In this document: piece after piece, positions 1 to 64,000 of the stretch
Layout: every line of letters starts with the position of its first letter
How positions within the stretch are numbered: position 1 is the stretch's first letter
Source: Escherichia phage Ec_YwIITB1
Reading direction: 5' to 3' (one strand)
Sequence record: PQ356294.1
Length of the DNA: 64,000 nucleotides
The notes under the pieces: generated by a model
The model's input: the letters and a program-made list of their open reading frames with translations, nothing else
Databases searched by the model: none
What the model was told of the DNA's origin: nothing
Program-made: the position numbers and the translations under genes

Positions 1-788
1 TCAATAGAATAAATTTCTTTACTACCGTACATATTTTGAATTAGTTTAGATTTTACTCGACCGATTGGAGAGAAACGTTTCATACTACGTTCACCGAGAA
101 CCATTTTAACGCGATTCATGATATACGGAACGTCAAATCCCTCAATATTCCAACCAGTAAAAATAGCAGGTCGTTTCTGTTCCCAAAGATTAATATATTC
201 CATGAGCATATCACGCTCATTATCAAATGGCATATAAATTACTCGGTCAAGAATTTCTTGAGGAACTTCATCACCACCTTCACAGTCAAGCTTAGCAGCT
301 AACTTTGCGTCCCATTTTGATACTGAACCGTACATTGAATTCAACAAATCAAAGACGTAAAAACGATCGTCAATTGAATCATAATGAGTGATAGCATCAA
401 TTTCATATTCTGCTTTCATTGGGTCAGGAAATTTATCACCAGTAACCTCAATGTCACAGTTAGCTACACGAACAAATTTTCGGTCATAAACAATTTCTGA
501 ACCATATGTATCACTGATATAAGCGAGTTTAAAATCGTTCATACCGAGAGCTTCGAGACCAATGTCTTCCATTCGTTTCATCCAGTCTCGTGCATCTTTC
601 ATTGATGGAAATTTTTGAGGAGCACAATTTTTACCATAAATGTCTTTGTATTTTGACTCTTCCTTACAATGCCTAAACATAGTCGGAAGATATTCTACTT
701 CGCGAGTACGTTCCTTTCCACTTTCATCAATATAACGCTCAACAATATTATTTCCGACTGTTTCGATAGAGATATAAAATTCTTTCAT
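1..788 (-). CDS. 43: DNA polymerase gp43, N-terminal portion (gene continues past window start)
   Basis: Open minus-strand frame from ATG at 786-788 to the window edge; translation MKEFYISIETVGNN... matches T-even family B polymerase N-terminus from recall. Confidence 0.9.
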   Translation of the reverse strand, partial: MKEFYISIETVGNNIVERYIDESGKERTREVEYLPTMFRHCKEESKYKDIYGKNCAPQKFPSMKDARDWMKRMEDIGLEALGMNDFKLAYISDTYGSEIVYDRKFVRVANCDIEVTGDKFPDPMKAEYEIDAITHYDSIDDRFYVFDLLNSMYGSVSKWDAKLAAKLDCEGGDEVPQEILDRVIYMPFDNERDMLMEYINLWEQKRPAIFTGWNIEGFDVPYIMNRVKMVLGERSMKRFSPIGRVKSKLIQNMYGSKEIYSI

Positions 789-806
789 AGATATTCCTTA
801 GTTTAT

Positions 807-824
807 AGCCCGAGTTATTAGGCT
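807..824 (-). promoter_or_regulatory. 5'UTR hairpin of gene 43 mRNA (AGCC-UAAUAACUCG-GGCU), candidate gp43 translational operator
   Basis: Inverted repeat just upstream of the gene 43 SD/ATG; T4 gp43 is known to autoregulate through an operator hairpin at this position. Confidence 0.5.
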
Positions 825-832
825 CTTGATAT

Positions 833-838
833 ATTATA
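833..838 (-). promoter_or_regulatory. -10 hexamer TATAAT upstream of gene 43
   Basis: Minus-strand TATAAT about 45 nt upstream of the gene 43 start. Confidence 0.35.
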
Positions 839-846
839 CTCCAAAT

Positions 847-864
847 AAGGGGCCGAAGCCCCTT
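847..864 (-). terminator. GC stem-loop with UUCG tetraloop downstream of regA
   Basis: aaggggc-cgaa-gcccctt inverted repeat; reads UUCG loop on minus strand; weak U tract. Confidence 0.45.
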
Positions 865-866
865 GC

Positions 867-1235
867 TTAATTGCCAATCGTATATTTTGGAACGAGTTTC
901 CATTCGTGTTTTTGTTTAAAAGAAATAACTCGGAAGTTATTAGTTAAATCTTTCATAAAAGTTCTTTGACCAGGAACGATTTCAATCAGTCCCCAATCTT
1001 CTAACAGCCATGCAATCGAATCACGACGAACTTCATCTTCTTCTGTCATTTCAACCTGACGGCCATCCATACGAAGCATTTCTTTAAAATGGACGATATA
1101 GTATAGTCCTTTTTTCTGAAGAATGTGGCAGGACTGATACAGAACTTTATCTTTATTATTAGCAATTCCCATACGAGTCAAGGTTTCTTTTACTTTCAGA
1201 AAATCTTCAGGTTTTTTAAGAGTAATTTCAATCAT
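867..1235 (-). CDS. regA: RegA translational repressor
   Basis: 122 aa ORF; sequence and position between 62 and 43 as in T4. Confidence 0.9.
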   Translation of the reverse strand: MIEITLKKPEDFLKVKETLTRMGIANNKDKVLYQSCHILQKKGLYYIVHFKEMLRMDGRQVEMTEEDEVRRDSIAWLLEDWGLIEIVPGQRTFMKDLTNNFRVISFKQKHEWKLVPKYTIGN

Positions 1236-1236
1236 T

Positions 1237-1800
1237 TTACCATTCCAATGCTAGTTTTTTGAGTTGTTTCTGTTCTTTTACATTCTTAGTCACTTCTTTT
1301 AAAAAATCATCCGTGACTAAACCTTTTAGTTCTTTTAATACTAAAGGAAGTTTTCCATTTTTAGCAAGAATTGATTTATAGTTAATTGCATCATTTGTAT
1401 TAACTTGATACCGCTTAGCAAGTAACTTAATAATCAATACTTCGGTAGAATCTTCGACAAGTTTTGCCCATTTACCGTATCTTTTGCCCCGAGGAACAGC
1501 AGCCATCAGATAATTAAAATGGGCTTCATCGCTTAAACCTGATCCAATTAAATTCATAGCATACACAGCTGGCATGCATTCAGGAAATTGTGATAATGCA
1601 TTCTCAACCATGTATTTTGAATAATCTTTTTGAGCAATAGAGCATTTAGTTTTATTATTAATAGCTCCAATTATTTCAAAAAATTCATTTTCAGCTTTTT
1701 CCTTAAAAGAATCAGCAGCAGATTGGACAGCTGTCCAATCTTTTGAATACCAAGCAACTTGATGCTCGTTTAATTGAATATCATCTTCAAATAAGCTCAT
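1237..1800 (-). CDS. 62: clamp loader small subunit gp62
   Basis: 187 aa, T4 gene order and length. Confidence 0.9.
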
Positions 1801-1801
1801 A

Positions 1802-2761
1802 TCACTTCCACTGCATTTCGCATGCTAATTGAATGAAAAGATATGCTAAATGTAATTCAGTATTAGCCGCAATTCCATGATACTGGTTATTTTCACCAAC
1901 AATTTCATACATACGAATAATACTTTGCGGAGTTACACGTGTATAGATTTCTTCGGCAAGTTTACCTACGAACCACGAATAATCAGCTGCATATTTTGGC
2001 GCTAAAGCTCTGAGCTGTTTAACATCTTTATTTTTGAGAGACTCAAGAACATCATCAATAGCACCACGATCGTTAGTAACCAGTGATAAAATACCAGCAT
2101 CCAAAACACCTTTAGATGAATAACTATCGAGCTCACCAATAGTTTTACGAAAATCCGGAAAATTCTTTTTAACCAAAGCTGCTACAACTTTCATATCAGC
2201 TATAGCAATTCCTTCATGCTTGCAGATTTCAGTCAATCGACGAATCATCTGCTTCATCATTTCAATTTTATCTTCATCAGTCGGTTGACCGAACGTAATA
2301 ACTCGGCAGCGTGACTGAAGCGGTTTAATAATACCATCAATATTGTTAGCAGTAATAATAATACTGCAGTTTGAACTATAAGCTTCCATAAAGGAACGAA
2401 GATGTCGTTGAGACTCTGCTAGCCCTGAACGGTCAAATTCATCAATAACGATTACTTTTTGACGACCATCAAATGAAGCTGCACTAGCAAAATTAGTCAA
2501 AGGACCACGAACGAAATCAATTTTACAGTCTGATCCATTCACAAACATCATATCAGCATTTACATCATGACACAATGCTTTTGCTACAGTTGTTTTACCT
2601 GTTCCTGGAGAAGGAGAATGAAGAATAATATGTGGAATCTTACCTTTACTTGTAATAGATTTAAAGGTTTCTTTATCAAAGGCGGGAAGAATACATTCAT
2701 CGATAGTAGATGGACGATATTTCTGTTCAAGAATGTGTTCTTTTTCATTTACAGTAATCAT
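1802..2761 (-). CDS. 44: clamp loader ATPase gp44
   Basis: Walker A GTGKT; start trimmed to ATG 2759-2761 (MITVNEK, 319 aa) with GAGGA RBS; ORF-track start is upstream. Confidence 0.9.
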
Positions 2762-2792
2762 AATTTCCTCATTCAAGTTTTAGTGTAAATTT

Positions 2793-2808
2793 AAGGGCCG
2801 AAGCCCTT
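2793..2808 (-). other. UUCG-tetraloop hairpin between genes 45 and 44
   Basis: aagggc-cgaa-gccctt inverted repeat in the 45-44 intergenic region. Confidence 0.4.
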
Positions 2809-2810
2809 TA

Positions 2811-3497
2811 TTAAAAGTCGTGGGTAGAATCAGCTTCAAGAGCTACTACATAATTCGCGTGTTCACCTTCAAATTTAGCAGCGCCTTGTTTGCCTTTTGC
2901 CCAAAGCAGAAGTTTATAATTTCCTGGTTGCATTTTCATATTTGCCATATTGATAATGAAATTAAATGTATTTTCACCGTCATAATCACCAAGAGTCAAA
3001 GAATATTTAACACGGGTCAAAGCAGAATCTTCTACTTTATTAAAACCGTTAATTACGATTTTACCTTCTTTTACTGTGATAGCAATTGTATCAATCTGCA
3101 GACCACGAGATACACGCAACAGTTGTTGAAGGTCTTCAGCTTTAATTTCAGTAACAACAGATGCTACCGGGAATGGAATTGGTTTATTAGGAGCCACTAC
3201 TGTGCTCGGATCAGCTGCTGGCCAAAAAATTGTTGAACGAGCATCAGCGATTTTAATATTTCCATCTTCTGACTGGGAAATTTCTGCATCGTCATTAACT
3301 AAGGACAGAATACCGAGAAAACCGTTCAAATCGTAAATTGCTACATCAAAATCAATAGTGTCAGAAATATTTGCTTCCGCATAAGTTGTACCATTAACTG
3401 CGCGAGTCATAATAAATTGACCAGATTTAAGCATAATGCCAGAGTTAATAGTAGCGAAATTTTTAAGCAGAGCAGTAGTATCTTTAGACAGTTTCAT
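2811..3497 (-). CDS. 45: sliding clamp gp45
   Basis: 228 aa ORF, T4 gp45 length and order. Confidence 0.9.
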   Translation of the reverse strand: MKLSKDTTALLKNFATINSGIMLKSGQFIMTRAVNGTTYAEANISDTIDFDVAIYDLNGFLGILSLVNDDAEISQSEDGNIKIADARSTIFWPAADPSTVVAPNKPIPFPVASVVTEIKAEDLQQLLRVSRGLQIDTIAITVKEGKIVINGFNKVEDSALTRVKYSLTLGDYDGENTFNFIINMANMKMQPGNYKLLLWAKGKQGAAKFEGEHANYVVALEADSTHDF

Positions 3498-3552
3498 GTA
3501 ATTTCCTTCAATTCAAGTGAGATTTAATTTTATAACTAATTTAATAAAGCAA

Positions 3553-3942
3553 TTAACGATTAAAATCGGCAGCAATTGTTTCCGCAACAAGTTGAGCAGC
3601 GACAATTAGGCGTTCATCTGCATTACCGCAATAATCGTCTTCAAGGCGCTCACCGCATGAAGTCATAATAAATTTAGCACCAGCATTTAAAGATTCTGTC
3701 GTATGTTTGCGCATTAGTTCAATCCATTTATTGCTTACTTCGCGATCGATAGCTTCATAATACGCATGACGAGCAGGTGCAGATTTAATTTTATTCTGAA
3801 TAACTTCCATTGCGTTATCAGAAAGAGACAAAACCCATGCTCGACGAATTTTATTTTGGTTTTGTGGATTTGAATCAGAACGCACATGTTTTGGCTGAAT
3901 ATCTTTTACATCAACAGTATAATTCACAGTAATTTTAGTCAT
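3553..3942 (-). CDS. rpbA: RNA polymerase binding protein RpbA-like
   Basis: 129 aa ORF between 45 and 46 as in T4. Confidence 0.6.
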
Positions 3943-3951
3943 AATACACCT

Positions 3952-4140
3952 TTAGTCATAATAATCAGTAACAGTCCAAGCTTCATTTCTGTTGGACATT
4001 ATTTTCGTATATTCTGCTTTAAATGCATTCTTAAGCATAGATTCAGTAACTATATGCTCTTCATTAGAAAAATTATTTCTCAGAATATATCGTTTTATTT
4101 CAGGAATAGTTAATAGATGCTGTCCAGTTGAATATTCCAT
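3952..4140 (-). CDS. small hypothetical protein (45.2 position)
   Basis: 62 aa ORF, T4 gene order. Confidence 0.6.
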   Translation of the reverse strand: MEYSTGQHLLTIPEIKRYILRNNFSNEEHIVTESMLKNAFKAEYTKIMSNRNEAWTVTDYYD

Positions 4141-4157
4141 GTTTTTCCTCCATAGAG

Positions 4158-4181
4158 ATTATACTCTAATAAATTAAAGCA
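4158..4181 (-). promoter_or_regulatory. MotA-type middle promoter (TGCTTTA box, 11 nt, TATAAT)
   Basis: Minus strand reads aTGCTTTAatttattagagTATAAT upstream of the 45.2/rpbA/45 block. Confidence 0.5.
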
Positions 4182-4195
4182 TAATCTCTTATAAA

Positions 4196-5878
4196 TTAAA
4201 CCATTACAGTAAATCGACCAACTTTCTTCATTTGAAGATGCTGACCATATTCTTGTGGGTCATGATCTTTATGTGAAATTATAAAAACATTAGTATTTTT
4301 TAAACTATCTAAAATAGTTGAAATAGCTTTTACACCTTCAACATCAGTTGCTGAATCAAAAACTTCATCGAGAATTAGTGTGTTTATTTTAACACCTGAA
4401 ACTTTTTCAGCAATATCACGCCAAGTAAATAAAAGAGCAATATCAATTCGTGCTTTTTCACCTTCACTAAATGAAGCATAACTAAAATCTTCACGACCAC
4501 GGGATTTAATTGTCTCATTAAATTCTTCATCTAATGTAAACACATAATCCGCTTCCATTATTTTAAGATAATGGTTAATCTGCTTATTAAATAATGGAAT
4601 GTACTTTTTAATAATAGCACCTTTAATACCAGAATCTTTGAGCATATCAGTCAAAATTCCTCTGTGGTATTTTTCCATTACCAAATTAGTTTTTGTCTTA
4701 ACAATTTTATCAAGTTCTTCTTGAAGCAGTGCTATTTCATCAGCATGGTCAATAAACTCAGATGATGCTTTTTCTATAGCTGCTTTAACTTTTTTAGCTT
4801 TATCTACAGTCGTGATTAGAGATTGCTTTTTATTGCGAATATCATTTGCCAACGTCTGCTGGGTTTTAATATTATCTCGGTATTCATCAACAAGAACTTT
4901 TAAATTATCACGATGTGTTGAAAGCTGTTCAAACGAATGTGTGCATTCAGAAACTTTATCTTTAATTTTAGAAACAACTTTATCACCGGAACTTAATTGT
5001 GACAAACAGGTTGGACATAATCCACCTTCGTGATACATATTAATGACTTTATTATACGAGTCAATTTTTGATTTAATTAAAAATGCTTCTTGACCGATTT
5101 TATTAAATGCATCAGTCGGGTCTTCATCCAAAACAATATTAACTAATCTTTCATTAGCTTCTTCTATTTCCGATTTTAGCGTTCTGGCTTCTTTTGCCAA
5201 ATCATCATACATATTCTGTAGACGAGTGAGGTTATCACCAGTTAATTTTTTCTGGCGTTCAACGTTATCATTATATATTTTAATTTGCTGGATAATACTA
5301 TCTTTTTTAACATCAAGCACTTGGTTTTGTGAATTTAATTCACGTATTAGTGCTTTATTGAGCTTATCCATTTCAGCTAATGTTCCTACTTCGAGCAGGT
5401 CTTCGACAAGCTTTCTTCTTGCAGGAGTGGATAGGCCCATAAAAGGGGTATATCCAGCCGTGCCGAGTACGACGATCTGTTTGAAACTGGCGTATGACAT
5501 TCCGATAAGCTGTTCAAATTCTGCTTGGAAATCTTTACTGCTGGCAGATTCATTAAGACGTGTACCGTTAACGGTGATTTCGAAAACATTCGGTTTTTGT
5601 CCTCTTTTGATGTAGTACTTTTTTTCATCATATTCCATCCACAGTTCAACTAAAAGTTCTTTCTTATTTGTGCTGTTTATTAATTGACCTTTCTTTACAT
5701 CACGAAATGGCTTGCCAAAAAGCCCAAATGTGATGGCTTCTAACATAGTAGACTTACCACCGCCATTTCGCCCGGTAATAAGAGTTTTTTGAACCTTATC
5801 TAGTTGAATGTCAATAGGATTTCCACCTACTGACATTATATTTTGATACCTAACTCGGTTTAATTTAAAATTCTTCAC
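4196..5878 (-). CDS. 46: recombination endonuclease subunit gp46 (Rad50/SbcC-like ATPase)
   Basis: 560 aa; Walker A GRNGGGKST; central coiled coil. Confidence 0.9.
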   Translation of the reverse strand: MKNFKLNRVRYQNIMSVGGNPIDIQLDKVQKTLITGRNGGGKSTMLEAITFGLFGKPFRDVKKGQLINSTNKKELLVELWMEYDEKKYYIKRGQKPNVFEITVNGTRLNESASSKDFQAEFEQLIGMSYASFKQIVVLGTAGYTPFMGLSTPARRKLVEDLLEVGTLAEMDKLNKALIRELNSQNQVLDVKKDSIIQQIKIYNDNVERQKKLTGDNLTRLQNMYDDLAKEARTLKSEIEEANERLVNIVLDEDPTDAFNKIGQEAFLIKSKIDSYNKVINMYHEGGLCPTCLSQLSSGDKVVSKIKDKVSECTHSFEQLSTHRDNLKVLVDEYRDNIKTQQTLANDIRNKKQSLITTVDKAKKVKAAIEKASSEFIDHADEIALLQEELDKIVKTKTNLVMEKYHRGILTDMLKDSGIKGAIIKKYIPLFNKQINHYLKIMEADYVFTLDEEFNETIKSRGREDFSYASFSEGEKARIDIALLFTWRDIAEKVSGVKINTLILDEVFDSATDVEGVKAISTILDSLKNTNVFIISHKDHDPQEYGQHLQMKKVGRFTVMV

Positions 5879-6090
5879 AAAAGATTCCTTTTAATGTATC
5901 TTTTAGACCATTCTATCATATCATCATAATCTAAAAAGTATTCATCAAATTCAGCCATGCAAACAACACCTTTCGCTGCTTTTGATGTGATATAAATTAT
6001 TCCAACATATCTAGAATCTTCTTCGGTGTAATCAATATTTGCTATGAATTCATCGTTAATGTCAAATGTCGAAAACTTCACAGTATGCAT
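5875..6090 (-). CDS. small hypothetical protein (46.1 position)
   Basis: Start trimmed to ATG 6088-6090 with TAAGGA RBS. Confidence 0.55.
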   Translation of the reverse strand: MHTVKFSTFDINDEFIANIDYTEEDSRYVGIIYITSKAAKGVVCMAEFDEYFLDYDDMIEWSKRYIKRNLL

Positions 6091-6325
6091 CCTTAATACA
6101 AGATACAGCCATATCTTGTAATGATTTAGGTGTGTCATTATCTAAAATGTTGAAGTTAAAAGATACAGCCCAATCAGTGCAGACCGTAACCTTTTTAATA
6201 CAATTATCTTCAATCTCTAGCGGTTCAAACCAATATTCAATAATTTCTTTATGCCCAATATCATCTTTTACTTCGCATTCAAAATGCTGACTCATCATAA
6301 CATTTTTAAATTCATCAAAAGTCAT
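6062..6325 (-). CDS. small hypothetical protein (46.2 position)
   Basis: 87 aa ORF overlapping neighbours. Confidence 0.55.
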   Translation of the reverse strand: MTFDEFKNVMMSQHFECEVKDDIGHKEIIEYWFEPLEIEDNCIKKVTVCTDWAVSFNFNILDNDTPKSLQDMAVSCIKDAYCEVFDI

Positions 6326-7341
6326 TGTGTTGCCTCTACATATAACTGATTTGCATATTGAATAAGTGCTTCGCGGTCAGAATCAGTGATGTCTGGAATT
6401 GCATTAATGTATTCTTCCATTAACGTCTGAAGAGATTGAACTTCAACTTCTTCGCTATCATCTGACTCGACAGAGTTATCAATCTTTGACACAACTCGTA
6501 ATGAATGCACAACTTTTTCTAGTTCAGATTCGAACTTCGTCAGATTTTTGTCTACTTCAGTTACTATAACACGTACTGATAGATTTGTAAAATCTTTATA
6601 GTCAATTTTTCCCTTAAATGGATATTGAATTCGACGATGCCAGGTAGTGCTGTTTGGAATAAATTCCATTCGTTCTGTTTCTGTATCAAACATCCAGAAC
6701 CCGCGAGGGTCATTCTCGTCACCTGCAGTTAGTGTCCATGGTGTCCCAATATATCTGACGTTAGCAGCCTCAGAGATAGTATGGAAGTGACCAGACCACA
6801 CCTCTTTATAAGTCTTAAGGAAATCAGGTTCAAGACCGTGAGATTTCATTCCTTTATAAAAATAAAATCCATTCAGCTCCCAGTGACCAACACAAAAAGA
6901 AGCAGATGAAGTTTTGATGTGCTCAAGAATTTCACCAGTATTTTCTTCACACATCCAAGGAATTAAATCAATCAAACATCCGTCAAAATCTACTGTAGTA
7001 GGCTTATCATATACTTTAACATTAGGATATTTAGCCAAAAGCTCAGTAGAAGCATTTGGATGCATTACATTTTTGTAGTGGAGATCGTGATTTCCTACAA
7101 TAGTATGTAATGTGATTCCAGCATCATCAAGCATTTGAACTATTTCACGAGCGAACTCCATAGTTTTATGTGTGATTGCTTTTCGCACATCAAAAATATC
7201 GCCGTATTGAATCCATACAGTAATTCCGTTTTTCTTAGAATATTCTATTGCTTGTTTAATTCCATCAATTTGAATACCGCGAATCCACTCATCATCAGCT
7301 TTAACGCCTAAATGCCAATCACCCAAGTTTAGTATTTTCAT
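6322..7341 (-). CDS. 47: recombination nuclease gp47 (Mre11/SbcD-like phosphoesterase)
   Basis: 339 aa; metallophosphoesterase motifs (GDWH, GNHD). Confidence 0.9.
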   Translation of the reverse strand: MKILNLGDWHLGVKADDEWIRGIQIDGIKQAIEYSKKNGITVWIQYGDIFDVRKAITHKTMEFAREIVQMLDDAGITLHTIVGNHDLHYKNVMHPNASTELLAKYPNVKVYDKPTTVDFDGCLIDLIPWMCEENTGEILEHIKTSSASFCVGHWELNGFYFYKGMKSHGLEPDFLKTYKEVWSGHFHTISEAANVRYIGTPWTLTAGDENDPRGFWMFDTETERMEFIPNSTTWHRRIQYPFKGKIDYKDFTNLSVRVIVTEVDKNLTKFESELEKVVHSLRVVSKIDNSVESDDSEEVEVQSLQTLMEEYINAIPDITDSDREALIQYANQLYVEATQ

Positions 7342-7476
7342 ATATCAAGAACCGTCATTGAAATGCAAAATAAAATTATTGAAATAAATCCATCTGGAGT
7401 GCTAAAGAACCCAATCCAGCATGCTCTAGTGAATAGATAAAACGCGAGAAAAAGTACCACATATCCAAGAAATATC

Positions 7477-7500
7477 ATTATATCAAACTCCGTATAAAGC
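7477..7500 (-). promoter_or_regulatory. MotA-type middle promoter upstream of gene 47
   Basis: Minus strand reads GCTTTA + 12 nt + TATAAT. Confidence 0.45.
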
Positions 7501-7501
7501 T

Positions 7502-7519
7502 AAAGGGCCGAAGCCCTTT
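7502..7519 (-). other. UUCG-tetraloop hairpin at the a-gt stop
   Basis: aaagggc-cgaa-gcccttt inverted repeat. Confidence 0.4.
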
Positions 7520-8720
7520 ATTTTGTAATAATGTCAAACTGTTCTTTAAAGCAGAAGCTTGAATCTTGATGCTGATACAAAAATTCATAAGCTTTTTCGC
7601 GTTCACGGTCATAAAGATTTCGGTCAGATGACAGTTCTTTAATACGCTCAAATGTTGATTCCATGTCATTTTCATCAAACCAAACGATACCGCTATCATG
7701 AGAAATTAACGGAGTATTATCAACACGGAATTTTAAATTTTCACCAGTAGATTTCCAAAATACTGGAATTGTTCCGCATGCACCAAGCTCGAGATGAGTA
7801 TATTCTAAAGAACGCTGTAGATATTTTTTATCCAACTTACTCAGCTGATAACCAAATCCGGATTTACTCATGCGTTCAAGCATTTCGCTATTTACATAAC
7901 GGTCAAGAATTTGCGTTGGCAAATTAGGAGCAATTTTAATTTGGTCTACTTGATGAAGACGATAATACTCGTATGGAATTCCTTTTTCTTTAATAGGAAT
8001 GAACGCTGGAGAACGTTCCAGACCTTCCATAATAGTACTTAATCCCGCAGGTTTAAGATGTTTTTCGTGAAAATCAAACATCTGATAAAAACCTTTCCAT
8101 GTAGTCGTACGACCGATCCAACGGTTGACATTCACATTAATTTCAGAAACATCTTTCCAGTAGGTTGATCGAACCTTCGCAATATCCATAGGAGGCTGAA
8201 AGTTGTATACGGTCGGTGCTTCTTCAATATCATCAAATAGAGAAACTGTTTCTGGATACCATTCTTTCATCAGAACTTTATTAAAATCACCATTATCAGA
8301 ATGACTAAAAATAACATCAGCTCGACGAACAGTTTCTTCTAATCCCAAATTTCGGCGCAAAGAAAGAGAAGAATGGTCATGTTGATAAACTACAACACGA
8401 ACCGAAGGTTTAATGTTATCAATAATTTTTTTATAGTTATTAATAGTGTCTTCTTCTACTGAAGTAGCAGGAACTGAATTGATAATTAGAATATCACAAT
8501 CATTTACCAGCTTAAGTGTTTTATCGTATTCTTTTGCCAATAAAACCGGAATTGAAAATGATTTATAATCATGCGCGCAATTACGGGTAAATGATTTATC
8601 TTTAGCATAAACCAAAGTTACTTCATGACCATTTTTAATAAACCAATCACGCTGCTCGAGAGAAAATTTAGTTACGCCGCAACCTTCAAGACCTCGAGCC
8701 ATAAAAATGCATACTTTCAT
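7518..8720 (-). CDS. a-gt: DNA alpha-glucosyltransferase
   Basis: 400 aa; recognisable T4 AGT; position between 47 and 55. Confidence 0.85.
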   Translation of the reverse strand: MKVCIFMARGLEGCGVTKFSLEQRDWFIKNGHEVTLVYAKDKSFTRNCAHDYKSFSIPVLLAKEYDKTLKLVNDCDILIINSVPATSVEEDTINNYKKIIDNIKPSVRVVVYQHDHSSLSLRRNLGLEETVRRADVIFSHSDNGDFNKVLMKEWYPETVSLFDDIEEAPTVYNFQPPMDIAKVRSTYWKDVSEINVNVNRWIGRTTTWKGFYQMFDFHEKHLKPAGLSTIMEGLERSPAFIPIKEKGIPYEYYRLHQVDQIKIAPNLPTQILDRYVNSEMLERMSKSGFGYQLSKLDKKYLQRSLEYTHLELGACGTIPVFWKSTGENLKFRVDNTPLISHDSGIVWFDENDMESTFERIKELSSDRNLYDREREKAYEFLYQHQDSSFCFKEQFDIITK

Positions 8721-8786
8721 TTAATATCCTCATTGTTTTGGTTTATTTTACCAAAAATTTATAAAGCAATATAGGGGCCGAAGCTC

Positions 8787-8978
8787 CTATCCGCATAATA
8801 CACCATACAGAGGCTCATTAGAGCTTCTAAATTTTATACGCTTATATGTTATAGTTCCTTCTGCTTTAGCTTTATCATGAGACTCTTTAAAGAGTCTCAT
8901 CATTTCTGCTTTAGAGGAACGAATTTTATTATAATCTATTTCAGAAGTCTGGTGTTCATCTTTCACAGTTGCCACCAT
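8787..8978 (-). CDS. hypothetical protein
   Basis: 63 aa ORF, compact minus-strand array. Confidence 0.5.
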   Translation of the reverse strand: MVATVKDEHQTSEIDYNKIRSSKAEMMRLFKESHDKAKAEGTITYKRIKFRSSNEPLYGVLCG

Positions 8979-9169
8979 TTTTTGACTTGATAGGAATCAA
9001 CCCACACTTTCATATTAGGGTCTGCTCTTACAATAGGAGGATTAACTTCTTTAATTGAACTATCATGGTATTCTTTTTCAGAAATTTTCACACAAAGATG
9101 ACCGTTCAAAGATTCAGTAAATCCTGCATTAATTTTAAGACGCTTGAATTTTACGTTTGTAAGCATCAA
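8963..9169 (-). CDS. hypothetical protein
   Basis: 68 aa ORF. Confidence 0.5.
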   Translation of the reverse strand: MMLTNVKFKRLKINAGFTESLNGHLCVKISEKEYHDSSIKEVNPPIVRADPNMKVWVDSYQVKKWWQL

Positions 9170-9452
9170 TCATATCCTCAATCTGCGATCTAGTAGTCTT
9201 CCAAAGAATACTAATGAGTTCATCGTTATATGGCTGTTTTAGAATATCCCGACTTTTCTTGATAGCATATTCGTATTGAGCAAAATTATTGTTTTCAGCT
9301 GCAATCTGAGCGTGCTTATAAAGACGGTTCAGTTCGCGTTTATTTTTAGACAATAACTTATTTGCTTTTCTTTCTGCTTCAAGACGGTTCTTTTCTTCAA
9401 TAGAAGAAATAAGCTTTTCCACTTCATCATTAATTTCGGGTTTATCAGTCAT
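9135..9452 (-). CDS. hypothetical protein
   Basis: 105 aa ORF. Confidence 0.55.
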   Translation of the reverse strand: MTDKPEINDEVEKLISSIEEKNRLEAERKANKLLSKNKRELNRLYKHAQIAAENNNFAQYEYAIKKSRDILKQPYNDELISILWKTTRSQIEDMIDAYKRKIQAS

Positions 9453-9453
9453 A

Positions 9454-9672
9454 TTATTTCTCTAATATAAAATAAAAATCATCATCTGTTAAATGATACC
9501 GATAGTTTAATTCTACACCATTAGATTTAAAAGCGGTATCGTACGGATTTTCTGGATCAATATCAATGTCAAGAGCTAAAACTTCCCTGAGATACATTTT
9601 AAGTAAATAGGGAATAGCTTCAACTTCAGGTATTTCTTCCAAGAATCCGGAGAGGTTAATCGTTAGCCTCAT
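9454..9672 (-). CDS. hypothetical protein
   Basis: 72 aa ORF with ATG start. Confidence 0.55.
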
Positions 9673-10213
9673 ATAAAAAATCCAAACTAGGAGAATCGTC
9701 TACAACACTTTTCTTTTCAGCCCCCGGTGTTCTATAGGTTGATTCTTCGTAATGCGTCATTTTATCGTAGATGTCTTGAATAAAAGTTTCATCCACTAAC
9801 GCAACCATATCGTCGTCACGACTGTCATAGACATTGTGAACGAAGTAACTGTATTTCTTTGCAACTTCCTTACGTTCTTTTTTAATACGTTGGACGAATG
9901 CATTAAAACAAGCTTGAGTTATATATGCATGCGGGTTTTTATATTTCGTTTCATCAAAATTATGAAGCCCCTTAATAGAAGCTTCTATACCATCTGCAAT
10001 CATTTCTTGTTTCCAGGATTGGGTGTATCCTGAAAAGTTGAAACGTTTAGATAAGCCTTCTGCAATAAGCATAATGGCTAATCCGATAGTATCATTCTGA
10101 CGAACTACTTTATTTGGGTCTTTATTATTTGCTAATTCTGTTTTCCAATCAATAATAGCTTGTAAAAGCTCTTTATTGTTTACGTAATTATATTTAGGCT
10201 TAGTTTCTGACAT
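9656..10213 (-). CDS. 55: late sigma factor gp55
   Basis: Start trimmed to ATG 10211-10213 (MSETK, 185 aa) with GAGGTGA RBS; T4 order after a-gt. Confidence 0.85.
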
Positions 10214-10291
10214 TTTCACCTCTTAGCTCAATTCATAGATCTATTATATCATAATATTTGAAGATCTATCTTAAAGCATAGAGGATATCAA

Positions 10292-10561
10292 TTATCTAAG
10301 TAAGCAGTATGCCTGGAATACTTTTTCCATCATCTTTTTAAATTCATGAATATCTATATAATGACTAGTTAAATCAGCATGATATAAAAAGTCTAAAAAC
10401 TTTTCATGCGTGCTAGCATATTCGCTTTCATTTAATTCAGAAACATGACTTTCCCAATATCCAACACCAGTCTTATTTGGGAAAAATGAAATTTTCATGT
10501 ATTGATCAACATAGAAAATGCCATAATTTTCAATAGTAATAGAAATATTAATAAATTTCAT
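10292..10561 (-). CDS. hypothetical protein
   Basis: 89 aa ORF. Confidence 0.5.
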   Translation of the reverse strand: MKFINISITIENYGIFYVDQYMKISFFPNKTGVGYWESHVSELNESEYASTHEKFLDFLYHADLTSHYIDIHEFKKMMEKVFQAYCLLR

Positions 10562-10779
10562 GCATTCATCAACTTAGCCGCTTCAAGAGCTGCATCTAGT
10601 GAATCAAACTGGTCAACGTATTCAATCAATTCGCCATAATTAGCGTATAACCACCATTGGCTAAATTCATACTCAAGGATAAATCCATTTCCTTCAATTT
10701 GAGTTAAACCAATGCCATTTGTATTTACTTCATATCCGGCAAGACGTAAATCGTTAATAAGAGCTTCGTTCATATTCAT
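10558..10779 (-). CDS. hypothetical protein
   Basis: 73 aa ORF. Confidence 0.5.
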   Translation of the reverse strand: MNMNEALINDLRLAGYEVNTNGIGLTQIEGNGFILEYEFSQWWLYANYGELIEYVDQFDSLDAALEAAKLMNA

Positions 10780-11102
10780 ACCTTAGCAATTTTCAGGTCA
10801 GCAAATTTTTTCTTGCGTTGATTTTTCATACGACGAATAGTTTTATCGGAAATTTCATGCTTTTGATAAGCTTTAGATTCTACACCAAAAGCTTTAACAT
10901 CAAATTCTGACAAGATATATTGAACCAACAATTCGCGGACAGTATTGCGTCCAATCTTCTGATCGTTTTGTTTCATCGTCTGATGAAGCTCTTTTTCCCA
11001 TTTATCCAAAATTTGAGGAGTTACAATATCTCCTTTTTCTAGCAAAGAAACCACTTTATCATATGCATAAGAATTGATGGCGTTTTTAATTTGAATAGTC
11101 AT
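10776..11102 (-). CDS. hypothetical protein
   Basis: 108 aa ORF. Confidence 0.55.
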   Translation of the reverse strand: MTIQIKNAINSYAYDKVVSLLEKGDIVTPQILDKWEKELHQTMKQNDQKIGRNTVRELLVQYILSEFDVKAFGVESKAYQKHEISDKTIRRMKNQRKKKFADLKIAKV

Positions 11103-11132
11103 ACATTATCCTCAATTGCGTTAAAATTTTAT

Positions 11133-11156
11133 TATCCAAAAAGGGCCGAAGCCCTT
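11133..11156 (-). terminator. UUCG hairpin plus U run (intrinsic terminator)
   Basis: aagggc-cgaa-gccctt followed on minus strand by UUUUGG. Confidence 0.5.
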
Positions 11157-11355
11157 AGCTAAACTGTTTGGCGCCCTTCCAGCCTTCGTACATCATTGCG
11201 GCTGATATTAATATTGCTCCTGCGCATTTTGAATATTTGTGATTCCAAAACCAGTTTAGAAAAACTTCGTCATCAATACCTTGAGCTATCATATTTTCAA
11301 AGAACTGACGACGAGCTTCAGCAATTCGTTGCGATAATTTAGATTCGGGATTCAT
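11155..11355 (-). CDS. hypothetical protein
   Basis: 66 aa ORF. Confidence 0.5.
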   Translation of the reverse strand: MNPESKLSQRIAEARRQFFENMIAQGIDDEVFLNWFWNHKYSKCAGAILISAAMMYEGWKGAKQFS

Positions 11356-11487
11356 TTAAATTTTCCAGTTACCATTTTCATCAATAAATTTAATCCAGTC
11401 ATTTACTGACCACTTGGTCGTATCGCCTTTTGGAGTAACATTTAAAGTGTATAATCCTTGTTTAAAAAGCGTGCGTTTGATATTCAT
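11356..11487 (-). CDS. small hypothetical protein
   Basis: ATG 11485-11487 with GAGGAAAA RBS; 43 aa; track ORF 11356..11571 trimmed. Confidence 0.35.
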   Translation of the reverse strand: MNIKRTLFKQGLYTLNVTPKGDTTKWSVNDWIKFIDENGNWKI

Positions 11488-11494
11488 ATTTTCC

Positions 11495-11788
11495 TCAGCT
11501 GTAACGATAACACTCGTTTGATTTGCGCTTAGCAACTCGTTGAGAAGTATTATAATCAAAATCATCATCAATGTAAACTGATTTTTTCAACTTTCTTACT
11601 TCACCGCGTAATTGACGATTTAGCTCATCTTTAACTTCTGAATCGATGCCTTTCATTCTACGCCATTTATCAGAGCGAAAAATGTTTTCGACCATATCTT
11701 TATGACTTACACCATCAGGAGCTTTACGCTTTCCAAAATAGTCATAATCACGCACTTTTAAATCTTTACGACGATACGTTTTACCCAT
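11495..11788 (-). CDS. basic hypothetical protein
   Basis: ATG 11786-11788 with AAGGAAA RBS; the track start at 11809 is TTG. Confidence 0.55.
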   Translation of the reverse strand: MGKTYRRKDLKVRDYDYFGKRKAPDGVSHKDMVENIFRSDKWRRMKGIDSEVKDELNRQLRGEVRKLKKSVYIDDDFDYNTSQRVAKRKSNECYRYS

Positions 11789-12080
11789 GGAGTTTAATTT
11801 CCTTAGCAACTAAACTAAATACGGCACGATCGCAAATCAAGCGTTTATTCCATTTAAGTAAGGATAGTGAACCTCTAGATCATCTACTGCTGTAACAATA
11901 ACAATATGTCCGTTCAATAATACTGATCTCTTTTAATCTCTTTATCAACCATATCAAATCCTCAAAGGCAATTCATATGTTAATAATACCACAGTTTGAA
12001 CTTGTTGTAAACAACTTTGTGAAAATTATTTTAGGGAACGATAAGAAGGGAACGATAGCTTAGAATGGTAATATACAGAA

Positions 12081-12106
12081 TGTGAGAAAGAAAGGCCCAG
12101 AGGGCC
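12081..12106 (-). terminator. intrinsic terminator after nrdH
   Basis: GGGCC/GGCCC hairpin followed by UUUCUUUCU on minus strand. Confidence 0.5.
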
Positions 12107-12110
12107 CGTC

Positions 12111-12419
12111 TTAATCTTCTATGATATCTCTATCATATCCAAGTGAAATGAGAGTTTCTTTGAAGTGTTTAATGTTCTTTTGTCTAGAATCATTGATGAA
12201 AATGACTGGATAACGAATGTTAAGAGATGTGAATCCAGCGCGTTTAGCAAGAGATACAATCAGTGGACGATCATACTCAATCTTACCATTATTTGTAAGA
12301 ACTTTATAGAAAGTAAAAGGAGCATTAAGCTCCTTTAGAAGTTTTGTAACTGATTGACATCCAGGACAACGACCAACTTCATCTGGAATTCCATAGACTT
12401 CAATCTTGTTCTGTTTCAC
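12111..12419 (-). CDS. nrdH: glutaredoxin-like protein
   Basis: 102 aa; CPGC redox motif; adjacent to nrdG/nrdD. Confidence 0.6.
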   Translation of the reverse strand: MKQNKIEVYGIPDEVGRCPGCQSVTKLLKELNAPFTFYKVLTNNGKIEYDRPLIVSLAKRAGFTSLNIRYPVIFINDSRQKNIKHFKETLISLGYDRDIIED

Positions 12420-12421
12420 AA

Positions 12422-12634
12422 CTATTCCTTACTAAGAGCAGCATTCAGCTTATTAGTAATTTTATCCAGACGCTCATTGAACTCACTAGAAGATAGTCCT
12501 TTTTCTGGAGAAATTAAGCTAATCACGAAAAATATAACAATAAAAGGAATAAGGAAAATAGCACCAACTGCCATAAACAGAAAGAACGTTACGGTTGTAA
12601 GAAAATCAGCTAAACCTTTGCGAAATTTATACAT
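12422..12634 (-). CDS. small membrane protein
   Basis: One hydrophobic helix; start trimmed to ATG 12632-12634. Confidence 0.5.
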   Translation of the reverse strand: MYKFRKGLADFLTTVTFFLFMAVGAIFLIPFIVIFFVISLISPEKGLSSSEFNERLDKITNKLNAALSKE

Positions 12635-12748
12635 ATTTACCCTTAATTGATTAACCAAGCATTGATAAGCACTAAACTATATTGTGAATAAAATTCTGGA
12701 CCAAAATGAAAAATCATATCATTTATAGTATCCATAATGTAATTCAAT

Positions 12749-13219
12749 TTAATCATGTTTCCACACCCCATCGGTATTTGACCAAAGTCGCTGATTATCT
12801 GATCCTCGCCACAGCTTTTTGGTCGGAAGATTTTTCTCATACTTCCCATCAATAATAACATCAACATATTTAAGCATTTCTAGTTGTTTAATATCCTCAA
12901 ATTTATATCCTGTCCACAACCAAATGCTTTTATTTGGATAAAGATTTTTTACTGTTTGAACAATGCAATGAATAACATCTCTATTATCAGGATAGAGGGG
13001 GTCTCCCCCAGTTATAGTCAATCCTTCTGTATAATCATTATTCAAACATTCAATTAATTGTTCTAGTGTTTCACCGGTGAATGGAACACCATTTCTAGCG
13101 TTCCATGTTGATTTATTATAACACCCTTCGCATTTATGCAAACAACCTGTAACGAAAAGAACGACCCTGCATCCAGGGCCATTCACAAAATCGCAAGGAT
13201 AAAATCTATCATAATTCAT
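12749..13219 (-). CDS. nrdG: anaerobic ribonucleotide reductase activating protein (radical SAM)
   Basis: 156 aa; Cys-rich CxxxCxxC N-terminus. Confidence 0.85.
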   Translation of the reverse strand: MNYDRFYPCDFVNGPGCRVVLFVTGCLHKCEGCYNKSTWNARNGVPFTGETLEQLIECLNNDYTEGLTITGGDPLYPDNRDVIHCIVQTVKNLYPNKSIWLWTGYKFEDIKQLEMLKYVDVIIDGKYEKNLPTKKLWRGSDNQRLWSNTDGVWKHD

Positions 13220-15033
13220 TGGTGTTTAACCCTATGCATGATTTCTTTATTTTTGCCAAGATTAAATCCACGTTCATTCGGATTTCCCAAATAGCCACAA
13301 GTTCTTCTTATTGTGTTCATCTTTTTAGGATCAGTTTCTTCACAAATAGAACAAACAAACCCGTTTTCAGTAGGAGTCATTTCATGGGTACTTCCGCATG
13401 TAAAACATTTATCTACTGGCATGTTAACGCCAAAATAATCTAAATGTTGTGCAGCATAATCCCATACAGCCTCAAGACCTTTTAAGTTATTTTTCATATC
13501 AGGAAGTTCAACATAAGAAATGTGACCACCTGTCGCAATGAAATGATATGGTGCTTCTCGAGAAATCTTTTCAAACGGAGTGATATTTTCTTCTACTGAA
13601 ACATGGAAACTATTAGTGTACCAGCCTTTATCAGTAACATCTTTTACACTTCCATATTTCTCAGTATCAAGTTTACAGAAGCGATAGCACAGGTTTTCAG
13701 CAGGAGTAGAATATAAGCTAAAAGCAAAACCGGTTCTTTCAGTCCACTGCTTAAGACGAGCATTCATTTTAGTTAAAATTTCCTGTCCAATATCACGACC
13801 GACAAGAATATTCAATTCGTGAATACCAATGTATCCTAAGGACACTGAACTTCTACCGTTTTTAAATAACTCAATTATGTCATCATCAGGTTTAAGACGA
13901 ACCCCGAATGCACCTTCTTGATAAAGAATAGGAGCAACGGTCGCTTTAATTCCTTTTAAGGAACTAATTCTACACATCAAAGCTTCAAAACACAAATCCA
14001 TTCGTTCATTGAACAATTCGGCAAATTTCTGTTCATTGAATTGTGTTCCAATATAAGAATCTAACGCAATGCGAGGAAGATTCAGTGTTACAACGCCAAG
14101 ATTATTACGTCCATCAAGAATTTCATTACCAGTCGAATCTTTCCATACACTCAAGAAACTACGACAACCCATTGGAGAAACAGGAATAGATGAACCGGTG
14201 ATAACTTTATTGTTCTTAACTGAAATAATATCAGGATACATTCTTTTGCTTGCACATTCTAACGCAAGCTGCTTAATATCATAGTTTGGGTCGTCTTTAT
14301 AAAGATTAACGCCTTCTTCAACGAACATAACAAGCTTAGGGAAAATAGGAGTTATCCCATCGCGACCAAGACCTTTAATACGATTTTTCAGAATTGCCTT
14401 CTGAATCATTCGTTCAGTCCAGTCAGTTCCCGTACCGAATGTAATTGTTACAAAAGGTGTTTGTCCGTTTGAACTAAAGAGAGTATTTACTTCATATTCA
14501 TAAGCTTGGAATGCATCGTATACGTCTTTTTCTGTTTTAGATTGGGCATAATTCAACGCATCAGCGATTTGCCATTTTTCTGCATCTTCAATATGTTTTG
14601 CATAGGTGCGTTTAACATAAGGAGAAAGTATTTTATCTACATTAGCAAAAGTCGTTCCGCCATACTGATGTGAAGCGACTTGTGCAGTAATTTGTGCCAT
14701 AATTGCAGTAGCAACACCGATTGATTTAGGAGTTTCAATCTGTGCATTTCCAAGCTTAAATCCGTTCTCAAGCATTCCTTTTAAATCTACTAAACAGCAA
14801 TTAGTAAATGGAAGAGCAGGGGAATAATCAATATCATGGAAATGAATAATTCCGCTTTCATGTGCTTTCATAATAAAAGACGGGACCATATTTTTGGCAA
14901 TGTGTTTAGACACAATACCAGCCATAAGGTCCCGTTGAGTTGGAAAAACACGAGAATCTTTATTAGCATTCTCGTTTAAAAGGTCTTTATTAGTTTTATG
15001 AATCAATCCTTCAATTTCTTTTTCAATTGTCAT
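13216..15033 (-). CDS. nrdD: anaerobic ribonucleoside-triphosphate reductase, intronless
   Basis: 605 aa uninterrupted ORF; C-terminal Cys cluster and glycyl-radical region. Confidence 0.9.
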   Translation of the reverse strand: MTIEKEIEGLIHKTNKDLLNENANKDSRVFPTQRDLMAGIVSKHIAKNMVPSFIMKAHESGIIHFHDIDYSPALPFTNCCLVDLKGMLENGFKLGNAQIETPKSIGVATAIMAQITAQVASHQYGGTTFANVDKILSPYVKRTYAKHIEDAEKWQIADALNYAQSKTEKDVYDAFQAYEYEVNTLFSSNGQTPFVTITFGTGTDWTERMIQKAILKNRIKGLGRDGITPIFPKLVMFVEEGVNLYKDDPNYDIKQLALECASKRMYPDIISVKNNKVITGSSIPVSPMGCRSFLSVWKDSTGNEILDGRNNLGVVTLNLPRIALDSYIGTQFNEQKFAELFNERMDLCFEALMCRISSLKGIKATVAPILYQEGAFGVRLKPDDDIIELFKNGRSSVSLGYIGIHELNILVGRDIGQEILTKMNARLKQWTERTGFAFSLYSTPAENLCYRFCKLDTEKYGSVKDVTDKGWYTNSFHVSVEENITPFEKISREAPYHFIATGGHISYVELPDMKNNLKGLEAVWDYAAQHLDYFGVNMPVDKCFTCGSTHEMTPTENGFVCSICEETDPKKMNTIRRTCGYLGNPNERGFNLGKNKEIMHRVKHQ

Positions 15034-15503
15034 TTTAAACTCTTTCTAAGCTGCTTCTTAAATGAAGCTATTAATTGTGTTTTAGTGCCAGATTCATTAT
15101 ATTCAAATCCTCTTTGAAGCATCTCAGCCATCATTTCCTCTTTTCCCAAACGAGAAAATTCCTTTGATTTATCTCCAACGAAGTTAGGGTGAATATTATT
15201 TTGGGTGTAATCGGATTTTAAATAAGTAAGTAAATTTTCTAACCATTCAAGATAATCAACGCCTTGCCCCTTTAAGCCAGAACGATTAAATTTGTGCTTC
15301 ATTTGACCTTCCGCTGCATTGCAGAGATTACAGAGCAATCCACGCACCTTTCCTGCTTTTGGTCCATTTAATTCATGGTCATGGTCAAGGTGATTAGCTT
15401 GAACATCAGGATTTAGTTCTCGTTGGCAAATTAAGCATTTACCATTTTGTGCGTCATAAAATTTCTGTTTTTCTTCTTTATATAATTTGCCAGTCAATAA
15501 CAT
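15030..15503 (-). CDS. 49: endonuclease VII (Holliday junction resolvase)
   Basis: 157 aa, Zn-binding Cys motifs, T4 gp49. Confidence 0.9.
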   Translation of the reverse strand: MLLTGKLYKEEKQKFYDAQNGKCLICQRELNPDVQANHLDHDHELNGPKAGKVRGLLCNLCNAAEGQMKHKFNRSGLKGQGVDYLEWLENLLTYLKSDYTQNNIHPNFVGDKSKEFSRLGKEEMMAEMLQRGFEYNESGTKTQLIASFKKQLRKSLK

Positions 15504-15738
15504 AATAAACCCTTACCTTAAATAGATAAGGGTATTTATTATTTTCAAGTATTGTAAAACATTTGATGCAATCGCTTATATTGCCGAATCGTTTGGTCAG
15601 AAAAAGAATCTTTTTAGTAGGACGAGAATAAGTTCCTACACAAGTGGTCATATTAGAGTCGGTAGGACTTCCTTTAATAAAAAGTTTCCAAACCTTACCA
15701 CCATTTAACTTTTCAGTATAAATTAATTCGGTTTTCAT
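15478..15738 (-). CDS. hypothetical protein
   Basis: 86 aa ORF overlapping the gene 49 start. Confidence 0.45.
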   Translation of the reverse strand: MKTELIYTEKLNGGKVWKLFIKGSPTDSNMTTCVGTYSRPTKKILFLTKRFGNISDCIKCFTILENNKYPYLFKVRVYYVIDWQII

Positions 15739-16202
15739 TAAAACGCTCGGTCAGAAAAAGAATTTTGAGTTTCAAGCCATTCAATATATTCTGCTGCAGC
15801 TTGCATTAAATTACCTTCATAGCCATCATTATTTTCTTGTGCAGCTAATTTAGCTAATGCATATGAAATACGTTCACCTTGAAAATCAGCTTTAGGCTTA
15901 TGAAGAGCTTGATCAACTCTCTCTACAACTTCTTCAATTTCGCCATTTTCCACTGATTCAATATTCCACAAGCACCAATACGTAATTGGCTTATCATAGA
16001 TGTTAATAATCTTTCCATCAGAAAGTTCAATTTCAATAATTCCAGTATCAGGTTCTATATCATCTTCGCATTCTTTTGCAAGTTCACGAACTTTAAAGAC
16101 AGTACCTGCACTAAGTTCCGGCCAATAATTACACAGCCCTTTATCAGCACGATTAATTCTAAACCACTTATCTACTGTAATCATGTCCCATCTCCATATC
16201 AA
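15738..16202 (-). CDS. hypothetical protein (pin position in T4 order)
   Basis: 154 aa ORF; name not assigned. Confidence 0.55.
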   Translation of the reverse strand: MIWRWDMITVDKWFRINRADKGLCNYWPELSAGTVFKVRELAKECEDDIEPDTGIIEIELSDGKIINIYDKPITYWCLWNIESVENGEIEEVVERVDQALHKPKADFQGERISYALAKLAAQENNDGYEGNLMQAAAEYIEWLETQNSFSDRAF

Positions 16203-16307
16203 TTAAGTCATTTATCGTTGGTTCATTATATACTGTTTCTTCATCAGTGTAAACCGGTTCTTCCGGCTCTGGCTCTACTGTTTCCCATCTAGCCGCCCAC
16301 CAAGGTT

Positions 16308-16628
16308 TTATAGCGTAATCCATTCTCGTATTGTCTGAGTTACTACACGTTCACGAGGCTCGACTAGTTCAACAGTCGGAACTGCATAATACCAGTCAGA
16401 ATGATAAGAACCTGAGCGAGTTTCATTTACAGACACATGAACGTTATGTTTTGGACTAAAATAAACACACTGACGATATTGGCATTTACCATCTTGCACC
16501 CAGTCTTCTATTTCGATAGGTTTAAGATAATCCGAAAAATCGAAATCATAATTTTCTGAAAATGCATCATGGTCTTCGATGATTTCGCTCAGAACTGCAT
16601 CAACATCTAATTTATTTTCAATAGTCAT
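16308..16628 (-). CDS. hypothetical protein
   Basis: 106 aa ORF. Confidence 0.55.
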   Translation of the reverse strand: MTIENKLDVDAVLSEIIEDHDAFSENYDFDFSDYLKPIEIEDWVQDGKCQYRQCVYFSPKHNVHVSVNETRSGSYHSDWYYAVPTVELVEPRERVVTQTIREWITL

Positions 16629-16638
16629 TTTTCACCAA

Positions 16639-17028
16639 TTAATTTCGCAATTTATTAAGTTCTTCGTAATCAATCCAGGATTCTAGTCCTGATGGCAAAT
16701 CAGATTCAATTTCCCAAAGAAGCTCTTCAATTTTCTGAAGACGATCTAATTCTTCAGCAGGAATAGTAACCATTGACGGAGTTCTTGATACGCTAATATC
16801 GTAAATCATATTTACCCCCAGTTTGACCATACAATCGCCGTATTTCCATTTAGAAATAGACTTTTCACCATTAGAATAATAAACTTCGAGTTTAGCACGG
16901 TTATTTTTAATTTGAATAACCTTTGCTGTCATCAAAGTTCCATACCCATAGTAAACTGCGACTTCATCACCTACATATACCGCGCTTCCGCGGTAGTCAT
17001 GGATATAATCAGTTCCTTCGAGCATCAT
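16639..17028 (-). CDS. hypothetical protein
   Basis: 129 aa ORF. Confidence 0.55.
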   Translation of the reverse strand: MMLEGTDYIHDYRGSAVYVGDEVAVYYGYGTLMTAKVIQIKNNRAKLEVYYSNGEKSISKWKYGDCMVKLGVNMIYDISVSRTPSMVTIPAEELDRLQKIEELLWEIESDLPSGLESWIDYEELNKLRN

Positions 17029-17288
17029 TTAAAGTATTCCCGCAATTGGTCAAATCCACCAATATGACTTCCATCAGGAGCAAATACTTGCGGCATTGTC
17101 AGACCAATTTGAGTATCACGACCTAGTTTCGTCAGAAGCTCAGCGATTTTCTCATCATCAAAAACACCTTTTTCTGGCATAATGTTGATAAATTCAAACG
17201 GATGTTTCTTTACGGTCAAAAGACGTTTTGCATTATCACAATACACGCATTTATGGATACTGCTATCATAACCATATACTTTAAACAT
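17025..17288 (-). CDS. nrdC: phage thioredoxin/glutaredoxin
   Basis: 87 aa; CVYC active site. Confidence 0.85.
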   Translation of the reverse strand: MFKVYGYDSSIHKCVYCDNAKRLLTVKKHPFEFINIMPEKGVFDDEKIAELLTKLGRDTQIGLTMPQVFAPDGSHIGGFDQLREYFK

Positions 17289-17289
17289 A

Positions 17290-17532
17290 TTATTCCTTAA
17301 TTCCTAGTACTTGTTTAAAAGTCTCGTCGTAATCAAGACTTTGGCCAGTTTGTTCTTTATGTTTGTATATAATATCACTTACTTCTGATAGCATATTTTT
17401 ATATGAACGAGTTAAAGCAGATTTAAGCACGCTGTATCTATCAGGAAATTTACCATGTTCATTATAATACGCTATTGCTAATTCACGGACTGCCTTTTCA
17501 GCAGTCTCCATATATTCTTTACGCTTGGTCAT
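17290..17532 (-). CDS. hypothetical protein
   Basis: Start trimmed to ATG 17530-17532. Confidence 0.5.
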
Positions 17533-17533
17533 T

Positions 17534-17875
17534 TTAATCCAAAATATTATTAGGCATTGGTTGAACACTCGCAAGTTCTTCTCGGTCAAATCTGTGTTTA
17601 CAATGGCGACATTTATAACGAAGATTATTAGTCTGCCAATGGACTAATTGCACCTGTTCAGTTCCACACTCAGGGCAATTAGGAACGTTTTTAGAAGCCC
17701 TTTCGCGACGTTCAACCATGACCATTACGGAATCCCAATTAATAGGGCTGCTATAATCATCACAACCGTGAATCTTTCCACGCATTTCCAGATCGTCTTC
17801 TTCACCAGCCATAATAATTTTAATTAGACTAGAATTACTTGAAGTTGCAATGTCTTCTAATAGACGCTTTTTCAT
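17534..17875 (-). CDS. zinc-ribbon protein
   Basis: 113 aa; CPECG...CRHC motifs. Confidence 0.55.
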
Positions 17876-18801
17876 TTCAATACCTCAATAGCATTACGTA
17901 AACCATTTGCTTTTGCATTAAGAGCTTTTAACAATTTGGTGTGTTCTGCAATTTGGGCTTCAACTTCAATTAAACGAGCATTGAGATATTCGCGTTCTTC
18001 GCTCAGGTTATCAACCTTTTCTACTTTAGGTTCTTTTACAGCTGTCTTATATGTATTAGGGTTCTTCAGTTTAATTAGAATGCGTGAACTGTATAACATT
18101 GAACCATTATCTTCGGTTTCATCATACATTTCTACTACGTCCATGATTTTTAACATCATGCGAAGTTTATAAGACAACGAACGAATAGTTTTGTTGTGCT
18201 TATTAATTTCTTTAGCGTTCATGGTGCCAAGATTACGTGAGTAATAATAAGGAACCTGGATATTAATTAGTACTGATGAACCACCTGGCTTATGTGTTAC
18301 TTCATCAGCAATAACCCAGTCCTTAACATGAACTGTATTTGTACGGTCATCGCCCATGGTAAACAGTTTGCGAGCATGCTTAAAAAGCATATTCACTTGG
18401 TCATTGAATTGACAAGCGAATTTATCAGCAAATTTAGTTTCAGGAATGGTAGATAACCAATCAGCCAAGTGGGTCTTTTTAACATCGTTAACAATAGTAA
18501 ATTCAACCAAATCGGTTATAGATGTTGCAGATTTAATGAAGCTTGGCTTCATAAAGTTTTTAATGTTCTCGTGAGCTACAGTAGAAGATAACATACGAGA
18601 ACGTTTAAACCATTCAAGCAAATTGCCCAACGAATGAGAATAAGCGTTCTGAGTATCTTTACAGATATGATTTTCCTGGCCAACATATTGAAGGAAATCA
18701 CGAAGAATATTATTGATTACTGCTCTGTGTCCGATATTATAATTACGATGTTTAGTAATAAGGCTGTCAAAATAATCAATATAATGTTTACGAGTTTTCA
18801 T
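17872..18801 (-). CDS. hypothetical protein, paralog family member
   Basis: 309 aa; C-terminal coiled coil; shares motifs with 18854.., 20212.., 20948.. Confidence 0.6.
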   Translation of the reverse strand: MKTRKHYIDYFDSLITKHRNYNIGHRAVINNILRDFLQYVGQENHICKDTQNAYSHSLGNLLEWFKRSRMLSSTVAHENIKNFMKPSFIKSATSITDLVEFTIVNDVKKTHLADWLSTIPETKFADKFACQFNDQVNMLFKHARKLFTMGDDRTNTVHVKDWVIADEVTHKPGGSSVLINIQVPYYYSRNLGTMNAKEINKHNKTIRSLSYKLRMMLKIMDVVEMYDETEDNGSMLYSSRILIKLKNPNTYKTAVKEPKVEKVDNLSEEREYLNARLIEVEAQIAEHTKLLKALNAKANGLRNAIEVLK

Positions 18802-18853
18802 GTTCTTCTCACTTGGTTAATGATTTATACTCCGAGCCATCCTTGGCTTTAAA

Positions 18854-19855
18854 TTACTTAATTAACTGTAAAGCTTGTTCTAGACGATCCAGATGATTAA
18901 CAGATTCTTCCCAAATCCTTTTAGCTTGCTCATATTCTTTCTGCGCTTTATTAGAAATTTCTAGAGCTTCTTTATAAGCTTTTTCTAGTGCAATAACTTC
19001 TGGACGAATTTCTACAGGTTCAGGCGAATCGTCAAGACATTCCATTAGTTCCTCAAGTGTAATTTCTTCTTTAGGAGTATTCACAATTTCATCACATTTT
19101 TGTTGATAAATTTCTTTATCAGTCGGTGAGTACGCACATTTCACTTCACGGAGACTAACTACAATTTTATATCCTTCCCAACCGCATATATTCTTAAAAG
19201 GATACGTATGAATATTTTCTACTGTTTCCATACAAAGTAATGCGGTTTCTAATTGACGAGTTATAGTGCTAGCAATTGAGAAAAATTTATTAATGTTCTT
19301 TTGGTTAGTTTCTGGTGTAAAAAATCCATAATTCACAAAAATAGATACTTTATTTTTATCAAGTTCATATTCTTTTATGATAATCATATCAGAAGCCAAA
19401 GGATGAATTTGACGATAATCGCCATAGCATAATTTAGAAGCTGATTTTAGAATTTGCTTTTTGAAAAGTCTGAAATTACTAATCCAACGACGAGTAAAAA
19501 TATTCTCAGGGTCTTCTTTATTATTAAGATGATATGAATTAACATCACCGAACCAATTATATCCTACTACATCTTTAGTTCGTTTAATTTCTTTCCCAAA
19601 TTTACCGAGAATATCTTGGTTAACTAAATATGAAAGAAGACGAGAACCTTTGAAGGTTTCCTTAATATCATCTTTATATTCGCGACTAGAAATTTTATGA
19701 ACTTCATGAATAAATTTGTTGGAAGAGACAATACTTGCATCAGTATTATTGAGCCATTGATTGATAATGGAAATAACACTATTCTGACTAGACACAGGTT
19801 TAACTTTATCATCAATAACGCTATTGAATGATTTGATATATTCGTTACGAGTCAT
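18854..19855 (-). CDS. hypothetical protein, paralog family member
   Basis: Start trimmed to ATG 19853-19855 (MTRNEY) with GAGGAG RBS; 333 aa. Confidence 0.6.
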   Translation of the reverse strand: MTRNEYIKSFNSVIDDKVKPVSSQNSVISIINQWLNNTDASIVSSNKFIHEVHKISSREYKDDIKETFKGSRLLSYLVNQDILGKFGKEIKRTKDVVGYNWFGDVNSYHLNNKEDPENIFTRRWISNFRLFKKQILKSASKLCYGDYRQIHPLASDMIIIKEYELDKNKVSIFVNYGFFTPETNQKNINKFFSIASTITRQLETALLCMETVENIHTYPFKNICGWEGYKIVVSLREVKCAYSPTDKEIYQQKCDEIVNTPKEEITLEELMECLDDSPEPVEIRPEVIALEKAYKEALEISNKAQKEYEQAKRIWEESVNHLDRLEQALQLIK

Positions 19856-19883
19856 ATTAATCTCCTCAGTAGAAAGTAAGAAC

Positions 19884-19913
19884 ATTATACCACATCCTTG
19901 TGGCAAAGTAAAC
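19884..19913 (-). promoter_or_regulatory. early-type promoter (GTTTAC, 18 nt, TATAAT)
   Basis: Minus strand GTTTAC at 19908-19913 and TATAAT at 19884-19889 upstream of 18854..19855. Confidence 0.5.
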
Positions 19914-20173
19914 TAGTTTAGTGCATTTAGTGCATTGTTCAGTTTAGAACGTTGCTTCGTAAGATTTTTGACTTTTTCTTGAGCTTTTTCTAGCATCTTT
20001 TCAGCTTCTAACACTTCATTAGTTGCTTTAACGAGTTCATCATCTACTGCCTTGATGGACTTCTCAATCGCATCCGCATGCCATTTTTCAACAGGTTTAA
20101 GACTCGGATTTTCAACAGGAAGAAAATTCGCTTTATTGAATTTCCATGCATCTTCATTACCTGAACTATACAT
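19913..20173 (-). CDS. hypothetical coiled-coil protein
   Basis: 86 aa ORF. Confidence 0.5.
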   Translation of the reverse strand: MYSSGNEDAWKFNKANFLPVENPSLKPVEKWHADAIEKSIKAVDDELVKATNEVLEAEKMLEKAQEKVKNLTKQRSKLNNALNALN

Positions 20174-20211
20174 CCAAAATTTAGGATCGTTTGATGAGTA
20201 ATTGGATAAAT

Positions 20212-20877
20212 TTAAGTTATCTTGTACTTCATGCTTTTTCTCTTGAACGGAACTTCATCCTTTCTCAAAAAATCGTATTTAAATGAAACGATCATATCAA
20301 GTTCATACGTTGTTGTATGTTCCCAATTTCGCTCAAAATGAGGTAAAATCTTAGACTGAACTGCGGCAACAACATCCATATACTTAAATGCTTCTGTCAA
20401 CTGTGATTTAAGGCATTCGCAAATTGAAAGAGAATTTTTTGTATTAGGTTTAAAGCTAATTCGCGCAGTTCTGCTATTTTCTTTTAATGGTCTTACTTCC
20501 ATCTGAAGAGTATAACCATCAAATTTCAGATTCTTTAAGTTAATATCAGAACCTTTTAATCGACTCGCAATTGATAAAATTTGTTTTAATTGTTTACGGA
20601 ATAGAGCAATAAATCTCCATTCAATACGATAATGATTTGGATTGAAAAATCCAGATGATAAATCGACCTTACTTTGGCCGACACCTTGAACAAATAGAGG
20701 ATTTTTATAATTAATGGTTTTACAGAAATCAGTGAGCTGCTCACGAGCAGTCATTTGTGTAATATATCCTGCTTGGTTAAAATTGCGCACCCATTCACTG
20801 CTGTTCAGATGTTTAAAGGCATGAATGGAACAATTAACTTTACCAAGGTCTAAATTATTTTGACACAAAAACGTCAT
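20212..20877 (-). CDS. hypothetical protein, paralog family member, preceded by a coupled leader ORF
   Basis: 221 aa; ATG overlaps the leader stop as ATGA. Confidence 0.55.
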   Translation of the reverse strand: MTFLCQNNLDLGKVNCSIHAFKHLNSSEWVRNFNQAGYITQMTAREQLTDFCKTINYKNPLFVQGVGQSKVDLSSGFFNPNHYRIEWRFIALFRKQLKQILSIASRLKGSDINLKNLKFDGYTLQMEVRPLKENSRTARISFKPNTKNSLSICECLKSQLTEAFKYMDVVAAVQSKILPHFERNWEHTTTYELDMIVSFKYDFLRKDEVPFKRKSMKYKIT

Positions 20878-20939
20878 AGCATCACGAGTATAGCTGGCAT
20901 TACGAGAACCATATCTTCAATTTGAGAACGAGTTTTCAT
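20874..20939 (-). CDS. 21-codon leader ORF (MKTRSQIEDMVLVMPAILVML)
   Basis: Strong AAGGAATA RBS and ATG at 20937-20939; stop overlaps the next ATG. Confidence 0.35.
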   Translation of the reverse strand: MKTRSQIEDMVLVMPAILVML

Positions 20940-20947
20940 GGTATTCC

Positions 20948-21853
20948 TTAAGATTTAAGTAAATCGACAATTTTAATTAACTTTTCACGCTCAGATTTAG
21001 CTTTACTACTCAGTCCAGATAGTCTGAAAATTTCATCATCATATTGTTGAATAGAAATATTCAGCTCTTCAATCTGTTTATTAAAATAATCAATTTGTTC
21101 AGAATGTTTTTCGTTACTACGAACCGGTACAGGTTTTGTAGGCAATGTAGTTGAACTGGATTCATTCGGGCGATAAATTAAAATACAACTTGAACCAATA
21201 GGACATTTTGCCCCAGATGAATATTCTAATGTTCCAGCTTCTTTTAAAACTTCAAAAGCTAAACATAGATGATGGCCCATATTGACATAATCTGTAGAGT
21301 GAGCTCTGATGTAATAATCATCTCCACGAATACTAAATTTAAAGCATTTAAGGTCTTCTGTATTATTGGTCTTAAAAATCATTTGTTTATCTAGACCTTT
21401 AGCTAATCGAGCGCCTAATGCTAATAATCGGCGTTGATTTTCCCACAAATCCGTAATCATTTGATCGAATGATAATTTTGGCATTAGTCGACCATAAAGG
21501 TCATATCCTTTATTATAATTACGAAGGATTTCACTCGCGTTAATACGAGATAATGCTCCAATTTTATTAAGGGCTTTCATAATGCGATTAGATAAACTCA
21601 TTCCAGATCCGTTTGTTCGCTGCAAATGTTTTTCTAATCCAAATCCAATATCAACTTTAAACTTATCTAAAATTTCGGCATGAACATCTTTATCAATAAC
21701 ATCCAAATCCAGAGCTGAGTTAAATCTATGAAAAAATTTATCTGGCTCTGCACTGCGAAATACAGTCCATTCATTCATCATTTTTTTATTAACTAAAGAT
21801 TTAATTACTGCATTGACATTATTAATTACTACTGACATACTTTCCTCACTCAA
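20948..21853 (-). CDS. hypothetical protein
   Basis: 301 aa ORF. Confidence 0.6.
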   Translation of the reverse strand: MSEESMSVVINNVNAVIKSLVNKKMMNEWTVFRSAEPDKFFHRFNSALDLDVIDKDVHAEILDKFKVDIGFGLEKHLQRTNGSGMSLSNRIMKALNKIGALSRINASEILRNYNKGYDLYGRLMPKLSFDQMITDLWENQRRLLALGARLAKGLDKQMIFKTNNTEDLKCFKFSIRGDDYYIRAHSTDYVNMGHHLCLAFEVLKEAGTLEYSSGAKCPIGSSCILIYRPNESSSTTLPTKPVPVRSNEKHSEQIDYFNKQIEELNISIQQYDDEIFRLSGLSSKAKSEREKLIKIVDLLKS

Positions 21854-22247
21854 TTTTACTAAATATACAGAATAAGATGGAACAGACTATATAAGCACCA
21901 CACACAGATTGAACTAATACCATTCCAAAGAACCAAACAATATTATCAAACAATGTCTGTTTTACGTCGAAAGGACGTAAACTTACAGTAATATTATCAC
22001 CTTTTTCTATTGAAGAATACATCTCTGGGGAAATATATTCACTAAATCTATAACCGTCTTTGAGTTCATATACGGCAATAAACGATAAATTAGACCCTTT
22101 TCCTTGTGTTCCTGTAATGGTATTAACTACAGTAACACCATAATCTTTATAATGCATATAATCATTAATTGCGTAATAACCATATGCAATTACTACACAT
22201 AAACAACATATCAATAAATTCAATCTTTTAATTATCAACCGTTTCAT
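21846..22247 (-). CDS. membrane protein
   Basis: N-terminal and C-terminal hydrophobic helices; start trimmed to ATG 22245-22247. Confidence 0.55.
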   Translation of the reverse strand: MKRLIIKRLNLLICCLCVVIAYGYYAINDYMHYKDYGVTVVNTITGTQGKGSNLSFIAVYELKDGYRFSEYISPEMYSSIEKGDNITVSLRPFDVKQTLFDNIVWFFGMVLVQSVCGAYIVCSILFCIFSKIE

Positions 22248-22275
22248 AATAATCTCAATTAAAGGGCTTAGAACC

Positions 22276-22299
22276 ATTATACCATCCTTGGTATAAAGC
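22276..22299 (-). promoter_or_regulatory. MotA-type middle promoter
   Basis: Minus strand GCTTTA + 12 nt + TATAAT. Confidence 0.45.
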
Positions 22300-22301
22300 G
22301 G

Positions 22302-22829
22302 TTATGCGAGTACCGTCTTTAACCGTTCTTCAAACTTCCGAAGAGTATTTTGGCGTTCAGCTCTTTGCTTTTTGTAAGTTTCAATACGCTCTGAAATGAG
22401 AGTGTATCGTTCATTTACCGATTCTTTCATAAAATCAGGAATTTCACGAGAAGCTTTAATCTCGTCAAATTTATCAATAACAGCTTGCTCTTCAGCAATT
22501 AAATTATCATACATTAAAATATCTTTCTTGATGAACTCAATATCTTCTTGAGTTACACGAGATAATTTAGATGCTTTATCCTTTTTGTACTGTTTATTAG
22601 TATCACGAGACCAGTGCAATGTACGATTTTTATTCGTATTTTTGTAAATTTCTACAATACCGATCTCATCAATAATAACGATCCAATTCCAACGGGATTT
22701 GTAAATTTGTCCTCCATCAACAGTGATTTCACCTCCGATTGAGATGTCGTTAAAGAACTTGCTTTGTGCTTCAGATTTAAATTTACCATCGTTGTAATTT
22801 ACCAAGTTGAAAATATCTTTAGCGTTCAT
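22302..22829 (-). CDS. hypothetical protein
   Basis: 175 aa; GGAGG RBS. Confidence 0.6.
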   Translation of the reverse strand: MNAKDIFNLVNYNDGKFKSEAQSKFFNDISIGGEITVDGGQIYKSRWNWIVIIDEIGIVEIYKNTNKNRTLHWSRDTNKQYKKDKASKLSRVTQEDIEFIKKDILMYDNLIAEEQAVIDKFDEIKASREIPDFMKESVNERYTLISERIETYKKQRAERQNTLRKFEERLKTVLA

Positions 22830-22857
22830 TTTGTGTTCCTCCGTAGTTGATAGTTGT

Positions 22858-22887
22858 ATAGTACCACAGAGGAACAGTCTTGTAAAC
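22858..22887 (-). promoter_or_regulatory. early-type promoter module (GTTTAC -35, TACTAT -10, conserved 20-mer)
   Basis: One of three copies of agttgatagttgtatagtac, each 17-18 nt from a GTTTAC. Confidence 0.45.
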
Positions 22888-22889
22888 CA

Positions 22890-23204
22890 CTAAAAGAAAC
22901 TTCTTTCACAATTTTTTCCACTGAACCATGCACTTACCGCTTTCTTGGTCTCAGGAGCAGTGTTATCCATAAACCATTCAAAGGCAGCCTTTTTATGATT
23001 CTGGAGGGCTTCTCGGGCTTTAATCTGCTCACGGTCTATTAACACTAGCATGTGAGCCTTTCTTGTCACCATGGGCTTCTTATGATTTTTTGAATACTCC
23101 CAGTCATTTGTCCATCGCATTGTTGTTGCGAACTGAAATACTGCTTCTTTAATTTTAGTTTCGTAAATTTCACGAGCCTTTGAGTATAACATCATTACCT
23201 CCAT
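22890..23204 (-). CDS. hypothetical protein
   Basis: 104 aa ORF. Confidence 0.5.
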   Translation of the reverse strand: MEVMMLYSKAREIYETKIKEAVFQFATTMRWTNDWEYSKNHKKPMVTRKAHMLVLIDREQIKAREALQNHKKAAFEWFMDNTAPETKKAVSAWFSGKNCERSFF

Positions 23205-23293
23205 TCACCGGTTTAATTCTAGTCATCTTTTTAATGGCAGTCCATATAATCTATTTCTGAACTGCCTTTTTGTCATAGAAGTCCTCTTATGAA

Positions 23294-24262
23294 TTATTTC
23301 AGAAGAGTAACCTCAGCGATTTCTTCCCAACCGTTTTTGTCGGTCATAATAAAGTCAGCAAGATAAAGAGCAGTACGCAGTGAAACATTGCGCAAACGGT
23401 TAACATTAACTTTCATCCATGATAATGCTTTATAAGTTTCTTCATCAGAAAGACCGCGCTTTTGCATCATGTCAGTTGAAAGAATAACATCTTCAACCCT
23501 GACCATAATTTCTTCATTAGTGTGAACACCCAAATCCAAATAAACCGAGCGGGACACTAATGCTTGTAAGTGTGGAGCAAGTTTAGTACCACGGTCTAAT
23601 TCGCGGTCAATGTCAACGTTTGTGATAAAAACAATCGTTCCTTTAAATTCAAACTCACGCTCAATGCCTTTTTCTTCTAAGAAAGAAGATGCAGTGCTCC
23701 AGCAGACTTTACGGGTCTCTCCAGTGTCCAGAGCGGCTTTTAGAAGATTAAGAATATCCATATCAGAGAAAACATCCACATCATCAATCAAAAGGACAGA
23801 ATTCTCTTCACGATTATTCCAAAGCTGCTCATAAAGACCAATACCAGAGATTTTACCATTAATACTTTTATATTCAATGTATCCAATATCATTTGCTTTA
23901 TTCAAAGCTTTATCTAAAGAATACGTTTTACCAATACCTGCTGCGCCAGAGATAATCAATGAACGAATATTTCCATTAATAATACCATTCGTCATCATTC
24001 CCATAACATTAAATCTTTTATTAATGCGGGTTTTCATATCTTCATATGATTCTTTAACTTCTTCAACTTTTACACCATCATATGAAATATCTGATTTGTA
24101 AACCCAAACACCGCGGCGCTTACCGTCAATTTCAACAAAAACTTTACCATCTCCTTGTGCATCTACCGGAGCATTATCTGGGAACCATTCGCCTAAAAGC
24201 TCAAAAGTTCCAGAGATTTCTTTACCGAAGTAGATACCCTTATTGATAGTTACAGTTTTCAT
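23294..24262 (-). CDS. P-loop NTPase
   Basis: Walker A GAAGIGKT and Walker B LLIDDVD; start trimmed to ATG 24260-24262. Confidence 0.65.
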   Translation of the reverse strand: MKTVTINKGIYFGKEISGTFELLGEWFPDNAPVDAQGDGKVFVEIDGKRRGVWVYKSDISYDGVKVEEVKESYEDMKTRINKRFNVMGMMTNGIINGNIRSLIISGAAGIGKTYSLDKALNKANDIGYIEYKSINGKISGIGLYEQLWNNREENSVLLIDDVDVFSDMDILNLLKAALDTGETRKVCWSTASSFLEEKGIEREFEFKGTIVFITNVDIDRELDRGTKLAPHLQALVSRSVYLDLGVHTNEEIMVRVEDVILSTDMMQKRGLSDEETYKALSWMKVNVNRLRNVSLRTALYLADFIMTDKNGWEEIAEVTLLK

Positions 24263-24296
24263 TTTATTCCCCAAATCCGTATCAGTTGATAGTTGT

Positions 24297-24326
24297 ATAG
24301 TACAATAAAGCTTTATGCTTGTAAAC
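24297..24326 (-). promoter_or_regulatory. early-type promoter module (second copy of the conserved 20-mer)
   Basis: GTTTAC at 24321-24326; TACTAT at 24297-24302. Confidence 0.45.
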
Positions 24327-24344
24327 CGTTTTGCGAAAAATTTT

Positions 24345-24374
24345 TAAAATAAAAAAGGGAGCCCGAAGGCTCCC
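24345..24374 (-). terminator. intrinsic terminator (7 bp GC stem, UUCG loop, U run)
   Basis: gggagcc-cgaa-ggctccc followed on minus strand by UUUUUU; downstream of 24377..25390. Confidence 0.7.
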
Positions 24375-24376
24375 TA

Positions 24377-25390
24377 TCATTTATAATAACTTCGGTGGTT
24401 TTCAAGATAAACCCTCTCAAGGAAGTCATCCCAGAAACCCATGTCTACTTTTTGCTGCATACCGTTCTTAGAAGCTTCAATGGATGCTGCTTCTACTTGA
24501 TCGACCACATCTTCCAAAAACTCTTGAACAGTTTTAAATGGATGTTTACCCAACTTCACGTCGAGAATAAATGGAGCGTCTTGAAGTGGATAGACTAGGT
24601 CACCAGTTTTGTAAATTTCCAATAGTTGGAGTCCACCACGACAAGCATGACTCAGAGCTTTCCAGTCAATGCCCTCATTAGCTTCGGCCTTACGAGCGCG
24701 TTCGCCATATTCAGCATCTAATTTATTCAGTGACTGCTTAAGCTCAATAAGAGAAAGTGTTGTTTGATATTTACGACCCAACACGGTGTAGAACGTTTGT
24801 GGACCTGTTTTCTCATGATTATGGAATACCCATTCACAGAATTCGTTCTCTGGAAGACGATGCTTAATATCTTCAACTTTAGTTCGACGTTGCTTAATGG
24901 AACCGTCTTCTTGGTAATCAACCCATTGCTCAGGGATTTGATTAACTACTTTCAATACATCACGTAATGCGGCCAAACGAGAACCCTTAACACCATATTT
25001 AGAAGCTTGCTTGCGAACATATCCTAAATAGGATTTCATGTTAGTCGTATAAAAACGAGAACGATTGTCTTGAATAAACTTCCATACATCAGGCAAATCA
25101 GATTTAACTACCAGTTCAGGTGGAGTGTGGAGCATATCCAATGCTACAGTTTCACCATCTGCTGCTAATTTAAAGAAATACTTAAGACTGTATAGTTCAT
25201 GGTCAATATCATCTTTAGTGTTTTTAGATGATGTGCTGTTAGTGTTTTTACTCATATGCTCTTTAACATTTCCGATAAGAATATCACGAGCAGGAGGAAC
25301 AAAGATTTCTTTAAAATCTACATCAGATTCTGGAGTAGAAGTTCCATAAAGATGACTACCAAAATAGCTTTTCATTACTGTTTTCATCAT
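24377..25390 (-). CDS. Pol-beta-type nucleotidyltransferase-fold protein
   Basis: N-terminal GS-x9-SDVD motif (YFGSHLYGTSTPESDVDF) and a downstream hDh (VALDM). Confidence 0.6.
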   Translation of the reverse strand: MMKTVMKSYFGSHLYGTSTPESDVDFKEIFVPPARDILIGNVKEHMSKNTNSTSSKNTKDDIDHELYSLKYFFKLAADGETVALDMLHTPPELVVKSDLPDVWKFIQDNRSRFYTTNMKSYLGYVRKQASKYGVKGSRLAALRDVLKVVNQIPEQWVDYQEDGSIKQRRTKVEDIKHRLPENEFCEWVFHNHEKTGPQTFYTVLGRKYQTTLSLIELKQSLNKLDAEYGERARKAEANEGIDWKALSHACRGGLQLLEIYKTGDLVYPLQDAPFILDVKLGKHPFKTVQEFLEDVVDQVEAASIEASKNGMQQKVDMGFWDDFLERVYLENHRSYYK

Positions 25391-25848
25391 TCAGCCTTAT
25401 ATTCAATAACAGGACATACTTTAGCTTTACGCGCTTTTAAAAATTCGACGATAATAGATTTCTTGGGTTGAATAGGAGGTAAACCTTTATACGCTCTATC
25501 AATATTTTCTACATGTAAAGCATAATCCTTTTTCCATTTATAATCTTTATATTTTTCATGCAGTTGTGCAGGAATAACAAATGAACCAATAATAAGTAAA
25601 ACAAGCAAAATGGCAAGTATAAATGCTGATGGAATAAGAGTCCATAAACTACCAAAAATAAGCCATTTCTGTATGATTTCTGCGCAGATGATAGTTAGAC
25701 CTGCGAGCATAGTACATCCGAATAAAGAAACGAAAAATGTAGGGATAACAATAGACCAAAAATACGCGCACAGTGTCTTAGGTCGTTTCCATTCGTCGTT
25801 AAACATTTTGAATAATTTATAATGCCAAGAGTTTTCATTAATAACCAT
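25387..25848 (-). CDS. membrane protein
   Basis: Three hydrophobic segments. Confidence 0.6.
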   Translation of the reverse strand: MVINENSWHYKLFKMFNDEWKRPKTLCAYFWSIVIPTFFVSLFGCTMLAGLTIICAEIIQKWLIFGSLWTLIPSAFILAILLVLLIIGSFVIPAQLHEKYKDYKWKKDYALHVENIDRAYKGLPPIQPKKSIIVEFLKARKAKVCPVIEYKAE

Positions 25849-25850
25849 AA

Positions 25851-26372
25851 TTATCCTTTCATTGAAGGTGTAACAGTTGTTAAATACTTAATCATAGCTT
25901 CAGCTTCTGATTTTGATAATGAAATTTCTCCATTGTTTTGACGAATAGAAATAAAATCCGGATGACGGTCACCACCAGCTTTTAAAATACACATATAAGT
26001 ATCAGTTTCATCTTCAATATCTGAAATAATTGAAGCAGTTCCACATGAATGTGGTTTTTGATAAATCAATGCAGCTTTTCTTCCACCGTTTGACTGTTCA
26101 TAAACTTTTAACACATCAAACAAATCGCTTCTTTTATCAATAGCTAAGATGTTGTTTTCATCTTCAATATTAAATCCTTCGGATACTTCATAAAGTGTCA
26201 CCCATAAATCACCTATATCGATAGTAGCATTTCCTTTTCCACGACTTTCAAGAATATGACAAATTTTCTTGATTTCGTCATAACTCATTTTAATAATATC
26301 ATCTCCTTGAATAAGGAAGATGTCATTTTTAAATTCAACACGAATTAAACCACTTCCACTTGAAATAAACAT
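25851..26372 (-). CDS. hypothetical protein, tandem paralog A
   Basis: 173 aa; C-terminal region similar to 26379..26933. Confidence 0.6.
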   Translation of the reverse strand: MFISSGSGLIRVEFKNDIFLIQGDDIIKMSYDEIKKICHILESRGKGNATIDIGDLWVTLYEVSEGFNIEDENNILAIDKRSDLFDVLKVYEQSNGGRKAALIYQKPHSCGTASIISDIEDETDTYMCILKAGGDRHPDFISIRQNNGEISLSKSEAEAMIKYLTTVTPSMKG

Positions 26373-26378
26373 ATTTCC

Positions 26379-26933
26379 TCACTTTGAAATCATAGTTGGA
26401 ATGACAGAATCGAGATAAGTCTTTAGCGCAATAGCTTCGTCTTTGGTAAATGTGACAATATGCGATCGAAAATCATCAATTTGACGAATAGTTAAGACAT
26501 CACCATCTTCATAGCATTTTGATATGTTTAAAACAGTTTCATCATTCTGATTGCAAGCGTTAGTAATAATAGCATTGCAATTTTTGAGCCATTTTAAACT
26601 ATGTTTTCTTTCATTAGAATAATAAAAATATTTAATCTTATCTATAAAACTATCCCAATGAATAACTGATAGGCATATTGACTCACTTTTAATATTAAAT
26701 CCTGGGCATGAAGAATAAAAATGAATTTTGTGCTCATCATTGATGCTTACTATTTTATCAGTATAAGGATATTCAATTTGGGTTAAATGAATGATTTCAC
26801 TAGGCGTAAAATATAGCATATCGTCTTCTTGCGTCAAACGATACATATTATTTACTTTTTCTATAGCTAATTCACCAAAAAGCGGACTAACTTCTAATAC
26901 TAATCGTTTCATATTAATCCTTTTTATTGGCAT
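26379..26933 (-). CDS. hypothetical protein, tandem paralog B
   Basis: 184 aa. Confidence 0.6.
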   Translation of the reverse strand: MPIKRINMKRLVLEVSPLFGELAIEKVNNMYRLTQEDDMLYFTPSEIIHLTQIEYPYTDKIVSINDEHKIHFYSSCPGFNIKSESICLSVIHWDSFIDKIKYFYYSNERKHSLKWLKNCNAIITNACNQNDETVLNISKCYEDGDVLTIRQIDDFRSHIVTFTKDEAIALKTYLDSVIPTMISK

Positions 26934-27192
26934 GAATTTGTTTTAAAATTTTAGAGTATTCCTTTGTATCAGATTTACGTACAATCGATACACTATAAGG
27001 CATACTATCTGTGTCTTTTATAAAACGTTCCAAATGACACTCTAACAAAATTTCTGGATTATAAATCGTGTACATCAAATTACCTGTTGCTCCACGATAT
27101 TGGCAGATTTCTACTGATTGAGCATCATTCCACAATTTTGTTAAGACTAAATCACCTACTTCTAATTTCGGAAAGCTCACATTATTCACCAA
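26914..27192 (-). CDS. hypothetical protein
   Basis: 92 aa ORF. Confidence 0.5.
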   Translation of the reverse strand: MVNNVSFPKLEVGDLVLTKLWNDAQSVEICQYRGATGNLMYTIYNPEILLECHLERFIKDTDSMPYSVSIVRKSDTKEYSKILKQIHANKKD

Positions 27193-27367
27193 TTAAAGTT
27201 TCAATATAAGAATCAAGATTTACTTTAGCTTCTTCCATAAGAGTTTTGTATTTAATCTTGTTAGCATATCCAGAGAAAGCTGATTCATCAATAACTGTTG
27301 ATGTATGAACAGCTTTACTATACATCTCAATTAATTCTCTTAATTTAAAAGCCTGCTCACTTGTCAT
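27182..27367 (-). CDS. small acidic protein, family member 1
   Basis: 61 aa; shares N-terminal T/S-x-EQ..K and C-terminal Y-I/L-E motifs with five other small ORFs. Confidence 0.5.
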   Translation of the reverse strand: MTSEQAFKLRELIEMYSKAVHTSTVIDESAFSGYANKIKYKTLMEEAKVNLDSYIETLIGE

Positions 27368-27499
27368 TACATACTCCTTTGAATAATATCAATAATGTTG
27401 TTCACCAGATTATAAGTAAACATTGGATAATTATATTGAATCATCACATACACAACAAACAAAACTTTCATTCTCTTCTCCTTGACAGTTGACAAGATT

Positions 27500-27529
27500 A
27501 CTATACCATAACCTTGCCAACTTGTAAAC
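27500..27529 (-). promoter_or_regulatory. early-type promoter (GTTTAC, 18 nt, TATAGT)
   Basis: Hexamers with sigma70 spacing in the 27368-27531 gap. Confidence 0.4.
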
Positions 27530-27531
27530 CA

Positions 27532-27705
27532 TTAAATGACGTTTTCAATAAAATTCTGAAGCTTTGTGTGAGCATCAACCATGATTTTCATTTCTTCCTT
27601 TGCGAAAGCTGTACCTCTTTCCCGAGCAGAATACTCATAATCAGAAACTGCATTAGCATATTCTTCAATTAGCTTCATTAAAAACATCTGCTTTTCAGTT
27701 TTCAT
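27532..27705 (-). CDS. small acidic protein, family member 2 (absent from the ORF track)
   Basis: 57 aa ORF MKTEKQMFLMKLIEEYANAVS...; ATG overlaps the stop of 27695..27889. Confidence 0.45.
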   Translation of the reverse strand: MKTEKQMFLMKLIEEYANAVSDYEYSARERGTAFAKEEMKIMVDAHTKLQNFIENVI

Positions 27706-27889
27706 TATTCCACCTAATCATTTCAAGATATTGAACTAACTTAGCTTTGGATTTATCCAAATCCTTTTTAGCTGCTTCTATACCATCGTATGAATATCCT
27801 TCACAATGCTCAACTGCCAATTGGTATGAATCTATTTCAATATCACGTGCTAATTTAATGATTTTTTCAAACTGTTCACGTGTTAGCAT
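27695..27889 (-). CDS. small acidic protein, family member 3
   Basis: 64 aa ORF. Confidence 0.5.
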   Translation of the reverse strand: MLTREQFEKIIKLARDIEIDSYQLAVEHCEGYSYDGIEAAKKDLDKSKAKLVQYLEMIRWNNEN

Positions 27890-27891
27890 AC

Positions 27892-28131
27892 TTAAACTCT
27901 CGTATTATGATCGATAATTTCATCAAGAAACATATCTAAAGCTTCTACAGCATTATCAACTTTAGCTTCAAGTTCTTCAGCACCTTTATTTGCAATGCCC
28001 GACGAAAACCAAGCAAAGTCACTAAGTTCCTCATCTGCTTTGCGAATTAAAGCTACCAATTCTTTAATTTTATCTGCTTGTTCAATGCTAATCATTATTC
28101 CACCACATATGAAAGAGAGAATATTGCACAC
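27892..28131 (-). CDS. small acidic protein, family member 4
   Basis: 79 aa ORF; true start may be an internal Met. Confidence 0.5.
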
Positions 28132-28283
28132 GCCATATGAGTTGCAGCTTCATCACACATATCATAACGTTTCTTAAGAAGTTCTACAAGTTCTTCACTA
28201 GTAACTTCATCCATGTCGACGAAAAAATCACCATTAATGATGACGTAGATATTTCCTTCTTGATTGAGTGCTTCAATTTTCAT
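28095..28283 (-). CDS. small hypothetical protein
   Basis: Start trimmed to ATG 28281-28283 with GAGGAG RBS. Confidence 0.5.
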
Positions 28284-28347
28284 GATGTTCTCCTCTTTAT
28301 CCGATGGTTGTATAGTATCACAGCTCAAATTGAAAGTAAACCGGTAA

Positions 28348-28374
28348 AATGAAAAAAGTCTCCCGAAGGAGACT
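28348..28374 (-). terminator. intrinsic terminator (UUCG loop, U run)
   Basis: agtctcc-cgaa-ggagact followed on minus strand by UUUUU. Confidence 0.65.
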
Positions 28375-28378
28375 AATG

Positions 28379-28765
28379 TTATTCGAGTGAAAGAAGATAT
28401 TTGCTCTGGTAAAACATCCCAGTGATATCATCTATCGTGCTTTGAATGGCTGGAGGCATTTCTTTATAAATGCTGTTAGATTGATCTAGTATGTGATCAA
28501 TCATTTTAATTGTATCGGTAGGAAGTTTACTGGCGTCTGGAATAGAAGGCGTGTATTTTCTACCAGAATACCCTAAATATTGCTCACCAAATTTATCAAT
28601 CAAATCTGGCAATTCAGAGAAAATAAAATCGTATGCTTTGTGTCTAGCATAACTTTTAGTTTCAAAATGTGCAGAATGAAAATAAGCTTGTGCAGCCATT
28701 AATAAACCTAAGTATTCATCTGCCTTTGAAGGTTTTCCACTTTGTGAAAAGTCGCTGAATTTCAT
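28379..28765 (-). CDS. hypothetical protein (rI.-1 position)
   Basis: 128 aa, directly upstream of rI. Confidence 0.6.
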
Positions 28766-29055
28766 TCAGTCTCCAATTTAATGTTCATAATTCTAGCGTA
28801 TGATTGTGCCATCTCCGCGCCTCGCTCTATACATTCAAAATCGGAAGAGCACGGGTCATTTTTATAAGTCGTTCGCATAAAACTATAGAACTGTTCAGAT
28901 GATTCTACGCTTTTATTTTCAAAAAGCATATAAACGTGTCTAATACCAGATTCCATAAATTTATCAAAATGAAGATCGACATTCGCTTCAATTGGTGGAG
29001 ATAAAGCAAATGCTAATCCTAGCATGGCAAATAGTGCCGTTGCTTTTAAGGCCAT
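28762..29055 (-). CDS. rI: lysis inhibition regulator RI (membrane-anchored)
   Basis: 97 aa; N-terminal anchor MALKATALFAMLGLAF. Confidence 0.85.
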   Translation of the reverse strand: MALKATALFAMLGLAFALSPPIEANVDLHFDKFMESGIRHVYMLFENKSVESSEQFYSFMRTTYKNDPCSSDFECIERGAEMAQSYARIMNIKLETE

Positions 29056-29067
29056 AAAGGCCTCCTA

Positions 29068-29280
29068 TCATTTTTGTCCTGTATTTACTTTATGCCGATG
29101 CACGGCCTTAACTTTATCAAGGTATTTTTCAAAATTTCGCAATCTAGTATAGTCTGCCGGAGATTGGTTGAGTGATACTTCTCGACGCAAAGCTGAAATG
29201 ATATTTCCAACTTCCCTACGAATTTCATCTAATTGAAGAACAGTAAGATTGCGAAGTTGCTTTTCAGTTAATTGTAGCAT
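29068..29280 (-). CDS. hypothetical protein (rI.1 position)
   Basis: 70 aa ORF. Confidence 0.55.
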
Positions 29281-29322
29281 ATATACCCCTTTAGTTAGAT
29301 AAACCTATTTATAACTTTTGCA

Positions 29323-29904
29323 CTAACCAAGCTTTTTAGTTAATTCATTCCAATGTTTTCTACACAAAGAAACATAAATTTCATCACCAATACAGATTTG
29401 ATTACCTTCTTTAACTGGCGTTCCATCTTCCATTAATCGAGCTGTCATAATAGCTTTTTTACCACAATGACAAACTGCTTTTAGTTCAATAAGTTTATCT
29501 GCAATCGCCAAAAGTTCTTTAGAACCTTCAAATAATTTTCCAGCGAAATCAGTCCTTAGTCCATAAGCCATAACAGGAACATTATATGTATCGACAATTC
29601 GGCTTAATTGATGCACCTGTTCAGTTTTTAAAAACTGGGCTTCATCTACAAATACACAATGAATATCTTTTTGTGCTTCAGCCCATTTATAGAACTCAAA
29701 AATATCCATATCATCCGTAATAATATTCGCTTCCTGCTTAATTCCAATGCGAGAAACGACTTCACAGACAGAATCACGAGTATCAATAGCAGGCTTAAGA
29801 ACTAATACACCCATTCCGCGTTCTTTATAATTATGCGCAGCAGTCAAAAGAGAAGCAGATTTTCCAGCATTCATTGCTGCGTAAGTAAAAATTAAACTCG
29901 CCAT
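29323..29904 (-). CDS. tk: thymidine kinase
   Basis: 193 aa; P-loop NAGKS; C-terminal Zn-ribbon cysteines. Confidence 0.9.
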   Translation of the reverse strand: MASLIFTYAAMNAGKSASLLTAAHNYKERGMGVLVLKPAIDTRDSVCEVVSRIGIKQEANIITDDMDIFEFYKWAEAQKDIHCVFVDEAQFLKTEQVHQLSRIVDTYNVPVMAYGLRTDFAGKLFEGSKELLAIADKLIELKAVCHCGKKAIMTARLMEDGTPVKEGNQICIGDEIYVSLCRKHWNELTKKLG

Positions 29905-29905
29905 C

Positions 29906-30094
29906 TTAGTCCTTAGTTAAATTTTCTAAATATGTTTCTAAATCATTTTCAGCTTTATCGATAGATTTTACTAATTCGTAATATGTTTCGGCATCTCCGT
30001 ATTCAGAAGATATTTCAAAAGACAAATCCTTTTCTAAACTAATAATTTCACCAACTAAAAATAATATTTCGTTCTTTTGTTCGCGAGTAATCAT
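29906..30094 (-). CDS. small acidic protein, family member 5
   Basis: 62 aa ORF. Confidence 0.55.
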   Translation of the reverse strand: MITREQKNEILFLVGEIISLEKDLSFEISSEYGDAETYYELVKSIDKAENDLETYLENLTKD

Positions 30095-30276
30095 AAGGAA
30101 TTTATATAATTAATAAGTTCTTGTTCTTTATCGTCGAAATCTTTACACAGTTCTTCGTATTCGTCGGTATTAAAAGGACCGCATTCATCACAAACTTTTT
30201 CCAATTCGCTATTTTTATCCATAACTTCGTGAATAAGAGAAAATAGTCTGTCTTTTTGTTCTTTGCTTAGGCTCAC
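30091..30276 (-). CDS. small acidic protein, family member 6; apparent GTG start
   Basis: 61 aa; start codon at 30274-30276 is GTG overlapping the stop of an upstream 56-aa ORF. Confidence 0.5.
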   Translation of the reverse strand: MSLSKEQKDRLFSLIHEVMDKNSELEKVCDECGPFNTDEYEELCKDFDDKEQELINYINSL

Positions 30277-30279
30277 AGT

Positions 30280-30450
30280 ATGTCAATCCCCAAAAGTTTT
30301 AAAATGACTCGTTTCTGATTCATAACCGCTACGATTGAATGACCGTTGGGGTCTTTTTGACCTGATCCAATTATAAATCCTTTTTGTGCGGAAAGTTCAA
30401 TCAAAACATCAAGTTCACGTAATAATTGATATTTTAAATCATCGTTCATT
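30280..30450 (-). CDS. small hypothetical protein (absent from the ORF track)
   Basis: 56 aa ORF; ATG 30448-30450 with GAAGG RBS. Confidence 0.4.
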
Positions 30451-30673
30451 TTGGTTTACCTTCTTTAACGAAATCGGGATAAGGATAAAATCCTGAATAA
30501 AATCCTTCACCTTTATGATTGATACATCCTTTATTAGAACAATAGCACCAATAATCGAAATCACAAGCCATTTCATCATTACATAAAGCAAAAACAACTG
30601 GCCATTTACACTTTTCGCAGTGGGCATTTTTAAGAATACTAGTTTGGCTCATAACCATGTAACCTTTAAACAA
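30446..30673 (-). CDS. cysteine-rich small protein
   Basis: 75 aa with multiple Cys/His; preferred over the overlapping frame 30439..30627. Confidence 0.45.
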   Translation of the reverse strand: MFKGYMVMSQTSILKNAHCEKCKWPVVFALCNDEMACDFDYWCYCSNKGCINHKGEGFYSGFYPYPDFVKEGKPK

Positions 30674-30861
30674 TATTCTTCTACGTGCTGTTTACGACCT
30701 TTCTTATCAATAAAGGTATATTCAACGAATGTTCCAATATAGTCTTTATCTACACCATGCGGACTATTAATTGGACATTTAGTACGGCAAATGCGTTCCC
30801 ATTGACGAATAATTTCCACTTTGTTTTTAGGATCAAACGGATGCGGGTAATGTACTTTCAT
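30649..30861 (-). CDS. hypothetical protein
   Basis: 70 aa ORF. Confidence 0.5.
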   Translation of the reverse strand: MKVHYPHPFDPKNKVEIIRQWERICRTKCPINSPHGVDKDYIGTFVEYTFIDKKGRKQHVEEYCLKVTWL

Positions 30862-31312
30862 AATCCACCACTATTAAATCAATATCAGGAGTAAACATGT
30901 CGATTAATTTAGAAACCTTATCCCAATCGCCGCCTGCAATACCACAACCGATACGTGGAATGTAAATTACTGGTTTAAACAAAAGGGTTTCTGCCTGTAG
31001 ATTTAATTCTATCATGCAGTTTACTAAAGCACCATAATCAAGATTAGGACCCGGTTCGTATTGTGTATACAAATTATAGCACATACTAAATCCTGTAGGA
31101 TTATGTTTAAAAACAATAGACATATCACCTAATTTATCACGAGAACCGTACTCGGTAGTGGTTTTATCTATTTCTAAAATTTTGGGATAGGCTCTTGCTA
31201 ATTGACCTGCTACGCCAGAGCCCATTGTGTGGAAGCAATTACACCCGTGCGCAATAATATTACCTTGAAGAAATAGGGCGACAATATCGCCCTTGATATA
31301 TTTTACAATCAT
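30833..31312 (-). CDS. macro-domain-like protein
   Basis: Motifs GDIV, MGSGVAGQLARA and IPRIGCGIAGG resemble macrodomain signatures. Confidence 0.55.
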   Translation of the reverse strand: MIVKYIKGDIVALFLQGNIIAHGCNCFHTMGSGVAGQLARAYPKILEIDKTTTEYGSRDKLGDMSIVFKHNPTGFSMCYNLYTQYEPGPNLDYGALVNCMIELNLQAETLLFKPVIYIPRIGCGIAGGDWDKVSKLIDMFTPDIDLIVVDYESTLPASV

Positions 31313-31650
31313 CTAGTACTCAATCCTCGATTATAAGAATCTACTAAACGGTCAACCATTGAATGACAAGCGGCTTTATCTTTCTCCTCCGCAACTGAAC
31401 ATTCTAAGGTATTCCACTTTTTAGCATATCGTTTTAACAATGTATCATTTTTGTATCTGCTTGATTTATCTCTTTCTCCGTCTTTATATGCATATATTAA
31501 TTTCTGCGCAAATTCAGCTTGGCATGCTTTATTTTTCCCACAATAATCCGCGGCAGTACGGTTTACATACTCTCTAATTTCAGTATATGATGTATCTGCT
31601 AACGCAGAAAATGAAATTAATCCTATACATAAAACCAAAATTTTAGTCAT
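31309..31650 (-). CDS. secreted/periplasmic small protein
   Basis: N-terminal signal peptide MTKILVLCIGLISFSALA; four Cys. Confidence 0.55.
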   Translation of the reverse strand: MTKILVLCIGLISFSALADTSYTEIREYVNRTAADYCGKNKACQAEFAQKLIYAYKDGERDKSSRYKNDTLLKRYAKKWNTLECSVAEEKDKAACHSMVDRLVDSYNRGLSTR

Positions 31651-32188
31651 TTACTATTTCCAAAAGTTTATTGTTTTTAAGGTAATTAGCCTTTTCTAGG
31701 ACTTCAGAAGCATATTTAGAACCTGCTTTAACATTCCATCCCGAATTATAAGAGGATATCGCCTTTCTTATATCACCCTTATGTATATTTAACCAATAAG
31801 AAAGTTCAATGTACGCCCAGGAAGCTGAATTGGACCGTTTATTCAACATTCTTTTTATTTCAGCATCGGTCATATTATAACCAAGTTCCTTGACTCTCGC
31901 TCGCATAGTAGGCAAATAATTTTGGAACATTCCATAGGCATGATGCTTTGGTTTAGATTTTAAATTAACTCCGGCAGAGCTTTCTTGCCACAAAATAGCA
32001 GCCATTATATGACCTAATCCGCTCTTGTGGATATTTTTGTGTGTTTTATATTTTCCATCCTTAGAAAATTGTTCCCCGAATTGATACGCGTAGCGCATGT
32101 TATCGAGTTGGACATTACTGAAAGTATGCTCGGAGCTATGTGCCATCATTGAAATGGCCAATAGACCAGCGAGTAGTGCTTTTCTCAT
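31643..32188 (-). CDS. secreted lytic transglycosylase-like protein
   Basis: Signal peptide; SLT-like motifs WQESS, GMFQ, YNSG. Confidence 0.55.
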   Translation of the reverse strand: MRKALLAGLLAISMMAHSSEHTFSNVQLDNMRYAYQFGEQFSKDGKYKTHKNIHKSGLGHIMAAILWQESSAGVNLKSKPKHHAYGMFQNYLPTMRARVKELGYNMTDAEIKRMLNKRSNSASWAYIELSYWLNIHKGDIRKAISSYNSGWNVKAGSKYASEVLEKANYLKNNKLLEIVND

Positions 32189-32195
32189 GCTTACC

Positions 32196-32657
32196 TCATT
32201 GAGTTTTAATTACTGCTTTAGAAGCCTTTCCTGGTAAACGACGACTGTTAATAATTGCCATCCTACATTGAAGTGACGGGTCTTTGAACTTCGCATTAGG
32301 TTTACAAACTGTAAATCCAAGCCAAAGATTTCCATCTGTGATTTCTAAACGTCCAGGACGGTATTCAACCCCATCAATAAAATCCTCATCAATGTCAGGA
32401 CGTGGAGGCATACTCAGGAATTCATTAACTTCTAAAACATGGTCTTTTATTTTGTGGAATAATTCAAAAACATATGTCTCATCAATCTCCCGTTGAATTG
32501 CACGATCAAGAAGATGCTGAGAATATTTTAGATGAAACGATGAGACCCCTGCTGCTTTTGATGCCTCACGAATCTCATTGTTAATTTGACGAAACTCCGA
32601 CTCAAAGTGACGACGAAGCTTATTTCGACGGATAAAAACTTCTGTGTTGATAGTCAT
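32196..32657 (-). CDS. regB: RegB endoribonuclease
   Basis: 153 aa, T4 RegB. Confidence 0.85.
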   Translation of the reverse strand: MTINTEVFIRRNKLRRHFESEFRQINNEIREASKAAGVSSFHLKYSQHLLDRAIQREIDETYVFELFHKIKDHVLEVNEFLSMPPRPDIDEDFIDGVEYRPGRLEITDGNLWLGFTVCKPNAKFKDPSLQCRMAIINSRRLPGKASKAVIKTQ

Positions 32658-32684
32658 GTTATTCTCCTCTTAACTGATAGAAAA

Positions 32685-32714
32685 ATTATACCACAGTCAA
32701 GAGGAAAAGTAAAC
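32685..32714 (-). promoter_or_regulatory. early promoter upstream of regB
   Basis: Minus strand GTTTAC at 32709-32714, TATAAT at 32685-32690. Confidence 0.55.
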
Positions 32715-32716
32715 AG

Positions 32717-33037
32717 TTATTCTTTAAATCTAATCAATTTATTCATAGACTTTGAAACTTCTGCACGGACCTCATGTAGGTTTTTAAGCTGTTCAAGACG
32801 TTGCTCATAGTAAGCAATTTCATCTTCTTCAAGACAGTCCTGTGAATCTTCTTTAAGATAACGTGCATAGTCCTGGAAAGCTTTACGGACTACTTCCTGG
32901 AAATCATCAAGACTTTGAATTTTCTTAGGAGCAACAGATACACGACGAGGGGCAGTATAATACTCATAACCAAACCCTGCGCTTAATTGAGCCATTAATA
33001 TTTTTCCTCTGGTTGGAACACAGCACGACAAGCCCAC
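32717..33037 (-). CDS. hypothetical protein
   Basis: 106 aa ORF. Confidence 0.5.
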
Positions 33038-33261
33038 ATACTAGCTTCTTTGAGTTTCGTTTTAGCAATAGTTAACTGATCTAGGCTTTCAGCATAATTC
33101 TTTGCGAATTCGTAGTCTTCACAATTATCTAGTGCTTCCCAAAATTCGTCATATAAAGCATCAAAGATAAGTCCTAAACGAACTTCAGCGTCTTTGATAG
33201 CATTCACTTTATCGATTTTCTCTTCAGTGTGCGGCTTATAACCTTTAATGTCTTCAATCAT
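32995..33261 (-). CDS. hypothetical protein
   Basis: 88 aa ORF. Confidence 0.5.
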
Positions 33262-33475
33262 ATTCTACTTCCTCGCCCGTTCCCAAATCATATTCAACTA
33301 AACGAATAGGTTCATGAATGCCATATCCCTGAACAGAAATTTCTGTCGTAGGATAAATTCCACTAATATCACCCATATTCCACGCTTCATTAAATTGCTG
33401 TTCGCCTGAATTACTAAACCATTCTGCGAAAGCATTTAACACATCTTCAGAACCTTCAATAATTATCTTTGCCAT
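33254..33475 (-). CDS. hypothetical acidic protein
   Basis: 73 aa ORF. Confidence 0.5.
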   Translation of the reverse strand: MAKIIIEGSEDVLNAFAEWFSNSGEQQFNEAWNMGDISGIYPTTEISVQGYGIHEPIRLVEYDLGTGEEVEYD

Positions 33476-33837
33476 TACAAGCTCTCAGTAAAGGTACGAG
33501 CGATAACATCGCGCTGCTGTTCCGGAGTCAGAGAGTTAAAGCGAACTGCATAACCGGATACACGGATGGTCAGCTGCGGATATTTTTCCGGATGCTTAAC
33601 TGCATCTTCCAGCGTTTCACGACGCAGAACGTTAACGTTCAAGTGCTGACCACCTTCAATTTTAACTGTAGGCTGTGATTCAATTTCAATTTCACGGGCG
33701 TGCAAACCGTAGAAAATTTCTGGGTCTACAAAAGAGTCCTCTTTAAAGGTTTTAGAAACAATAATTCGTGCTTGAATACCATCTTCAAAATAAATAGTAC
33801 CTTTATGTGTGCCTTCAAGAATTTGATATGCTTTCAT
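33475..33837 (-). CDS. autonomous glycyl radical cofactor (GrcA/YfiD-like)
   Basis: C-terminal RVSGYAVRF glycyl-radical signature, as in pyruvate formate-lyase C-terminus. Confidence 0.8.
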
Positions 33838-33843
33838 ATAACC

Positions 33844-34224
33844 TCAATTAGAAAATAAATTTATCCAAGATTGTTCTTTAATTAAAAATGGCTCAGAATC
33901 ATATGCCATTAAACTTTGGGTGATTAGTCCTTTAAAAGGCCCATCAATAAATTCCATGGTAAAATATGGAATTTTATTCATTAGTCGTGCATTAGGAGCA
34001 GTGCACAAAACTCTGCATCCTTTGAATACGCCTTTTTGTAATTTGTATTGCTTAGGATAAAATTCGCTCAAGACGTTGTTATTTGCCAAAATTTCAAAAT
34101 GATTCACCAATTTATTTTTAATAGTTTTTGGCGAAAAATAAAGATATTCGAAAAGCTGTGTGTCTGTCATCATTGCATTCCGATTACGAAAAACTGCGGA
34201 CGAGTAATACCACCAATGCAACAT
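33844..34224 (-). CDS. hypothetical protein
   Basis: 126 aa ORF; start likely an internal Met. Confidence 0.5.
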   Translation of the reverse strand: MLHWWYYSSAVFRNRNAMMTDTQLFEYLYFSPKTIKNKLVNHFEILANNNVLSEFYPKQYKLQKGVFKGCRVLCTAPNARLMNKIPYFTMEFIDGPFKGLITQSLMAYDSEPFLIKEQSWINLFSN

Positions 34225-34757
34225 TTAATATTACAGCAGTGTTGCACAGTTTCAATATGAATATCGTAAATTTTATCCATATCAGGAGATTTAACAGGCT
34301 CATCGATTATATACAAAATTCGCGAAAGAGATAAACCTCTGAACTTGCTTCCTTTATTACCGATAAAACTACGGACAGAATCAGTAAATAAGCGGAATCG
34401 AATATCATCGCTAGAATAACGAGAAAATTCTTTTTTAATGTGGTCCGCAGAAATTTTAGCGTAAGATGAAGTATTAGAAAGAACAATAACTGTTCCACCG
34501 TCATACAACCAATTAGCAGCAAAGTTAGTCACAGCAATTGATTTACCGGATTGACGTCCACCATCTAGTCGAAGTGTGCAGTATTCTTTAAATAAATGTG
34601 GCGGATCAGGTACATAAAATCTATTACAAATTTCTTCTACTCTAGCATCAGAATGGTGTGTAAAAGCATTCATCAGGGATAGATAAGGACCAGTTAAAAA
34701 TGTTCTCATTTTGTTATCTCTAAATTTGGGCCATTCCATGGCGCATGAATTTTCCAT
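34170..34757 (-). CDS. P-loop NTPase-like protein
   Basis: Walker A GGRQSGKS; Walker B-like LYIIDEP. Confidence 0.55.
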   Translation of the reverse strand: MENSCAMEWPKFRDNKMRTFLTGPYLSLMNAFTHHSDARVEEICNRFYVPDPPHLFKEYCTLRLDGGRQSGKSIAVTNFAANWLYDGGTVIVLSNTSSYAKISADHIKKEFSRYSSDDIRFRLFTDSVRSFIGNKGSKFRGLSLSRILYIIDEPVKSPDMDKIYDIHIETVQHCCNIKCCIGGITRPQFFVIGMQ

Positions 34758-34862
34758 TTCTGTATTTACCCATTACCGCGCTCAGGCTCGACCTTATTAC
34801 AGGTTGGCGGGAATCCCTCATAGAATCATGAGGTCCAGCTTGTTCCCATATTTCTTATTTGC

Positions 34863-35336
34863 TTATTTGAATGATTTGACGTACTGAATAGAGCCTTTGC
34901 TATTCACGAAAGCGATTTTACCATTTTTGTTATACATGGTAGCAGTACGCTGATAACCATAAGTTTGTTTACCAGATTGATAACCAACTAATGCGAAATT
35001 ATCTTCACCCATTTTATTCTGCTTAGCGCGGATACGTTCATGACCGTGTGCCATAAGAACCTTAGCGTCGCCAGTTGCAATGGATCTACGAGTTTTTTCA
35101 TCTTCAACTGTATTAACAAAATCGTCAAATGAATCAAATTTAGCATGAGATTTATTATACAGTTTTCCATCTACTGCATAATTATATCCCTGTACATCCA
35201 TCTCAACTTCTGTACCATCATCCAATACAGCAGTGATTTTTTGACCTTTTTTAAATTTCAAAAGATCAGTAAAAGATTCAGCGATAATTTGAGAATTAAT
35301 AGCTGCTTCAGTGATAAATTCTTGATATGTTTTCAT
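34863..35336 (-). CDS. internal-protein-like capsid-targeted protein
   Basis: N-terminus MKTYQEFITE-AA matches the T4 capsid targeting sequence. Confidence 0.6.
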   Translation of the reverse strand: MKTYQEFITEAAINSQIIAESFTDLLKFKKGQKITAVLDDGTEVEMDVQGYNYAVDGKLYNKSHAKFDSFDDFVNTVEDEKTRRSIATGDAKVLMAHGHERIRAKQNKMGEDNFALVGYQSGKQTYGYQRTATMYNKNGKIAFVNSKGSIQYVKSFK

Positions 35337-35345
35337 GTGTTTCCT

Positions 35346-35762
35346 TTAAATGTAAATAGTTTTACCGTAGTATTTATACCAGTATGGCTTCATTAAAATT
35401 TTTTCATAGAGTCGTTGTTGACTCAATTTAATAGCTGATTTGCATGGATTATAATCATTTTTCCATTCTGCTGGAATATCGCTGATGTCAGGAACTTCAG
35501 TATCTTTTATACTAAACCCACGTTTTAAGCATTCCATTATAATGTCTGATTGACGCTTTCGCAAAAATTCTAACTTATCGTAAAAGAACGTGACATGACC
35601 AGAACCTAAAATAAACTCGGAAGATATTTTAAAATCTTTAACCCGTTTACCATTTGCCACGTGTTTACGAACTATACCAAAAACACGTGGCAATTCACGG
35701 TATTCCGCAATTAAATGTTGGTCAGCAAGTTCAGATACTAAAGTCAAATTAATACGAGTCAT
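35346..35762 (-). CDS. denV: endonuclease V (pyrimidine dimer glycosylase)
   Basis: 138 aa, T4 DenV. Confidence 0.9.
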
Positions 35763-35821
35763 TTTATCTCTCCAAGTAACTGTGAATATACTATCGCAGT
35801 TTTAGGAGAAAATAAATAACT

Positions 35822-36352
<531 letters not shown>

Positions 36353-36808
36353 TTAAAAGAGGCTGTTCATTATTCGGTAAAGTGAAGGGCCCATCACATA
36401 TTGCCACTGAGTACGAGGAATAAGAGCAAAAGCATCCATCTCTGGAATCATAACGCCATCTTTATTTTCAAAATAAGACTCACAACAGCAATTTCTAAAC
36501 ATCTCATGCTCTACTGGAATCGTATAGTAAAATAACTGTAAGTCTTTATTACTAGAATATTTAAATACACCTAAGTCTTCTAGAAGGTCTGGATTATAAT
36601 TGCTAAAGCCAGTCTCTTCTAAGCATTCTCTTCGTGCTGCATCTAGCGCGCTTAAATCAGAATTTTCTACACGCCCCTTTGGAATATCCCAGCGATGTGC
36701 CATCATTCCATGCTTACGAGAACCAGTAACTCGTCCCATAAATAAATCTTTATCTTCTGTCATAAAGATAATACCAGCTGATAGTGTTTTCATTTTAATT
36801 TCCTGCAT
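36353..36808 (-). CDS. nudE: Nudix hydrolase
   Basis: Nudix box GRVENSDLSALDAARRECLEETG; start may be the second ATG at 36791-36793, which overlaps the upstream stop. Confidence 0.8.
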   Translation of the reverse strand: MQEIKMKTLSAGIIFMTEDKDLFMGRVTGSRKHGMMAHRWDIPKGRVENSDLSALDAARRECLEETGFSNYNPDLLEDLGVFKYSSNKDLQLFYYTIPVEHEMFRNCCCESYFENKDGVMIPEMDAFALIPRTQWQYVMGPSLYRIMNSLF

Positions 36809-37278
36809 TCAGTGATAAAATTATTTAAATTTTGAGCATATTTCTTTTCATCAAAAATCTTTTGTTGCCTGCGCATCCGCCATGGCATTTCAATGAACAT
36901 GTACCATATTCCTGATAATATTGATGCTGTAAAAATATTAACAAGTATGATTAAAAGAATCCAATCTTCCGTTCTGCCTACTGGACTTTCTATAAAAAAG
37001 CAAAATACAAATGATGACACAGGAAAACTAATGATATACCACAGAATCATAATCTTATCTGTGAACCATTCAGCATTCGTTAACTTAGCACGGCCATTAT
37101 GAATACACACGAATTTATCATCTGTTACAGTAGATGGCTTAACTGCTTGATATCCCATTCTAAACTCCCTAATTAATCGTTTCTTTGTATCTTCAGAACA
37201 GCCGCTCCAGTCAACTCTATCAACTGAAATGCCATCGTCCCCATCATCTAAATCATACCAGTGAGTTTTTAAAATCAT
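36790..37278 (-). CDS. membrane protein (tail ...ECRKLK)
   Basis: 162 aa; two TM helices; translationally coupled. Confidence 0.6.
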   Translation of the reverse strand: MILKTHWYDLDDGDDGISVDRVDWSGCSEDTKKRLIREFRMGYQAVKPSTVTDDKFVCIHNGRAKLTNAEWFTDKIMILWYIISFPVSSFVFCFFIESPVGRTEDWILLIILVNIFTASILSGIWYMFIEMPWRMRRQQKIFDEKKYAQNLNNFITECRKLK

Positions 37279-37592
37279 TTAATTTTCCTACAATCACTCA
37301 CAAACTCTTCCATTGATTCTTTTTCAATATAAGACATATAGCTATTATATTCCTTTAATTGTATTTTGTAATCCTTTTTTCTTTGCCAATTTATTTTAAA
37401 ATTATCATAATGAAAATATAACATGGTACCAAAGAATGAAAATAATGAAATCGCTATAGTATAATGAAGTTCACTCCAAACTTCTATTATATCTACTATA
37501 CCGCTGACGTTACTGCGGATGTTTAAAATAAAACAGTCAATTAACAATCCAATAAAAACTACCCGCAAGAGCTGCAGCCAATGCCACAGCAA
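37275..37592 (-). CDS. membrane protein (tail ...DCRKIK)
   Basis: 105 aa; two N-terminal TM helices; stop overlaps the next ATG. Confidence 0.6.
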   Translation of the reverse strand: MLWHWLQLLRVVFIGLLIDCFILNIRSNVSGIVDIIEVWSELHYTIAISLFSFFGTMLYFHYDNFKINWQRKKDYKIQLKEYNSYMSYIEKESMEEFVSDCRKIK

Positions 37593-37631
37593 AAATTGAA
37601 AATGACTCAGAAAAAGAATATTTGACTTTAT

Positions 37632-38045
37632 TTAGTTTTGGCTTTTGCATCGTGATTCCTTAACAAATTTCATAATTTCATCAAATTCATACATATCTAG
37701 CTTAAGCTGGTGTTCCTTTTTAATCTTTTTACACTGAGCTTTCCAATCACGTACGCGTTTACGATAATGTCTTCCTTGATACCAGTATCCTACCCAATTT
37801 ACAGGTACTAATAAAAGCGGAACTACCAATGGAAGAATTAGTGTTGCTCCAAATATTACACCAGATTCAATATCAGTCATAACGTCTATAACCATTCCAG
37901 CAATCACCAAAATCACAAATGATACAGCTACCACAGGACCTATTAACACATCAGTAGAAATTAGCTGACGCTTTGGTTCATACTTCACGGGTTTACTTGG
38001 AAGGTATAGTGATGGCTTTGACATATTCTCTACATTCCTTAACAA
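37632..38045 (-). CDS. membrane protein
   Basis: 137 aa; TM hairpin; basic C-terminal helix. Confidence 0.6.
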   Translation of the reverse strand: MLRNVENMSKPSLYLPSKPVKYEPKRQLISTDVLIGPVVAVSFVILVIAGMVIDVMTDIESGVIFGATLILPLVVPLLLVPVNWVGYWYQGRHYRKRVRDWKAQCKKIKKEHQLKLDMYEFDEIMKFVKESRCKSQN

Positions 38046-38601
38046 ATTTTTCTAATAATAAATCGCTTTCAAAATTGGGATTTTCTACGAATTTATCAAA
38101 AAGATCATCAACAATAGTTAAGATATTCTTTTTACTAAGAATACGCTTATTTTCATATTTTGTTTCAGAGTCAACTATAAGAGTAAAGAAATATTTCTTT
38201 CCCTGAAATTTTACCGTAGTATCAATATAAAATAAATTTGATTTTTGTAAATTACGTTTAAACCATGCATCACTTAAACTATAAACGCCAAGATAATCAT
38301 AATCGTCGTTTAAATAACAAACCGTCCATTCAGGAGAAATGAAATCAGTAAATTCAACATCAAAATCACATGTCAATGAATGAATTGATTCAATACTGTT
38401 AATGAGTATTCCAGGACGTATTAAAGACTTTTTACCTCTATAAAATCTTCCAGAAAGACTTTCATCAGTTTCATATGAAGACCCCCTATAGTAATTACGT
38501 CCTTCTGCCATACGTTTAAGAGCATTTAGTAATTGGTCTGGAACATCAACCTGTCTTTGGAACTCTTCAAACATTGAATTGAAATCACTTTGCATTTTCA
38601 T
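37993..38601 (-). CDS. hypothetical protein
   Basis: 202 aa ORF. Confidence 0.6.
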   Translation of the reverse strand: MKMQSDFNSMFEEFQRQVDVPDQLLNALKRMAEGRNYYRGSSYETDESLSGRFYRGKKSLIRPGILINSIESIHSLTCDFDVEFTDFISPEWTVCYLNDDYDYLGVYSLSDAWFKRNLQKSNLFYIDTTVKFQGKKYFFTLIVDSETKYENKRILSKKNILTIVDDLFDKFVENPNFESDLLLEKFVKECREYVKAITIPSK

Positions 38602-38619
38602 TCCTATTTACTCCAAGTA

Positions 38620-38639
38620 TAAGGGGCCGAAGCCCCTTA
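38620..38639 (-). other. UUCG-tetraloop hairpin
   Basis: taaggggc-cgaa-gcccctta in the intergenic region. Confidence 0.45.
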
Positions 38640-38642
38640 TCA

Positions 38643-39236
38643 TTATTTCAGAGAATTAATGTATTCCTGAACATCGGCAGAGGTAGTTTCAACCCCGGAA
38701 ATATTACCATTAAAGGTTTCAACTCGAGCAAGAGTATCTTCAATATCAACCTTAGTCAGCGCTGCAATTTCAACTACATCATCGGCAGTACTAATTCCAA
38801 GGGCATTTGCCGCACGAGTTTCACGGATATATTCCAATTTAACTGCAAGCTCTTGACGAGCATCATCTAACTCAACTACTTTCTTGGCGATTTCAATTCG
38901 CATTTCAGCATAACCGTCAGCTTTAGTAGTCAACTGCTCAGCTGTTCGACGATATAGCAAGCCGAGTTTAGCGTGCATTGTTACATCTTGACCTTCGGAA
39001 AGAAGTTTACGAATTTCACGCTCTTTTGATTCAGCCTGTCGATTCTTTTCGACAATAAGTTCACGAATACGTTTTTCTTCATTAATAGATTTAACAGAAG
39101 CAGTTTTTAGATCTTTAATTTTATCAAGCAGTTTTGCCGCCGCAGCAGTATACTGTTCTTCAACAGATAGATTTTTAGCCATAGCAGAACCAAGTTTAGT
39201 GCGAATAAACTCAACAATTTTCTTTAGTGTGTTCAT
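38643..39236 (-). CDS. coiled-coil protein (weak PspA/IM30-like resemblance)
   Basis: 197 aa, heptad-rich charged helices; family assignment speculative. Confidence 0.55.
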
Positions 39237-39278
39237 AGTATTTCCTTAGGTTGATTAAAAATAAAATCTGTGGAAGAA

Positions 39279-39824
39279 TTATATCATACTATTTAAGAGA
39301 TGTAAACTATTTTTAATTTTACAAATTCGTTCAGCTTCTTCAACGGCGGCGGCGATAATGCTTTTAGCTATAGGAGTACTAATACTAGTAGCTTTTACAC
39401 TTAACACGATTTCTTTATCTTTACTAGGCCAACCCCATGATTTTTCACCATGAGTGCCTTTAATTACAGCAGACACCTCAAGTGAGCATCCACTGTCACA
39501 TGTTTTTACATTAACAACCCAAGGGTCACTTTTCTCAACCGATTTCTCAGCCGGTTTATCCCAGTAAATATTAAGAATACGTGGGACATCAAATTTAGCA
39601 GGGCAAATCTTAACTGTAAGACCTTCGCTTTCTAGCCAATTAATAAGAGGGCGTTCATACATGCGGCGATGTGGGCTTTGGACTCGACAAGCCTTGTGCC
39701 CATTGCTTGCGGCTTCACTAAGCTGTTCTAATACCTGTTTTTGCATTATTGATAAGATATCATCAAAAGATTTTTCGGAAGTTTCATTCAGTTCGGTATA
39801 AAGAGACATAGCGGTTTTCCTCAA
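39279..39824 (-). CDS. hypothetical protein
   Basis: 181 aa ORF. Confidence 0.6.
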   Translation of the reverse strand: MRKTAMSLYTELNETSEKSFDDILSIMQKQVLEQLSEAASNGHKACRVQSPHRRMYERPLINWLESEGLTVKICPAKFDVPRILNIYWDKPAEKSVEKSDPWVVNVKTCDSGCSLEVSAVIKGTHGEKSWGWPSKDKEIVLSVKATSISTPIAKSIIAAAVEEAERICKIKNSLHLLNSMI

Positions 39825-39865
39825 ATTGTAGGCTCATAATATCTCAATCATGAGCCTGTGTAAAC

Positions 39866-40129
39866 TTATTTCATATTATTGAAATATTCTTCTGCGATTT
39901 CGTCGTTATCGTGGTAAACTTTAGAAGACAGTTTAACATAACCTTCTGCTGTAAACATATTAATCACAACTTTTACAGTATACCACTGACCATCTTCATT
40001 ACCCATTACTGCGTAAGTTTCAAACATCGGATGATCAGGACCGATAACTTTAATATCATTCACTGTACGACCGAAATCTTCTGAAACGCATTTCATAAAG
40101 AAGTTGAACAGTTCGCCGTAATTATCCAT
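39866..40129 (-). CDS. hypothetical protein
   Basis: Start trimmed to ATG 40127-40129 with GGAGAA RBS. Confidence 0.55.
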   Translation of the reverse strand: MDNYGELFNFFMKCVSEDFGRTVNDIKVIGPDHPMFETYAVMGNEDGQWYTVKVVINMFTAEGYVKLSSKVYHDNDEIAEEYFNNMK

Positions 40130-40172
40130 TTCATTCTCCAAGTTGTTTTCTATATCAGTAGTTGATAGTTGT

Positions 40173-40202
40173 ATAGTACCATGGAAGAACAGAGATGTAA
40201 AC
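40173..40202 (-). promoter_or_regulatory. early-type promoter module (third copy of the conserved 20-mer)
   Basis: GTTTAC at 40197-40202; TACTAT at 40173-40178. Confidence 0.45.
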
Positions 40203-40325
40203 CGTTTTGTGAAAAAAAGTTTTAGGGAATTCTGGGGCAGGGAGGGGCAATTAAAAGGTAGGATAATATATTATAAAGGGTATAAACTAAATGATGCCTA
40301 GAAAGGCCCAGAAAGGCCTAGATAC

Positions 40326-40351
40326 CAAAAAGCCCTATCATTTAGATAGGG
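40326..40351 (-). terminator. intrinsic terminator downstream of 40360..40923
   Basis: ccctatc-attta-gataggg hairpin followed on minus strand by CUUUUUGG. Confidence 0.55.
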
Positions 40352-40359
40352 ATTTAAAA

Positions 40360-40923
40360 TTATTTATCTAGTTTAGTTATTATAGCTTCTGCAGCAGCTT
40401 TTAGCTTAGATGCGGTGTTAATACGATTTTTAATTTCAGTATACGCGTCGCCAAGAACATCAAGGCTATCAGAATAAACACTTACACTATTGCGTTCGCT
40501 ATTTGAAATAGAACCTTTAGTTTTGCGGTCAAAATCGGTGTACACGTCTTGAAGATCGCGGGCTGCCTTCTTTGCATCATCCAATGCATCAAGAGCTTTA
40601 TTCAAAGCATTAACGTATTTTTTAGTGTCGAACATATTCTTAGAAATTTTAACAGGTGCGCGTTCAGGAGTAGCTAACACAGATTTAGGAACCTGAGCAC
40701 CAGATGCCAATTTCTTGGAAATTTTGAAAAATGCTTTATTGAATTTATTTTCTTGACTCATTGTAAAAGAACTATTATCGATGTTGTACATTTCAATAGC
40801 TTTAGCTTTCCACTTAAGAAAATCGCCGCGGTCTTTTGGGTCCAAGTGGAAGAATACTTTAGTAAGATCTGCTTCAGATGGTAATTTTGCTGCTTCGGTT
40901 AAAAATTCGGCATAGGTTTTCAT
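40360..40923 (-). CDS. internal-protein-like capsid-targeted protein
   Basis: N-terminus MKTYAEFLTE-AA; 187 aa. Confidence 0.6.
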   Translation of the reverse strand: MKTYAEFLTEAAKLPSEADLTKVFFHLDPKDRGDFLKWKAKAIEMYNIDNSSFTMSQENKFNKAFFKISKKLASGAQVPKSVLATPERAPVKISKNMFDTKKYVNALNKALDALDDAKKAARDLQDVYTDFDRKTKGSISNSERNSVSVYSDSLDVLGDAYTEIKNRINTASKLKAAAEAIITKLDK

Positions 40924-41011
40924 TTAAAATCCTTGAAATAATTTATCGGTTGGTTATTAATTATTTATTACTTTGTTATTATCCGTAACAGCATTCTATA
41001 TGTGATTCAAA

Positions 41012-41041
41012 CTAAAAAGCCCCAACCTTTTGGTCAGGGCT
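41012..41041 (-). terminator. intrinsic terminator, repeat copy 1
   Basis: agcccc..aacc-tttt-ggt..ggggct hairpin plus U run. Confidence 0.55.
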
Positions 41042-41048
41042 AAGAATG

Positions 41049-41522
41049 TTATTTGATTTGTTTAGCAGACCAAATGCGGTCTTTAATAATTTTTTGGATG
41101 TCTTCAACATACTCAAGAGAGTGAACATGTGGATTATCTTTGAAACTATAAGCACGGGCTAGCTTTTGGCCTTCGGTTTTGATTACTAAAAGCTCTTTAA
41201 GGATAGCTTCATATTTAGAGATAATTCCTTTAACGATATTTTTTTCTTGTGCAGCTTTAGGATCTGCTTTAGGAGCAGGTTTACCCGAAGCCTTTGCAAA
41301 AGCAGCGCCAGTAGCAACTAAACTTTTCCAGGCCATACTAACTGCATTTCCAGTAAATCCTTCTGCTTTCATGTCGCGAGCAAATTGGAATCGTGATTCG
41401 TCAGAAGCATCTTTATAGGAATATTTACCCGCTGCAATGGCTGCTTTTGCGACAGCTTGAATTTCGGTGCTAGATGCTTCATTTAACACCGCTTCATTTA
41501 AAAATTGAGCATATGATTTCAT
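41049..41522 (-). CDS. internal-protein-like capsid-targeted protein
   Basis: N-terminus MKSYAQFLNE-AV; 157 aa; Ala/Lys-rich. Confidence 0.6.
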   Translation of the reverse strand: MKSYAQFLNEAVLNEASSTEIQAVAKAAIAAGKYSYKDASDESRFQFARDMKAEGFTGNAVSMAWKSLVATGAAFAKASGKPAPKADPKAAQEKNIVKGIISKYEAILKELLVIKTEGQKLARAYSFKDNPHVHSLEYVEDIQKIIKDRIWSAKQIK

Positions 41523-41562
41523 CTTATTTCCTGTTTTAATTCGTGGATTTAATATACTACTG

Positions 41563-41570
41563 TATTTATA
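41563..41570 (-). promoter_or_regulatory. late promoter TATAAATA
   Basis: Plus-strand tatttata about 40 nt upstream of the 41522 start. Confidence 0.55.
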
Positions 41571-41600
41571 CTAAAAAGCCCCAACCTTTCGGTCGGGGCT
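41571..41600 (-). terminator. intrinsic terminator, repeat copy 2 (10 bp stem, GAAA loop, U5)
   Basis: Minus strand AGCCCCGACC-GAAA-GGUUGGGGCU then UUUUU; terminates tRNA-cluster transcripts. Confidence 0.7.
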
Positions 41601-41652
41601 AAGCCTTGCGGCAACCTTGTCGGGGTTCCACCTGCTAAGGCAAGTGTTTGTA

Positions 41653-41743
41653 CGAAACGCCGGGATTTGAACCCGGTTATTAAGCAGTTGACGCTACTCA
41701 ATATTTTTAAAAGGCCATATCTCAACCATATCCGAACGTTCCG
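41653..41743 (-). ncRNA. tRNA-like structured RNA (candidate stable-RNA equivalent)
   Basis: 7 bp acceptor-like stem CGGAACG/CGUUUCG and a perfect T-arm CCGGG-UUCAAAU-CCCGG, but no canonical anticodon arm. Confidence 0.3.
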
Positions 41744-41916
41744 TCAAAAACGCTACTCGGCTTACAGCAAAAATATTTCCTCGAATCGATAATTCTGTGC
41801 GCCGTTTCAGCTGTGATGTAAGGGGACATTAACAGATCGTAAAGATTTGTTAATGCCAGTCCTTACCCAGGGAACATCAGTCCGACGACTTACCGGTAGC
41901 GACCCGGTTTCTTGTT

Positions 41917-41992
41917 TGGTCGAGGCAGTAGGGATCGAACCTACGACCTAGGACTTAGAAGGTCCTTGCTCTTCCTTCTGAGCTATGCCTCG
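41917..41992 (-). tRNA. tRNA-Arg (anticodon UCU)
   Basis: Manual cloverleaf: acceptor CGAGGCA/UGCCUCG, loop CUUCUAA, T-loop UUCGAUC, CCA encoded. Confidence 0.8.
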
Positions 41993-42047
41993 AACCCATG
42001 ACTACGAGAATCACAATCTCGAGTTCTACCAACTGAACTACGGCCAC
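41993..42047 (-). pseudogene. 3'-truncated tRNA-His-like gene (GUG anticodon arm intact) fused to the tRNA-Arg 5' end
   Basis: Acceptor 5' strand, D-arm and CGAGA-UUGUGAU-UCUCG anticodon arm present; T-arm 3' half and acceptor 3' strand absent. Confidence 0.5.
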
Positions 42048-42141
42048 ATTAATACCTACTCCAACAATCAAGATGTCTTCACACGAAATTAAGAGAAGAG
42101 TGATCAGTTCAACCCCTATAATCGCGTCAAGTAGATATTAA

Positions 42142-42157
42142 TGTGACAGTTGTCACA
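42142..42157. repeat. 16 bp near-perfect palindrome tgtgacagttgtcaca
   Basis: Inverted repeat between the tRNA-His remnant and tRNA-Asn. Confidence 0.5.
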
Positions 42158-42161
42158 AATT

Positions 42162-42236
42162 TGGCGGACGTGATAGGATTCGAACCTATAACCAATCGCT
42201 TAACAGGCGATCGCTCTGCCATTGAGCTACACATCC
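42162..42236 (-). tRNA. tRNA-Asn (anticodon GUU)
   Basis: Manual cloverleaf: acceptor GGAUGUG/CACGUCC, loop CUGUUAA, CCA encoded. Confidence 0.75.
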
Positions 42237-42240
42237 AAAT

Positions 42241-42327
42241 TGGTGGGGAGTGGTGGAGTCGAACCACCCGAGTCGCAATGACAATGGATTTACAGTCCAC
42301 ACCGCTACCTCTACGGGATAACTCCCC
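42241..42327 (-). tRNA. tRNA-Tyr (anticodon GUA), class II with long variable arm
   Basis: Manual cloverleaf: acceptor GGGGAGU/ACUCCCC, loop CUGUAAA, T-arm GGUGG-UUCGACU-CCACC, CCA encoded. Confidence 0.7.
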
Positions 42328-42340
42328 TTAATTCTTAATT

Positions 42341-42415
42341 TGGTGGCCCTGGGTGGAATTGAACCACCATCTGGCGATTATGAGTCGCTTGCTTGAACCT
42401 TCCAGCTACAGGGCC
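42341..42415 (-). tRNA. tRNA-Ile/Met type (anticodon CAU)
   Basis: Manual cloverleaf: acceptor GGCCCUG/CAGGGCC, loop CUCAUAA, CCA encoded. Confidence 0.75.
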
Positions 42416-42416
42416 T

Positions 42417-42492
42417 TGGTGCTGATTGACGGAATTGAACCGCCGACCTTCCCATTACAAGTGAGTTGCTCTACCTACTGAGCTAAATCAGC
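42417..42492 (-). tRNA. tRNA-Thr (anticodon UGU)
   Basis: Manual cloverleaf, loop CUUGUAA, CCA encoded. Confidence 0.8.
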
Positions 42493-42497
42493 AAAAC

Positions 42498-42587
42498 TGG
42501 CGGAGGCGATAGGATTTGAACCTATGAGTCGCCGGAGCGACTGCCGGTTTTCAAGACCGGTGCATTAAACCACTCTGCCACGCCTCC
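42498..42587 (-). tRNA. tRNA-Ser (anticodon UGA), long variable arm
   Basis: Manual cloverleaf: acceptor GGAGGCG/CGCCUCC, loop CUUGAAA, CCA encoded. Confidence 0.8.
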
Positions 42588-42589
42588 AG

Positions 42590-42663
42590 TCTCCATACAA
42601 GGATTTGAACCTTGGACCTCCTGATCCCAAATCAGGCGCTCTACCAAACTGAGCTACACGGAG
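42590..42663 (-). tRNA. tRNA-Pro (anticodon UGG)
   Basis: Manual cloverleaf, loop UUUGGGA; CCA not encoded. Confidence 0.8.
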
Positions 42664-42673
42664 TAAATTAAAT

Positions 42674-42747
<74 letters not shown>

Positions 42748-42752
42748 AAATT

Positions 42753-42839
42753 TGGTGCGAGAAGTGGGACTCGAACCCACAAGGAAATCATTCCGCAGCA
42801 TTTTAAGTGCTGTGCCTTTACCAATTTGACCATTCTCGC
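42753..42839 (-). tRNA. tRNA-Leu (anticodon UAA), long variable arm
   Basis: Manual cloverleaf: acceptor GCGAGAA/UUCUCGC, loop CUUAAAA, CCA encoded. Confidence 0.8.
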
Positions 42840-42840
42840 G

Positions 42841-42913
42841 CTGGGAATAAAGGACTCGAACCTTTGCATCCTGGAATCAAAATCCAGTGCCTTACCAACT
42901 TGGCTAATTCCCA
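42841..42913 (-). tRNA. tRNA-Gln (anticodon UUG)
   Basis: Manual cloverleaf: acceptor UGGGAAU/AUUCCCA, loop UUUUGAU; CCA not encoded. Confidence 0.8.
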
Positions 42914-43017
42914 ATTATTAACAAAGGCTCTCAAGCAAGAACCCTTGATGATAGAGGGTATTAATCAGTGCGGTATGAGTTAATAATAACAAATAATTCT
43001 TAAAGCATATTTACCAT

Positions 43018-43302
43018 TTATGATAATACATATTTAATGCATTCAAGACCCAAAGGATTCTTGAAAATATCATATTCAAGAGGACCTTTTTCTGTTTCAA
43101 TAAAGAAATCAAAATTTACTGTATTAAATTTACGGTCTTCCTTTACTAATTTAACTTGAGAAGATGAACGGTCAATGTAAACCTTTTCAACTTCAAAATA
43201 TGTTAAAATGCCATAATCATCAATCAAAGCTTTAGCTGCTTCTTGATCATATTTATATCCATTTTCAATGGATGATACTTTCGCATAAAGAATCACTATC
43301 AA
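43018..43302 (-). CDS. hypothetical protein
   Basis: 94 aa ORF. Confidence 0.55.
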   Translation of the reverse strand: MIVILYAKVSSIENGYKYDQEAAKALIDDYGILTYFEVEKVYIDRSSSQVKLVKEDRKFNTVNFDFFIETEKGPLEYDIFKNPLGLECIKYVLS

Positions 43303-43709
43303 CCTCTATCAACAATAACATGAGTATGGGCATTTACAATTTGCCACCAATCGAAACGATTGGAACCATAATCTGGTTTATTTTCATTTTCTTTAATGAT
43401 ATCACGCAGTTTATCTTCTGTTTCAGCATACGCAATTAAATCATCATATCCACCACAAGGATAATAATTATCACCTGCGAATAAAAGAAAATTTACCTTA
43501 GATGGATTTACGTAATAATGGTCTTTAGGATATTTAGTTCCTCTCCAATCAATTACTTCAACATAACGATAAGAAAATCCATTTTTACTTTCAATCCAAC
43601 TCCACGCTTCAAAAGGAGTATTAAAAACTTTATCAGGTATTAAATTACCTTCAAAATGAGAAGGATTTGCATAATCCCCAGCATAAACATAGTATTCGTT
43701 AATACTCAT
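43299..43709 (-). CDS. hypothetical protein
   Basis: Start trimmed to ATG 43707-43709 with AAAGGTGA RBS. Confidence 0.55.
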   Translation of the reverse strand: MSINEYYVYAGDYANPSHFEGNLIPDKVFNTPFEAWSWIESKNGFSYRYVEVIDWRGTKYPKDHYYVNPSKVNFLLFAGDNYYPCGGYDDLIAYAETEDKLRDIIKENENKPDYGSNRFDWWQIVNAHTHVIVDRG

Positions 43710-43710
43710 A

Positions 43711-43896
43711 CTATTCACCTTTAGAAATTTTATCCATAACAATAGCAATTAAACCAATTAAAAATGCTACTACAAGTGAAAAAACATTTTCTGCCGTAGT
43801 CAATAATCCACATATAAATCCAACAAACATTGAAAAACTGAAAGCGGAAGCAGAAATTGCAATAGCAACATTTCGAATTAATTCACAACGTTTCAT
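43711..43896 (-). CDS. small membrane protein
   Basis: 61 aa, two hydrophobic helices. Confidence 0.5.
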   Translation of the reverse strand: MKRCELIRNVAIAISASAFSFSMFVGFICGLLTTAENVFSLVVAFLIGLIAIVMDKISKGE

Positions 43897-43966
43897 TTTA
43901 TTCTCCTCGGTAGTTGATAGGGTAATAGTATCACAACTAAAACCCTATGTAAACAACTTTGTGAAA

Positions 43967-44224
43967 TTATTTTAAATCTTCTAATCGTTTCTTCATCTTA
44001 GAACCATTTTTAGCAATTTCTCCTGCATCGGAGCATAACGCTAAAAGTGCTTTAACTTTAGTTTGGTCTCCTTTAAAAGATGAAGGATTGACCGCAGCAG
44101 CAAGTTCTTTAATACGAGAGAAAAGACGCTCAGCTTCAGCTAAAGCCATTCCAAGCTTTACTTCCATACCGTGGGAAGATTCAGTGATAGTAGTTTTTGT
44201 AGCAAACTCTTTGAAAGTTTTCAT
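43967..44224 (-). CDS. internal protein I-like small protein
   Basis: 85 aa; N-terminus MKTFKEFATK resembles the capsid targeting sequence; sits upstream of 57B as ipI does in T4. Confidence 0.5.
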   Translation of the reverse strand: MKTFKEFATKTTITESSHGMEVKLGMALAEAERLFSRIKELAAAVNPSSFKGDQTKVKALLALCSDAGEIAKNGSKMKKRLEDLK

Positions 44225-44296
44225 TTTATTTTCCTAATTAATTTTGATGAGGTAATAGTATCACTACCTCATCAGCATGTAAACAACTTTGTGAAA

Positions 44297-44981
<685 letters not shown>

Positions 44982-44982
<1 letters not shown>

Positions 44983-45707
44983 TATAGTACCTTTAGTGTA
45001 TTTTTAATTTTAGAAAAAAGTTCTTCAAGAGAACCATCGTTTGTAATTACTAAATCGCCATCACGAATTGGCAATCCAGCTTCTGTAATATGTGTATCAT
45101 TGGATTTTTGACCAGGACGAACTACATGAATTACTGTAGCACCCATCGCCCTAGCCGCATCCATTTCATGATCTTGACGGGTATCAGGAACGATATAATA
45201 ATCATAACCTGAGTTAAATTTATCAAGATAATCTAAAGCAAATAATTTTACCCAATACATGCGGTCGAAGTTATTAACAATCAAATCCGTACCTAGGGCT
45301 TGCATCAGACGACGGATTGACCATTGATCTTCAATATTATTTATAACGTCAGCAATCTTGTTAAATGCTACGAAATTAATTGATTCTTTTCCTTCGTCGT
45401 CAAAAACAAACACACCTTTAATCGGGCTTTTACTATTAAGATAGCAAAATGCTTGTTCCATAATCGTAATTACTTCTAATTTAGTCAGATTTAAATTAGT
45501 CTCACGATCATAGTCAATTCCTTCAAACTCTCTACGAGTTAAGCAAGGATAGTCAGTGTTTGCTGCAAATACACCCCATGCATAGGCCAATGCATCCTTA
45601 ATAGGACCAGCAAGTTGATATTTAACTGCAGAATAATTATTCATGATAAAATCTGCAGTAGTATCTTTTCCACTACGCTTTACACCACTTAAAAAGATCA
45701 GTTTCAT
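44982..45707 (-). CDS. 1: deoxynucleoside monophosphate kinase gp1
   Basis: 241 aa; P-loop GVKRSGKDT. Confidence 0.9.
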
Positions 45708-45756
45708 ATGTTTCTCCTCAAATTTAGTTAAGATTATAACACATGAAACTGAAGCA

Positions 45757-46287
45757 TTAAACTTCTGCTATAATTTTACCATCTTTTTCTACTTGAAAAT
45801 ACGTATAAGGAATCGTTGCTGTGCATACTAAGGCTGGGTCTGAATCTTCCGTGTAGCTAAATTCTACTTCAGACAGGTCAGAAACCCAAGGCTTATAAAA
45901 ATTTATTGACATCACGATTTCAGTTTTGCTATTATCTAAAATGTAAAGCGTAATGTATTCAGGACCTGTTTTTTGGGCAGTATTTTCGCCTGTAAGATAG
46001 TTACTAGTTCCTAGCATCCATTCATACATTCCTATCCACGACTTAAGCTCTTCGTCAACTATAAATCTCACGATGAGTGGATCGTATTCAAATGTAACTC
46101 CTGGACGTTGTGCTCTGCCTAGTCCAAACGGCCCAGTCACGGTATCAGTAACAGGTATCCTAATTCCTGGAATAGGAACTGACTGAGCATTTAAAGTAAA
46201 AGCAGATGTAGTATTACTATGTGGTATTGATACTACAAAGTTAGTTGTATTTGCTTGGTTAAAAATTTGTTGCAGTGCTTGCGACAT
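45757..46287 (-). CDS. 3: tail tube terminator / sheath stabiliser gp3
   Basis: Start trimmed to ATG 46285-46287 (MSQALQQ, 176 aa) with GAGGA RBS. Confidence 0.85.
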   Translation of the reverse strand: MSQALQQIFNQANTTNFVVSIPHSNTTSAFTLNAQSVPIPGIRIPVTDTVTGPFGLGRAQRPGVTFEYDPLIVRFIVDEELKSWIGMYEWMLGTSNYLTGENTAQKTGPEYITLYILDNSKTEIVMSINFYKPWVSDLSEVEFSYTEDSDPALVCTATIPYTYFQVEKDGKIIAEV

Positions 46288-46393
46288 ATATTCCTCATAA
46301 TGCTTTATAAATGTTGGTGGTATAATGGGTCTAAGTCCCTTCCATTCAATTCCAATTAGAACAAACAATAGAAAAGAATGGAAGATAATAGAA

Positions 46394-47218
46394 TTAGATA
46401 TTTGACCAGACTTTGTTTGCAGAGAAACGTTTTCCTTTTGAAACGAACTGCTGAAGCGGCATTAATACAACGTTCGCCCAGTCTTTCGGGGCGATTTCAA
46501 CGAGGCTACCCATAATATTACCGGGGATATATGCCTTAATCATTTGGTCTGCACCCCTAAATCCTTTCACTTGACTCCAATCAATTTTTAATTTCGTTTT
46601 ATTAGTAATAGTAGGTGTATTTGAATATTGCTTTAAAAGCTCTTCTAGAAATTGCTGACGAGCTTTAGGTGGAATATAGTGCAAGTTCAATCCATACATT
46701 AAATTATGTTTACCTAAACCAAGGTAAATTATCAAAGGAAATTTATCCCAGTAAGGAAGAGTTTCCTTGTGTTTAGCATCATAAGCAAAAGCATATATTC
46801 GTCCCGGCTGCGGGCGAACAACTTTATGTCCTTTTACTTGCTTAATAGTTTCAGCAAACCACTTTCTGGTTTTATTATTAATTGCTGCACCTTCATTACG
46901 AATTTTATCACGCAATGTTTGCCTGAATGAATTTATCATAAGCAGTTGTCTTTCTTGCTTATTGAGTTTATTCATTGGTTTTGATTCAAGCTTTTGAATC
47001 TTTTCAGCTGTTTTAATTCCTGAAGCATATTTTGACATTGCTGAAGTAAACGTAGAGTATTTGATTCCTCTTTCTTCAGCAAATTGCTTTCCTGTCATTC
47101 CTTTTGCTTTGGCCTTTTTATATTCAAGACCTATCTGAATCCATTTCTTTTCGTTTAATGATTGCTTAACCTTTGGAACTTGGGGAGTGCTTTCATTAAT
47201 TATTTGAAAAATAGCCAT
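46394..47218 (-). CDS. 2: DNA end protector gp2
   Basis: 274 aa, T4 order. Confidence 0.85.
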
Positions 47219-47670
47219 TATGCCCCCTTAAAGCCAAGAGCTCGTAATCCATCTTCTGTTAAAATTCTAAATTTTATTCCACGCTTTTCAGCTAAAGCTT
47301 GTGCTGCTTTCCATTTGTCAGTATTAACGGAATATGTATAAATTTCATTCATAAATCTTTTCTTCGCTGCAGTTGTTAGATGTGCTGGTTTAACTGGTGG
47401 TTGTGTTTCTTTTTTAGGTTTTATTTCAATAAAAAATTCTTGTCCAGAAGAATCTTTCATCCAAATATCCATGAAGTATCTACGTTTTTTCCCTTCTGCA
47501 TTACAAAAATAAGGAATTACTGCTGTTTCACTACCCCATGCAATAATTTCTGGATTTTTATCTAACCATTCAAAAAAGAATTTTTCCCAATTTGATCTAT
47601 ACGTAATTTTTTTAGGGTCACCTCTATATTTTGATATATTTTTAGGAACCCATTTTCCAGAATATGCCAT
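47218..47670 (-). CDS. 4: head completion protein gp4
   Basis: 150 aa, T4 order. Confidence 0.85.
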
Positions 47671-47681
47671 TGGATTCTCCT

Positions 47682-47689
47682 TATAAATA
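47682..47689 (+). promoter_or_regulatory. late promoter TATAAATA for gene 53
   Basis: Exact TATAAATA about 29 nt upstream of the gene 53 ATG. Confidence 0.7.
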
Positions 47690-47696
47690 GATAATA

Positions 47697-47704
47697 TATT
47701 TATA
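47697..47704 (-). promoter_or_regulatory. late promoter TATAAATA for gene 4 (divergent)
   Basis: Minus-strand TATAAATA about 26 nt upstream of the gene 4 ATG. Confidence 0.65.
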
Positions 47705-47717
47705 AACAGGAGGGCCC

Positions 47718-48308
47718 ATGCTCTTTACATTTTTTGATCCGATTGAATATGCGGCCAAAACGGTGAATAAAAACGCGCCGACTATTCCTATGACAGATAT
47801 TTTTAGAAACTATAAAGGTTATTTCAAACGTGCTCTTGCGGGGTACCGCTTACGTACTTATTATATTAAAGGTTCACCGCGCCCGGAAGAATTAGCAAAT
47901 GCTATATATGGAAATCCGCAGTTGTATTGGGTTTTATTGATGTGTAATGATAATTATGATCCGTATTATGGATGGATTACTTCGCAAGAAGCTGCTTATC
48001 AAGCATCTATACAAAAATACAAAAATATAGGTGGAGACCAAATAGTATATCATGTGAATGAGAACGGTGAAAAATTTTATAATTTAATATCATACGATGA
48101 TAATCCACATATTTGGTACGATAAAGGTGATAAAGCTAGAAAATATCCTCAGTATAAAGGTGCACTTGCCGCAGTCGATACGTATGAAGCTTCTGTTCTT
48201 GAAAATGAAAAACTTCGTCAAATAAAAATAATAGCAAAATCAGACATTAATTCATTTATGAACGACCTTATGCGTATAATGGAGAAATCTTATGGAAATG
48301 ATAAGTAA
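47718..48308 (+). CDS. 53: baseplate wedge protein gp53
   Basis: 196 aa; GGAGGG RBS. Confidence 0.9.
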   Translation: MLFTFFDPIEYAAKTVNKNAPTIPMTDIFRNYKGYFKRALAGYRLRTYYIKGSPRPEELANAIYGNPQLYWVLLMCNDNYDPYYGWITSQEAAYQASIQKYKNIGGDQIVYHVNENGEKFYNLISYDDNPHIWYDKGDKARKYPQYKGALAAVDTYEASVLENEKLRQIKIIAKSDINSFMNDLMRIMEKSYGNDK

Positions 48309-50019
48309 TAACCTTAATTGGTTTGTTGGTGTTGTTGAAGATAGAATGGACCCATTAAAATTAGGTCGTGTTCGTGTTCGTGTAGTTGGTCTGCATCCAC
48401 CTCAAAGAGCACAAGGCGATGTAATGGGTATTCCAACTGATAAATTACCGTGGATGTCAGTTATTCAACCCATAACTTCCGCAGCAATGTCTGGAATTGG
48501 AGGCTCCGTTACTGGTCCGGTGGAAGGAACTAGAGTCTATGGTCATTTTTTAGACAAATGGAAAACTAACGGAATTGTCCTTGGCACGTATGGCGGAATA
48601 GTTCGTGAAAAACCTAATAGACTTGAAGGATTTTCTGATCCGACTGGACAGTATCCTAGACGTTTAGGAAATGATACTAACGTATTAAACCAAGGCGGAG
48701 AAGTAGGATATGATTCGTCTTCTAATATTATCCAAGATAGCAATCTAGATACTGCGATAAATCCTGATGATAGACCACTATCAGAGATTCCAACTGATGA
48801 TAATCCAAATATGTCAATGGCTGAAATGCTTCGCCGCGATGAAGGATTAAGACTAAAGGTTTATTGGGATACTGAAGGATATCCGACAATTGGTATTGGT
48901 CATCTTATCATGAAGCAGCCAGTTCGTGATATGACTCAAATTAATAAAGTTTTATCAAAACAAGTTGGTCGTGAAATTACCGGAAATCCGGGTTCTATTA
49001 CAATGGAAGAAGCAGTAACTTTATTTGAACGTGATTTGGCTGATATGCAACGTGACATTAAATCACATTCTAAAGTTGGCCCAGTTTGGCAAGCAGTTAA
49101 TCGTTCTCGTCAAATGGCATTAGAAAATATGGCATTTCAGATGGGCGTTGGTGGTGTAGCTAAATTTAACACAATGTTAACTGCTATGTTAGCCGGAGAT
49201 TGGGAAAAAGCATATAAAGCTGGTCGTGATTCATTGTGGTATCAACAAACAAAAGGCCGTGCATCTCGTGTTACCATGATTATTCTTACAGGTAATTTGG
49301 AATCATACGGTATTGAAGTGAAAACACCGTCTAGGTCTTTGTCAGCAATGGCTGCTACTGTAGCAAAGTCTTCTGATCCAGCTGATCCTCCTATTCCGAA
49401 TGATTCGAGAATTTTATTTAAAGAACCTGTTTCTTCATATAAAGGTGAATATCCGTATGTTCACACAATGGAAACTGAAAGCGGTCATATTCAGGAATTT
49501 GATGATACCCCTGGGCAAGAACGATACAGATTAGTTCATCCGACTGGAACATATGAGGAAGTATCGCCCTCAGGAAGAAGAACAAGAAAAACTGTTGATA
49601 ATTTGTATGATATAACAAATGCTGATGGTAATTTTTTGGTAGCCGGTGATAAAAAGACTAACGTCGGTGGGTCAGAAATTTATTACAACATGGATAATCG
49701 TCTTCACCAAATAGATGGAAGCAATACAATATTTGTACGTGGCGATGAAACTAAGACGGTTGAAGGTAATGGAACTATCCTAGTCAAAGGTAATGTTACT
49801 ATTGTAGTTGAAGGTAATGCTGACATTACAGTTAAAGGAGATGCTACTACTTTAGTTGAAGGAAACCAGACTAATACAGTAAATGGAAATCTTTCTTGGA
49901 AAGTTGCTGGGACAGTTGATTGGGACGTTGGTGGTGATTGGACGGAAAAAATGGCATCTATGAGTTCTATTTCATCTGGTCAATACACAATTGATGGATC
50001 GAGGATTGACATTGGCTAA
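48292..50019 (+). CDS. 5: baseplate central spike with lysozyme domain gp5
   Basis: 575 aa; internal T4-lysozyme-like domain; C-terminal VxGxxxxx beta-helix repeats. Confidence 0.95.
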   Translation: MEMISNNLNWFVGVVEDRMDPLKLGRVRVRVVGLHPPQRAQGDVMGIPTDKLPWMSVIQPITSAAMSGIGGSVTGPVEGTRVYGHFLDKWKTNGIVLGTYGGIVREKPNRLEGFSDPTGQYPRRLGNDTNVLNQGGEVGYDSSSNIIQDSNLDTAINPDDRPLSEIPTDDNPNMSMAEMLRRDEGLRLKVYWDTEGYPTIGIGHLIMKQPVRDMTQINKVLSKQVGREITGNPGSITMEEAVTLFERDLADMQRDIKSHSKVGPVWQAVNRSRQMALENMAFQMGVGGVAKFNTMLTAMLAGDWEKAYKAGRDSLWYQQTKGRASRVTMIILTGNLESYGIEVKTPSRSLSAMAATVAKSSDPADPPIPNDSRILFKEPVSSYKGEYPYVHTMETESGHIQEFDDTPGQERYRLVHPTGTYEEVSPSGRRTRKTVDNLYDITNADGNFLVAGDKKTNVGGSEIYYNMDNRLHQIDGSNTIFVRGDETKTVEGNGTILVKGNVTIVVEGNADITVKGDATTLVEGNQTNTVNGNLSWKVAGTVDWDVGGDWTEKMASMSSISSGQYTIDGSRIDIG

Positions 50020-50029
50020 TATACTTCCA

Positions 50030-50548
50030 ATGAGCGCTGATTTAGGAGAATCCATGGAAGGTTCTTCTATCGACGTCACCTTTACCGCTCAATTAGAAAC
50101 AGGTGAAACGTTAGTATCTATAAATATAACTAGTTACGAAGAAACTCCTGGGGTTTTAGTAGAAGAAAATCGTTTATATGGAACGTATGAATCTGTGTTT
50201 GGATTTGGAAATGATGCGTTGAAATATCGTTTAGATAATGAATTTAAAACTGCTGCTTCATGGGAAGACCTTCCAACTGATTCTAATACCCAATTGTATT
50301 TATGGAAAGCTCCTCAGAACCTCCAGAAGACATTCACTTACGAAGTAACATTAATATATGACTACCAAGAACAAAGTGAATCTGGAGGTTCTGGTAGTAA
50401 TTCTAGGTCGTCTTCTGATACCACTGAACCAACGAATCCTCCAGCTCCAATAAGAAAAACTCTTGTTAAAAATTACACAAAAACTATAGTTGGAAATTGG
50501 AGTCGTTGGGCTAATAAATTGAGAAGCTACGTGTATGAGAGGCAATAA
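50030..50548 (+). CDS. hypothetical protein (5.1 position)
   Basis: Start trimmed to ATG 50030. Confidence 0.6.
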   Translation: MSADLGESMEGSSIDVTFTAQLETGETLVSINITSYEETPGVLVEENRLYGTYESVFGFGNDALKYRLDNEFKTAASWEDLPTDSNTQLYLWKAPQNLQKTFTYEVTLIYDYQEQSESGGSGSNSRSSSDTTEPTNPPAPIRKTLVKNYTKTIVGNWSRWANKLRSYVYERQ

Positions 50549-50842
50549 ATGTCAGGATTAAGCTATGATAAGTGTGTTACTGCTGGCCATGAAGCATGGC
50601 CTCCAACAGTTGTGAATGCTACACAAAGTAAAGTATTCACTGGAGGAATTGCTGTTCTCGTAGCAGGCGATCCAATTACAGAACATACAGAAATTAAAAA
50701 GCCATATGAAACACATGGCGGAGTGGCACAACCTAGAACTTCTAAGGTATATGTCACTGGAAAGAAAGCTGTTCAAATGGCTGATCCAATATCATGCGGT
50801 GATACAGTGGCTCAGGCATCATCTAAAGTATTCATTAAATAG
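50549..50842 (+). CDS. 5.4: PAAR-repeat spike tip protein gp5.4
   Basis: 97 aa; position after gene 5. Confidence 0.8.
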
Positions 50843-50850
50843 GATTTAAA

Positions 50851-52833
50851 ATGGCAAATACCCCTGTAAATTATCAATTAACAAGAACAGCAAATGCTAT
50901 TCCCGAGATATTCGTCGGGGGTACATTTGCTGAAATAAAACAAAACCTCATTGAGTGGCTTAATGGCCAAAATGAATTTTTGGATTATGATTTTGAAGGC
51001 TCAAGATTAAACGTTCTGTGTGACCTTTTGGCTTATAATACATTGTACATTCAGCAGTTTGGTAATGCTGCCTTGTATGAAAGCTTTATGCGTACTGCTA
51101 ATTTACGTAGTTCAGTAGTTCAAGCTGCACAAGATAATGGATATTTACCTACTTCAAAATCAGCTGCTCAAACTGAAATTATGCTAACTTGTACAGATGC
51201 ATTGAATAGAAATTACATTACTATTCCTCGTGGTACTCGCTTTTTAGCATATGCAAAGGATACTTCCGTTAATCCTTACAACTTTGTATCTACCGAAGAT
51301 GTTATTGCTATTCGTGATAAAAATAACCAATATTTTCCACGTTTAAAATTGGCCCAGGGGCGTATAGTAAGAACTGAAATCATTTATGATAAATTAACAC
51401 CTATTATCATTTATGACAAAAATATAGATAGAAACCAAGTTAAACTATACGTCGATGGAGCAGAATGGATTAACTGGACAAGAAAGTCAATGGTTCATGC
51501 TGGTTCTACATCAACAATTTACTACATGCGTGAAACTATTGATGGAAATACTGAGTTTTATTTTGGTGAAGGCGAGATTTCTGTTAATGCGGCAGAAGGA
51601 GCATTGACTGCTAATTATATTGGAGGTCTTAAACCTACCCAGAACTCTACGATTGTTATTGAGTACATCAGTACTAACGGTGCAGATGCGAATGGCGCAG
51701 TCGGATTTTCATATGCAGATACATTAACAAATATAACTGTCATCAACATTAATGAAAATCCAAACGATGACCCAGATTTTGTTGGGGCAGATGGCGGCGG
51801 TGATCCAGAAGATATTGAACGTATTCGCGAATTGGGTACTATTAAACGCGAAACCCAGCAACGCTGCGTAACTGCGACTGACTATGATACATTCGTTTCA
51901 GAGAGATTTGGTTCTATTATTCAAGCAGTTCAGACGTTCACTGATTCTACTAAACCTGGTTATGCATTTATTGCTGCTAAACCTAAATCAGGTCTGTATT
52001 TAACTACTGTACAGCGCGAAGATATTAAAAATTATCTCAAAGACTATAATTTAGCTCCTATTACGCCATCAATTATTTCTCCTAATTACCTTTTTATTAA
52101 GACTAATTTAAAAGTCACATATGCTTTAAATAAGCTGCAAGAATCCGAACAGTGGCTCGAAGGTCAAATAATTGATAAAATTGATCGTTATTATACCGAA
52201 GATGTAGAAATTTTTAACTCATCTTTCGCTAAATCTAAGATGTTGACATATGTAGATGATGCAGATCATTCTATCATTGGCTCATCCGCGACAATTCAAA
52301 TTGTTCGTGAAGTACAAAACTTCTATAAAACGCCTGAAGCAGGTATTAAATACAATAATCAAATAAAAGATCGTTCTATGGAATCTAATACGTTTTCATT
52401 TAATTCTGGACGAAAGGTTGTAAATCCTGATACTGGTTTAGAAGAAGATGTATTATATGACGTTCGCATAGTATCAACAGACCGAAATTCTAAAGGAATT
52501 GGTAAAGTTATTATTGGTCCATTTGCTTCTGGCGATGTTACAGAAAATAAAAACATTCGTCCGTATACAGGAAACGATTTTAACAAATTAGCAAATTCTG
52601 ATGGACGCGACAAATACTATGTTATCGGTGAAATAAATTATCCAGCTGATGTGATTTATTGGAATATCGCTAAAATTAATTTAACATCTGAAAAATTTGA
52701 AGTTCAGACCATCGAATTATATTCTGACCCAACCGATGATGTTATCTTTACTCGCGACGGTTCACTGATTGTATTTGAAAATGACTTACGTCCACAATAC
52801 TTAACTATCGATTTGGAGCCTATATCACAATGA
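50851..52833 (+). CDS. 6: baseplate wedge protein gp6
   Basis: 660 aa, T4 order and length. Confidence 0.9.
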   Translation: MANTPVNYQLTRTANAIPEIFVGGTFAEIKQNLIEWLNGQNEFLDYDFEGSRLNVLCDLLAYNTLYIQQFGNAALYESFMRTANLRSSVVQAAQDNGYLPTSKSAAQTEIMLTCTDALNRNYITIPRGTRFLAYAKDTSVNPYNFVSTEDVIAIRDKNNQYFPRLKLAQGRIVRTEIIYDKLTPIIIYDKNIDRNQVKLYVDGAEWINWTRKSMVHAGSTSTIYYMRETIDGNTEFYFGEGEISVNAAEGALTANYIGGLKPTQNSTIVIEYISTNGADANGAVGFSYADTLTNITVININENPNDDPDFVGADGGGDPEDIERIRELGTIKRETQQRCVTATDYDTFVSERFGSIIQAVQTFTDSTKPGYAFIAAKPKSGLYLTTVQREDIKNYLKDYNLAPITPSIISPNYLFIKTNLKVTYALNKLQESEQWLEGQIIDKIDRYYTEDVEIFNSSFAKSKMLTYVDDADHSIIGSSATIQIVREVQNFYKTPEAGIKYNNQIKDRSMESNTFSFNSGRKVVNPDTGLEEDVLYDVRIVSTDRNSKGIGKVIIGPFASGDVTENKNIRPYTGNDFNKLANSDGRDKYYVIGEINYPADVIYWNIAKINLTSEKFEVQTIELYSDPTDDVIFTRDGSLIVFENDLRPQYLTIDLEPISQ

Positions 52834-55800
52834 CAGTAAAAGCACCTTCAGTCACTAGTCTCAGAATTTCCAAGTTATCCGCAAATCAGGTGCAAGTACG
52901 CTGGGATGACGTTGGTGCTAATTTCTACTATTTTGTAGAAATCGCTGAGACAAAGACGAACTCGGGGGAAAATCTCCCGAGTAATCAATATAGATGGATT
53001 AACTTAGGATATACTGCAAATAACAGCTTCTTTTTTGATGATGCTGACCCATTGACATCATACGTTATTAGAGTAGCTACAGCTGCACAAGATTTTGAGC
53101 AGTCTGATTGGATTTATACCGAAGAGTTTGAAACTTTTGCTACAAATGCTTATACATTTCAAAACATGATTGAAATGCAATTAGCCAATAAATTCATTCA
53201 GGAAAAATTTACTCTTAATAATTCTGATTATGTCAATTTTAATAATGACACTATAATGGCTGCATTGATGAATGAATCATTTCAGTTCAGTCCATCATAT
53301 GCTGATGTTTCATCAATAAGTAATTTTATTATTGGCGAAAATGAGTATCATGAAATACAAGGTTCTATTCAGCAAGTATGTAAGGATATTAATCGAGTTT
53401 ATTTGATGGAATCAGAAGGGATTTTATACCTTTTTGAGCGTTATCAACCTGTAGTTAAAGTATCCAATGATAAAGGTCAAACTTGGAAAGCTGTAAAGCT
53501 CTTCAATGACCGCGTAGGATATCCTTTATCTAAGACTGTATATTACCAATCTGCGAGCACAACATACGTTCTAGGATACGACAAGATTTTCTATGGCCGC
53601 AAATCGACTGATGTTAGATGGTCAGCTGACGATGTCAGATTTAGTTCGCAGGACATAACATTCGCTAAACTTGGTGATCAACTTCATTTGGGATTTGATG
53701 TTGAAATCTTTGGTACTTATGCTACATTACCTGCAAATGTGTATCGTATAGCTGAAGCTATTACTTGCACCGATGATTACATTTACGTTGTCGCCAGAGA
53801 CAAAGTTAGATACATAAAAACGAGCAATGCACCTATAGATTCTGATCCATTATCTCCAACATATTCAGAAAGGCTATTTGAACCTGATACAATGACTATA
53901 ACCGGAAATCCTAAAGCAGTATGCTATAAAATGGATTCTATTGGTGATAAAGTTTTTGCTCTTATTATCGGCGAAGTTGAAACATTAAATGCTAATCCTA
54001 GAACGTCAAAAATAATTGATTCTGCTGATAAAGGAATATATGTTTTAAATCACGACACAAAAACGTGGAAAAGAGTTTTTGGCAACACTGAAGAAGAAAG
54101 AAGACGTATTCAACCTGGGTACGCGAATATGTCAACTGATGGTAAATTAGTTTCTCTATCTTCGAGTAATTTTAAATTTTTAAGTGATAATGTTGTTAAT
54201 GACTCTGAAACTGTCGCAAAATATCAGTTAATCGGTGCTGTTAAATATGAATTTCCTCGTGAATGGTTAGCTGATAAGCATTATCATATGATGGCATTTA
54301 TAGCAGATGAAAAGTCTGATTGGGAAACTTTTACGCCTCAGCCGATGAAATACTACGCAGAACCATTCTTTAACTGGTCTAAAAAGTCTAATACACGGTG
54401 CTGGATAAACAACTCTAATAGGGTTGTGGTAGTTTATGCAGATTTAAAATATACTAAAGTTATAGAAAATATTCCGGAAACATCGCCAGATAGATTAGTT
54501 CATGAATACTGGGATGATGGCGATTGTACTATAGTAATGCCAAACGTTAAATTCACGGGATTTAAAAAATATGCGTCTGGGATGCTTTTTTATAAATCCT
54601 CTGGTGAAATAATTTCTTATTATGATTTTAACTATCGAGTGAGAGACACGGTTGAAATAATTTGGAAGCCAACTGAAATATTTTTAAAAGCATTTTTACA
54701 AAACCAAGAGCATGAAACTCCTTGGTCACCAGAAGAAGAGCATGGATTAGCTGACCCTGATTTAAGACCATTGATTGGCACAATGATGCCTGATTCTTAT
54801 TTACTACAAGATTCGAATTTTGAGGCATTTTGCGAAGCATATATTCAATATCTTTCTGATGGATATGGAACTCAGTATAACAATTTACGAAATTTAATTC
54901 GTAACAAATATCCACGAGAAGAGCATGCGTGGGAGTATTTGTGGTCAGAGATATATAAAAGAAACATTTATTTAAATGCTGACAAACGTGATGCTGTTGC
55001 AAGATTTTTCGAATCACGTAGCTATGATTTTTATTCTACTAAAGGAATTGAAGCATCATATAAATTTCTTTTTAAAGTTCTTTATAATGAAGAGGTTGAA
55101 ATTGAAATTGAATCTGGTGCTGGTACTGAATACGATATAATCGTTCAATCTGATTCTTTAACTGAAGACTTGGTAGGACAAACGATTTATACAGCTACAG
55201 GAAGATGTAATGTTACTTATATAGAAAGAAGTTATTCTAATGGTAAATTGCAATGGACCGTAACTATTCATAATCTTTTGGGAAGATTAATTGCTGGTCA
55301 AGAAGTTAAAGCAGAAAGACTCCCTAGTTTTGAAGGCGAAATTATTCGTGGAGTTAAAGGAAAGGATTTGCTTCAAAACAATATAGACTATATTAATAGA
55401 AGTAGATCATACTATGTAATGAAAATTAAATCCAATTTACCTTCTTCCCGCTGGAAATCTGACGTTATTCGTTTTGTTCATCCAGTAGGATTTGGATTTA
55501 TAGCAATTACCCTTTTAACGATGTTTATTAATGTTGGTTTAACTCTTAAACATACAGAGACCATAATTAATAAATACAAAAACTATAAATGGGATTCTGG
55601 ATTGCCTACTGAATATGCTGATAGAGTAGCTAAATTAACTCCAACCGGTGAAATTGAGTATGATTCAGTAACAGGCGAAGCAATTTATGAGCCTGGCCCA
55701 ATGGCTGGTGTAGAATATCCTCTTCCTGATGACTATAATGCTGAAAATAATAATTCAATATTTCAAGGTCAATTGCCTTCTGAACGACGCAAGTTAATGA

Positions 55801-55928
55801 GTCCTCTATTTGACGCATCTGGAACAACATTTGCACAGTTTAGGGATTTAGTTAATAAACGTCTAAAAGATAATATAGGAAATCCAAGAGACCCTGAAAA
55901 TCCAACACAGGTTAAAATAGATGAATGA
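52830..55928 (+). CDS. 7: baseplate wedge protein gp7
   Basis: 1032 aa. Confidence 0.9.
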   Translation: MTVKAPSVTSLRISKLSANQVQVRWDDVGANFYYFVEIAETKTNSGENLPSNQYRWINLGYTANNSFFFDDADPLTSYVIRVATAAQDFEQSDWIYTEEFETFATNAYTFQNMIEMQLANKFIQEKFTLNNSDYVNFNNDTIMAALMNESFQFSPSYADVSSISNFIIGENEYHEIQGSIQQVCKDINRVYLMESEGILYLFERYQPVVKVSNDKGQTWKAVKLFNDRVGYPLSKTVYYQSASTTYVLGYDKIFYGRKSTDVRWSADDVRFSSQDITFAKLGDQLHLGFDVEIFGTYATLPANVYRIAEAITCTDDYIYVVARDKVRYIKTSNAPIDSDPLSPTYSERLFEPDTMTITGNPKAVCYKMDSIGDKVFALIIGEVETLNANPRTSKIIDSADKGIYVLNHDTKTWKRVFGNTEEERRRIQPGYANMSTDGKLVSLSSSNFKFLSDNVVNDSETVAKYQLIGAVKYEFPREWLADKHYHMMAFIADEKSDWETFTPQPMKYYAEPFFNWSKKSNTRCWINNSNRVVVVYADLKYTKVIENIPETSPDRLVHEYWDDGDCTIVMPNVKFTGFKKYASGMLFYKSSGEIISYYDFNYRVRDTVEIIWKPTEIFLKAFLQNQEHETPWSPEEEHGLADPDLRPLIGTMMPDSYLLQDSNFEAFCEAYIQYLSDGYGTQYNNLRNLIRNKYPREEHAWEYLWSEIYKRNIYLNADKRDAVARFFESRSYDFYSTKGIEASYKFLFKVLYNEEVEIEIESGAGTEYDIIVQSDSLTEDLVGQTIYTATGRCNVTYIERSYSNGKLQWTVTIHNLLGRLIAGQEVKAERLPSFEGEIIRGVKGKDLLQNNIDYINRSRSYYVMKIKSNLPSSRWKSDVIRFVHPVGFGFIAITLLTMFINVGLTLKHTETIINKYKNYKWDSGLPTEYADRVAKLTPTGEIEYDSVTGEAIYEPGPMAGVEYPLPDDYNAENNNSIFQGQLPSERRKLMSPLFDASGTTFAQFRDLVNKRLKDNIGNPRDPENPTQVKIDE

Positions 55929-56925
55929 TTCAAGTGTTATCTATCGTGCGATAGTTACTTCAAAATTTAGAACAGAAAAAATGTTGAATTTTTATAATTC
56001 AATTGGGAGTGGTCCGGATAAAAACACTATCTTTATCACATTTGGAAGATCAGAACCGTGGTCATCAAATGAAAATGAGGTGGGCTTTGCTCCACCTTAT
56101 CCTACCGATTCCGTATTAGGTGTAACTGACATGTGGACTCATATGATGGGAACCGTAAAGGTTCTTCCATCTATGCTTGATGCGGTTATTCCTCGTAGAG
56201 ATTGGGGAGATACTAGATATCCGGATCCATACACATTTAGAATTAACGATATTGTAGTATGTAACTCAGCTCCTTACAATGCTACTGAATCAGGCGCAGG
56301 CTGGCTAGTATATCGTTGTTTAGATGTTCCTGACACAGGAATATGCTCAATAACATCTTTGACTGACAAAGATGAATGCATTAAGTTAGGTGGAAAATGG
56401 ACTCCTTCTGTTAGGTCAATGACTCCTCCTGAAGGTCGAGGAGACGCGGAAGGAACAATCGAACCTGGAGACGGATATGTTTGGGAATATCTTTTTGAGA
56501 TTCCGCCTGATGTATCTATAAATAGATGCACAAATGAATATATCGTGGTTCCTTGGCCTGAGGAATTAAAAGAAGACCCAACTAGATGGGGGTATGAAGA
56601 TAATCTCACTTGGCAACAAGATGATTTTGGATTAATTTATCGCGTTAAGGCAAATACTATCCGTTTTAAAGCATATTTAGATTCAGTTTATTTTCCTGAG
56701 GCTGCATTGCCGGGAAATAAAGGATTTAGACAAATATCAATAATCACGAATCCTCTTGAAGCTAAAGCTCATCCAAATGACCCAAACGTTAAAGCTGAAA
56801 AAGATTATTATGATCCGGAAGATTTAATGAGGCATTCGGGCGAAATGATTTATATGGAAAATAGGCCACCTATTATCATGGCAATGGATCAAACAGAAGA
56901 AATCAATATTCTGTTTACATTTTAA
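55921..56925 (+). CDS. 8: baseplate wedge protein gp8
   Basis: 334 aa. Confidence 0.9.
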   Translation: MNDSSVIYRAIVTSKFRTEKMLNFYNSIGSGPDKNTIFITFGRSEPWSSNENEVGFAPPYPTDSVLGVTDMWTHMMGTVKVLPSMLDAVIPRRDWGDTRYPDPYTFRINDIVVCNSAPYNATESGAGWLVYRCLDVPDTGICSITSLTDKDECIKLGGKWTPSVRSMTPPEGRGDAEGTIEPGDGYVWEYLFEIPPDVSINRCTNEYIVVPWPEELKEDPTRWGYEDNLTWQQDDFGLIYRVKANTIRFKAYLDSVYFPEAALPGNKGFRQISIITNPLEAKAHPNDPNVKAEKDYYDPEDLMRHSGEMIYMENRPPIIMAMDQTEEINILFTF

Positions 56926-56930
56926 ATTAA

Positions 56931-56956
56931 GGGAGCCCATGGGCTCCCTTTTTTCT
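56931..56956 (+). terminator. intrinsic terminator after gene 8
   Basis: gggagccc-at-gggctccc hairpin followed by TTTTTTC. Confidence 0.7.
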
Positions 56957-56957
56957 T

Positions 56958-56965
56958 TATAAATA
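56958..56965 (+). promoter_or_regulatory. late promoter TATAAATA for gene 9
   Basis: Exact TATAAATA 25 nt upstream of the gene 9 ATG. Confidence 0.7.
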
Positions 56966-56989
56966 CTATAAACTCATAAGGAAACCGCT

Positions 56990-57856
56990 ATGTTCATTCA
57001 AGAACCAAAGAAATTGATTGATACCGGCGAAATTGGTAACGCTTCTACTGGTGATATCTTATTCGACGGTGGTAATAAAATTAATAGTGATTTTAACGCA
57101 ATTTATAATGCGTTTGGCGATCAGCGCAAAATGGCAGTAGCAAATGGAACTGGAGCAAATGGCCAAATTATCCATGCTACTGGATATTATCAAAAGCACT
57201 CTATAGCAGAGTACGCAACTCCAGTAAAAGTTGGCACTAGACATGATATTGATACCTCTACTGTAGGTGTTAAAGTTATCATTGAAAAAGGCGAACTTGG
57301 CGACTGTGTTGAATTTATTAACTCAAATGGATCAATATCAGTTACTAATCCTTTAACAATTCAGGCTATTGATTCAATCAAAGGCGTTTCGGGTAATTTG
57401 GTAGTAACTAGCCCATACAGTAAAGTTACTTTACGATGTATTTCATCTGATAATTCTACATCGGTTTGGAATTATTCTATTGAAAGCATGTTTGGACAAA
57501 AGGAATCACCAGCTGAAGGTACATGGAATATTTCTACATCTGGATCAGTTGACATTCCACTATTTCACCGCACTGAATATAACATGGCTAAATTGTTAGT
57601 TACGTGCCAATCAATAGATGGAAGAAAAATTAAAACAGCAGAAATAAATATTCTTGTGGATAATGTTAATTCAGAGGTCATTTCTTCTGAATATGCTGTC
57701 ATGCGAGTTGGGAATGAAACTGAAGAAGACGAAATCGCTAATATTGCATTTAGTATTAAAGAAAATTATGTAACGGCGACTATAAGTTCTCCAACTGTCG
57801 GTATGAGAGCAGCAGTTAAAGTTATCGCTACGCAGAAAATCGGGGTGGCTCAATAA
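56990..57856 (+). CDS. 9: baseplate protein gp9 (long tail fiber socket)
   Basis: 288 aa. Confidence 0.9.
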   Translation: MFIQEPKKLIDTGEIGNASTGDILFDGGNKINSDFNAIYNAFGDQRKMAVANGTGANGQIIHATGYYQKHSIAEYATPVKVGTRHDIDTSTVGVKVIIEKGELGDCVEFINSNGSISVTNPLTIQAIDSIKGVSGNLVVTSPYSKVTLRCISSDNSTSVWNYSIESMFGQKESPAEGTWNISTSGSVDIPLFHRTEYNMAKLLVTCQSIDGRKIKTAEINILVDNVNSEVISSEYAVMRVGNETEEDEIANIAFSIKENYVTATISSPTVGMRAAVKVIATQKIGVAQ

Positions 57857-59664
57857 TGAAACAAAATATTAATATCGGTAATGTTGTTGATGATGGTACC
57901 GGTGACTACCTGCGTAAAGGTGGTATAAAAATAAATGAAAACTTTGATGAACTTTATTATGAGCTTGGCGATGGAGATGTTCCATATTCAGCCGGTGCCT
58001 GGAAAACTTATGATGCTTCATCCGGTCAAACACTAAAAGCTATGTGGGGGAAATCATACGCTATTAATACCTCTTCTGGAAGAGTATTTATAAATCTTCC
58101 AAAAGGAACTGTCAATGATTATAATAAAGTAATTAGAGCTAGGGATGTATTTGCAACATGGAACGTTAACCCAGTTACTTTGGTAGCTGCTTCCGGGGAT
58201 ACAATTAAAGGGTCTGCAGTACCATCAGTTGAAATTAATGTTCAATTCAGTGATTTAGAGCTCGTTTATTGCGCTCCAGGACGTTGGGAGTATGTCAAAA
58301 ACAAACAAATTGATAAAATTATTAGTTCAGATATTAGTAATGTAGCTCGCAAAGAATTTTTAGTAGAAGTCCAAGGGCAAACAGACTTTTTAGATGTTTT
58401 CCATGGAACTAGTTATAACGTAAATAACATCAGAGTAAAACACCGCGGTAACGAATTATATTACGGCGATGTATTTAGTGAAAACAGTGACTTTGGCTCT
58501 CCGGGGGAAAATGAAGGAGAATTAATTCCTCTTGATGGATTTAATATTCGATTAAGACAGCCTTGTAATATTGGCGATACTGTTCAAATTGAAACGTTTA
58601 TGGATGGCGTATCACAGTGGAGAAGTTCATATACAAGACGTCAAATTAGAGTGTTAGATTCAAAATTAACGTCAAAGACTTCTTTAGAAGGAAGCATTTA
58701 CGTTACTGATTTATCAGCGATGAAATCAATTCCATTCTCTGCGTTTGGATTAATTCCTGGCGAACCCATTAATCCTAATTCTCTCGAGGTTCGTTTTAAT
58801 GGAATTTTACAGCAACAGGCTGGAACAGCTGGGTATCCTCTGTTTTTGTGCGAAGGCGCTAATTCAGATACGCAAGAAGGATGTATATCTCTTGGTGGCG
58901 AATGGAAAGAATCAAACACAGATTATTCTATAGAATATGAAGATGGAAAACCTACAAGTCTTTTATTTGATAGAAAATTTGAATCAGGCGATATAATCGT
59001 TATAACGTGGTTCAATAATGATTTAGGAACTCTTTTAGAAAAAGATGACATCATTGAATTAACGGATGACCGTTATGTTAGTAAAGGATCATCTACCGAA
59101 GTTACTGGTGATGTAGCCTTAACGGATTTTGATAAAATCGGTTGGCCAAATGTTGAAAAAGTTGATTCTTATACTAGAACGTATAATTCAATATCATCTA
59201 TTTTCGATAGCATTTATCCTGTAGGTTCAATTTATGAAAATGCTATAAACCCAAATAATCCGGTGACTTATATGGGGTTTGGTTCGTGGAAATTATTTGG
59301 TAAAGGACAAGTTTTAGTAGGATGGAATGATGATGTTACAGATCCAAACTTTGCATTAAACAATAATGATTTAGATTCTAGCGGAAATCCTTCACATACT
59401 GCCGGTGGAACAGTTGGAACAACGTCAGTAACGCTTGAAAATGCAAATCTTCCTGCGACTAAAACTGACGAAAGAGTTTTAATTGAAGATGAAAATGGAT
59501 CAGTTATTATTGGAGGTTGTCAATATGACCCAGATGAAACTGGTCCTATATATACAAAATATCGTGAAGACTATGCAACAACAAACTCTTCACATACTCC
59601 TCCTGCTAATATTAGTAATATTCAACCGTCTATTACTGTATACCGTTGGATAAGGATTGCATAA
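57856..59664 (+). CDS. 10: baseplate wedge protein gp10
   Basis: 602 aa. Confidence 0.9.
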
Positions 59665-60323
59665 TGAGTTTACTTAATAATAAAGCGGGAGTTATTTCCC
59701 GCTTAGCAGATTTTCTTGGTTTTAGAACTAAGAAAAATGATATTTCGGTTATGAATAATCAGCCAGTAGGTGCTGTAACAATTTCACAAATAGCAAAAGG
59801 GTTTTATGACCCAAATGTAGAATCTGCTATTAATGATGTTAGAAATATGGCAGAGCAACAGGTTGGAGCTGTATTAGTTAATATAAGTGGCGTATCTCCT
59901 ACTGGCGTGCAGCAAACAGACTATTGGTCATTTGAAGGAACTGTCAATGATACTTCAGCCAAACCAGGTGACCCGGTTATTGTTAACATGTTTGGCATTC
60001 CTGTTAAAGCTACTAATGGAATGACTTCAATCGAATTTACCAGTGCCGTTAGAACAGCTCTACAGGAAATGGTTGCAAAATTTATTGCAATTGATTCATT
60101 TGAAGACCATCCTACCATAGGAAATAAAATACAAGTTAAGTATTTAGATAACCAAGAACATATCTTAGAACAATACTCTGATAAAGGAATTACTTTCAAA
60201 CAAGAAATAATTTCTCCTTCTAAACCTGGGTATGGAACTTGGCAATTATTAGGTGCGCAAACTGTTACGCTAGATAGTCACACACAACCTACAGTATTTT
60301 ATTATTTTGAGAGAATAGCATGA
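59664..60323 (+). CDS. 11: baseplate wedge protein gp11
   Basis: Start at ATG 59664 (MSLLNNK, 219 aa), overlapping the gene 10 stop as TAATG. Confidence 0.9.
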
Positions 60324-61870
60324 GTAACAATACATATCAGCACGTATCAAATGAATCAAAATATGTTAAATTCGATCCTACTGGATCGAATTTTCCTGAC
60401 ACTGTCACGACAGTGCAGTCTGCATTATCAAAAATAAGTAATATCGGCGTAAATGGTATTCCTGATGCAACTATGGAAGTTAAAGGAATAGCAATGATTG
60501 CGTCAGAACAAGAGGTTTTAGATGGAACTAATAACTCTAAAATCGTTACACCAGCTACATTAGCAACAAGATTATTGTATCCAAATGCTACTGAAACTAA
60601 ATATGGTTTAACGCGCTATTCAACAAATGAAGAAACTTTAGAAGGCTCAGATAATAATTCGTCGATAACTCCACAAAAATTGAAATACCATACTGACGAT
60701 GTATTCCAAAACAGGTATTCATCTGAATCATCAAATGGAGTTATTAAAATATCATCTACACCTGCGGCTTTGGCTGGTGTAGATGATACTACGGCAATGA
60801 CTCCATTAAAAACCCAAAAACTTGCAATAAAATTAATTTCACAAATAGCTCCTTCAGAAGACACAGCATCAGAATCTGTTAGAGGTGTAGTTCAGTTATC
60901 AACTGTCGCTCAAACTCGTCAAGGAACTCTTCGCGAAGGATATGCAATTTCCCCATATACCTTTATGAATTCCGTTGCAACACAAGAATATAAGGGTGTT
61001 ATACGTTTAGGAACGCAGTCGGAAATTAACAGTAATTTGGGAGATGTTGCAGTAACAGGCGAAACATTAAATGGTCGAGGAGCTACTGGTTCTATGCGCG
61101 GTGTAGTAAAATTAACGACGCAAGCCGGTATTGCCCCTGAAGGTGATAGCTCTGGAGCATTAGCGTGGAACGCAGATGTAATTAATACTCGTGGTGGACA
61201 AACTATTAATGGTTCTTTAAATTTAGACCATCTTACAGCAAATGGAATTTGGTCACGCGGTGGAATGTGGAAAAATGGCGATCAACCTGTTGCCACTGAA
61301 AGATATGCGTCCGAAAGGGTTCCAGTTGGAACTATTATGATGTTTGCGGGTGATTCAGCACCTCCAGGTTGGATTATGTGTCACGGTGGAACCGTGTCAG
61401 GTGACCAATTTCCTGATTATAGAAACGTAGTTGGATCAAGATTTGGTGGTGATTGGAATAATCCTGGTATTCCTGATATGCGAGGTCTTTTCGTCAGAGG
61501 AGCCGGTACTGGCGGTCATATTTTAAATCAACGAGGACAAGATGGTTATGGAAAGGATAGACTTGGTGTAGGATGTGACGGAATGCATGTTGGTGGTGTC
61601 CAGGCACAACAAATGTCATACCATAAACACGCCGGTGGTTGGGGAGAACATAACAGAAGTGAAGGCCCATTTGGCGCGTCAGTTTATCAAGGATATCTTG
61701 GAACTAGAAAATATGCCGACTGGGATAATGCTTCATACTTCACTAATGATGGATTTGAATTAGGTGGACCGAGAGATGCTCATGGTACACTTAATCGTGA
61801 AGGATTAATTGGTTATGAAACTAGACCATGGAATATATCATTAAACTATATTATTAAAATTCATTACTAA
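60320..61870 (+). CDS. 12: short tail fiber gp12
   Basis: 516 aa. Confidence 0.9.
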
Positions 61871-61879
61871 GGATTACAA

Positions 61880-63091
61880 ATGATTGAATTAAAAGAGTTA
61901 CCTTTTGTTGATAGCGCTCCTGACGAAGGTCAAGAGCGTATTTCATGGATTAAAAATGGTGAAGAAATATTAGGAGCTAGTACTAAGTATGGAAATGATG
62001 GATCAATGAATAGACCTATTGTTTCCGTGTTTAAAAATGTCGAAGTTCTTGATGAAAATGTGGGAATTCTTAAAACTGCCATTGAAACATCACAGAAAGA
62101 TATTAAAACAATTCAAGGAGTTTTAGATGTATCAGGAGATATAGAAGCGCTATCACAGATCAGCGTTAATAAAAATGATATATCAAGTTTAAAGACGCTC
62201 ACAAGTGAACATACTGATATATTAAATGGTACAAATACTACGGTTGATAATATTCTTTCTGATATTGGTCCATTTAATTCGCAAGCAAATTCAGTTTATA
62301 GAACGATTAGAAATGATTTGCTGTGGATTAAAAGGGAACTAGGACAATATGCTGGACAAGATATTAATGGTCTTCCTGTTGTAGGAAATCCTAGCACAGG
62401 AATGAAGCATCGCATTATTAATAATACTGATGTCATCACTTCACAAGGAATACGTTTAAGCGAATTAGAAACAAAATTTATTGAATCTGATGTAGGTTCG
62501 CTTACAATCGAAGTAGGAAATCTTAGACAGGAATTAGGACAAAGACCGCCTTCATTTAGTGAAAGTATATATTCGCGTGTGCATAATTTAGATCAATCAC
62601 AAATTAATCTTAATTCCGAAATTAAATCTATCAAAACTTCTATTGGATATCCAGGAAATACTTCAATAATCACAGATGTTAACACTAATACACGAGAAAT
62701 TTCAGCTTTAACTGATGAGCTAAATAAAAGCGGAGGTGTTAAACAGCGATTAACTGTCATTGAAACATCAATTGGCTCAGATGATATTCCTTCTAGTATT
62801 AAAGGACAAATCAAAAATCACACAACTTCAATCGAAGCTCTAAATGGAATCGTCGGTGAAAACACTTCGTCTGGTTTAAGAGCGAATGTTTCATGGTTAA
62901 ATCAAATTGTTGGAACTGACTCCAGCGGAGGACAACCGTCTCCTTCTGGATCTCTATTAAACCGAGTTTCAGTTGAAGGAGAAGTTTCTGTTTTTAGGCT
63001 GAATAATGTTCAAAATCTACAAGTAGAGATAGGAAATAATAGAACAATTCAGGAATTAAAGGGCAAGTTATTGAGCTTACTTCCTTTATAA
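61880..63091 (+). CDS. wac: fibritin (wac), N-terminal 403 codons ending at a premature in-frame stop
   Basis: Coiled-coil whisker protein; ORF stops at 63089-63091, well before the encoded C-terminal foldon. Confidence 0.8.
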   Translation: MIELKELPFVDSAPDEGQERISWIKNGEEILGASTKYGNDGSMNRPIVSVFKNVEVLDENVGILKTAIETSQKDIKTIQGVLDVSGDIEALSQISVNKNDISSLKTLTSEHTDILNGTNTTVDNILSDIGPFNSQANSVYRTIRNDLLWIKRELGQYAGQDINGLPVVGNPSTGMKHRIINNTDVITSQGIRLSELETKFIESDVGSLTIEVGNLRQELGQRPPSFSESIYSRVHNLDQSQINLNSEIKSIKTSIGYPGNTSIITDVNTNTREISALTDELNKSGGVKQRLTVIETSIGSDDIPSSIKGQIKNHTTSIEALNGIVGENTSSGLRANVSWLNQIVGTDSSGGQPSPSGSLLNRVSVEGEVSVFRLNNVQNLQVEIGNNRTIQELKGKLLSLLPL

Positions 63092-63349
63092 ATGGAAATA
63101 ATCCTGACGGATCAACTGTTGAAGAACGCGGATTAACCAATTCTGTAAAAACGAACGAAACCAACATTGCAGCACACACACAGGAAGTAAGTAGTAATAC
63201 AGCCAAGAAGTAGTATATCTTCATTACAGGCGGATGTTCAGACTTTACAGGAAGCAGGTTATATTCCTGAAGCTCCAAAAGATGGCCAAGCTTACGTTCG
63301 TAAAGACGGCGAATGGGTATTACTTTCTACCTTTTTATCACCAGCATAA
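63046..63349 (+). pseudogene. wac: out-of-frame wac C-terminal segment including the foldon
   Basis: Frame -1 encodes IKGQVIELTSFINGNNPDGSTVEERGLTNS...; the original frame resumes and encodes ...[34 protein letters not shown]. Confidence 0.6.
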
Positions 63350-63352
63350 CAT

Positions 63353-63368
63353 GGGGCCGCAAGGCCCC
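63353..63368 (+). other. GC hairpin with GCAA tetraloop between wac and 13
   Basis: ggggcc-gcaa-ggcccc; no clear U tract. Confidence 0.45.
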
Positions 63369-63380
63369 AAAGGATTTTAA

Positions 63381-64000
<620 letters not shown>

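Follow-up and report, generated by a model that had tools for sequence, protein, structure and literature searches.

The nrdC.3 to nrdC.6 block

The DNA analysed here (from here: the window) is a stretch of 64,000 nt from Escherichia phage Ec_YwIITB1 (PQ356294.1), a T4-like phage of the genus Tequatrovirus. The four ORFs 17872..18801, 18854..19855, 20212..20877 and 20948..21853, which had originally been proposed to form a paralogous family, were all found at these positions on the minus strand. They correspond to the T-even phage genes nrdC.3, nrdC.4, nrdC.5 and nrdC.6, respectively, and this identity is backed by synteny with annotated relatives including T4. The first gene is syntenic with annotated nrdC.3 of vB_SsoM_113, RB32, T2 and T4; its product shares only 60.5% identity with that of T4 nrdC.3 and therefore represents a second allele class. 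The homologues of nrdC.4 fall into the precomputed Pfam family PF26897 (Phage_T4_Y04OP), while nrdC.6 belongs to PHROG 2257 and to the precomputed Pfam family PF26899 (Phage_T4_Y05B). The ORF proposed as the fourth family member does exist, but it likely starts at the ATG at position 21838, which is preceded by GAGGA, rather than at the TTG at position 21853, which lacks a ribosome-binding site. The nrdC.5 locus is flanked by nrdC.4 and nrdC.6, all in one orientation, as the position of its family requires. Overall, the finding is ordinary in that these are known T4-type genes, non-essential and early. The coordinates of all features are collected in Table 1.

Table 1. Genes, gene fragments and insertions in and around the nrdC.3 to nrdC.6 block of the window.
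Feature	Coordinates	Strand	Description
Gene 49.2 candidate	16308..16628	-	106-aa ORF; identity from position and length against the T4 annotation, not from alignment
nrdC.1	17290..17532	-	80 aa from ATG at 17532, intact
nrdC.3	17872..18801	-	309 aa, intact; nrdC.4 paralogue
nrdC.4	18854..19855	-	333 aa, intact; strong GAGGAG ribosome-binding site
nrdC.5 locus	19913..20939	-	Pfam DUF7235; three ORFs in three frames
nrdC.5 fragment 3	19913..20173	-	86 codons; C-terminal coiled-coil tail
nrdC.5 fragment 2	20212..20877	-	221 codons; residues 21 to ~233 plus short out-of-frame end
Insertion 2	20246..20247	-	2 extra bases, TT on coding strand; CCGTTCAAG here, CCGCAAG or CCACAAG in relatives
nrdC.5 fragment 1 (former "leader ORF")	20874..20939	-	codons 1-11 plus 10 out-of-frame codons
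Insertion 1	20906..20907	-	2 extra bases, TC on coding strand; GGTTCTCGT here, GGTTCGT in relatives
nrdC.6	20948..21838	-	296 aa from ATG at 21838, intact
nrdC.8	22302..22829	-	175 aa, intact; PHROG 2274

Structure of the nrdC.5 locus

The gene nrdC.5, which normally comprises 340 codons, is split here by two 2-base insertions into ORFs of 21, 221 and 86 codons, and the locus measures 1027 bp instead of the normal 1023 bp. Alignment to the intact 340-codon nrdC.5 of three relatives yielded two +2 insertions and placed each piece in a different frame; tblastn with RB32 nrdC.5 recovered the pieces in frames -3, -2 and -1. Fragments 2 and 3 match Pfam DUF7235 in order (positions 21-207 with 238 bits and positions 230-307 with 114.8 bits), both far above the cut-off (gathering score of 30 bits), and in the frame of fragment 3 the homology reaches upstream to about position 20245. 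Due to the two +2 insertions, the uninterrupted ORF of ~335-342 codons that is a hallmark of the family is missing from this locus. Because its pieces lie in three frames, we interpret the locus as a disrupted allele of the NrdC.5/DUF7235 family. Once the four inserted bases are removed, an ORF of 340 aa is regained, identical at 333 of 340 positions (98%) to that of vB_SsoM_113, the closest relative. The locus corresponds in identity and position to T4 NrdC.5 (DUF7235/PF23882; PHROG 2351), which is 90% identical to the repaired window sequence.

The original prediction had described the 20212 member as split in two by a leader ORF. The split was borne out, but into three pieces, the 86-codon ORF being the tail according to its match to DUF7235 positions 230-307. 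Likewise, the coiled-coil C-terminal tails ascribed to all members do not extend to ORF 20212..20877, whose tail is that separate ORF. The second frameshift, the third fragment and the identity of the gene as nrdC.5 had been overlooked.

The 21-codon ORF reads MKTRSQIEDMVLVMPAILVML, and its stop codon TGA overlaps the ATG of fragment 2, which is Met21 of nrdC.5, as ATGA, just as had been described. It had been left open whether this ORF was a frameshifted N-terminus or a coupled leader peptide. The former proved correct: the first 11 residues are those with which the intact nrdC.5 of relatives begins, the 2-base TC insertion follows them, and the ORF uses the gene's own AAGGA ribosome-binding site. 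A functional upstream ORF, with termination at ATGA driving re-initiation of the 221-codon protein, would be in line with the overlap and with the good ribosome-binding site of the short ORF. However, such an ORF is not conserved separately in the relatives (0 of 495 phage records with the insertion), and it is composed of the true nrdC.5 N-terminus plus frameshifted codons. Moreover, the downstream ORF is in turn cut short by the second frameshift, is devoid of the tail and lacks its own ribosome-binding site in the upstream sequence checked. The 21-codon ORF was thus rejected as a leader, being nothing other than codons 1-11 of nrdC.5 plus out-of-frame codons. The ATGA arose from the shift, as the first stop codon in the new frame overlaps the internal Met21 codon by chance. 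Insertion 1 thus created both the "leader ORF" and its overlap by accident; as an evolved feature the leader is already refuted, and we assign it practically no probability.

Insertion 1 was absent from 495 phage records, in which the best match covered 69/71 positions with exactly that gap, and also from viral contigs, for which a positive control was run. Insertion 2 was absent from 493 phage records (best match 72/74) and from viral contigs as well. The nrdC.5 of the window was the sole case seen of two frameshifts in one gene. Both insertions might be sequencing or assembly errors in the record, nrdC.5 of the real phage being intact. Their uniqueness among about 495 relatives would fit such an origin, as would the lack of extra substitutions marking a long decay, the perfect ORF obtained once exactly 4 bases are removed and one further frameshift-like difference in the window, located in e.3. 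Nevertheless, the insertions consist of 2 bases each and lie outside homopolymer runs, and there were no frameshifts in long essential genes over the roughly 50 kb compared. Nor is the window sequence error-ridden in general: when 69 RB32 ORFs with a minimum length of 90 aa were compared with it, signs of disruption were confined to nrdC.5, e.3 and the end of pin.

Independent broken nrdC.5 alleles also occur in natural assemblies (Q194 turned into a stop, codon 247 hit by a +1 insertion; two Logan assemblies), and nrdC.4 or nrdC.6 is split in T2 and in another relative (L010), so that loss is common in this block. The lesions in T2 nrdC.4 and nrdC.6 and in nrdC.5 of the two Logan assemblies are likewise inactivating frameshift or nonsense mutations, but they differ from the insertions described here and represent independent events. 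In addition, five of the nine lineage-specific substitutions in nrdC.5 are non-synonymous, and D76N and N155S affect otherwise invariant residues. We consider an error in the record unlikely on these grounds; most likely, nrdC.5 is present here as a recent loss-of-function allele. Its lineage-specific substitutions amount to 0.87%, compared with 0.95-2.3% in the neighbouring genes; as there is no excess, any inactivation must be recent.

Alternatively, ribosomal frameshifting could rebuild a nearly full-length NrdC.5, or fragments such as the 86-aa coiled-coil tail could be functional alone. Sequence inspection revealed a run of five A just 3′ of insertion 2, at which a -1 slip of the P-site tRNA would restore the frame, but the canonical slippery heptamer X XXY YYZ was found at neither insertion site, two separate -1 events would be required, and the two-frame arrangement is unique to the window. 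The 86-aa tail ORF arises in an independent broken allele too, and P0231, a protein whose N-terminus is unrelated, has the identical tail; yet an internal Met codon explains the recurrence of this ORF, and no ribosome-binding site precedes it in the upstream sequence checked. Recoding or a functional split is thus very improbable compared with plain loss of function.

Relationships among the four proteins

In BLASTP, nrdC.3 and nrdC.4 align over 226 aa with 25% identity (E 9e-7). Their matches to PHROG 1435 span the whole profile (positions 1-334/334), with E values of 3e-115 and 8e-165, respectively, and both are full-length members of the T4 NrdC.3/NrdC.4 family (PF26897, PHROG 1435). Comparison by hhalign gave a probability of 97.7% (E 2e-12) for nrdC.3 against nrdC.4 and of 94.9% (E 5e-8, 254 colinear columns) for nrdC.4 against nrdC.5. 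With the coiled-coil tails cut off, the E values were 9e-13 and 6e-7, respectively, while reversed-sequence controls gave 0.07-0.7 (0.12-0.16 for the nrdC.5 test). The match of nrdC.5 to the PHROG 1435/PF26897 family is colinear, with hhalign probabilities of 92-95%, and independent of the coiled coil. Judged by these sequence comparisons, the paralogy of nrdC.3, nrdC.4 and nrdC.5 is real. The nrdC block in other genera lacks nrdC.3, which is a Tequatrovirus-specific extra copy of nrdC.4.

The position of nrdC.6 is less clear-cut. Its match to nrdC.3 (hhalign E 6e-4) is driven by the tail; without tails, the profiles gave E values of 0.02-0.2, which are not significant and close to the reversed controls. 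The predicted four-member family therefore stands for nrdC.3, nrdC.4 and nrdC.5, whose pairwise similarity is well above chance, but not for nrdC.6 at the sequence level. In the AlphaFold2 model of nrdC.4 (pLDDT 82.9), a helical bundle forms the N-terminal part, an alpha/beta domain the middle and a helix (residues 285-332) the C-terminal part; the elements of the nrdC.6 model (pLDDT 75.3) follow in the same order. In the plan common to the two models, the N-terminal helical bundle is followed by a small middle domain of the beta-beta/alpha/beta-beta type, then by a variable linker and finally by a C-terminal coiled coil of 45-55 residues, at whose end lies a motif resembling L-x-x-A-[LI]-x-x-L-[KN]. 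In Foldseek, the nrdC.4 model matched JS10 nrdC.6 with E 1.5e-5 and probability 1.0 over 358 columns, and searches with the nrdC.4 and nrdC.6 models converged on shared neighbours, proteins of 300-370 aa from other T4-like phages.

It is possible, although we regard it as the weaker reading, that nrdC.6 is no paralogue and acquired its coiled-coil tail and common small alpha/beta fold by convergence or module exchange. The values obtained without tails point in this direction, as do TM-scores of only 0.35-0.48 and the capacity of tails to shift between proteins, illustrated by P0231. On the other side stand the order of secondary-structure elements, which matches over the whole length, the Foldseek results and the location of nrdC.6 next to its putative paralogues, at similar size, in all genera examined. 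From the predicted structures, nrdC.6 is probably related to nrdC.3, nrdC.4 and nrdC.5 at a remote, structural level, and the four genes probably constitute one diverged family of proteins of roughly 300-340 aa. Databases keep nrdC.5 (PF23882) and nrdC.6 (PF26899) apart from PF26897; the link made here draws on remote homology and predicted structure.

Counter-defence functions in and around the block

T4 nrdC.5 restores infection on hosts with Dsr1, a sirtuin (NAD-depleting) defence (Srikant et al. 2022, PMC9391042), and Dsr1 senses major capsid proteins via its TPR domain (2026 preprint, PMC12803255). This rescue refers to the T4 allele only; with its two frameshifts, the window allele is unable to code for the 340-aa protein. 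Provided that the sequence is free of error, the phage should have lost protection against Dsr1. Published transposon screens classified nrdC.3 to nrdC.6 as dispensable on laboratory E. coli K-12, and the passages of the HIDEN-SEQ preprint that were consulted report no phenotype for these genes.

No enzyme signature was found, which counts in support of the most likely reading, namely that the family members act by binding rather than as enzymes. Every paralogue would have a host immune protein of its own as target, and NrdC.5 would bind Dsr1 and thereby block its activation. DSAD1 of SPbeta-like phages, an anti-DSR2 protein, is a functional analogue, as it binds and neutralises a defence-associated sirtuin (PMC10973363 and PMC11087589). 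Taken as a whole, the reading of nrdC.3 to nrdC.6 as one family of counter-defence binding proteins with a broken nrdC.5 has, in our estimate, a probability of about 0.78. By this model, nrdC.3, nrdC.4 and nrdC.6 may be counter-defence genes as well, and as candidates they provide a useful lead.

Published counter-defence genes flank the block, namely 49.2, nrdC.1 and an nrdC.8 orthologue. T6 gp49.2 inhibits OLD (PMC13096335), T4 nrdC.1 inhibits Septu (HIDEN-SEQ preprint), and bas37_0203, of which nrdC.8 is the orthologue by position and length, inhibits Druantia type III (same preprint and its supplement file 3). Like the 300-aa family, these three belong to the minus-strand block and are early and non-essential. 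They are small genes, each becoming necessary when the host carries a particular defence. By sequence they are unrelated to the 300-aa family, to which nrdC.8 shows a weak Foldseek signal only.

Gene map and reading frames of nrdC.5

The source of the window is a T4-like phage (Tequatrovirus), and its orientation is the same as in the T4 GenBank record. By megablast, segment 17500-22300 matched 707 phage records, 462 of which span most of the region; the closest relatives are ~96.6% identical across the whole region. Gene names were assigned by synteny with the annotated genomes of vB_SsoM_113, RB32, T2 and T4.

Genes of the nrdC-nrdC.8 block in the window
Gene	Position	Strand	Basis of name
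nrdC	17025-17288	-	synteny
nrdC.1	17290-17532	-	synteny
nrdC.2	17534-17875	-	synteny
nrdC.3	17872-18801	-	synteny
nrdC.4	18854-19855	-	synteny
nrdC.5	19913-20939	-	synteny
nrdC.6	20948-21838	-	synteny
nrdC.7	21846-22277	-	synteny
nrdC.8	22302-22829	-	synteny

All ORFs of the original prediction are present, the 21-codon ORF with its ATGA overlap among them. Judged from the sequence, the ATG at 21838 is the most likely start of nrdC.6, with GAGGA ahead of it; no ribosome-binding site precedes the TTG at 21853.

The nrdC.5 interval comprises 1027 bp here, against 1023 bp in relatives, where one ORF of 340 codons fills it. Alignment to relatives located two insertions, TC at 20906-20907 (GGTTCTCGT here versus GGTTCGT in relatives) and TT at 20246-20247, which leave three reading frames of 21 (20874-20939), 221 (20212-20877) and 86 codons (19913-20173). 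NrdC.5 retains its true N-terminus in the first 11 residues, MKTRSQIEDMV, after which comes the 2-base insertion TC. The 221-codon ORF begins at the codon of the internal Met21, which the first stop in the shifted frame overlaps by chance, hence the ATGA. Both larger pieces match the Pfam family DUF7235, the 221-aa one at profile positions 21-207 and the 86-aa one at 230-307. Removal of the four bases restores a stop-free ORF of 340 aa, identical to NrdC.5 of vB_SsoM_113 at 333/340 residues and to T4 NrdC.5 at 90%. No ribosome-binding site was found in the sequence upstream of the 221-codon and 86-codon fragments. Of the two explanations offered for the short ORF, the frameshifted N-terminus was borne out, whereas a coupled leader peptide is refuted, the ORF being the NrdC.5 N-terminus plus shifted frame. 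The reported split is real, but a second frameshift and the tail fragment had been overlooked. Annotation should treat the ORFs of 21, 221 and 86 codons as a single nrdC.5, flagged as disrupted, rather than as a leader plus novel genes. The disrupted allele is newly described here.

In the gap separating the nrdC.5 stop from the nrdC.4 start, a promoter-like site (19884-19912; TTTACT, 17-nt spacer, TATAAT, extended -10 TG) is overlapped by a hairpin, and nrdC.10 has a strong GC-rich hairpin plus T-run upstream of it (24356-24375); these are consensus matches only. The promoter scan yielded 31 sites compared with 34.6 in shuffled sequence, i.e. no excess.

Origin of the nrdC.5 insertions

Neither insertion occurs in the ~495 phage records containing that part of nrdC.5, the best matches (69/71 and 72/74) lacking exactly the inserted bases, nor in viral contigs, in which a control pattern finds three intact copies. 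That the insertions are an artefact is improbable in our judgement, and we regard nrdC.5 here as a recent genuine loss-of-function allele (probability about 0.75-0.8). Both insertions lie outside homopolymers, and comparison of the window with 69 RB32 ORFs (90 aa or longer) shows apparent disruption in just three places: nrdC.5, e.3 and the end of pin. Independent nrdC.5 knockouts exist in ERR11812329 (an additional C at codon 247, giving 250 + 86 aa) and in SRR25533081 (Q194 to stop, giving 193 + 121 aa). Broken genes are common in this block: in the T2 record (NC_054931) nrdC.4 and nrdC.6 each form two ORFs (locus positions 1498-2437 and 3585-4418), and another relative (L010, 4971-6003) has a split nrdC.4. 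Lineage-specific substitutions are not raised in nrdC.5 (0.87% versus 0.95-2.3% in neighbours), which counts against long decay. They comprise 4 synonymous and 5 non-synonymous changes, too few for test power; among the latter, D76N and N155S alter residues that are otherwise invariant.

Regarding the other two genes, the e.3 homologue (37275-37650, minus strand) looks frameshifted relative to RB32, with tblastn pieces in two frames; after an ORF of 37 aa (37537..37650) comes one of 105 aa with a TTG start (37275..37592). The C-terminus of the pin homologue (15548-16202, minus strand) corresponds to RB32 pin in a second frame ~130 bp further on; an insertion or a variant end may account for this.

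Relationships among nrdC.3, nrdC.4, nrdC.5 and nrdC.6

The products of nrdC.3 and nrdC.4 share 25% identity across 226 aa (BLASTP, E 9e-7) and common families (PHROG 1435; Pfam PF26897, Phage_T4_Y04OP). More remote similarity was evaluated by hhalign, using profiles built from database hits and loci of other genera.

Profile-profile comparisons, with and without the coiled-coil tails
Comparison	hhalign E, full length	hhalign E, without tails
nrdC.3 / nrdC.4	2e-12 (probability 97.7%)	9e-13
nrdC.4 / nrdC.5	5e-8 (probability 94.9%, 254 colinear columns)	6e-7
nrdC.3 / nrdC.5	0.003 (tail only)	4e-3 (167 colinear columns)
nrdC.3 / nrdC.6	6e-4 (tail-driven)	0.23
nrdC.4 / nrdC.6	0.031	0.023
nrdC.5 / nrdC.6	0.053	0.04
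Reversed-sequence controls	0.07-0.7	0.13-0.65
Controls against nrdC.8	0.05-0.2	

With tail-free E values of 0.023-0.23, nrdC.6 is not significantly similar by sequence, and a merged nrdC.3/4/5 profile matched it at an unconvincing E of 0.01. The proposed paralogous family holds by profile for nrdC.3, nrdC.4 and nrdC.5; nrdC.6 probably joins it, through predicted structure.

The AlphaFold2 models of nrdC.4 (pLDDT 82.9) and nrdC.6 (pLDDT 75.3) have the same element order. An N-terminal bundle of helices comes first, then two or three helices and a beta-beta/alpha/beta-beta domain; a linker of low confidence and a long helix at the C-terminus complete the chain. In a search of BFVD, the model of nrdC.4 matched a 308-aa protein of Yersinia phage fPS-65 (E 4e-9), probably nrdC.3, and JS10 nrdC.6 (E 1.5e-5, probability 1.0). 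The two models share uncharacterised hits of 300-370 aa from T4-like phages of Pectobacterium, Enterobacter, Acinetobacter and Yersinia; that of nrdC.4 additionally matches a protein of an Erwinia phage and, in Acj61, two adjacent genes. While the genes, the function of nrdC.5 and the nrdC.3/nrdC.4 paralogy (PHROGs, Pfam) were known beforehand, the remote links to this family of nrdC.5, from sequence profiles, and of nrdC.6, from predicted structure, are new.

A 175-aa protein of Klebsiella phage KPV15, of nrdC.8 length, was a weak Foldseek match of both models (E 0.01 and 0.13), and nrdC.8 might on this basis be a short relative of the 300-aa family; hhalign detected no similarity between nrdC.8 and the family.

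An exhaustive HMM search of 1.8 billion representative proteins with the nrdC.5 profile gave 13 hits, all nrdC.5-like or coiled-coil tails, with no tie to other families, no cellular homologues and nothing beyond this phage group. Pfam and NCBIfam scans revealed no enzyme or known domain, and PDB sequence searches (T4 nrdC.5; nrdC.4 and nrdC.6 profiles) no solved relative. Sub-threshold matches to an integrase N-terminal SAM-like domain (nrdC.3 residues 30-86) and to a PHL domain were weak and judged to be noise.

Counter-defence context and gene turnover

Dsr1 is a SIR2 NADase. When expressed on its own, T4 nrdC.5 lets a deletion mutant plate again on Dsr1 cells (PMC9391042), and the TPR sensor of Dsr1 recognises major capsid proteins according to a 2026 preprint (PMC12803255). 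Nearby genes encode further inhibitors: T6 gp49.2 acts on OLD (PMC13096335) and, according to the HIDEN-SEQ preprint, T4 nrdC.1 on Septu and bas37_0203 on Druantia III. As the 528-bp gene following nrdC.7 in the Bas37 table, bas37_0203 is by position and length the nrdC.8 orthologue and was rejected as a member of the 300-aa family. The same preprint describes nrdC.3 to nrdC.6 as non-essential on K-12 for T4 and Bas37.

Given the function of nrdC.5, the neighbouring inhibitors and the absence of an enzyme signature or solved relative, we infer that the family may act as stoichiometric, non-enzymatic inhibitors of host immune proteins. Tentatively, and with rather low confidence, the four genes could form a diversifying, T4-like-specific array of sensor blockers, each directed at a different host immune receptor, as nrdC.5 is at Dsr1. 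Candidate targets would be other proteins with an Avs7/Dsr1-type TPR sensor, the gpU-like middle domain would provide a decoy surface, and recurrent knockouts, fusions and allele replacements would be an arms-race footprint. The predicted phenotype of this phage is sensitivity to Dsr1-bearing E. coli, which bears on host-range prediction for therapeutic T4-like phages. With three paralogues adjacent to an anti-Dsr1 gene, nrdC.3, nrdC.4 and nrdC.6 become candidate new counter-defence genes, as do their counterparts in T4-like phages of Acinetobacter, Klebsiella, Pectobacterium, Erwinia and Serratia.

In other Tevenvirinae genera the block consists of nrdC.8, nrdC.6, an nrdC.5-like gene, nrdC.4 and nrdC.2; since nrdC.3 is missing there, it is a Tequatrovirus-specific copy. 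The window nrdC.3 is 60.5% identical to that of T4 (T4 reference locus 5934-6860), compared with 85-92% for nrdC.4, nrdC.5 and nrdC.6, so that a single genus has two nrdC.3 allele classes. The knockouts, together with an nrdC.5::nrdC.3 fusion and a tail swap, exemplify fast loss and rebuilding of such genes.

The fusion, a 299-aa protein (P0056; locus L025, 1953-3944), joins nrdC.5(146-268) to nrdC.3(138-309), i.e. nrdC.4 was deleted between paralogues; nrdC.4 is also missing from the SRR25533081 assembly. A 173-aa protein (P0231) combines an unrelated 118-aa N-terminus with the exact nrdC.5 coiled-coil tail, which suggests that this tail is exchangeable as a module. The 378-aa form of nrdC.6 in Shigella phage Sf25 (P0121) carries an internal 82-residue tandem duplication (IRAHSTDYVNMGHH...FNKQIEEL twice). 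In the T4 reference, nrdC.6 (locus positions 9067-9894) is annotated with 275 aa and gives two tblastn pieces, versus 296 aa in other records and the HIDEN-SEQ T4 annotation, likely an old sequence or annotation difference. In phage Pinarejo (PP925831.1, 50018-50158), nrdC.6 is reduced to its last 47 codons, which are unannotated.

Follow-up and report, generated by a model that had tools for sequence, protein, structure and literature searches.

A 20-nt repeat ahead of three early-region genes in a T4 relative very likely represents the core of T4-type early promoters

The early promoters of phage T4 and its relatives, termed Pe, are a well-catalogued class of strong promoters (Liebig & Ruger 1989; Wilkens & Ruger 1994; Miller et al. 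2003; reviewed in Hinton 2010, PMC2988021) whose typical features are GTTTAC at -36..-31, a 17-bp spacer, TGn, TAnnnT and an A/T-rich UP with a run of A around -42. The GTTTAC hexamer is part of a published early promoter consensus (PMC1524935), TTTACW-N17-TAYWAT has been given as the T4/PST consensus (PMC4122927), and "additional regions of consensus" have been noted beside UP, -35, TGn and -10 (PMC2988021). Early promoters are also a component of PeSL cassettes, composites of a terminator hairpin, an A/T-rich region, an early promoter and SD/ATG that are repeated in hyperplastic regions and linked to indels and ORF swaps (Arbiol et al. 2010, PMC2839356; Comeau et al. 2014, PMC4122927). As cited in these two papers, Repoila et al. 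1994 found conserved, homologous blocks of early-promoter and translation signals flanking swapped genes at the polymorphic T-even internal-protein loci. Two further systems act on the RNA. The RegB/S1 endoribonuclease targets single-stranded GGAGRAYARAA in the translation initiation regions of early mRNAs (Durand et al. 2006, PMC1702504), GGAGAAUAAAA being such a site (PMC1702504, PMC3014915). For the T4 genes e, soc, 49 and I-TevI, the Shine-Dalgarno (SD) sequence is hidden when the transcript is long but accessible when transcription starts from a promoter inside the hairpin (PMC3014915).

Here, we analyzed a 64,000-nt stretch of Escherichia phage Ec_YwIITB1 (PQ356294.1; "the window"), which belongs to Tequatrovirus and aligns to T4 38.7-88 kb with 91-97% identity. 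An earlier note had described an identical 20-mer at three early genes, each time behind a GTTTAC element and near a gene start. Exact searching with AGTTGATAGTTGTATAGTAC (plus strand) indeed returned three matches and no others, although the second and third positions had each been given one base off; the corrected positions are listed in the Table. Allowing up to 3 mismatches retrieved nothing further in the window, and none of 100 dinucleotide shuffles of the window contained any 20-mer match. The repeat is far above chance level. Its working strand is the minus strand, where all three copies read GTTTAC-N17-GTACTATACAACTATCAACT, with GTTTAC as the -35 element, followed by a Shine-Dalgarno sequence and ATG 15-30 nt downstream of the 20-mer. 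The genes behind copies 1, 2 and 3 are orthologs of T4 nrdC.8, nrdC.10 and e.8. The description of promoter modules ahead of three early-region genes stands. Two related copies, which the same note had placed at 28305-28320 and 43903-43925, do exist, but at 28299-28318 and 43912-43931 and with 5 mismatches each.

Table. Coordinates of the promoter copies and adjacent features, counted from the first letter of the window
Feature	Position	Strand	Details
Copy 1 of the 20-mer, nrdC.8 promoter core (-13 to +7)	22845..22864	-	exact match
Copy 1 -10, discriminator and start		-	TACTAT 22863-22858, TGG before; ACAACT 22857-22852; predicted +1 A 22851
Copy 1 -35 and A/T-rich upstream region	22882..22915	-	GTTTAC 22887-22882; invariant in 10 orthologs
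Copy 1 predicted spacer/leader hairpin in read-through RNA	22827..22876	-	5' arm UGUUCCUCUGUGGU (22876-22863) with ACUACGGAGGAACA (22847-22834), covering SD GGAGG
Gene behind copy 1, T4 nrdC.8 ortholog	22302..22829	-	175 aa; ATG 22829-22827
Copy 2 of the 20-mer, nrdC.10 promoter core	24284..24303	-	-10 24302-24297; predicted +1 A 24290
Copy 2 terminator hairpin, A/T-rich UP and -35	24321..24375	-	intrinsic-terminator hairpin AGGGAGCCTTCGGGCTCCCT plus T-run 24375-24350 (hairpin 24375-24356); GTTTAC 24326-24321
Copy 2 leader	24260..24283	-	GATACGGATTTGGGGAATAAAATG; T4 counterpart GGAGAATAAAA = RegB/S1 consensus, GGGG here
Gene behind copy 2, T4 nrdC.10 ortholog	23294..24262	-	322 aa; ATG 24262
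Copy 3 of the 20-mer, e.8 promoter core	40160..40179	-	-10 40178-40173, TGG before; predicted +1 A 40166
Copy 3 UP region and -35	40197..40232	-	UP AAAACTTTTTTTCACAAAACG; GTTTAC 40202-40197
Copy 3 leader	40127..40159	-	ACTGATATAGAAAACAACTTGGAGAATGAAATG; ATG 40129-40127
Gene behind copy 3, T4 e.8 ortholog	39866..40129	-	87 aa
Related copy, mobD.5 ortholog promoter	28299..28374	-	ATACTATACAACCATCGGAT; -35 28341-28336; terminator hairpin 28374-28357
Related copy, trna.4 ortholog promoter	43912..43954	-	ATACTATTACCCTATCAACT; -35 43954-43949

In all likelihood, the 20-mer is the -13 to +7 core of one subfamily of the T4-type sigma-70 early promoters. The layout comprises a -35 TTTACA (within GTTTAC), a 17-bp spacer, TGn, the -10 TACTAT and the A/C-rich discriminator ACAACT; TTTACA-N17-TACTAT is present at all three copies and fits the T4/PST consensus. 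An A/T-rich UP lies upstream of each -35 (GAAAGAAGTTTCTTTTAGTG at copy 1, AAAAATTTTTCGCAAAACG at copy 2, the third in the Table), and at copy 1 this region overlaps the 3' end of the nrdC.9 ortholog (stop 22890-22892). There is no essential difference from the described Pe promoters, which have the same minus-strand placement before early genes and carry the identical 20-mer at their nrdC.8, nrdC.10 and e.8 sites; the deviations are the -10, which differs from TATAAT at two positions, and copy 2, which has lost GGAG and also TGn (TTG here, TGG in T4). Moreover, OL960581.1 already labels the orthologs of copies 1 and 2 "T4 early promoter GTTTAC(N14)gtggTAttaT" and places terminators ahead of them.

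The arrangement is strongly strand-biased. In the window, 14 instances of GTTTAC-N18-TAnnnT lie on the minus strand and 2 on the plus strand; in T4 the split is 38 to 0, where base composition alone would predict about 2 on either strand. All three copies lie directly upstream of, and in the same orientation as, early-region genes. A generic sigma-70 scan did not separate sites from background (35 found, 34.8 expected). From the spacing, we place the +1 at the A of ATCAACT (Table); the rule behind this was adjusted to, and reproduces, the early promoter named "Pe133295" in the T4 GenBank record. Transcription of the minus strand would be started there right after infection by the host's sigma-70 polymerase in its unmodified form, with no need for newly made phage proteins. 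Judged by its sequence, this core is real, already described and probably functional; what has been re-identified here in a T4 relative are catalogued T4 early promoters.

The 20-mer does not stand alone at copies 2 and 3: there it is only the best-conserved segment of an ∼100-nt module, in which an A/T-rich UP and the -35 are followed by a variable spacer, by the core and by a leader that runs up to SD and AUG. An upstream terminator hairpin is added at copy 2. A 79-nt version of this module was found at 3690 places in 543 phage records, with 5-9 per genome. In T4, the exact 20-mer also precedes imm.1, motA and ndd.6, and RB69, a member of a different genus, retains it exactly at e.8, where the copy 3 core is identical in T4 and RB69. 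Ten nrdC.8 orthologs, with protein identities as low as 68%, show no change in the UP/-35, TG, -10 or CTATCAACTAC (-2..+9) but differ in the spacer and at -6..-3. As a class, the 33 T4 Pe promoters have the consensus tAtcaa at -1..+5, with T-15 in 88% and G-14 in 91% of them. Known sigma-70 contacts give no obvious reason for the conservation of +3..+9. We attribute the identity of the copies to paralogs having been spread and homogenized by recombination, together with purifying selection on polymerase contacts.

The earlier note had further proposed that the repeat is either a recombination hotspot that moves gene cassettes or a shared regulatory RNA element. Comparison of flanking gene content across relatives supports the former, as cassette exchange is seen both at the copy 2 module and at paralogous modules. 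In vB_SsoM_113, two extra ORFs are inserted exactly behind the copy 2 module and nrdC.10 has gained a different Pe. In IMG/VR relatives, ndd.6-type and imm.1-type modules precede different ORFs. An nrdC.8-type core sits at another locus in L020, and one relative (L031) shows clustered core changes within an otherwise 99% identical background, that is, a mosaic promoter. The window itself contains two cassette replacements, e.7 and ipI, flanked by early promoters. The second of these is the counterpart of the Repoila loci: between the trna.4 promoter starting at 43954 and a paralogous promoter starting at 44284, the ipI position (43967-44224) is taken by another internal head protein. Those blocks belong to the TACTAT-TACC subtype rather than matching the exact 20-mer. 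In one genome pair, 4 of 28 synteny edges lie within Pe modules, a modest enrichment over the 4.1% expected (P = 0.026). Mechanistically, and as a by-product, dispersed direct repeats may provide the T4 recombination system with short homologies for the insertion, loss or swap of cassettes.

This recombination role is the published PeSL-mediated shuffling and not new. Copy 2 represents the full terminator-plus-promoter form known as PeSL. In contrast, copy 1 has just a weak 5-bp A/T stem upstream (AAAGA-AGTT-TCTTT), and the hairpin nearest to copy 3 (40351-40333) is ∼130 nt away. It would be a stronger claim that the repeat is kept chiefly as a recombination site, as a PeSL-type cassette border possibly with mini-circle intermediates, and that its promoter activity is secondary. 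The polymorphisms above would suit it, as would the enrichment of synteny edges in Pe modules and a published model that was extended to T4/PST (PMC4122927); the excised mini-circles behind that model, however, were demonstrated for RB49/phi1 only and not for T4-type modules (PMC2839356). We nevertheless consider it improbable. Conservation follows the contacts made by polymerase: the start region, like the -35, TG and -10, does not change, whereas the spacer varies freely, which is not the pattern of a pure homology substrate. All copies are oriented with early genes (38:0), none of 614 records has the deletion to be expected if copies 1 and 2 recombined, and the edges of an indel beside copy 3 are duplicated terminators and not promoter copies.

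A different explanation for the conserved start-site block is that its DNA is recognized not simply by sigma-70 but by a phage factor with a role at early promoters, either in their shut-off or in stimulation by Alt-modified polymerase. Reviews describe the shut-off as unexplained and Alt stimulation as independent of -35, TGn and -10 (PMC2988021, PMC3014915), and the block is more conserved than sigma-70 requires. Yet its positions are only 60-76% conserved over the 33 T4 early promoters, all of which are shut off; no such factor is known, and paralogy with gene conversion accounts for the identity without one. We therefore regard a phage factor as very unlikely.

The longer leaders have one RNA-level signal in common. 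In the family consensus, their Shine-Dalgarno sequence, followed by AUG, is at the same time the RegB/S1 site GGAGAAUAAAA, and cleavage there, as we propose, would switch the mRNA off a few minutes later. The leader end reads GGAGAATAAAATG in T4 nrdC.10, e.8 and ndd.6 and GGAGAATGAAATG in copy 3, where GGAGAATGAAA agrees with the RegB/S1 consensus at 10 of 11 positions. This motif lies outside the 20-mer, however, and is incomplete at the other two copies: copy 1 has a partial match (GGAGGAACACA), and copy 2 has lost the GGA triplet (GGGGAATAAAA) of a site that is perfect in T4. Not supported, and very unlikely, is the idea that the stretch downstream of the -10 is a shared 5' UTR cis-regulatory RNA, a structure or a small-RNA or protein site, co-regulating the three mRNAs: the RegB/S1 site is a genuine shared signal (PMC1702504), CTATCAACTAC is unchanged among diverged orthologs and most of the leader is common to copies 2 and 3 and the T4 paralogs, but the predicted start sites leave only 7 nt of the 20-mer in the transcript, copy 1 shares nothing with the other two beyond +9, the leaders of copies 1, 2 and 3 are essentially unstructured and fold no better than shuffles (MFE 0, -3.2 and -0.6 kcal/mol; z +0.7, -0.4 and +1.0), a candidate 5' hairpin AUCA/UGAU reaches just -0.6 kcal/mol and is missing from copies 1 and 2, and an Rfam scan of the window matched 10 tRNAs and nothing at the leaders.

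Returning to the repeat as an early promoter core, we observed that about one-third of T4 early promoters, copy 1 among them, lie inside a hairpin in which the promoter spacer pairs with the Shine-Dalgarno region. At copy 1, this hairpin has a predicted energy of -22.5 kcal/mol (z -5.6), matched by 0 of 200 shuffles; copies 2 and 3 are without it. This resembles transcript-specific translation in T4, in that only RNA from the proximal promoter is predicted to have an open SD, except that the promoters embedded in the known cases are late and the one here is early. A tentative reading is that early promoters act as gates: in about one-third of them, the spacer would be an anti-Shine-Dalgarno arm, with the -10 and start region forming the loop, so that read-through RNA hides the SD and the RegB GGAG while RNA from the gene's own promoter leaves the SD open. 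The start block CTATCAACTAC would then be part of this design and not of sigma-70 recognition. In our literature search, which did not extend to the older T4 literature, we found no account of a gating hairpin as a trait that early promoters share as a class.

The repeat itself is of little import, as it re-derives the published idea of promoter-cassette recombination in hyperplastic regions. For annotation, it provides three likely start sites for this phage, with copy 2 carrying weakening point changes in TGn and the RegB site. If early promoters were gates, the choice of start site would be linked, in many early genes and beyond the few late-promoter cases, to how the mRNA is translated and how sensitive it is to RegB, and each shuffled early cassette would bring its own control of transcription, translation and decay. 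This could help, modestly, to explain how shuffled genes are correctly expressed in T4-like phages.

The plus strand of the window carries three exact copies of the 20-mer AGTTGATAGTTGTATAGTAC, which lie upstream of the T4 nrdC.8, nrdC.10, and e.8 orthologs (copies 1, 2, and 3, respectively). No further match with up to three mismatches was found in the window, and 100 dinucleotide-preserving shuffles of it gave 0 matches. The count of three exact copies in the earlier note stands, but its coordinates for the second and third are one base off; the two related copies that it described were found with five mismatches apiece. GC skew is negative up to ∼47 kb of the window, and the ORFs of that stretch lie on the minus strand, on which the 20-mer reads GTACTATACAACTATCAACT. 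Read this way, each copy is preceded by GTTTAC 17 nt before its start and followed by a Shine-Dalgarno (SD) sequence and an ATG 15 to 30 nt beyond its end.

Coordinates of promoter copies, hairpins, and neighboring features in the window and in T4
Feature	Coordinates	Strand	Sequence	Remark
20-mer, copy 1	22845-22864	plus (gene on minus)	window	predicted +1 at 22851; T4 equivalent 53907
20-mer, copy 2	24284-24303	plus (gene on minus)	window	predicted +1 at 24290; T4 equivalent 55348
20-mer, copy 3	40160-40179	plus (gene on minus)	window	predicted +1 at 40166; T4 equivalent 70660
Related copies	28299-28318; 43912-43931		window	
Copy-2 terminator	24375-24356	minus	window	
Hairpin promoter, nrdC.8	22876-22834	minus	window	
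Hairpin promoter, regB ortholog	about 32708-32660	minus	window	
Hairpin promoters	about 27523-27487; 44274-44245; about 39862-39828	minus	window	
Hairpin promoters	7179, 8182, 20576, 57954, 62761, 65763, 73903, 123057, 133295, 136300, 166771		T4	starts
Insertion ORFs, paralogous	40360-40923; 41049-41522	minus	window	187 and 157 aa; both phrog_2280, function unknown
Terminator-like hairpins of insertion	41600-41577; 41041-41018	minus	window	
Sites without T4 homing-endonuclease segments	13199-13219; 14495-14498; 25391-26354; 50545-50550		window	

This arrangement is that of a T4 early (Pe) promoter, with GTTTAC at −36 to −31, a 17-bp spacer after TTTACA, TGn, and a TAnnnT −10 element (here TACTAT). 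GTTTAC occupies the same positions in early promoters (PMC1524935), the consensus of the T4/PST pair is TTTACW-N17-TAYWAT (PMC4122927), and T4 early promoters have been described as being of the UP/−35/TGn/−10 type plus "additional regions of consensus" (PMC2988021). The minus strand of the window has 14 matches to the pattern GTTTAC-N18-TAnnnT and the plus strand 2; in the whole T4 genome, the counts are 38 and 0, respectively, with ∼2 per strand expected from base composition. A generic sigma-70 scan was uninformative (35 sites versus 34.8 expected). A MotA-box middle promoter at copy 2 was rejected by eye, the spacer GCTTTA lying 3 nt, instead of 11 to 13 nt, from the −10.

By megablast, the window belongs to a Tequatrovirus, matching hundreds of genomes of T4-like coliphages and Shigella phages at 95 to 99% identity, and it aligns with T4 38.7 to 88 kb at 91 to 97% identity. 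The identical 20-mer is present in T4 at all three orthologous sites; three more exact T4 copies lie upstream of imm.1, motA, and ndd.6, and near-copies upstream of cef, frd.3, denV, mobD.5, and trna.4. The T4 records NC_000866 and AF158101 contain no promoter features except a single note naming Pe133295, an early promoter named by its start coordinate. At Pe133295, +1 is the seventh base downstream of the −10 hexamer; in the three copies this position is the A of ATCAACT, and because +1 is placed by this rule, the 20-mer spans −13 to +7 and includes 7 transcribed bases only. In the public record OL960581.1, the orthologs of copies 1 and 2 already carry the annotation [quoted passage not shown] along with upstream terminators. 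From orthology, consensus, and conservation, we infer initiation at the predicted starts. The element is real and of an already known kind, namely, T4-type early promoters in a repeated promoter/leader form resembling promoter-early stem-loop (PeSL) cassettes; Pe anatomy, T4 orthology, and the published consensus all bear out the proposal that the repeated module is a promoter.

In a set of 33 T4 early promoters, the positions richest in information are the A-rich −40s, the −35, T−15/G−14, and the −10, and a weaker class-wide consensus, tAtcaa, spans −1 to +5; the exact 20-mer (six copies) is the only repeated core among them. We also aligned the nrdC.8 promoters of ten phages whose NrdC.8 proteins are 68 to 99% identical to that of the window. 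The UP/−35 region, TG, the −10, and CTATCAACTAC (−2 to +9) proved invariant, and the spacer and positions −6 to −3 variable. In addition, RB69 retains the exact 20-mer at e.8. Such a pattern is what one expects of selection for polymerase contacts and the start region, not of a recently duplicated neutral repeat.

Alignment of the T4 and window copies extends the repeat to a module of ∼100 nt. At nrdC.10, motA, and frd.3, this starts with a G+C-rich terminator hairpin and T-run; next come AAAAATTTTTTCACAAAAC(G/T)GTTTACA, a variable spacer of ∼15 nt, and TGGTACTATACAACTATCAACTACTGATAC(G/A)G...TTGGAGAATAAAATG. The leader ends in GGAGAAUAAAA, which is the 11-nt site needed for efficient cleavage by T4 RegB with ribosomal protein S1 (PMC1702504, PMC3014915). 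What copy 1 has in common with the module is limited to the −35, the core, and the few bases that follow, and its match to the RegB site is partial; the leader of copy 3 ends in GGAGAATGAAA. Copy 2 differs from the T4 nrdC.10 promoter by point changes at two places, each within a functional motif (window 24304 and 24267-24270): TTG in place of TGG, by which the extended −10 is lost, and GGGG in place of GGAG in the SD, by which the GGA triplet required by RegB is gone. The Shigella phage vB_SsoM_113 has the same GGGG but retains TGG. A 79-nt version of the module was found at 3690 places in 543 phage records (typically 5 to 9 per genome), the carriers being nearly all Tequatrovirus, with RB69 (Mosigvirus) among them too.

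The suggestion that the repeat serves as a recombination hotspot is also supported, and it has a published form, PeSL-mediated modular shuffling, first demonstrated in RB49/phi1 with experimental mini-circles (PMC2839356), extended to T4/PST (PMC4122927), and tied to earlier observations at the internal-protein loci and to T4 deletion endpoints (PMC4122927, PMC2839356). The evidence comprises cassette insertion, ORF swaps, mosaic promoters, bounded replacements, and edge enrichment. In vB_SsoM_113 (L026 2465-3057), nrdC.11 and nrdC.10 are separated by an inserted cassette of two ORFs, with ...GGAGAATAAAATGAAAACT at the end of both junctions; the copy-2 module, including terminator, promoter, leader, and first codons ATGAAAACT, now fronts the two extra ORFs, and nrdC.10 is served by a different, acquired early promoter (TACTAT-TACCCT subtype). 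The span in three other top hits (H5, H12, H17) is ∼480 to 620 bp longer than the query. Among IMG/VR relatives, ndd.6-type and imm.1-type modules identical in both spacer and upstream context drive different ORFs. An nrdC.8-type core and leader occupies another locus in L020. In the IMG/VR relative L031 (2974787500_000001), five clustered changes convert the nrdC.8 core to the TATTAT-TACCCT type in a region otherwise 99% identical. Similarly, the T4 ndd.4 promoter (start 166771) is a mosaic of three subtypes, with an imm.1-type spacer, trna.4-type core, and nrdC.8-type leader. Both mosaics suggest patchy gene conversion among promoter paralogs. An apparently chimeric nrdC.8 promoter in phage ECp13 was discarded as a BLAST extension artefact.

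As for bounded replacements, T4 e.7 gives way to an unrelated 176-aa ORF (phrog_6869; window 39253-39814) between promoters starting at 39865 and 39307, and ipI to a different internal head protein (phrog_3499; 43967-44224) between promoters starting at 44284 and 43954. Promoter modules, which make up 4.1% of the region, contain 4 of the 28 synteny edges relative to T4 (P = 0.026). Two observations run against recombination: among 614 matching records, none matched a simulated junction of a deletion between copies 1 and 2, which are 1,439 bp apart, over 80% or more of the query, and the borders of the 1.2-kb insertion ahead of copy 3 are duplicated terminators, not promoter copies.

This insertion, which T4 lacks, separates the rnaC terminator from the e.8 promoter. 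Each of its two ORFs is preceded by a copy of the same terminator hairpin, and a late-promoter-like motif, TATAAATA, follows the upstream one. Their N-termini (MKTYAEFL and MKSYAQFLNEA) resemble the leader motif of T-even internal proteins. Window 39000-41500 was covered to at least 80% in only 28 of 660 matching phage records. Elsewhere, most of the T4 denV-ipII-ipIII segment has been replaced or is missing (window 34851-35766): T4 64942-65066 is without counterpart, 65066-65359 has only 78% identity, and 65359-66445 is absent. The T4 segments with the homing-endonuclease genes mobC, I-TevII (with its nrdD intron), mobD, and segC likewise have no window counterpart, two other ORFs (25387-25848 and 25851-26372) standing in place of mobD. 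Window 41920-42913 holds ten tRNA genes by Rfam (one marginal, 30.3 bits) versus eight annotated in T4, and segB, the homing endonuclease gene interrupting the T4 tRNA cluster, is absent.

The other proposal of the earlier note, a shared structured regulatory RNA, is not supported: the leaders from +1 are essentially unstructured (copies 1, 2, and 3: minimum free energies of 0, −3.2, and −0.6 kcal/mol; z = +0.7, −0.4, and +1.0), an Rfam search of the window returned tRNAs only, and copy 1 has nothing in common with copies 2 and 3 beyond +9. A 5′ terminal hairpin in the shared leader was dismissed, being worth only −0.6 kcal/mol and missing from copies 1 and 2. The sole RNA-level signal in common is the SD/RegB site, outside the 20-mer.

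Many early promoters contain an inverted repeat around the −10, with the 5′ arm in the −35/−10 spacer; the 3′ arm falls in the leader, where it often covers the SD. In RNA reading through copy 1, UGUUCCUCUGUGGU would pair with ACUACGGAGGAACA (−22.5 kcal/mol, z = −5.6; none of 200 shuffles was as stable); transcripts begun at the promoter of copy 1 itself are unstructured. Copies 2 and 3 lack such a hairpin. Over the 33 T4 early promoters, duplexes between a spacer and its own leader averaged −11.9 kcal/mol versus −7.3 for non-cognate pairs, with 0 of 50,000 permutations reaching the own-leader mean; about one-third (12/33) fell below the 5th percentile of non-cognate energies, and a 19-promoter set gave the same result. 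In diverged nrdC.8 orthologs, another spacer arm pairs with the changed SD region (CTCCAGTAG with CTACTGGAG). RB69 (1 to 50 kb) offered only nine strict candidates and a weak signal (P = 0.03). A GenBank note records that 14 nt of T4 NC_000866 (133300-133313; L025 5300-5313) were once reported as the inverted complement. In Pe133295 they form the loop, −10 included, that the 7-bp inverted repeat GGTAGAG/CTCTACC encloses; the discrepancy may reflect either a hairpin-related sequencing artefact or a real flip.

In the accessible literature, no description of an SD hairpin as an early-promoter feature was found. As modeled, the SD and RegB site would be hidden in read-through RNA and would not be in RNA from the promoter itself, the same logic as at T4 e, soc, 49, and I-TevI, except that there a late promoter lies inside the SD-sequestering hairpin (PMC3014915).

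Follow-up and report, generated by a model that had tools for sequence, protein, structure and literature searches.

The closest described relative of the two genes analysed here, A and B, is MobD.1 of phage T4 (UniProt Y05I_BPT4), a protein of two domains (PF24449 and PF24448) that belongs to PHROG 1502. In T4, the homing-endonuclease gene mobD is located between nrdC.11 and mobD.1, and free-standing homing endonucleases have been described to displace resident genes (Edgell et al. 2010, PMC2988022). The T4 region nrdC.11-mobD.3 can be deleted on laboratory E. coli (PMC9825161), which argues for an accessory function of A and B. The literature on the locus comprises a homing-endonuclease review, a T4 genome-reduction paper and a 2006 genome comparison with a domain table for nrdC.10 and nrdC.11, and a functional study of the mobD.1/Y05I family was not found in the literature. 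Further relatives are free-standing proteins of ~70–85 aa in Tegunavirus, Gelderlandvirus and Karamvirus (PHROG 7763), which have the same C-terminal domain with a conserved [FL]TKxEAxALxxYLxxVIPTM helix and, unlike A and B, no N-terminal domain at all. Like B, they are encoded directly upstream of a membrane protein gene.

Compared to these systems, the locus described here encodes a two-domain ortholog of MobD.1 (A) and, next to it, a second protein of the same architecture (B), a deep paralog that T4 does not encode. The T4 mobD gene sits exactly where the analysed DNA has B and the membrane protein gene. This displacement concerns the history of the locus and not the function of A or B, and the DNA analysed here has no mobD.

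The mobD.1-type gene pair and its surroundings

The window, i.e. the entire analysed stretch of 64,000 nucleotides of Escherichia phage Ec_YwIITB1, has a G+C content of ~35% and is a Tequatrovirus (T4-like) genome. Its segment 25300-27300 matched 501 phage records with 80–99% nucleotide identity, mostly from Escherichia, Shigella and Yersinia phages, and the relatives that we opened (ACG-C40, T4, T2 and MLF4) are all classified as Tequatrovirus. On the minus strand, the genes follow each other in the order tk, rI.1, rI, rI.-1, several small mobD.x ORFs, a DUF7438 ORF, a tudor-domain ORF, A, B, the membrane protein gene, nrdC.11 and nrdC.10. The first-pass annotation had assigned A and B to a variable region, and the small accessory genes that form a block from tk to nrdC.10, A and B among them, indeed differ between related phages. 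The features of the locus are as follows:

27500..27528, minus strand: candidate sigma-70/early-type promoter, TTTACA-17-TATAGT with TG (consensus match only)
27182..27367, minus strand: small DUF7438 ORF upstream of the tudor ORF; absent from T4
26914..27192, minus strand: phage tudor-domain ORF (PF24144), immediately upstream of A; absent from T4
26379..26912, minus strand (longest ORF to 26933): gene A, assigned as ortholog of T4 mobD.1 (Y05I) by ORF, start context, 85% amino acid identity to T4 MobD.1, PF24449 and PF24448, and PHROG 1502
~26613-26912, minus strand: N-domain of A (Pfam)
~26382-26612, minus strand: C-domain of A (Pfam)
26534..26543, minus strand: arm of the 10-nt direct repeat GATGAAACTG inside A
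25851..26372, minus strand: gene B (173 aa), assigned as paralog of A by ORF, both Pfam domains and PHROG 1502; absent from T4
26079-26372, minus strand: N-domain of B (Pfam)
25854-26078, minus strand: C-domain of B (Pfam)
26003..26012, minus strand: arm of the 10-nt direct repeat GATGAAACTG inside B
25392..26353, minus strand: segment replaced in T4 by the mobD cassette, i.e. B from codon 7 on and the whole membrane protein gene (blastn of the window against T4, junction alignments)
25387..25848, minus strand: membrane protein gene (153 aa, pI 9.3, two predicted transmembrane stretches; ORF, phrog_944)
24377..25390, minus strand: nrdC.11 homolog, RlaP-family nucleotidyltransferase, next gene of the run and conserved downstream anchor of the locus
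24356..24375, minus strand: terminator-like GC hairpin with T-run after nrdC.11 (consensus match only)

A and B lie on the same strand and only 6 nt apart, with the ATG of B following 6 nt past the stop of A and GAGGAAAT as its Shine-Dalgarno sequence; the membrane protein gene starts 2 nt past the stop of B. In a consensus search, the site at 27500..27528 was the sole strong match to a sigma-70/early-type promoter ahead of the gene run. The minus strand of 24300-28500 contained this one early-type consensus site and neither middle (MotA-box) nor late (TATAAATA) motifs of T4 promoters. Transcription of the genes as one unit, A and B included, probably begins at the early-type promoter-like site at 27528 and would probably end at the hairpin at 24356..24375.

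The two ORFs of 173 and 184 aa named in the first-pass annotation are present at 25851..26372 and 26379..26933 (both minus strand), with the lengths and C-terminal sequences given there. The 184 aa refer to the longest ORF of A; counted from the ATG at 26912, the protein has 177 aa and begins with MKRLVLEV. This ATG is most likely the start of A, since it has an AAGGA Shine-Dalgarno sequence 6 nt upstream and is located 1 nt past the stop of the tudor ORF without any overlap. The RefSeq annotation of the ACG-C40 ortholog of A uses the same start.

In order to assess how far the relationship between the two proteins extends, they were aligned over their full length as well as by domain. BLASTP aligned A and B over 176 positions with 28% identity and an E value of 9e-10, so the similar C-termini reported for the pair are well beyond chance, and the two genes are adjacent paralogs, as the term tandem duplication had implied. 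It had further been assumed that only the C-terminal domain is common to both proteins whereas the N-terminal regions have diverged. This part did not hold: the N-domains alone align with an E value of 1.4e-5, and after removal of the last 22 residues the alignment is still significant (E 6e-6), so that the similarity does extend past the last 20 residues, the limit set in the first-pass annotation. Counted by domain, 25 of 96 positions are identical between the N-domains (26%) and 23 of 69 between the C-domains (33%), and over the final 22 residues the count is 9 of 22 (41%). Both Pfam models match both proteins far above their gathering scores (24.9 bits for PF24449, T4_y05I_N; 27 bits for PF24448, T4_y05I_C): PF24449 scores 112.1 bits on B (residues 2-95) and 131.7 bits on A (residues 11-107), and PF24448 82.6 bits on B (residues 102-171) and 74.9 bits on A (residues 112-181). 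PHROG 1502 is likewise matched end to end by both. Based on the N-domain alignment, the two Pfam models and the PHROG match, A and B are full-length paralogs with homology over their whole length, and the C-terminal helix is simply their best-conserved part. Correcting the picture of a similarity restricted to the C-terminus is one practical value of this comparison. An HMM search of all window ORFs revealed no further family members besides A and B.

A shares 85% amino acid and 89.8% nucleotide identity with T4 mobD.1, has collinear flanks and occupies the same position next to mobD.2, while B is only 25% identical to T4 MobD.1. By these identities and flanks, A is the ortholog of T4 MobD.1 and B a paralog without counterpart in T4. 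Overall, the Y05I family is very small: a search of 1.84 billion representative proteins yielded only 24 clusters at 50% identity, and 728 phage records, all of them T-even-type, contain a member; it is confined to T-even-type phages of enterobacteria. Four further candidates from the exhaustive search (P0029-P0032), long proteins with many short matching stretches and E values of ~1e-4, were judged likely spurious.

B is found at 80% or more amino acid identity in 433 phage records and is 90–99% conserved across ~430 records. The comparison of copy numbers among related phages, which had been proposed for the pair, revealed both genes in ~430 of ~500 Tequatrovirus records; the exceptions are the replacement by mobD (47 records) and rare chimeras. 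Two copies are therefore the normal state in Tequatrovirus. A single Y05I copy was present at the examined loci of Mosigvirus, Dhakavirus and Gaprivervirus, Tegunavirus, Gelderlandvirus and Karamvirus have a gene for the C-domain only, and in Jiaodavirus this domain is truncated to 49 aa. As hundreds of deposited Tequatrovirus genomes already contain orthologs of A and B, and a curated Pfam family covers them, with the paralogy implicit in the databases, the two proteins are of a known kind, and the pair matters little as a discovery.

History of the locus: mobD replacement, age and recombination

T4 lacks window positions 25392-26353 and contains the mobD HNH homing-endonuclease cassette in their place, as revealed by blastn and junction alignments. 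Up to the junction, T4 retains the stop of A as well as the Shine-Dalgarno sequence, the ATG and the first six codons of B, all identical to the window, followed by mobD-specific sequence. Since this remnant of B is still found in T4, the single-copy state of T4 is evidently derived, B and the membrane protein gene having been lost together when the mobD cassette took their place. The mobD arrangement was found in 47 of ~504 records holding the junction. T4 is thus an atypical genome at this locus, and functional studies of the MobD.1 family would be better placed in a two-copy phage (T6, RB14 or a BASEL isolate), including the adjacent membrane protein gene. In the T2 record, both A and B are frameshifted; an apparent B allele of 57% identity in T2 turned out to be an artefact of these frameshifts, the in-frame pieces being ordinary B-type sequence.

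B shows about equal identity (25–30%) to the A-type proteins of Tequatrovirus, Mosigvirus, Dhakavirus and Gaprivervirus. A is closer to the single-copy proteins of the other genera, with 44% identity to Mosigvirus and 32–35% to Dhakavirus and Gaprivervirus, and the membrane protein follows the same ranking (46% to Mosigvirus, 31–34% to Dhakavirus). From these identities we conclude that the split between A and B is at least as old as the separation of the four genera, or that B has diverged faster. The values are not those of a recent duplication, for which close copies or a variable copy number among close relatives would be expected: the copies share 28% identity and their number is mostly fixed at two.

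Among Tequatrovirus orthologs, gene-wide dN/dS was 0.14–0.20 for A, 0.10–0.19 for B, 0.16–0.24 for the membrane protein gene and 0.01–0.04 for nrdC.11. The values of 0.10–0.20 for the pair are far from the range near or above 1 that would indicate relaxed or positive selection, and they imply that A and B are both kept as proteins by purifying selection. Together with the low identity between the copies and the high conservation of B, they speak against an ongoing diversification of the pair as suggested earlier.

Recombination has nevertheless left traces at the locus. The A protein of the MLF4 type is 46% identical to the A of the window and 69% to that of Mosigvirus HX01, while its last 27 residues are identical to the window A; judging from this pattern, the A locus has undergone allele replacement and intragenic mosaicism between genera. 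This is one observation that would fit the term diversification. Divergent B alleles occur in metagenomes (P0010, 57% identity). A further sequence (P0011), with contigs from three independent sequencing runs, represents a natural A::B hybrid that combines an A N-domain with a B C-domain and is the sole family member on its contig, located between the tudor ORF and the membrane protein gene. At the DNA level, the crossover lies within the 10-nt direct repeat GATGAAACTG, the arms of which are located 531 bp apart, in frame, in A and B. As read from these contigs, A and B can collapse to a single hybrid gene via recombination at this repeat.

Predicted structure, membrane protein neighbour and possible role

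With 16 family sequences as input, AlphaFold2 modelled B at a mean pLDDT of 84.9 and predicted a b3-a-b4-a arrangement for the N-domain and b5-a for the C-domain; a model of the C-domain only reached a pLDDT of 78. Foldseek detected no significant structural match in the PDB (E ≥0.02 for the whole protein, ≥0.3 for the C-domain), and at sequence level, A, B and the family profile matched PDB chains with an E value of 0.4 at best. The best small-domain matches of the whole B model were SsgA/SsgB-like proteins and two proteins of unknown function (E 0.04–0.15, probability 0.87–0.97, TM 0.3–0.4), with the SsgA/SsgB matches falling on the N part (probability 0.87–0.94, TM 0.3–0.4) and being weak. 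Equally weak were the top matches of the C-domain, namely MoSub1 PC4 (4bhm, E 0.32), the PC4-like/YdbC-like SP_0782 (2l3a, E 1.1) and Pur-alpha repeat III (5fgo, E 1.4). Matches in BFVD at E ≤1e-3 were limited to family members, one nameless entry and one uncharacterised Bacillus phage protein.

SsgA/SsgB, Sub1/PC4, SP_0782 and Pur-alpha are sheet-plus-helix modules that form dimers or trimers, and we take their fold to be of the PC4/PUR/Whirly type. SsgA and SsgB are protein-recruiting factors, which bind proteins and are not known to bind nucleic acids. Y05I proteins resemble the PC4/Sub1, Pur-alpha, Whirly and SsgA/SsgB folds in their predicted repeated units of beta-sheet plus helix, and these folds provide their best, albeit weak, Foldseek matches; they differ from them in sequence and by their acidic character, so that we speak of a resemblance rather than a membership. 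We suspect that this resemblance is the origin of the Pfam name 'putative transcription factor'.

The repeated character is also found in the sequence itself. Residues 16-42 of B, the first unit of the N-domain, align with residues 139-165 of the C-domain (hhalign P 2.3e-5), with an internal repeat score of 26.5, whereas the scores of 100 column shuffles averaged 8.4 and peaked at 16.5. The underlying hairpin-helix motif of ~27 residues (xIxQxxDxIxL[ST]xxEAxxLxxxL) is common to the first N-domain unit, the C-domain and the DUF7189 mini-proteins (PF23819), which are encoded next to mobD.1 in Mosigvirus, Dhakavirus, Gaprivervirus and Jiaodavirus. DUF7189 aligns with the first N-domain unit and the C-domain at hhalign P values of 1e-7 and 2.4e-5, respectively, and its Pfam model gives a weak match on residues 16-42 of B. 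Unlike Y05I proteins, DUF7189 proteins consist of a single unit of ~65 aa and form a separate Pfam family, and the window encodes none of them.

In all eight Tevenvirinae genera examined, an ORF with the Y05I C-domain is located directly upstream of an orthologous membrane protein of ~150 aa, with the nrdC.11 nucleotidyltransferase further downstream. This upstream ORF is full-length in Tequatrovirus (B), Mosigvirus, Dhakavirus and Gaprivervirus. In seven genera, the stop of this ORF and the start of the membrane protein gene overlap by 1 nt or lie up to 21 nt apart; in Jiaodavirus, 73 nt separate them. The membrane proteins are orthologous across the genera (E 1e-17 to 1e-52) and have invariant SWH, LCxYFW and KA[KR]KxKxCP motifs as well as two hydrophobic stretches. 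The two protein families carry opposite charges: the Y05I proteins have a pI of 4.1–5.8 and a net charge of -3 to -27 (nine members), with A and B each acidic in both domains, whereas the membrane proteins have a pI of 9.0–9.7. The link between both genes is not obligatory. The membrane protein family is wider than Y05I (932 vs 728 records), T4 keeps A without the membrane protein gene, and no Y05I_C gene was detected near the membrane protein homologs of Citrobacter phage Ci1 and the Erwinia jumbo phage pEa_SNUABM_49, which weakens the idea of an obligatory partnership. The neighbourhood of the Y05I C-domain and a membrane protein in eight genera represents a testable lead.

While the identity and history of A and B are near-certain, we hold with moderate confidence the explanation as a whole, according to which they are old Y05I paralogs packed together with the membrane protein gene and nrdC.11 into an accessory adaptor module. 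Such a module would be dispensable on laboratory hosts. The more specific reading that we favour is tentative and, in our estimate, possible but rather doubtful: A and B may act as soluble protein-binding adaptors and not as classical DNA-binding transcription factors. Their conserved C-domain would dimerise (A-A, B-B or A-B) in the manner of single PC4/PUR-type repeats and/or bind the membrane protein of the neighbouring gene at its basic cytoplasmic tails, and the more variable acidic N-domain would contact a host or phage target. This reading is based on the acidic charge, the lack of a DNA-binding signature, the conserved C-terminal helix, the basic membrane protein as neighbour and the likeness to dimer-forming units. 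An extended version, in which a PUR/PC4-like homo- or heterodimer of A and B is docked via its C-domains on the two-helix membrane protein as a widely conserved T-even module of adaptor and anchor, possibly together with the NrdC.11 nucleotidyltransferase and the NrdC.10 ATPase, appears quite unlikely to us. If it were true, the loss of half of the module to mobD in T4, the reference phage, would explain why it has been overlooked.

The main rival to the adaptor reading is that A and B are nucleic-acid-binding regulators of the PC4/Sub1, Pur-alpha or Whirly type, whose beta-sheets would bind ssDNA or RNA and thereby modulate early or middle phage gene expression or host expression. We consider this unlikely. 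The Pfam name of PF24449 and PF24448 ('y05I-like putative transcription factor') points in this direction, as do the C-domain matches to the MoSub1-DNA structure (4bhm), SP_0782 (2l3a) and Pur-alpha repeat III (5fgo), the N-domain match to the Whirly-like SsgA/SsgB fold and the layout of two repeats in one domain plus a third lone repeat, which resembles that of Pur-alpha. However, none of these matches is significant (C-domain E 0.3–1.5 with a probability of 0.6 or less, N-domain E ≥0.04), the best N-domain relatives, SsgA and SsgB, bind proteins, and no helix-turn-helix or other DNA-binding Pfam model matched. Moreover, the acidic character of every member of the family would be unusual for proteins that bind nucleic acids in this way, although net charge is a crude argument.

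The diversification proposed in the first-pass annotation would make A and B host-range or anti-defence factors, duplicated and diverged under host pressure so that each copy acts against a different host system; we rate this as decidedly improbable. Their position in an accessory, indel-rich early-gene block, the allele replacement and mosaicism of A, the divergent metagenomic B alleles and the loss or damage of the genes in laboratory phages (T4 without B, T2 frameshifted in both), which would fit a need on wild hosts only, are in line with it, but this evidence fits any accessory gene equally. The copies are old (28% identity), each is conserved (B to 90–99% in 430 records, dN/dS 0.1–0.2) and their number is fixed at two in most Tequatrovirus records. 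No PADLOC defence model matched A, B, the membrane protein, nrdC.11 or nrdC.10 at E values up to 1, NCBIfam contained nothing for A or B, and no published phenotype was found. Very unlikely, finally, is an import of B, in which recombination with an unsampled T-even lineage would have placed a cassette of B and the membrane protein gene beside a resident A. The equal distance of B from all A-types, combined with the closer relationship of A to Mosigvirus, Dhakavirus and Gaprivervirus, and the exchange of alleles between genera at this locus, as in MLF4, would agree with an import. However, a tandem duplication followed by asymmetric divergence accounts for the data just as well, the adjacent membrane protein gene tracks the phage phylogeny in the same ranking as A, and no phage with a B-type protein as its only copy was found among the 1.84 billion representatives or 50,697 phage records. 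The choice between duplication in place and import leaves the identity of A and B unchanged.

Independent of these readings, some product names in RefSeq and PHROGs, namely 'molybdopterin-guanine dinucleotide biosynthesis protein MobD', 'thioredoxin' and 'helicase loader', are misleading.

Remnant of gene B ahead of mobD in T4

Phage T4 (NC_000866), in which the mobD homing endonuclease cassette replaces most of B, the paralog of mobD.1 (A), retains the B start, which opens a 23-codon ORF (MFISSGTDMCYKCKAKLNETKNQ).

T4 locus (L002) 10206-10277, minus strand: ORF opened by the retained B start, counterpart of window 26354-26372

The TGA stop codon of this remnant ORF overlaps the annotated ATG of mobD as ATGA, an arrangement by which translation of the homing endonuclease may be coupled to that of the displaced gene's remnant.

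Sequence differences between A and nrdC.10

The T2 record NC_054931 (L003, locus 2416-3516) carries two frame changes in A and two in B, and the N-terminus of its membrane gene is shorter and different. In a second T2 record, A is likewise split into three pieces. Either these genes have genuinely decayed in a laboratory phage, or the differences come from sequencing errors.

The metagenome protein P0025 (210 aa) consists of the first ~50 residues of A fused to the C-terminal portion of NrdC.11. Such a fusion implies a deletion variant that has lost B and the membrane gene entirely, together with most of A and the 5' end of nrdC.11. Between nrdC.10 and nrdC.11, a ModB-like ADP-ribosyltransferase gene is present in ACG-C40, in T2 and in the contigs encoding P0011, a natural chimera of A and B; ACG-C40 harbors an extra DUF4031 gene as well (L001 locus 1874-2994, vs window ~24275-24376). 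The window and T4 are without this insert. The gene run from mobD.5 to nrdC.11 is flanked by two GC-rich hairpins with a terminator score on both strands.

Window 24356-24375: GC-rich, terminator-like hairpin
Window 28357-28374: GC-rich, terminator-like hairpin

Neighboring gene families

The family of the membrane protein (window 25387-25848) comprises 932 records and is wider than the Y05I family of A and B, reaching phages of Klebsiella, Enterobacter and Aeromonas and an Erwinia jumbo phage. Two cysteines, located in LCxYFW and KxCP, are invariant, and the family has no Pfam entry.

Upstream of A, the DUF7438 family (PF24219) is represented by at least four small paralogous ORFs that lie next to each other, with five to seven copies in related contigs (L012-L014).

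Window 27182-27367, minus strand: DUF7438 ORF
Window 27532-27705, minus strand: DUF7438 ORF
Window 27695-27889, minus strand: DUF7438 ORF
Window 27892-28131, minus strand: DUF7438 ORF

One of them is labeled 'helicase loader' in PHROG 4859 and RefSeq, a name that looks unfounded. A tudor-domain ORF (PF24144) and one DUF7438 ORF (window 26911-27355) are absent from T4, where mobD.1 directly abuts mobD.2.

Relatives also encode DUF7189 mini-proteins, which share a hairpin-helix motif with both Y05I-family domains; the window itself lacks a DUF7189 gene.

L006 3239-3436: DUF7189 mini-protein
L007 3290-3505: DUF7189 mini-protein
L005 2874-3164: DUF7189 mini-protein
L009 2097-2288: DUF7189 mini-protein

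These genes lie upstream of mobD.1, as immediate neighbors in JS98 and VR20, and in Jiaodavirus upstream of a truncated Y05I C-domain.

Product names in RefSeq and GenBank records of relatives appear to have been propagated from gene symbols: MobD.1 and MobD.4 homologs are called 'Molybdopterin-guanine dinucleotide biosynthesis protein MobD', nrdC.11 homologs 'thioredoxin' and rI.-1 'starvation-inducible transcriptional regulator'.

What the first reader, a model, noticed from the sequence alone, without database searches (positions are those of the whole stretch)
27182..30276. Six paralogous small acidic proteins scattered around rI and tk
ORFs 27182..27367, 27532..27705, 27695..27889, 27892..28131, 29906..30094 and 30091..30276 share an N-terminal (T/S)xEQ..K(I/L)..L(I/V) helix and a C-terminal Y(I/L)E(x)(L/I) motif. 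One of them is missing from the ORF track because it is under 60 aa. Several are translationally coupled through overlapping stop/start codons. Such expansion in a hypervariable early region suggests diversifying host-interaction factors.
Basis: seen in the sequence. Interest (0 to 1): 0.55.

Follow-up and report, generated by a model that had tools for sequence, protein, structure and literature searches.

The report
Six T4 DUF7438 helical-hairpin paralogues
The six small ORFs are true paralogues of a catalogued but uncharacterised T4-phage protein family (Pfam DUF7438: T4 genes mobD.2a, mobD.3, mobD.4, tk.1, tk.2 plus one extra copy), each a ~60-residue two-helix hairpin made early in infection, so the pattern is real but already in the databases and its function is still unknown.

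Summary
The window is a Tequatrovirus (T4-like) genome segment. All six ORFs are real minus-strand genes. Each matches Pfam PF24219 (DUF7438) over its full length at 54-70 bits (cut-off 25). A profile built from any five finds the sixth as the best other ORF in the window, and 0 of 2000 composition-preserving shuffles reach the real score. They are T4 mobD.2a, mobD.3, mobD.4, tk.1 and tk.2, plus an RB14/T6-type ORF that T4 lacks. No seventh member turned up.

AlphaFold2 predicts an antiparallel two-helix hairpin (pLDDT 94.6 and 85.4). Fold and sequence searches give only generic coiled-coil matches and no function.

In T4, MobD.3, MobD.4, Tk.1 and Tk.2 are detected as early or middle proteins, and the nrdC.11-mobD.3 block can be deleted.

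The paralogues are old (14-30% pairwise identity, each with its own relatives elsewhere) and under purifying selection (pN/pS 0.03-0.25). Only the hairpin tip of mobD.4 (pN/pS 0.41, indels, mosaic alleles) and the tk.2 alleles vary much.

Corrections: mobD.4 starts at ATG 28095, not GTG 28131, and tk.2 here starts with GTG.

Best reading, inferred: dispensable early binder proteins. The family is already known and interest is modest.

The parts
27182..27367 (-). DUF7438 member 1 (61 aa). Orthologue of RB14ncORF101c / T6 gp099. It has no T4 counterpart. The 'kilA' and 'helicase loader' labels in some records look like carried-over annotation errors.
   Evidence: Pfam PF24219 54.5 bits. phrog_4859. 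AF2 hairpin H3-25/H32-59, pLDDT 85.4. Present in RB14 and T6, absent in T4 and Ec_MI-02. Found in 192 phage records.
27532..27705 (-). DUF7438 member 2 = mobD.2a (57 aa). Its start lies 11 nt inside the end of mobD.3.
   Evidence: PF24219 59.8 bits. phrog_2758. RB14 annotation. pN/pS 0.06. Frameshifted in T4. Found in 643 records.
27695..27889 (-). DUF7438 member 3 = mobD.3 (64 aa), the most conserved copy.
   Evidence: PF24219 64.1 bits. pN/pS 0.03. T4 orthologue has early RNA and early protein (PMC9697503 supplement). Found in 585 records, mostly at 95% identity or more.
27892..28095 (-). DUF7438 member 4 = mobD.4 (67 aa from ATG 28095). The hairpin tip is hypervariable.
   Evidence: PF24219 58.5 bits. 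Start supported by family register and orthologue annotation. Tip codons 23-45 pN/pS 0.41, with indels and mosaics. T4 orthologue detected as early protein. Found in 504 records with a broad identity spread.
29906..30094 (-). DUF7438 member 5 = tk.1 (62 aa), 1 nt upstream of the tk start. A family member sits just upstream of tk in several T4-like genera.
   Evidence: PF24219 55.6 bits. 100% identical to T4 Tk.1. AF2 hairpin H4-29/H35-60, pLDDT 94.6. Position next to tk in MX01, STP4-a, Moon and metagenomic L006/L007. T4 protein detected.
30091..30276 (-). DUF7438 member 6 = tk.2 (61 aa). GTG start overlaps the stop of the upstream ORF (GTGA), and its stop overlaps the tk.1 start (ATGA).
   Evidence: PF24219 70.3 bits. 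Full-length frame conserved, and T4/T6/RB14 have ATG at the same codon. Junctions. Two allele classes among 744 records. T4 protein detected.
28312..28374 (-). Intrinsic terminator after rI.-1 (28374-28357, then a T-run), followed by the early promoter of the mobD.5-mobD.4-mobD.3-mobD.2a unit (TTTACT 28340-28335, 17 nt, TACTAT 28317-28312).
   Evidence: Terminator scan. Sequence conserved with T4. A mobD.5 promoter stop is seen by primer extension in T4 (PMC1702504).
27500..27528 (-). Promoter-like site (TTTACA, 17 nt, TG-TATAGT) in the 60-nt gap between mobD.2a and mobD.2. It would drive mobD.2 and ORF101c.
   Evidence: Consensus scan, 10 of 12 matches with an extended -10 TG. Gap sizes. Function not shown.

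Best explanation
Shown:
- The six ORFs are paralogous members of Pfam family DUF7438, which in these searches occurred almost only in T4-like phages. They correspond to T4 genes mobD.2a, mobD.3, mobD.4, tk.1 and tk.2, plus an RB14/T6-type sixth copy.
- Each protein is a single minimal domain of about 60 residues, predicted to be an antiparallel two-helix coiled-coil hairpin.
- They sit in early transcription units, packed end to end with their neighbours.
- In T4, four of the orthologues are detected as proteins.
- The copies are old and are individually kept by purifying selection, yet individual copies are gained, lost, frameshifted or recombined between related phages. In T4 the mobD-side block can be deleted.

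Inferred mechanism:
- They are dispensable early accessory proteins that work by binding other proteins in stoichiometric amounts, not by catalysis.
- The conserved part is the open end of the hairpin: M1, I/L2, T3, E5 and Q6 at the start of helix 1, packed against L52, Y/F55, L/I56 and L/I59 at the end of helix 2. Extra hydrophobic positions 11, 14, 56 and 60 sit there too. This end is the likely common docking or self-association surface.
- The acidic, length-variable tip differs between paralogues and, in mobD.4 and tk.2, between alleles. It would set partner specificity.
- The most likely partners are host proteins that are taken over or neutralised early in infection, including defence factors.
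For: Family membership and significance.

Gene identities.

Fold. Hydrophobic positions follow a heptad pattern, with Ala/Ser at positions 20 and 48.

Expression: T4 MobD.3 and MobD.4 are early RNA and early protein, Tk.1 and Tk.2 are early RNA and middle protein (PMC9697503 supplements). A mobD.5 promoter is mapped in T4 (PMC1702504) and conserved here.

Dispensability: the nrdC.11-mobD.3 block is deletable in T4 (PMC9825161). Natural loss, frameshift and chimeras are seen.

Selection: purifying overall, with a variable tip in mobD.4.

Distribution:
- Only 40 clusters at E<=1e-3 among 1.84 billion representatives, nearly all 57-67 aa.
- Every context examined is a phage, mostly T4-like.

No catalytic or known-family signal in Pfam, NCBIfam, PADLOC or PDB.
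Against: - No partner, phenotype or oligomeric state is known, so the binding mechanism rests only on size, fold and conservation pattern.
- The conserved N- and C-terminal residues could be purely structural (hairpin closure) rather than a binding site.
- pN/pS at the mobD.4 tip is 0.41, which fits relaxed constraint as well as an arms race.
- mobD.3 and mobD.2a are almost invariant among Tequatroviruses, which argues against rapid host-driven diversification for those copies.
Confidence: 0.5

Rival explanations
1. Products of neighbouring, overlapping genes (tk.2 with tk.1; mobD.4 with mobD.3 and mobD.2a) assemble into obligate hetero-oligomeric four-helix bundles. The family would then act as one or two multi-subunit complexes rather than as independent proteins.
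For: Adjacent genes have overlapping stop and start codons, which would favour equimolar synthesis. Two-helix hairpins of this size often need a partner to bury their core. Extra hydrophobic positions lie near the open end.
Against: - Copy number is uncoupled across 50,697 phage records: tk.2 in 744 and tk.1 in 194; mobD.2a 643, mobD.3 585, mobD.4 504, ORF101c 192.
- More distant T4-like phages carry one or two copies only.
- T4 has a frameshifted mobD.2a, yet MobD.3 and MobD.4 are still made.
- Homo-oligomers are not excluded.
Confidence: 0.15
2. The family serves the phage's own nucleotide metabolism. The tk.1-type copy would be an accessory or regulatory partner of thymidine kinase or of the dNTP-synthesising enzyme complex.
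For: A family member sits just upstream of tk in the window and T4, Dhakavirus MX01, Gelderlandvirus STP4-a, Moonvirus Moon (with a homing endonuclease inserted between them) and metagenomic contigs L006/L007.
Against: - Four of the six copies lie 1.3-2 kb downstream of tk on the coding strand, beyond rI, in separate early units.
- tblastn detects tk.1 in only 194 phage records, against 744 for tk.2.
- The single copy in the 142-kb contig L004 has no TK neighbour within 8 kb.
- Tight packing of unrelated genes is the rule throughout this region.
Confidence: 0.1
3. The hairpins dimerise into Rop-like four-helix bundles that bind nucleic acid, or the strongly acidic members act as DNA or RNA mimics.
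For: - Size and topology resemble the 63-residue Rop hairpin, a resemblance recalled from memory.
- Small residues sit at core positions 20 and 48.
- Net charge is -9 to -10 for tk.1, tk.2 and mobD.4.
Against:
- A net negative charge argues against direct nucleic-acid binding.
- Three of the six are only mildly acidic (net -2 to -3), so mimicry cannot be a family-wide property.
Confidence: 0.08
4. The resemblance is due to chance or composition (A+T-rich genome, helix-favouring residues), or some of the ORFs are not genes.
For: Pairwise identities are low (14-30%). The ORFs are short. Helical, charged sequences easily give spurious alignments.
Against: - Pfam scores are 54-70 bits over the full model.
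- Leave-one-out recovery succeeds and 0 of 2000 shuffles reach the real score.
- pN/pS is 0.03-0.25.
- Four T4 orthologues are detected by mass spectrometry.
Confidence: 0.01

Closest known systems
Pfam PF24219 (DUF7438), equivalent to PHROGs 653, 2758 and 4859; T4 genes mobD.2a, mobD.3, mobD.4, tk.1, tk.2 (UniProt P39238, P39237, P13306, P13307)
   Same: All six ORFs are full-length members. tk.1 is 100% identical to T4 Tk.1, and the others have orthologues at 90% identity or more in deposited Tequatrovirus genomes.
   Different: Nothing differs in kind. This phage has six intact copies. T4 has four intact plus one frameshifted copy and lacks the ORF101c type. The family has no assigned function.
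Rop/Rom (ColE1 repressor of primer), a 63-residue helical hairpin that dimerises into a four-helix bundle
   Same: Similar length, helix-loop-helix topology, and small residues at core positions. The comparison with Rop rests on my own knowledge of its structure.
   Different: No sequence relationship. Not among the fold matches listed. Rop binds RNA kissing complexes, and nothing here indicates RNA binding. The oligomeric state of DUF7438 proteins is unknown.
Small early phage proteins that bind and inhibit host proteins (for example T4 AsiA, lambda Kil and CIII, small helical anti-CRISPR and anti-defence proteins)
   Same: Small size, early expression, dispensability in the laboratory, location in plastic accessory clusters, and gain and loss between close relatives.
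   Different: No homology to any of them. No target or phenotype is known. This is an analogy of lifestyle, not of family.

Membership tests
Pfam DUF7438 (PF24219) | Whole-protein score at or above the curated gathering score (25 bits) | tested here: met
   54.5, 59.8, 64.1, 58.5, 55.6 and 70.3 bits for the six ORFs. All 32 sequences of the wider alignment also match.
Pfam DUF7438 (PF24219) | Single domain covering essentially the whole ~60-aa protein (57-position model matched end to end) | tested here: met
   Model positions 1-56 or 1-57 of 57 are matched in each protein, and the proteins are 57-67 aa.
Pfam DUF7438 (PF24219) | Occurrence in T4-like (Straboviridae) phage genomes among early accessory genes | tested here: met
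   The window is 95-98% identical to Tequatrovirus genomes. Homologues lie on 160-171 kb T4-like contigs. Early expression in T4.
Pfam DUF7438 (PF24219) | Common fold (two-helix antiparallel hairpin) | tested here: met
   AF2 models of tk.1 (pLDDT 94.6) and ORF101c (pLDDT 85.4) both give helix-loop-helix. The other four were not modelled but align over their full length.
Helicase loader / KilA anti-repressor (label on phrog_4859 and on T6 gp099) | Homology to a known helicase-loader or KilA domain | tested here: not met
   No Pfam, NCBIfam or PDB match other than DUF7438. The T6 record's own notes for this stretch trace product names to 'similar to' hits in other phage records that plainly do not fit, for example 'rI antiholin' on gp110, a gene that is not rI. 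The real gp59-type loader is annotated elsewhere in the closest genome.
Molybdopterin-guanine dinucleotide biosynthesis protein MobD (label on mobD.4 orthologues) | Homology to a molybdopterin-guanine dinucleotide biosynthesis enzyme | tested here: not met
   No such Pfam or NCBIfam hit. The protein is 67 aa. In T4 'mobD' names a homing endonuclease gene, so the label looks like a confusion of names.
Rop-like four-helix-bundle RNA-binding proteins | Sequence or specific structural similarity to Rop; homodimeric bundle; RNA binding | tested here: not met
   hhalign probability 0.06%. Rop is not among the fold matches listed. Dimerisation and RNA binding cannot be tested with these tools.
Known defence-system components (PADLOC) | Match to a model of a defence-system protein | tested here: not met
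   No meaningful match. The best is E 0.008 at 12 bits to a methyltransferase model.

The most novel reading that the evidence does not exclude
DUF7438 hairpins are a modular set of decoys or inhibitors. Each old paralogue would neutralise a different host factor or defence protein through a shared docking end. The hypervariable, recombining tip (mobD.4, tk.2) would be the specificity element in an ongoing arms race. That would explain why T-even phages keep five or six copies while more distant T4-like phages keep one or two.
Probability: 0.2. Interest if true: 0.6.

Novelty: already known. Interest (0 to 1): 0.3.

Why it matters
T4 is among the best-studied phages, yet five of its named early genes belong to one family with no known function, and four of them are detected as proteins. 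It is useful to know that they are one family with a defined minimal fold, a conserved end and a variable tip. One experiment set (a multi-gene deletion plus pull-downs) could then assign function to several T4 ORFs of unknown function at once. If the targets turn out to be host defence or takeover factors, the family would join the list of small phage counter-defence proteins. As it stands, the finding re-identifies a catalogued family and corrects some annotations.

Tried and rejected
- **Seventh member:** I looked in the window, in the rest of the near-identical Ec_MI-02 genome and in T4 1-45 kb. None was convincing. The best extra hit is a pseT.2-like ORF outside the window at E 0.007.
- **Neighbours:** mobD.5, rI.1, mobD.2 and ORF 30273-30449 are not members.
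- **Sequence search of PDB chains:** nothing below E 0.06.
- **NCBIfam and PADLOC:** nothing.
- **Rop homology:** rejected.
- **A 117-aa member with a C-terminal extension (P0129):** the extension has no Pfam match and its contig gives no clue.
- **Literature:** no paper in the library mentions DUF7438, or discusses mobD.2a, mobD.4, tk.1 or tk.2 by name in its main text. One malformed query failed.
- **The search for related loci with the family alignment:** failed because no stretch is conserved enough.
- **'Helicase loader', 'kilA' and 'MobD molybdopterin' labels:** rejected as annotation noise.
- **Metal site in tk.2 (three Cys):** rejected, because the Cys residues are not conserved in tk.2 orthologues.
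Full report
**What the window is.** A 3.4-kb query around the finding matches 581 phage records. The best are Tequatrovirus genomes (Ec_MI-02, Shigella pSs-1, T6, RB14) at 95-98% identity. Using the RB14 and T4 annotations, the six ORFs are:

| Window coordinates | Gene |
|---|---|
| 27182-27367 | RB14ncORF101c (no T4 counterpart) |
| 27532-27705 | mobD.2a |
| 27695-27889 | mobD.3 |
| 27892-28095 | mobD.4 |
| 29906-30094 | tk.1 |
| 30091-30276 | tk.2 |

All are on the minus strand, like every neighbouring gene.

- Each ORF matches Pfam PF24219 (DUF7438) across the full 57-position model, at 54.5-70.3 bits against a gathering score of 25.
- PHROGs splits them into phrog_653 (mobD.3, mobD.4, tk.1, tk.2), phrog_2758 (mobD.2a) and phrog_4859 (ORF101c), with cross-hits between these families.
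- Without any outside profile, an HMM built from any five finds the sixth as the top non-training hit among 910 stop-to-stop ORFs of the window, with E from 3e-7 to 9e-3.
- None of 2000 composition-preserving shuffles of any member reaches its real score. Real scores are 12.6-26.9 bits and the best shuffles 10.7-14.2.
- The neighbours mobD.5, rI.1, mobD.2 and the ORF at 30273-30449 are not members.
- No seventh member appears in the window, in the remainder of the near-identical Ec_MI-02 genome, or in T4 1-45 kb.

**Corrections to the coordinates.**
- mobD.4 starts at ATG 28095 (67 aa), not at the GTG of the longest ORF at 28131. Every family member begins its helix at residues 2-6, all orthologues are annotated at 60-67 aa, and the ATG follows GGTGGAATA.
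- tk.2 in this phage starts with GTG, overlapping the stop of the upstream ORF (GTGA). T4, T6 and RB14 have ATG at the same codon. The DNA-identical Ec_MI-02 record annotates only an internal-ATG 43-aa fragment, which would remove much of helix 1.
- Only tk.1, tk.2 and mobD.4 are strongly acidic, with net charge -9 to -10. The other three have net -2 to -3.

**Gene organisation.** The genes are packed with overlaps or 1-2 nt spacers:
- GTGA at ORF110c/tk.2
- ATGA at tk.2/tk.1
- a 1-nt spacer at tk.1/tk
- TAATG at mobD.5/mobD.4
- a 2-nt spacer at mobD.4/mobD.3
- an 11-nt overlap at mobD.3/mobD.2a
- TAATG at mobD.2/ORF101c

Only three real gaps occur on this strand:
- a 95-nt gap after rI.-1, holding an intrinsic terminator (28374-28357) and a T4-type early promoter conserved with T4;
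- a 60-nt gap between mobD.2a and mobD.2, holding a promoter-like site (27528-27500);
- a 42-nt gap after tk.

A mobD.5 promoter has been seen by primer extension in T4 (PMC1702504).

**Structure.** AlphaFold2 with a 29-sequence alignment predicts tk.1 as two helices, 4-29 and 35-60, joined by a short loop (mean pLDDT 94.6, pTM 0.78). The most divergent copy, ORF101c, gives the same topology, with helices 3-25 and 32-59 (pLDDT 85.4).
- Conserved hydrophobic positions follow a heptad pattern: 10, 13, 17, 20, 24 in helix 1 and 38, 41, 45, 48, 52, 55, 59 in helix 2. Positions 20 and 48 are mostly Ala or Ser. This is what a tight antiparallel coiled coil looks like.
- The best-conserved residues cluster at the open end of the hairpin, where the N-terminus meets the C-terminus. 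Extra hydrophobic positions 11, 14, 56 and 60 lie there too. The tip is polar, acidic and variable in length.

**Searches for function.** None gave a function.
- PDB sequence search: nothing below E 0.06.
- Foldseek against PDB: nothing below E 0.4.
- Foldseek against BFVD: only uncharacterised phage proteins, led by family members from other T4-like genera.
- NCBIfam and PADLOC: nothing.
- Rop, which I recalled as similar in size and topology, shows no profile similarity.
- The labels 'helicase loader', 'kilA' and 'molybdopterin-guanine dinucleotide biosynthesis protein MobD' attached to some orthologues look like annotation noise. The T6 record's own notes trace product names in this stretch to 'similar to' hits in other phage records that plainly do not fit. 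In T4, 'mobD' is the name of a homing endonuclease gene.

**Distribution.**
- An exhaustive profile search of 1.84 billion representative proteins finds only 40 clusters at E<=1e-3. Nearly all are 57-67 aa single-domain proteins.
- The named hits and long contigs are T4-like phages, or T4-like sequence inside bacterial assemblies.
- Copy number within about 5 kb either side of the tk-proximal copy: three in Dhakavirus MX01, two in Gelderlandvirus STP4-a, one or two in Moonvirus Moon.
- The metagenomic T4-like contigs examined carry one copy.
- A copy just upstream of tk recurs across these genera.
- T4 itself has intact mobD.3, mobD.4 (with a 7-codon shorter tip), tk.1 and tk.2, a frameshifted mobD.2a, and no ORF101c.
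- Record counts among 50,697 phage records:

| Gene | Records |
|---|---|
| tk.2 | 744 |
| mobD.2a | 643 |
| mobD.3 | 585 |
| mobD.4 | 504 |
| tk.1 | 194 |
| ORF101c | 192 |

**Expression and dispensability.** In the T4 time-resolved omics study, mobD.3 and mobD.4 are classed as early RNA and early protein. tk.1 and tk.2 are early RNA and middle protein. mobD.2a has early RNA but no protein, which fits its frameshift in T4 (PMC9697503 supplements 4 and 6). In a T4 genome-reduction study, nrdC.11-mobD.3 was among the large fragments that could be lost (PMC9825161).

**Evolution.**
- The six copies share 14-30% identity. In a neighbour-joining tree, each groups with its own relatives from other sources rather than with another window copy (there are no support values, and the sequences are short). 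The duplications are therefore old.
- Against RB14, Ec_MI-02, T6 and T4, pooled pN/pS is 0.03 (mobD.3), 0.06 (mobD.2a), 0.17 (tk.1, tk.2), 0.20 (mobD.4) and 0.25 (ORF101c). For comparison, tk and rI.-1 give 0.02 and rI gives 0.12.
- With ten Tequatrovirus alleles, the mobD.4 tip (codons 23-45) has pN/pS 0.41, against 0.12 and 0.23 in the helix ends.
- The mobD.4 tip also carries indels and shuffled segments.
- One mobD.4 allele starts MKTEKQ, the mobD.2a N-terminus, which suggests gene conversion between paralogues.
- Natural chimeras of the tk.2 N-terminal half and the tk.1 C-terminal half exist (P0043 from UFV-AREG1, and P0089).
- These pairwise sums are not independent and ignore recombination, so they are descriptive only.

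**Interpretation.** Identity, fold, expression, age and constraint are shown. Mechanism is inferred.
- A 60-residue hairpin with no catalytic features, made early, dispensable in the laboratory, and variably present between close relatives, most likely acts by binding another protein.
- The conserved open end is the best candidate for a common interface or self-association surface. The variable tip is the best candidate for specificity.
- Obligate hetero-complexes of neighbouring gene products are unlikely, because copy numbers are uncoupled and distant relatives have a single copy.
- A role tied to thymidine kinase fits the tk.1 position but not the other four copies.
- Chance similarity is excluded.

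**Verdict.** The reading 'diversifying host-interaction factors' is only partly supported. The paralogues are old and constrained, with elevated change limited to the mobD.4 tip and the tk.2 alleles, and no host interaction is shown. The family is already catalogued (Pfam DUF7438; named T4 genes since the 1986 sequence X04567), so novelty is low. The remaining interest is that five named T4 early genes of unknown function reduce to one tractable fold.

Noticed in passing
window 25851-26372 (-) and 26379-26933 (-): Two adjacent larger ORFs (173 and 184 aa; RB32ORF097c-like and mobD.1-like) are also paralogues of each other (BLASTP 28% identity over 176 aa, E 9e-10). A second duplicated accessory family therefore lies close downstream of the DUF7438 cluster.
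   Followed up: partly
window 30091-30276 (-); Ec_MI-02 OP856590.1 58163-58294: tk.2 has a GTG start here. In the DNA-identical Ec_MI-02 record, and in one T6 record, only a 43-aa internal-ATG fragment is annotated, which truncates helix 1.
   Followed up: yes
T4 NC_000866.4 about 57996-58177 (L010 5997-6178): T4 mobD.2a is a frameshifted copy. The N-terminal 38 aa and the C-terminal part (KEEMKIMVDAHTKLQNFIENVI) lie in different frames. No MobD.2a protein is recorded in the T4 proteome data.
   Followed up: yes
Ec_MI-02 OP856590.1 133522-133746 (L013 5123-5347), outside the window: A 74-aa pseT.2-like ORF scores E 0.007 with the family HMM and ends ...DLHDYIQSLVEK. It may be a distant relative of the family.
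   Followed up: no
L015 (Citrobacter phage Moon) 8497-8661: A 54-aa ORF beyond rI.-1 on the far side from tk (MNEENKIKLLDLIEKLRQAD...MFDFIQSM) scores E 0.02. It looks like a divergent family member missed at normal thresholds. Moon also has a SegE-like homing endonuclease inserted between its tk.1-type gene and tk.
   Followed up: partly
L021 (phage ESCO58) mobD.4; P0043 (UFV-AREG1), P0089: There are signs of recombination between paralogues. One mobD.4 allele carries the mobD.2a N-terminus (MKTEKQ). Chimeric proteins join the N-terminal half of tk.2 to the C-terminal half of tk.1.
   Followed up: partly
window 30273-30449 and 30446-30673 (-): Two small ORFs (RB32ORF110c and RB32ORF111c types) lie between tk.3 and tk.2. 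T4 lacks them, and the first is only about 70% identical to its RB14 and T6 counterparts. tk.4 (macro domain, 30833-31312) is also highly divergent between close relatives (70-81% identity over part of its length).
   Followed up: no
L017 (Logan SRR27947026 contig) 6001-6354: A 117-aa protein joins an N-terminal DUF7438 domain to an unmatched 59-aa C-terminal extension. It lies on a 9.9-kb phage-like contig that does not look T4-like.
   Followed up: partly
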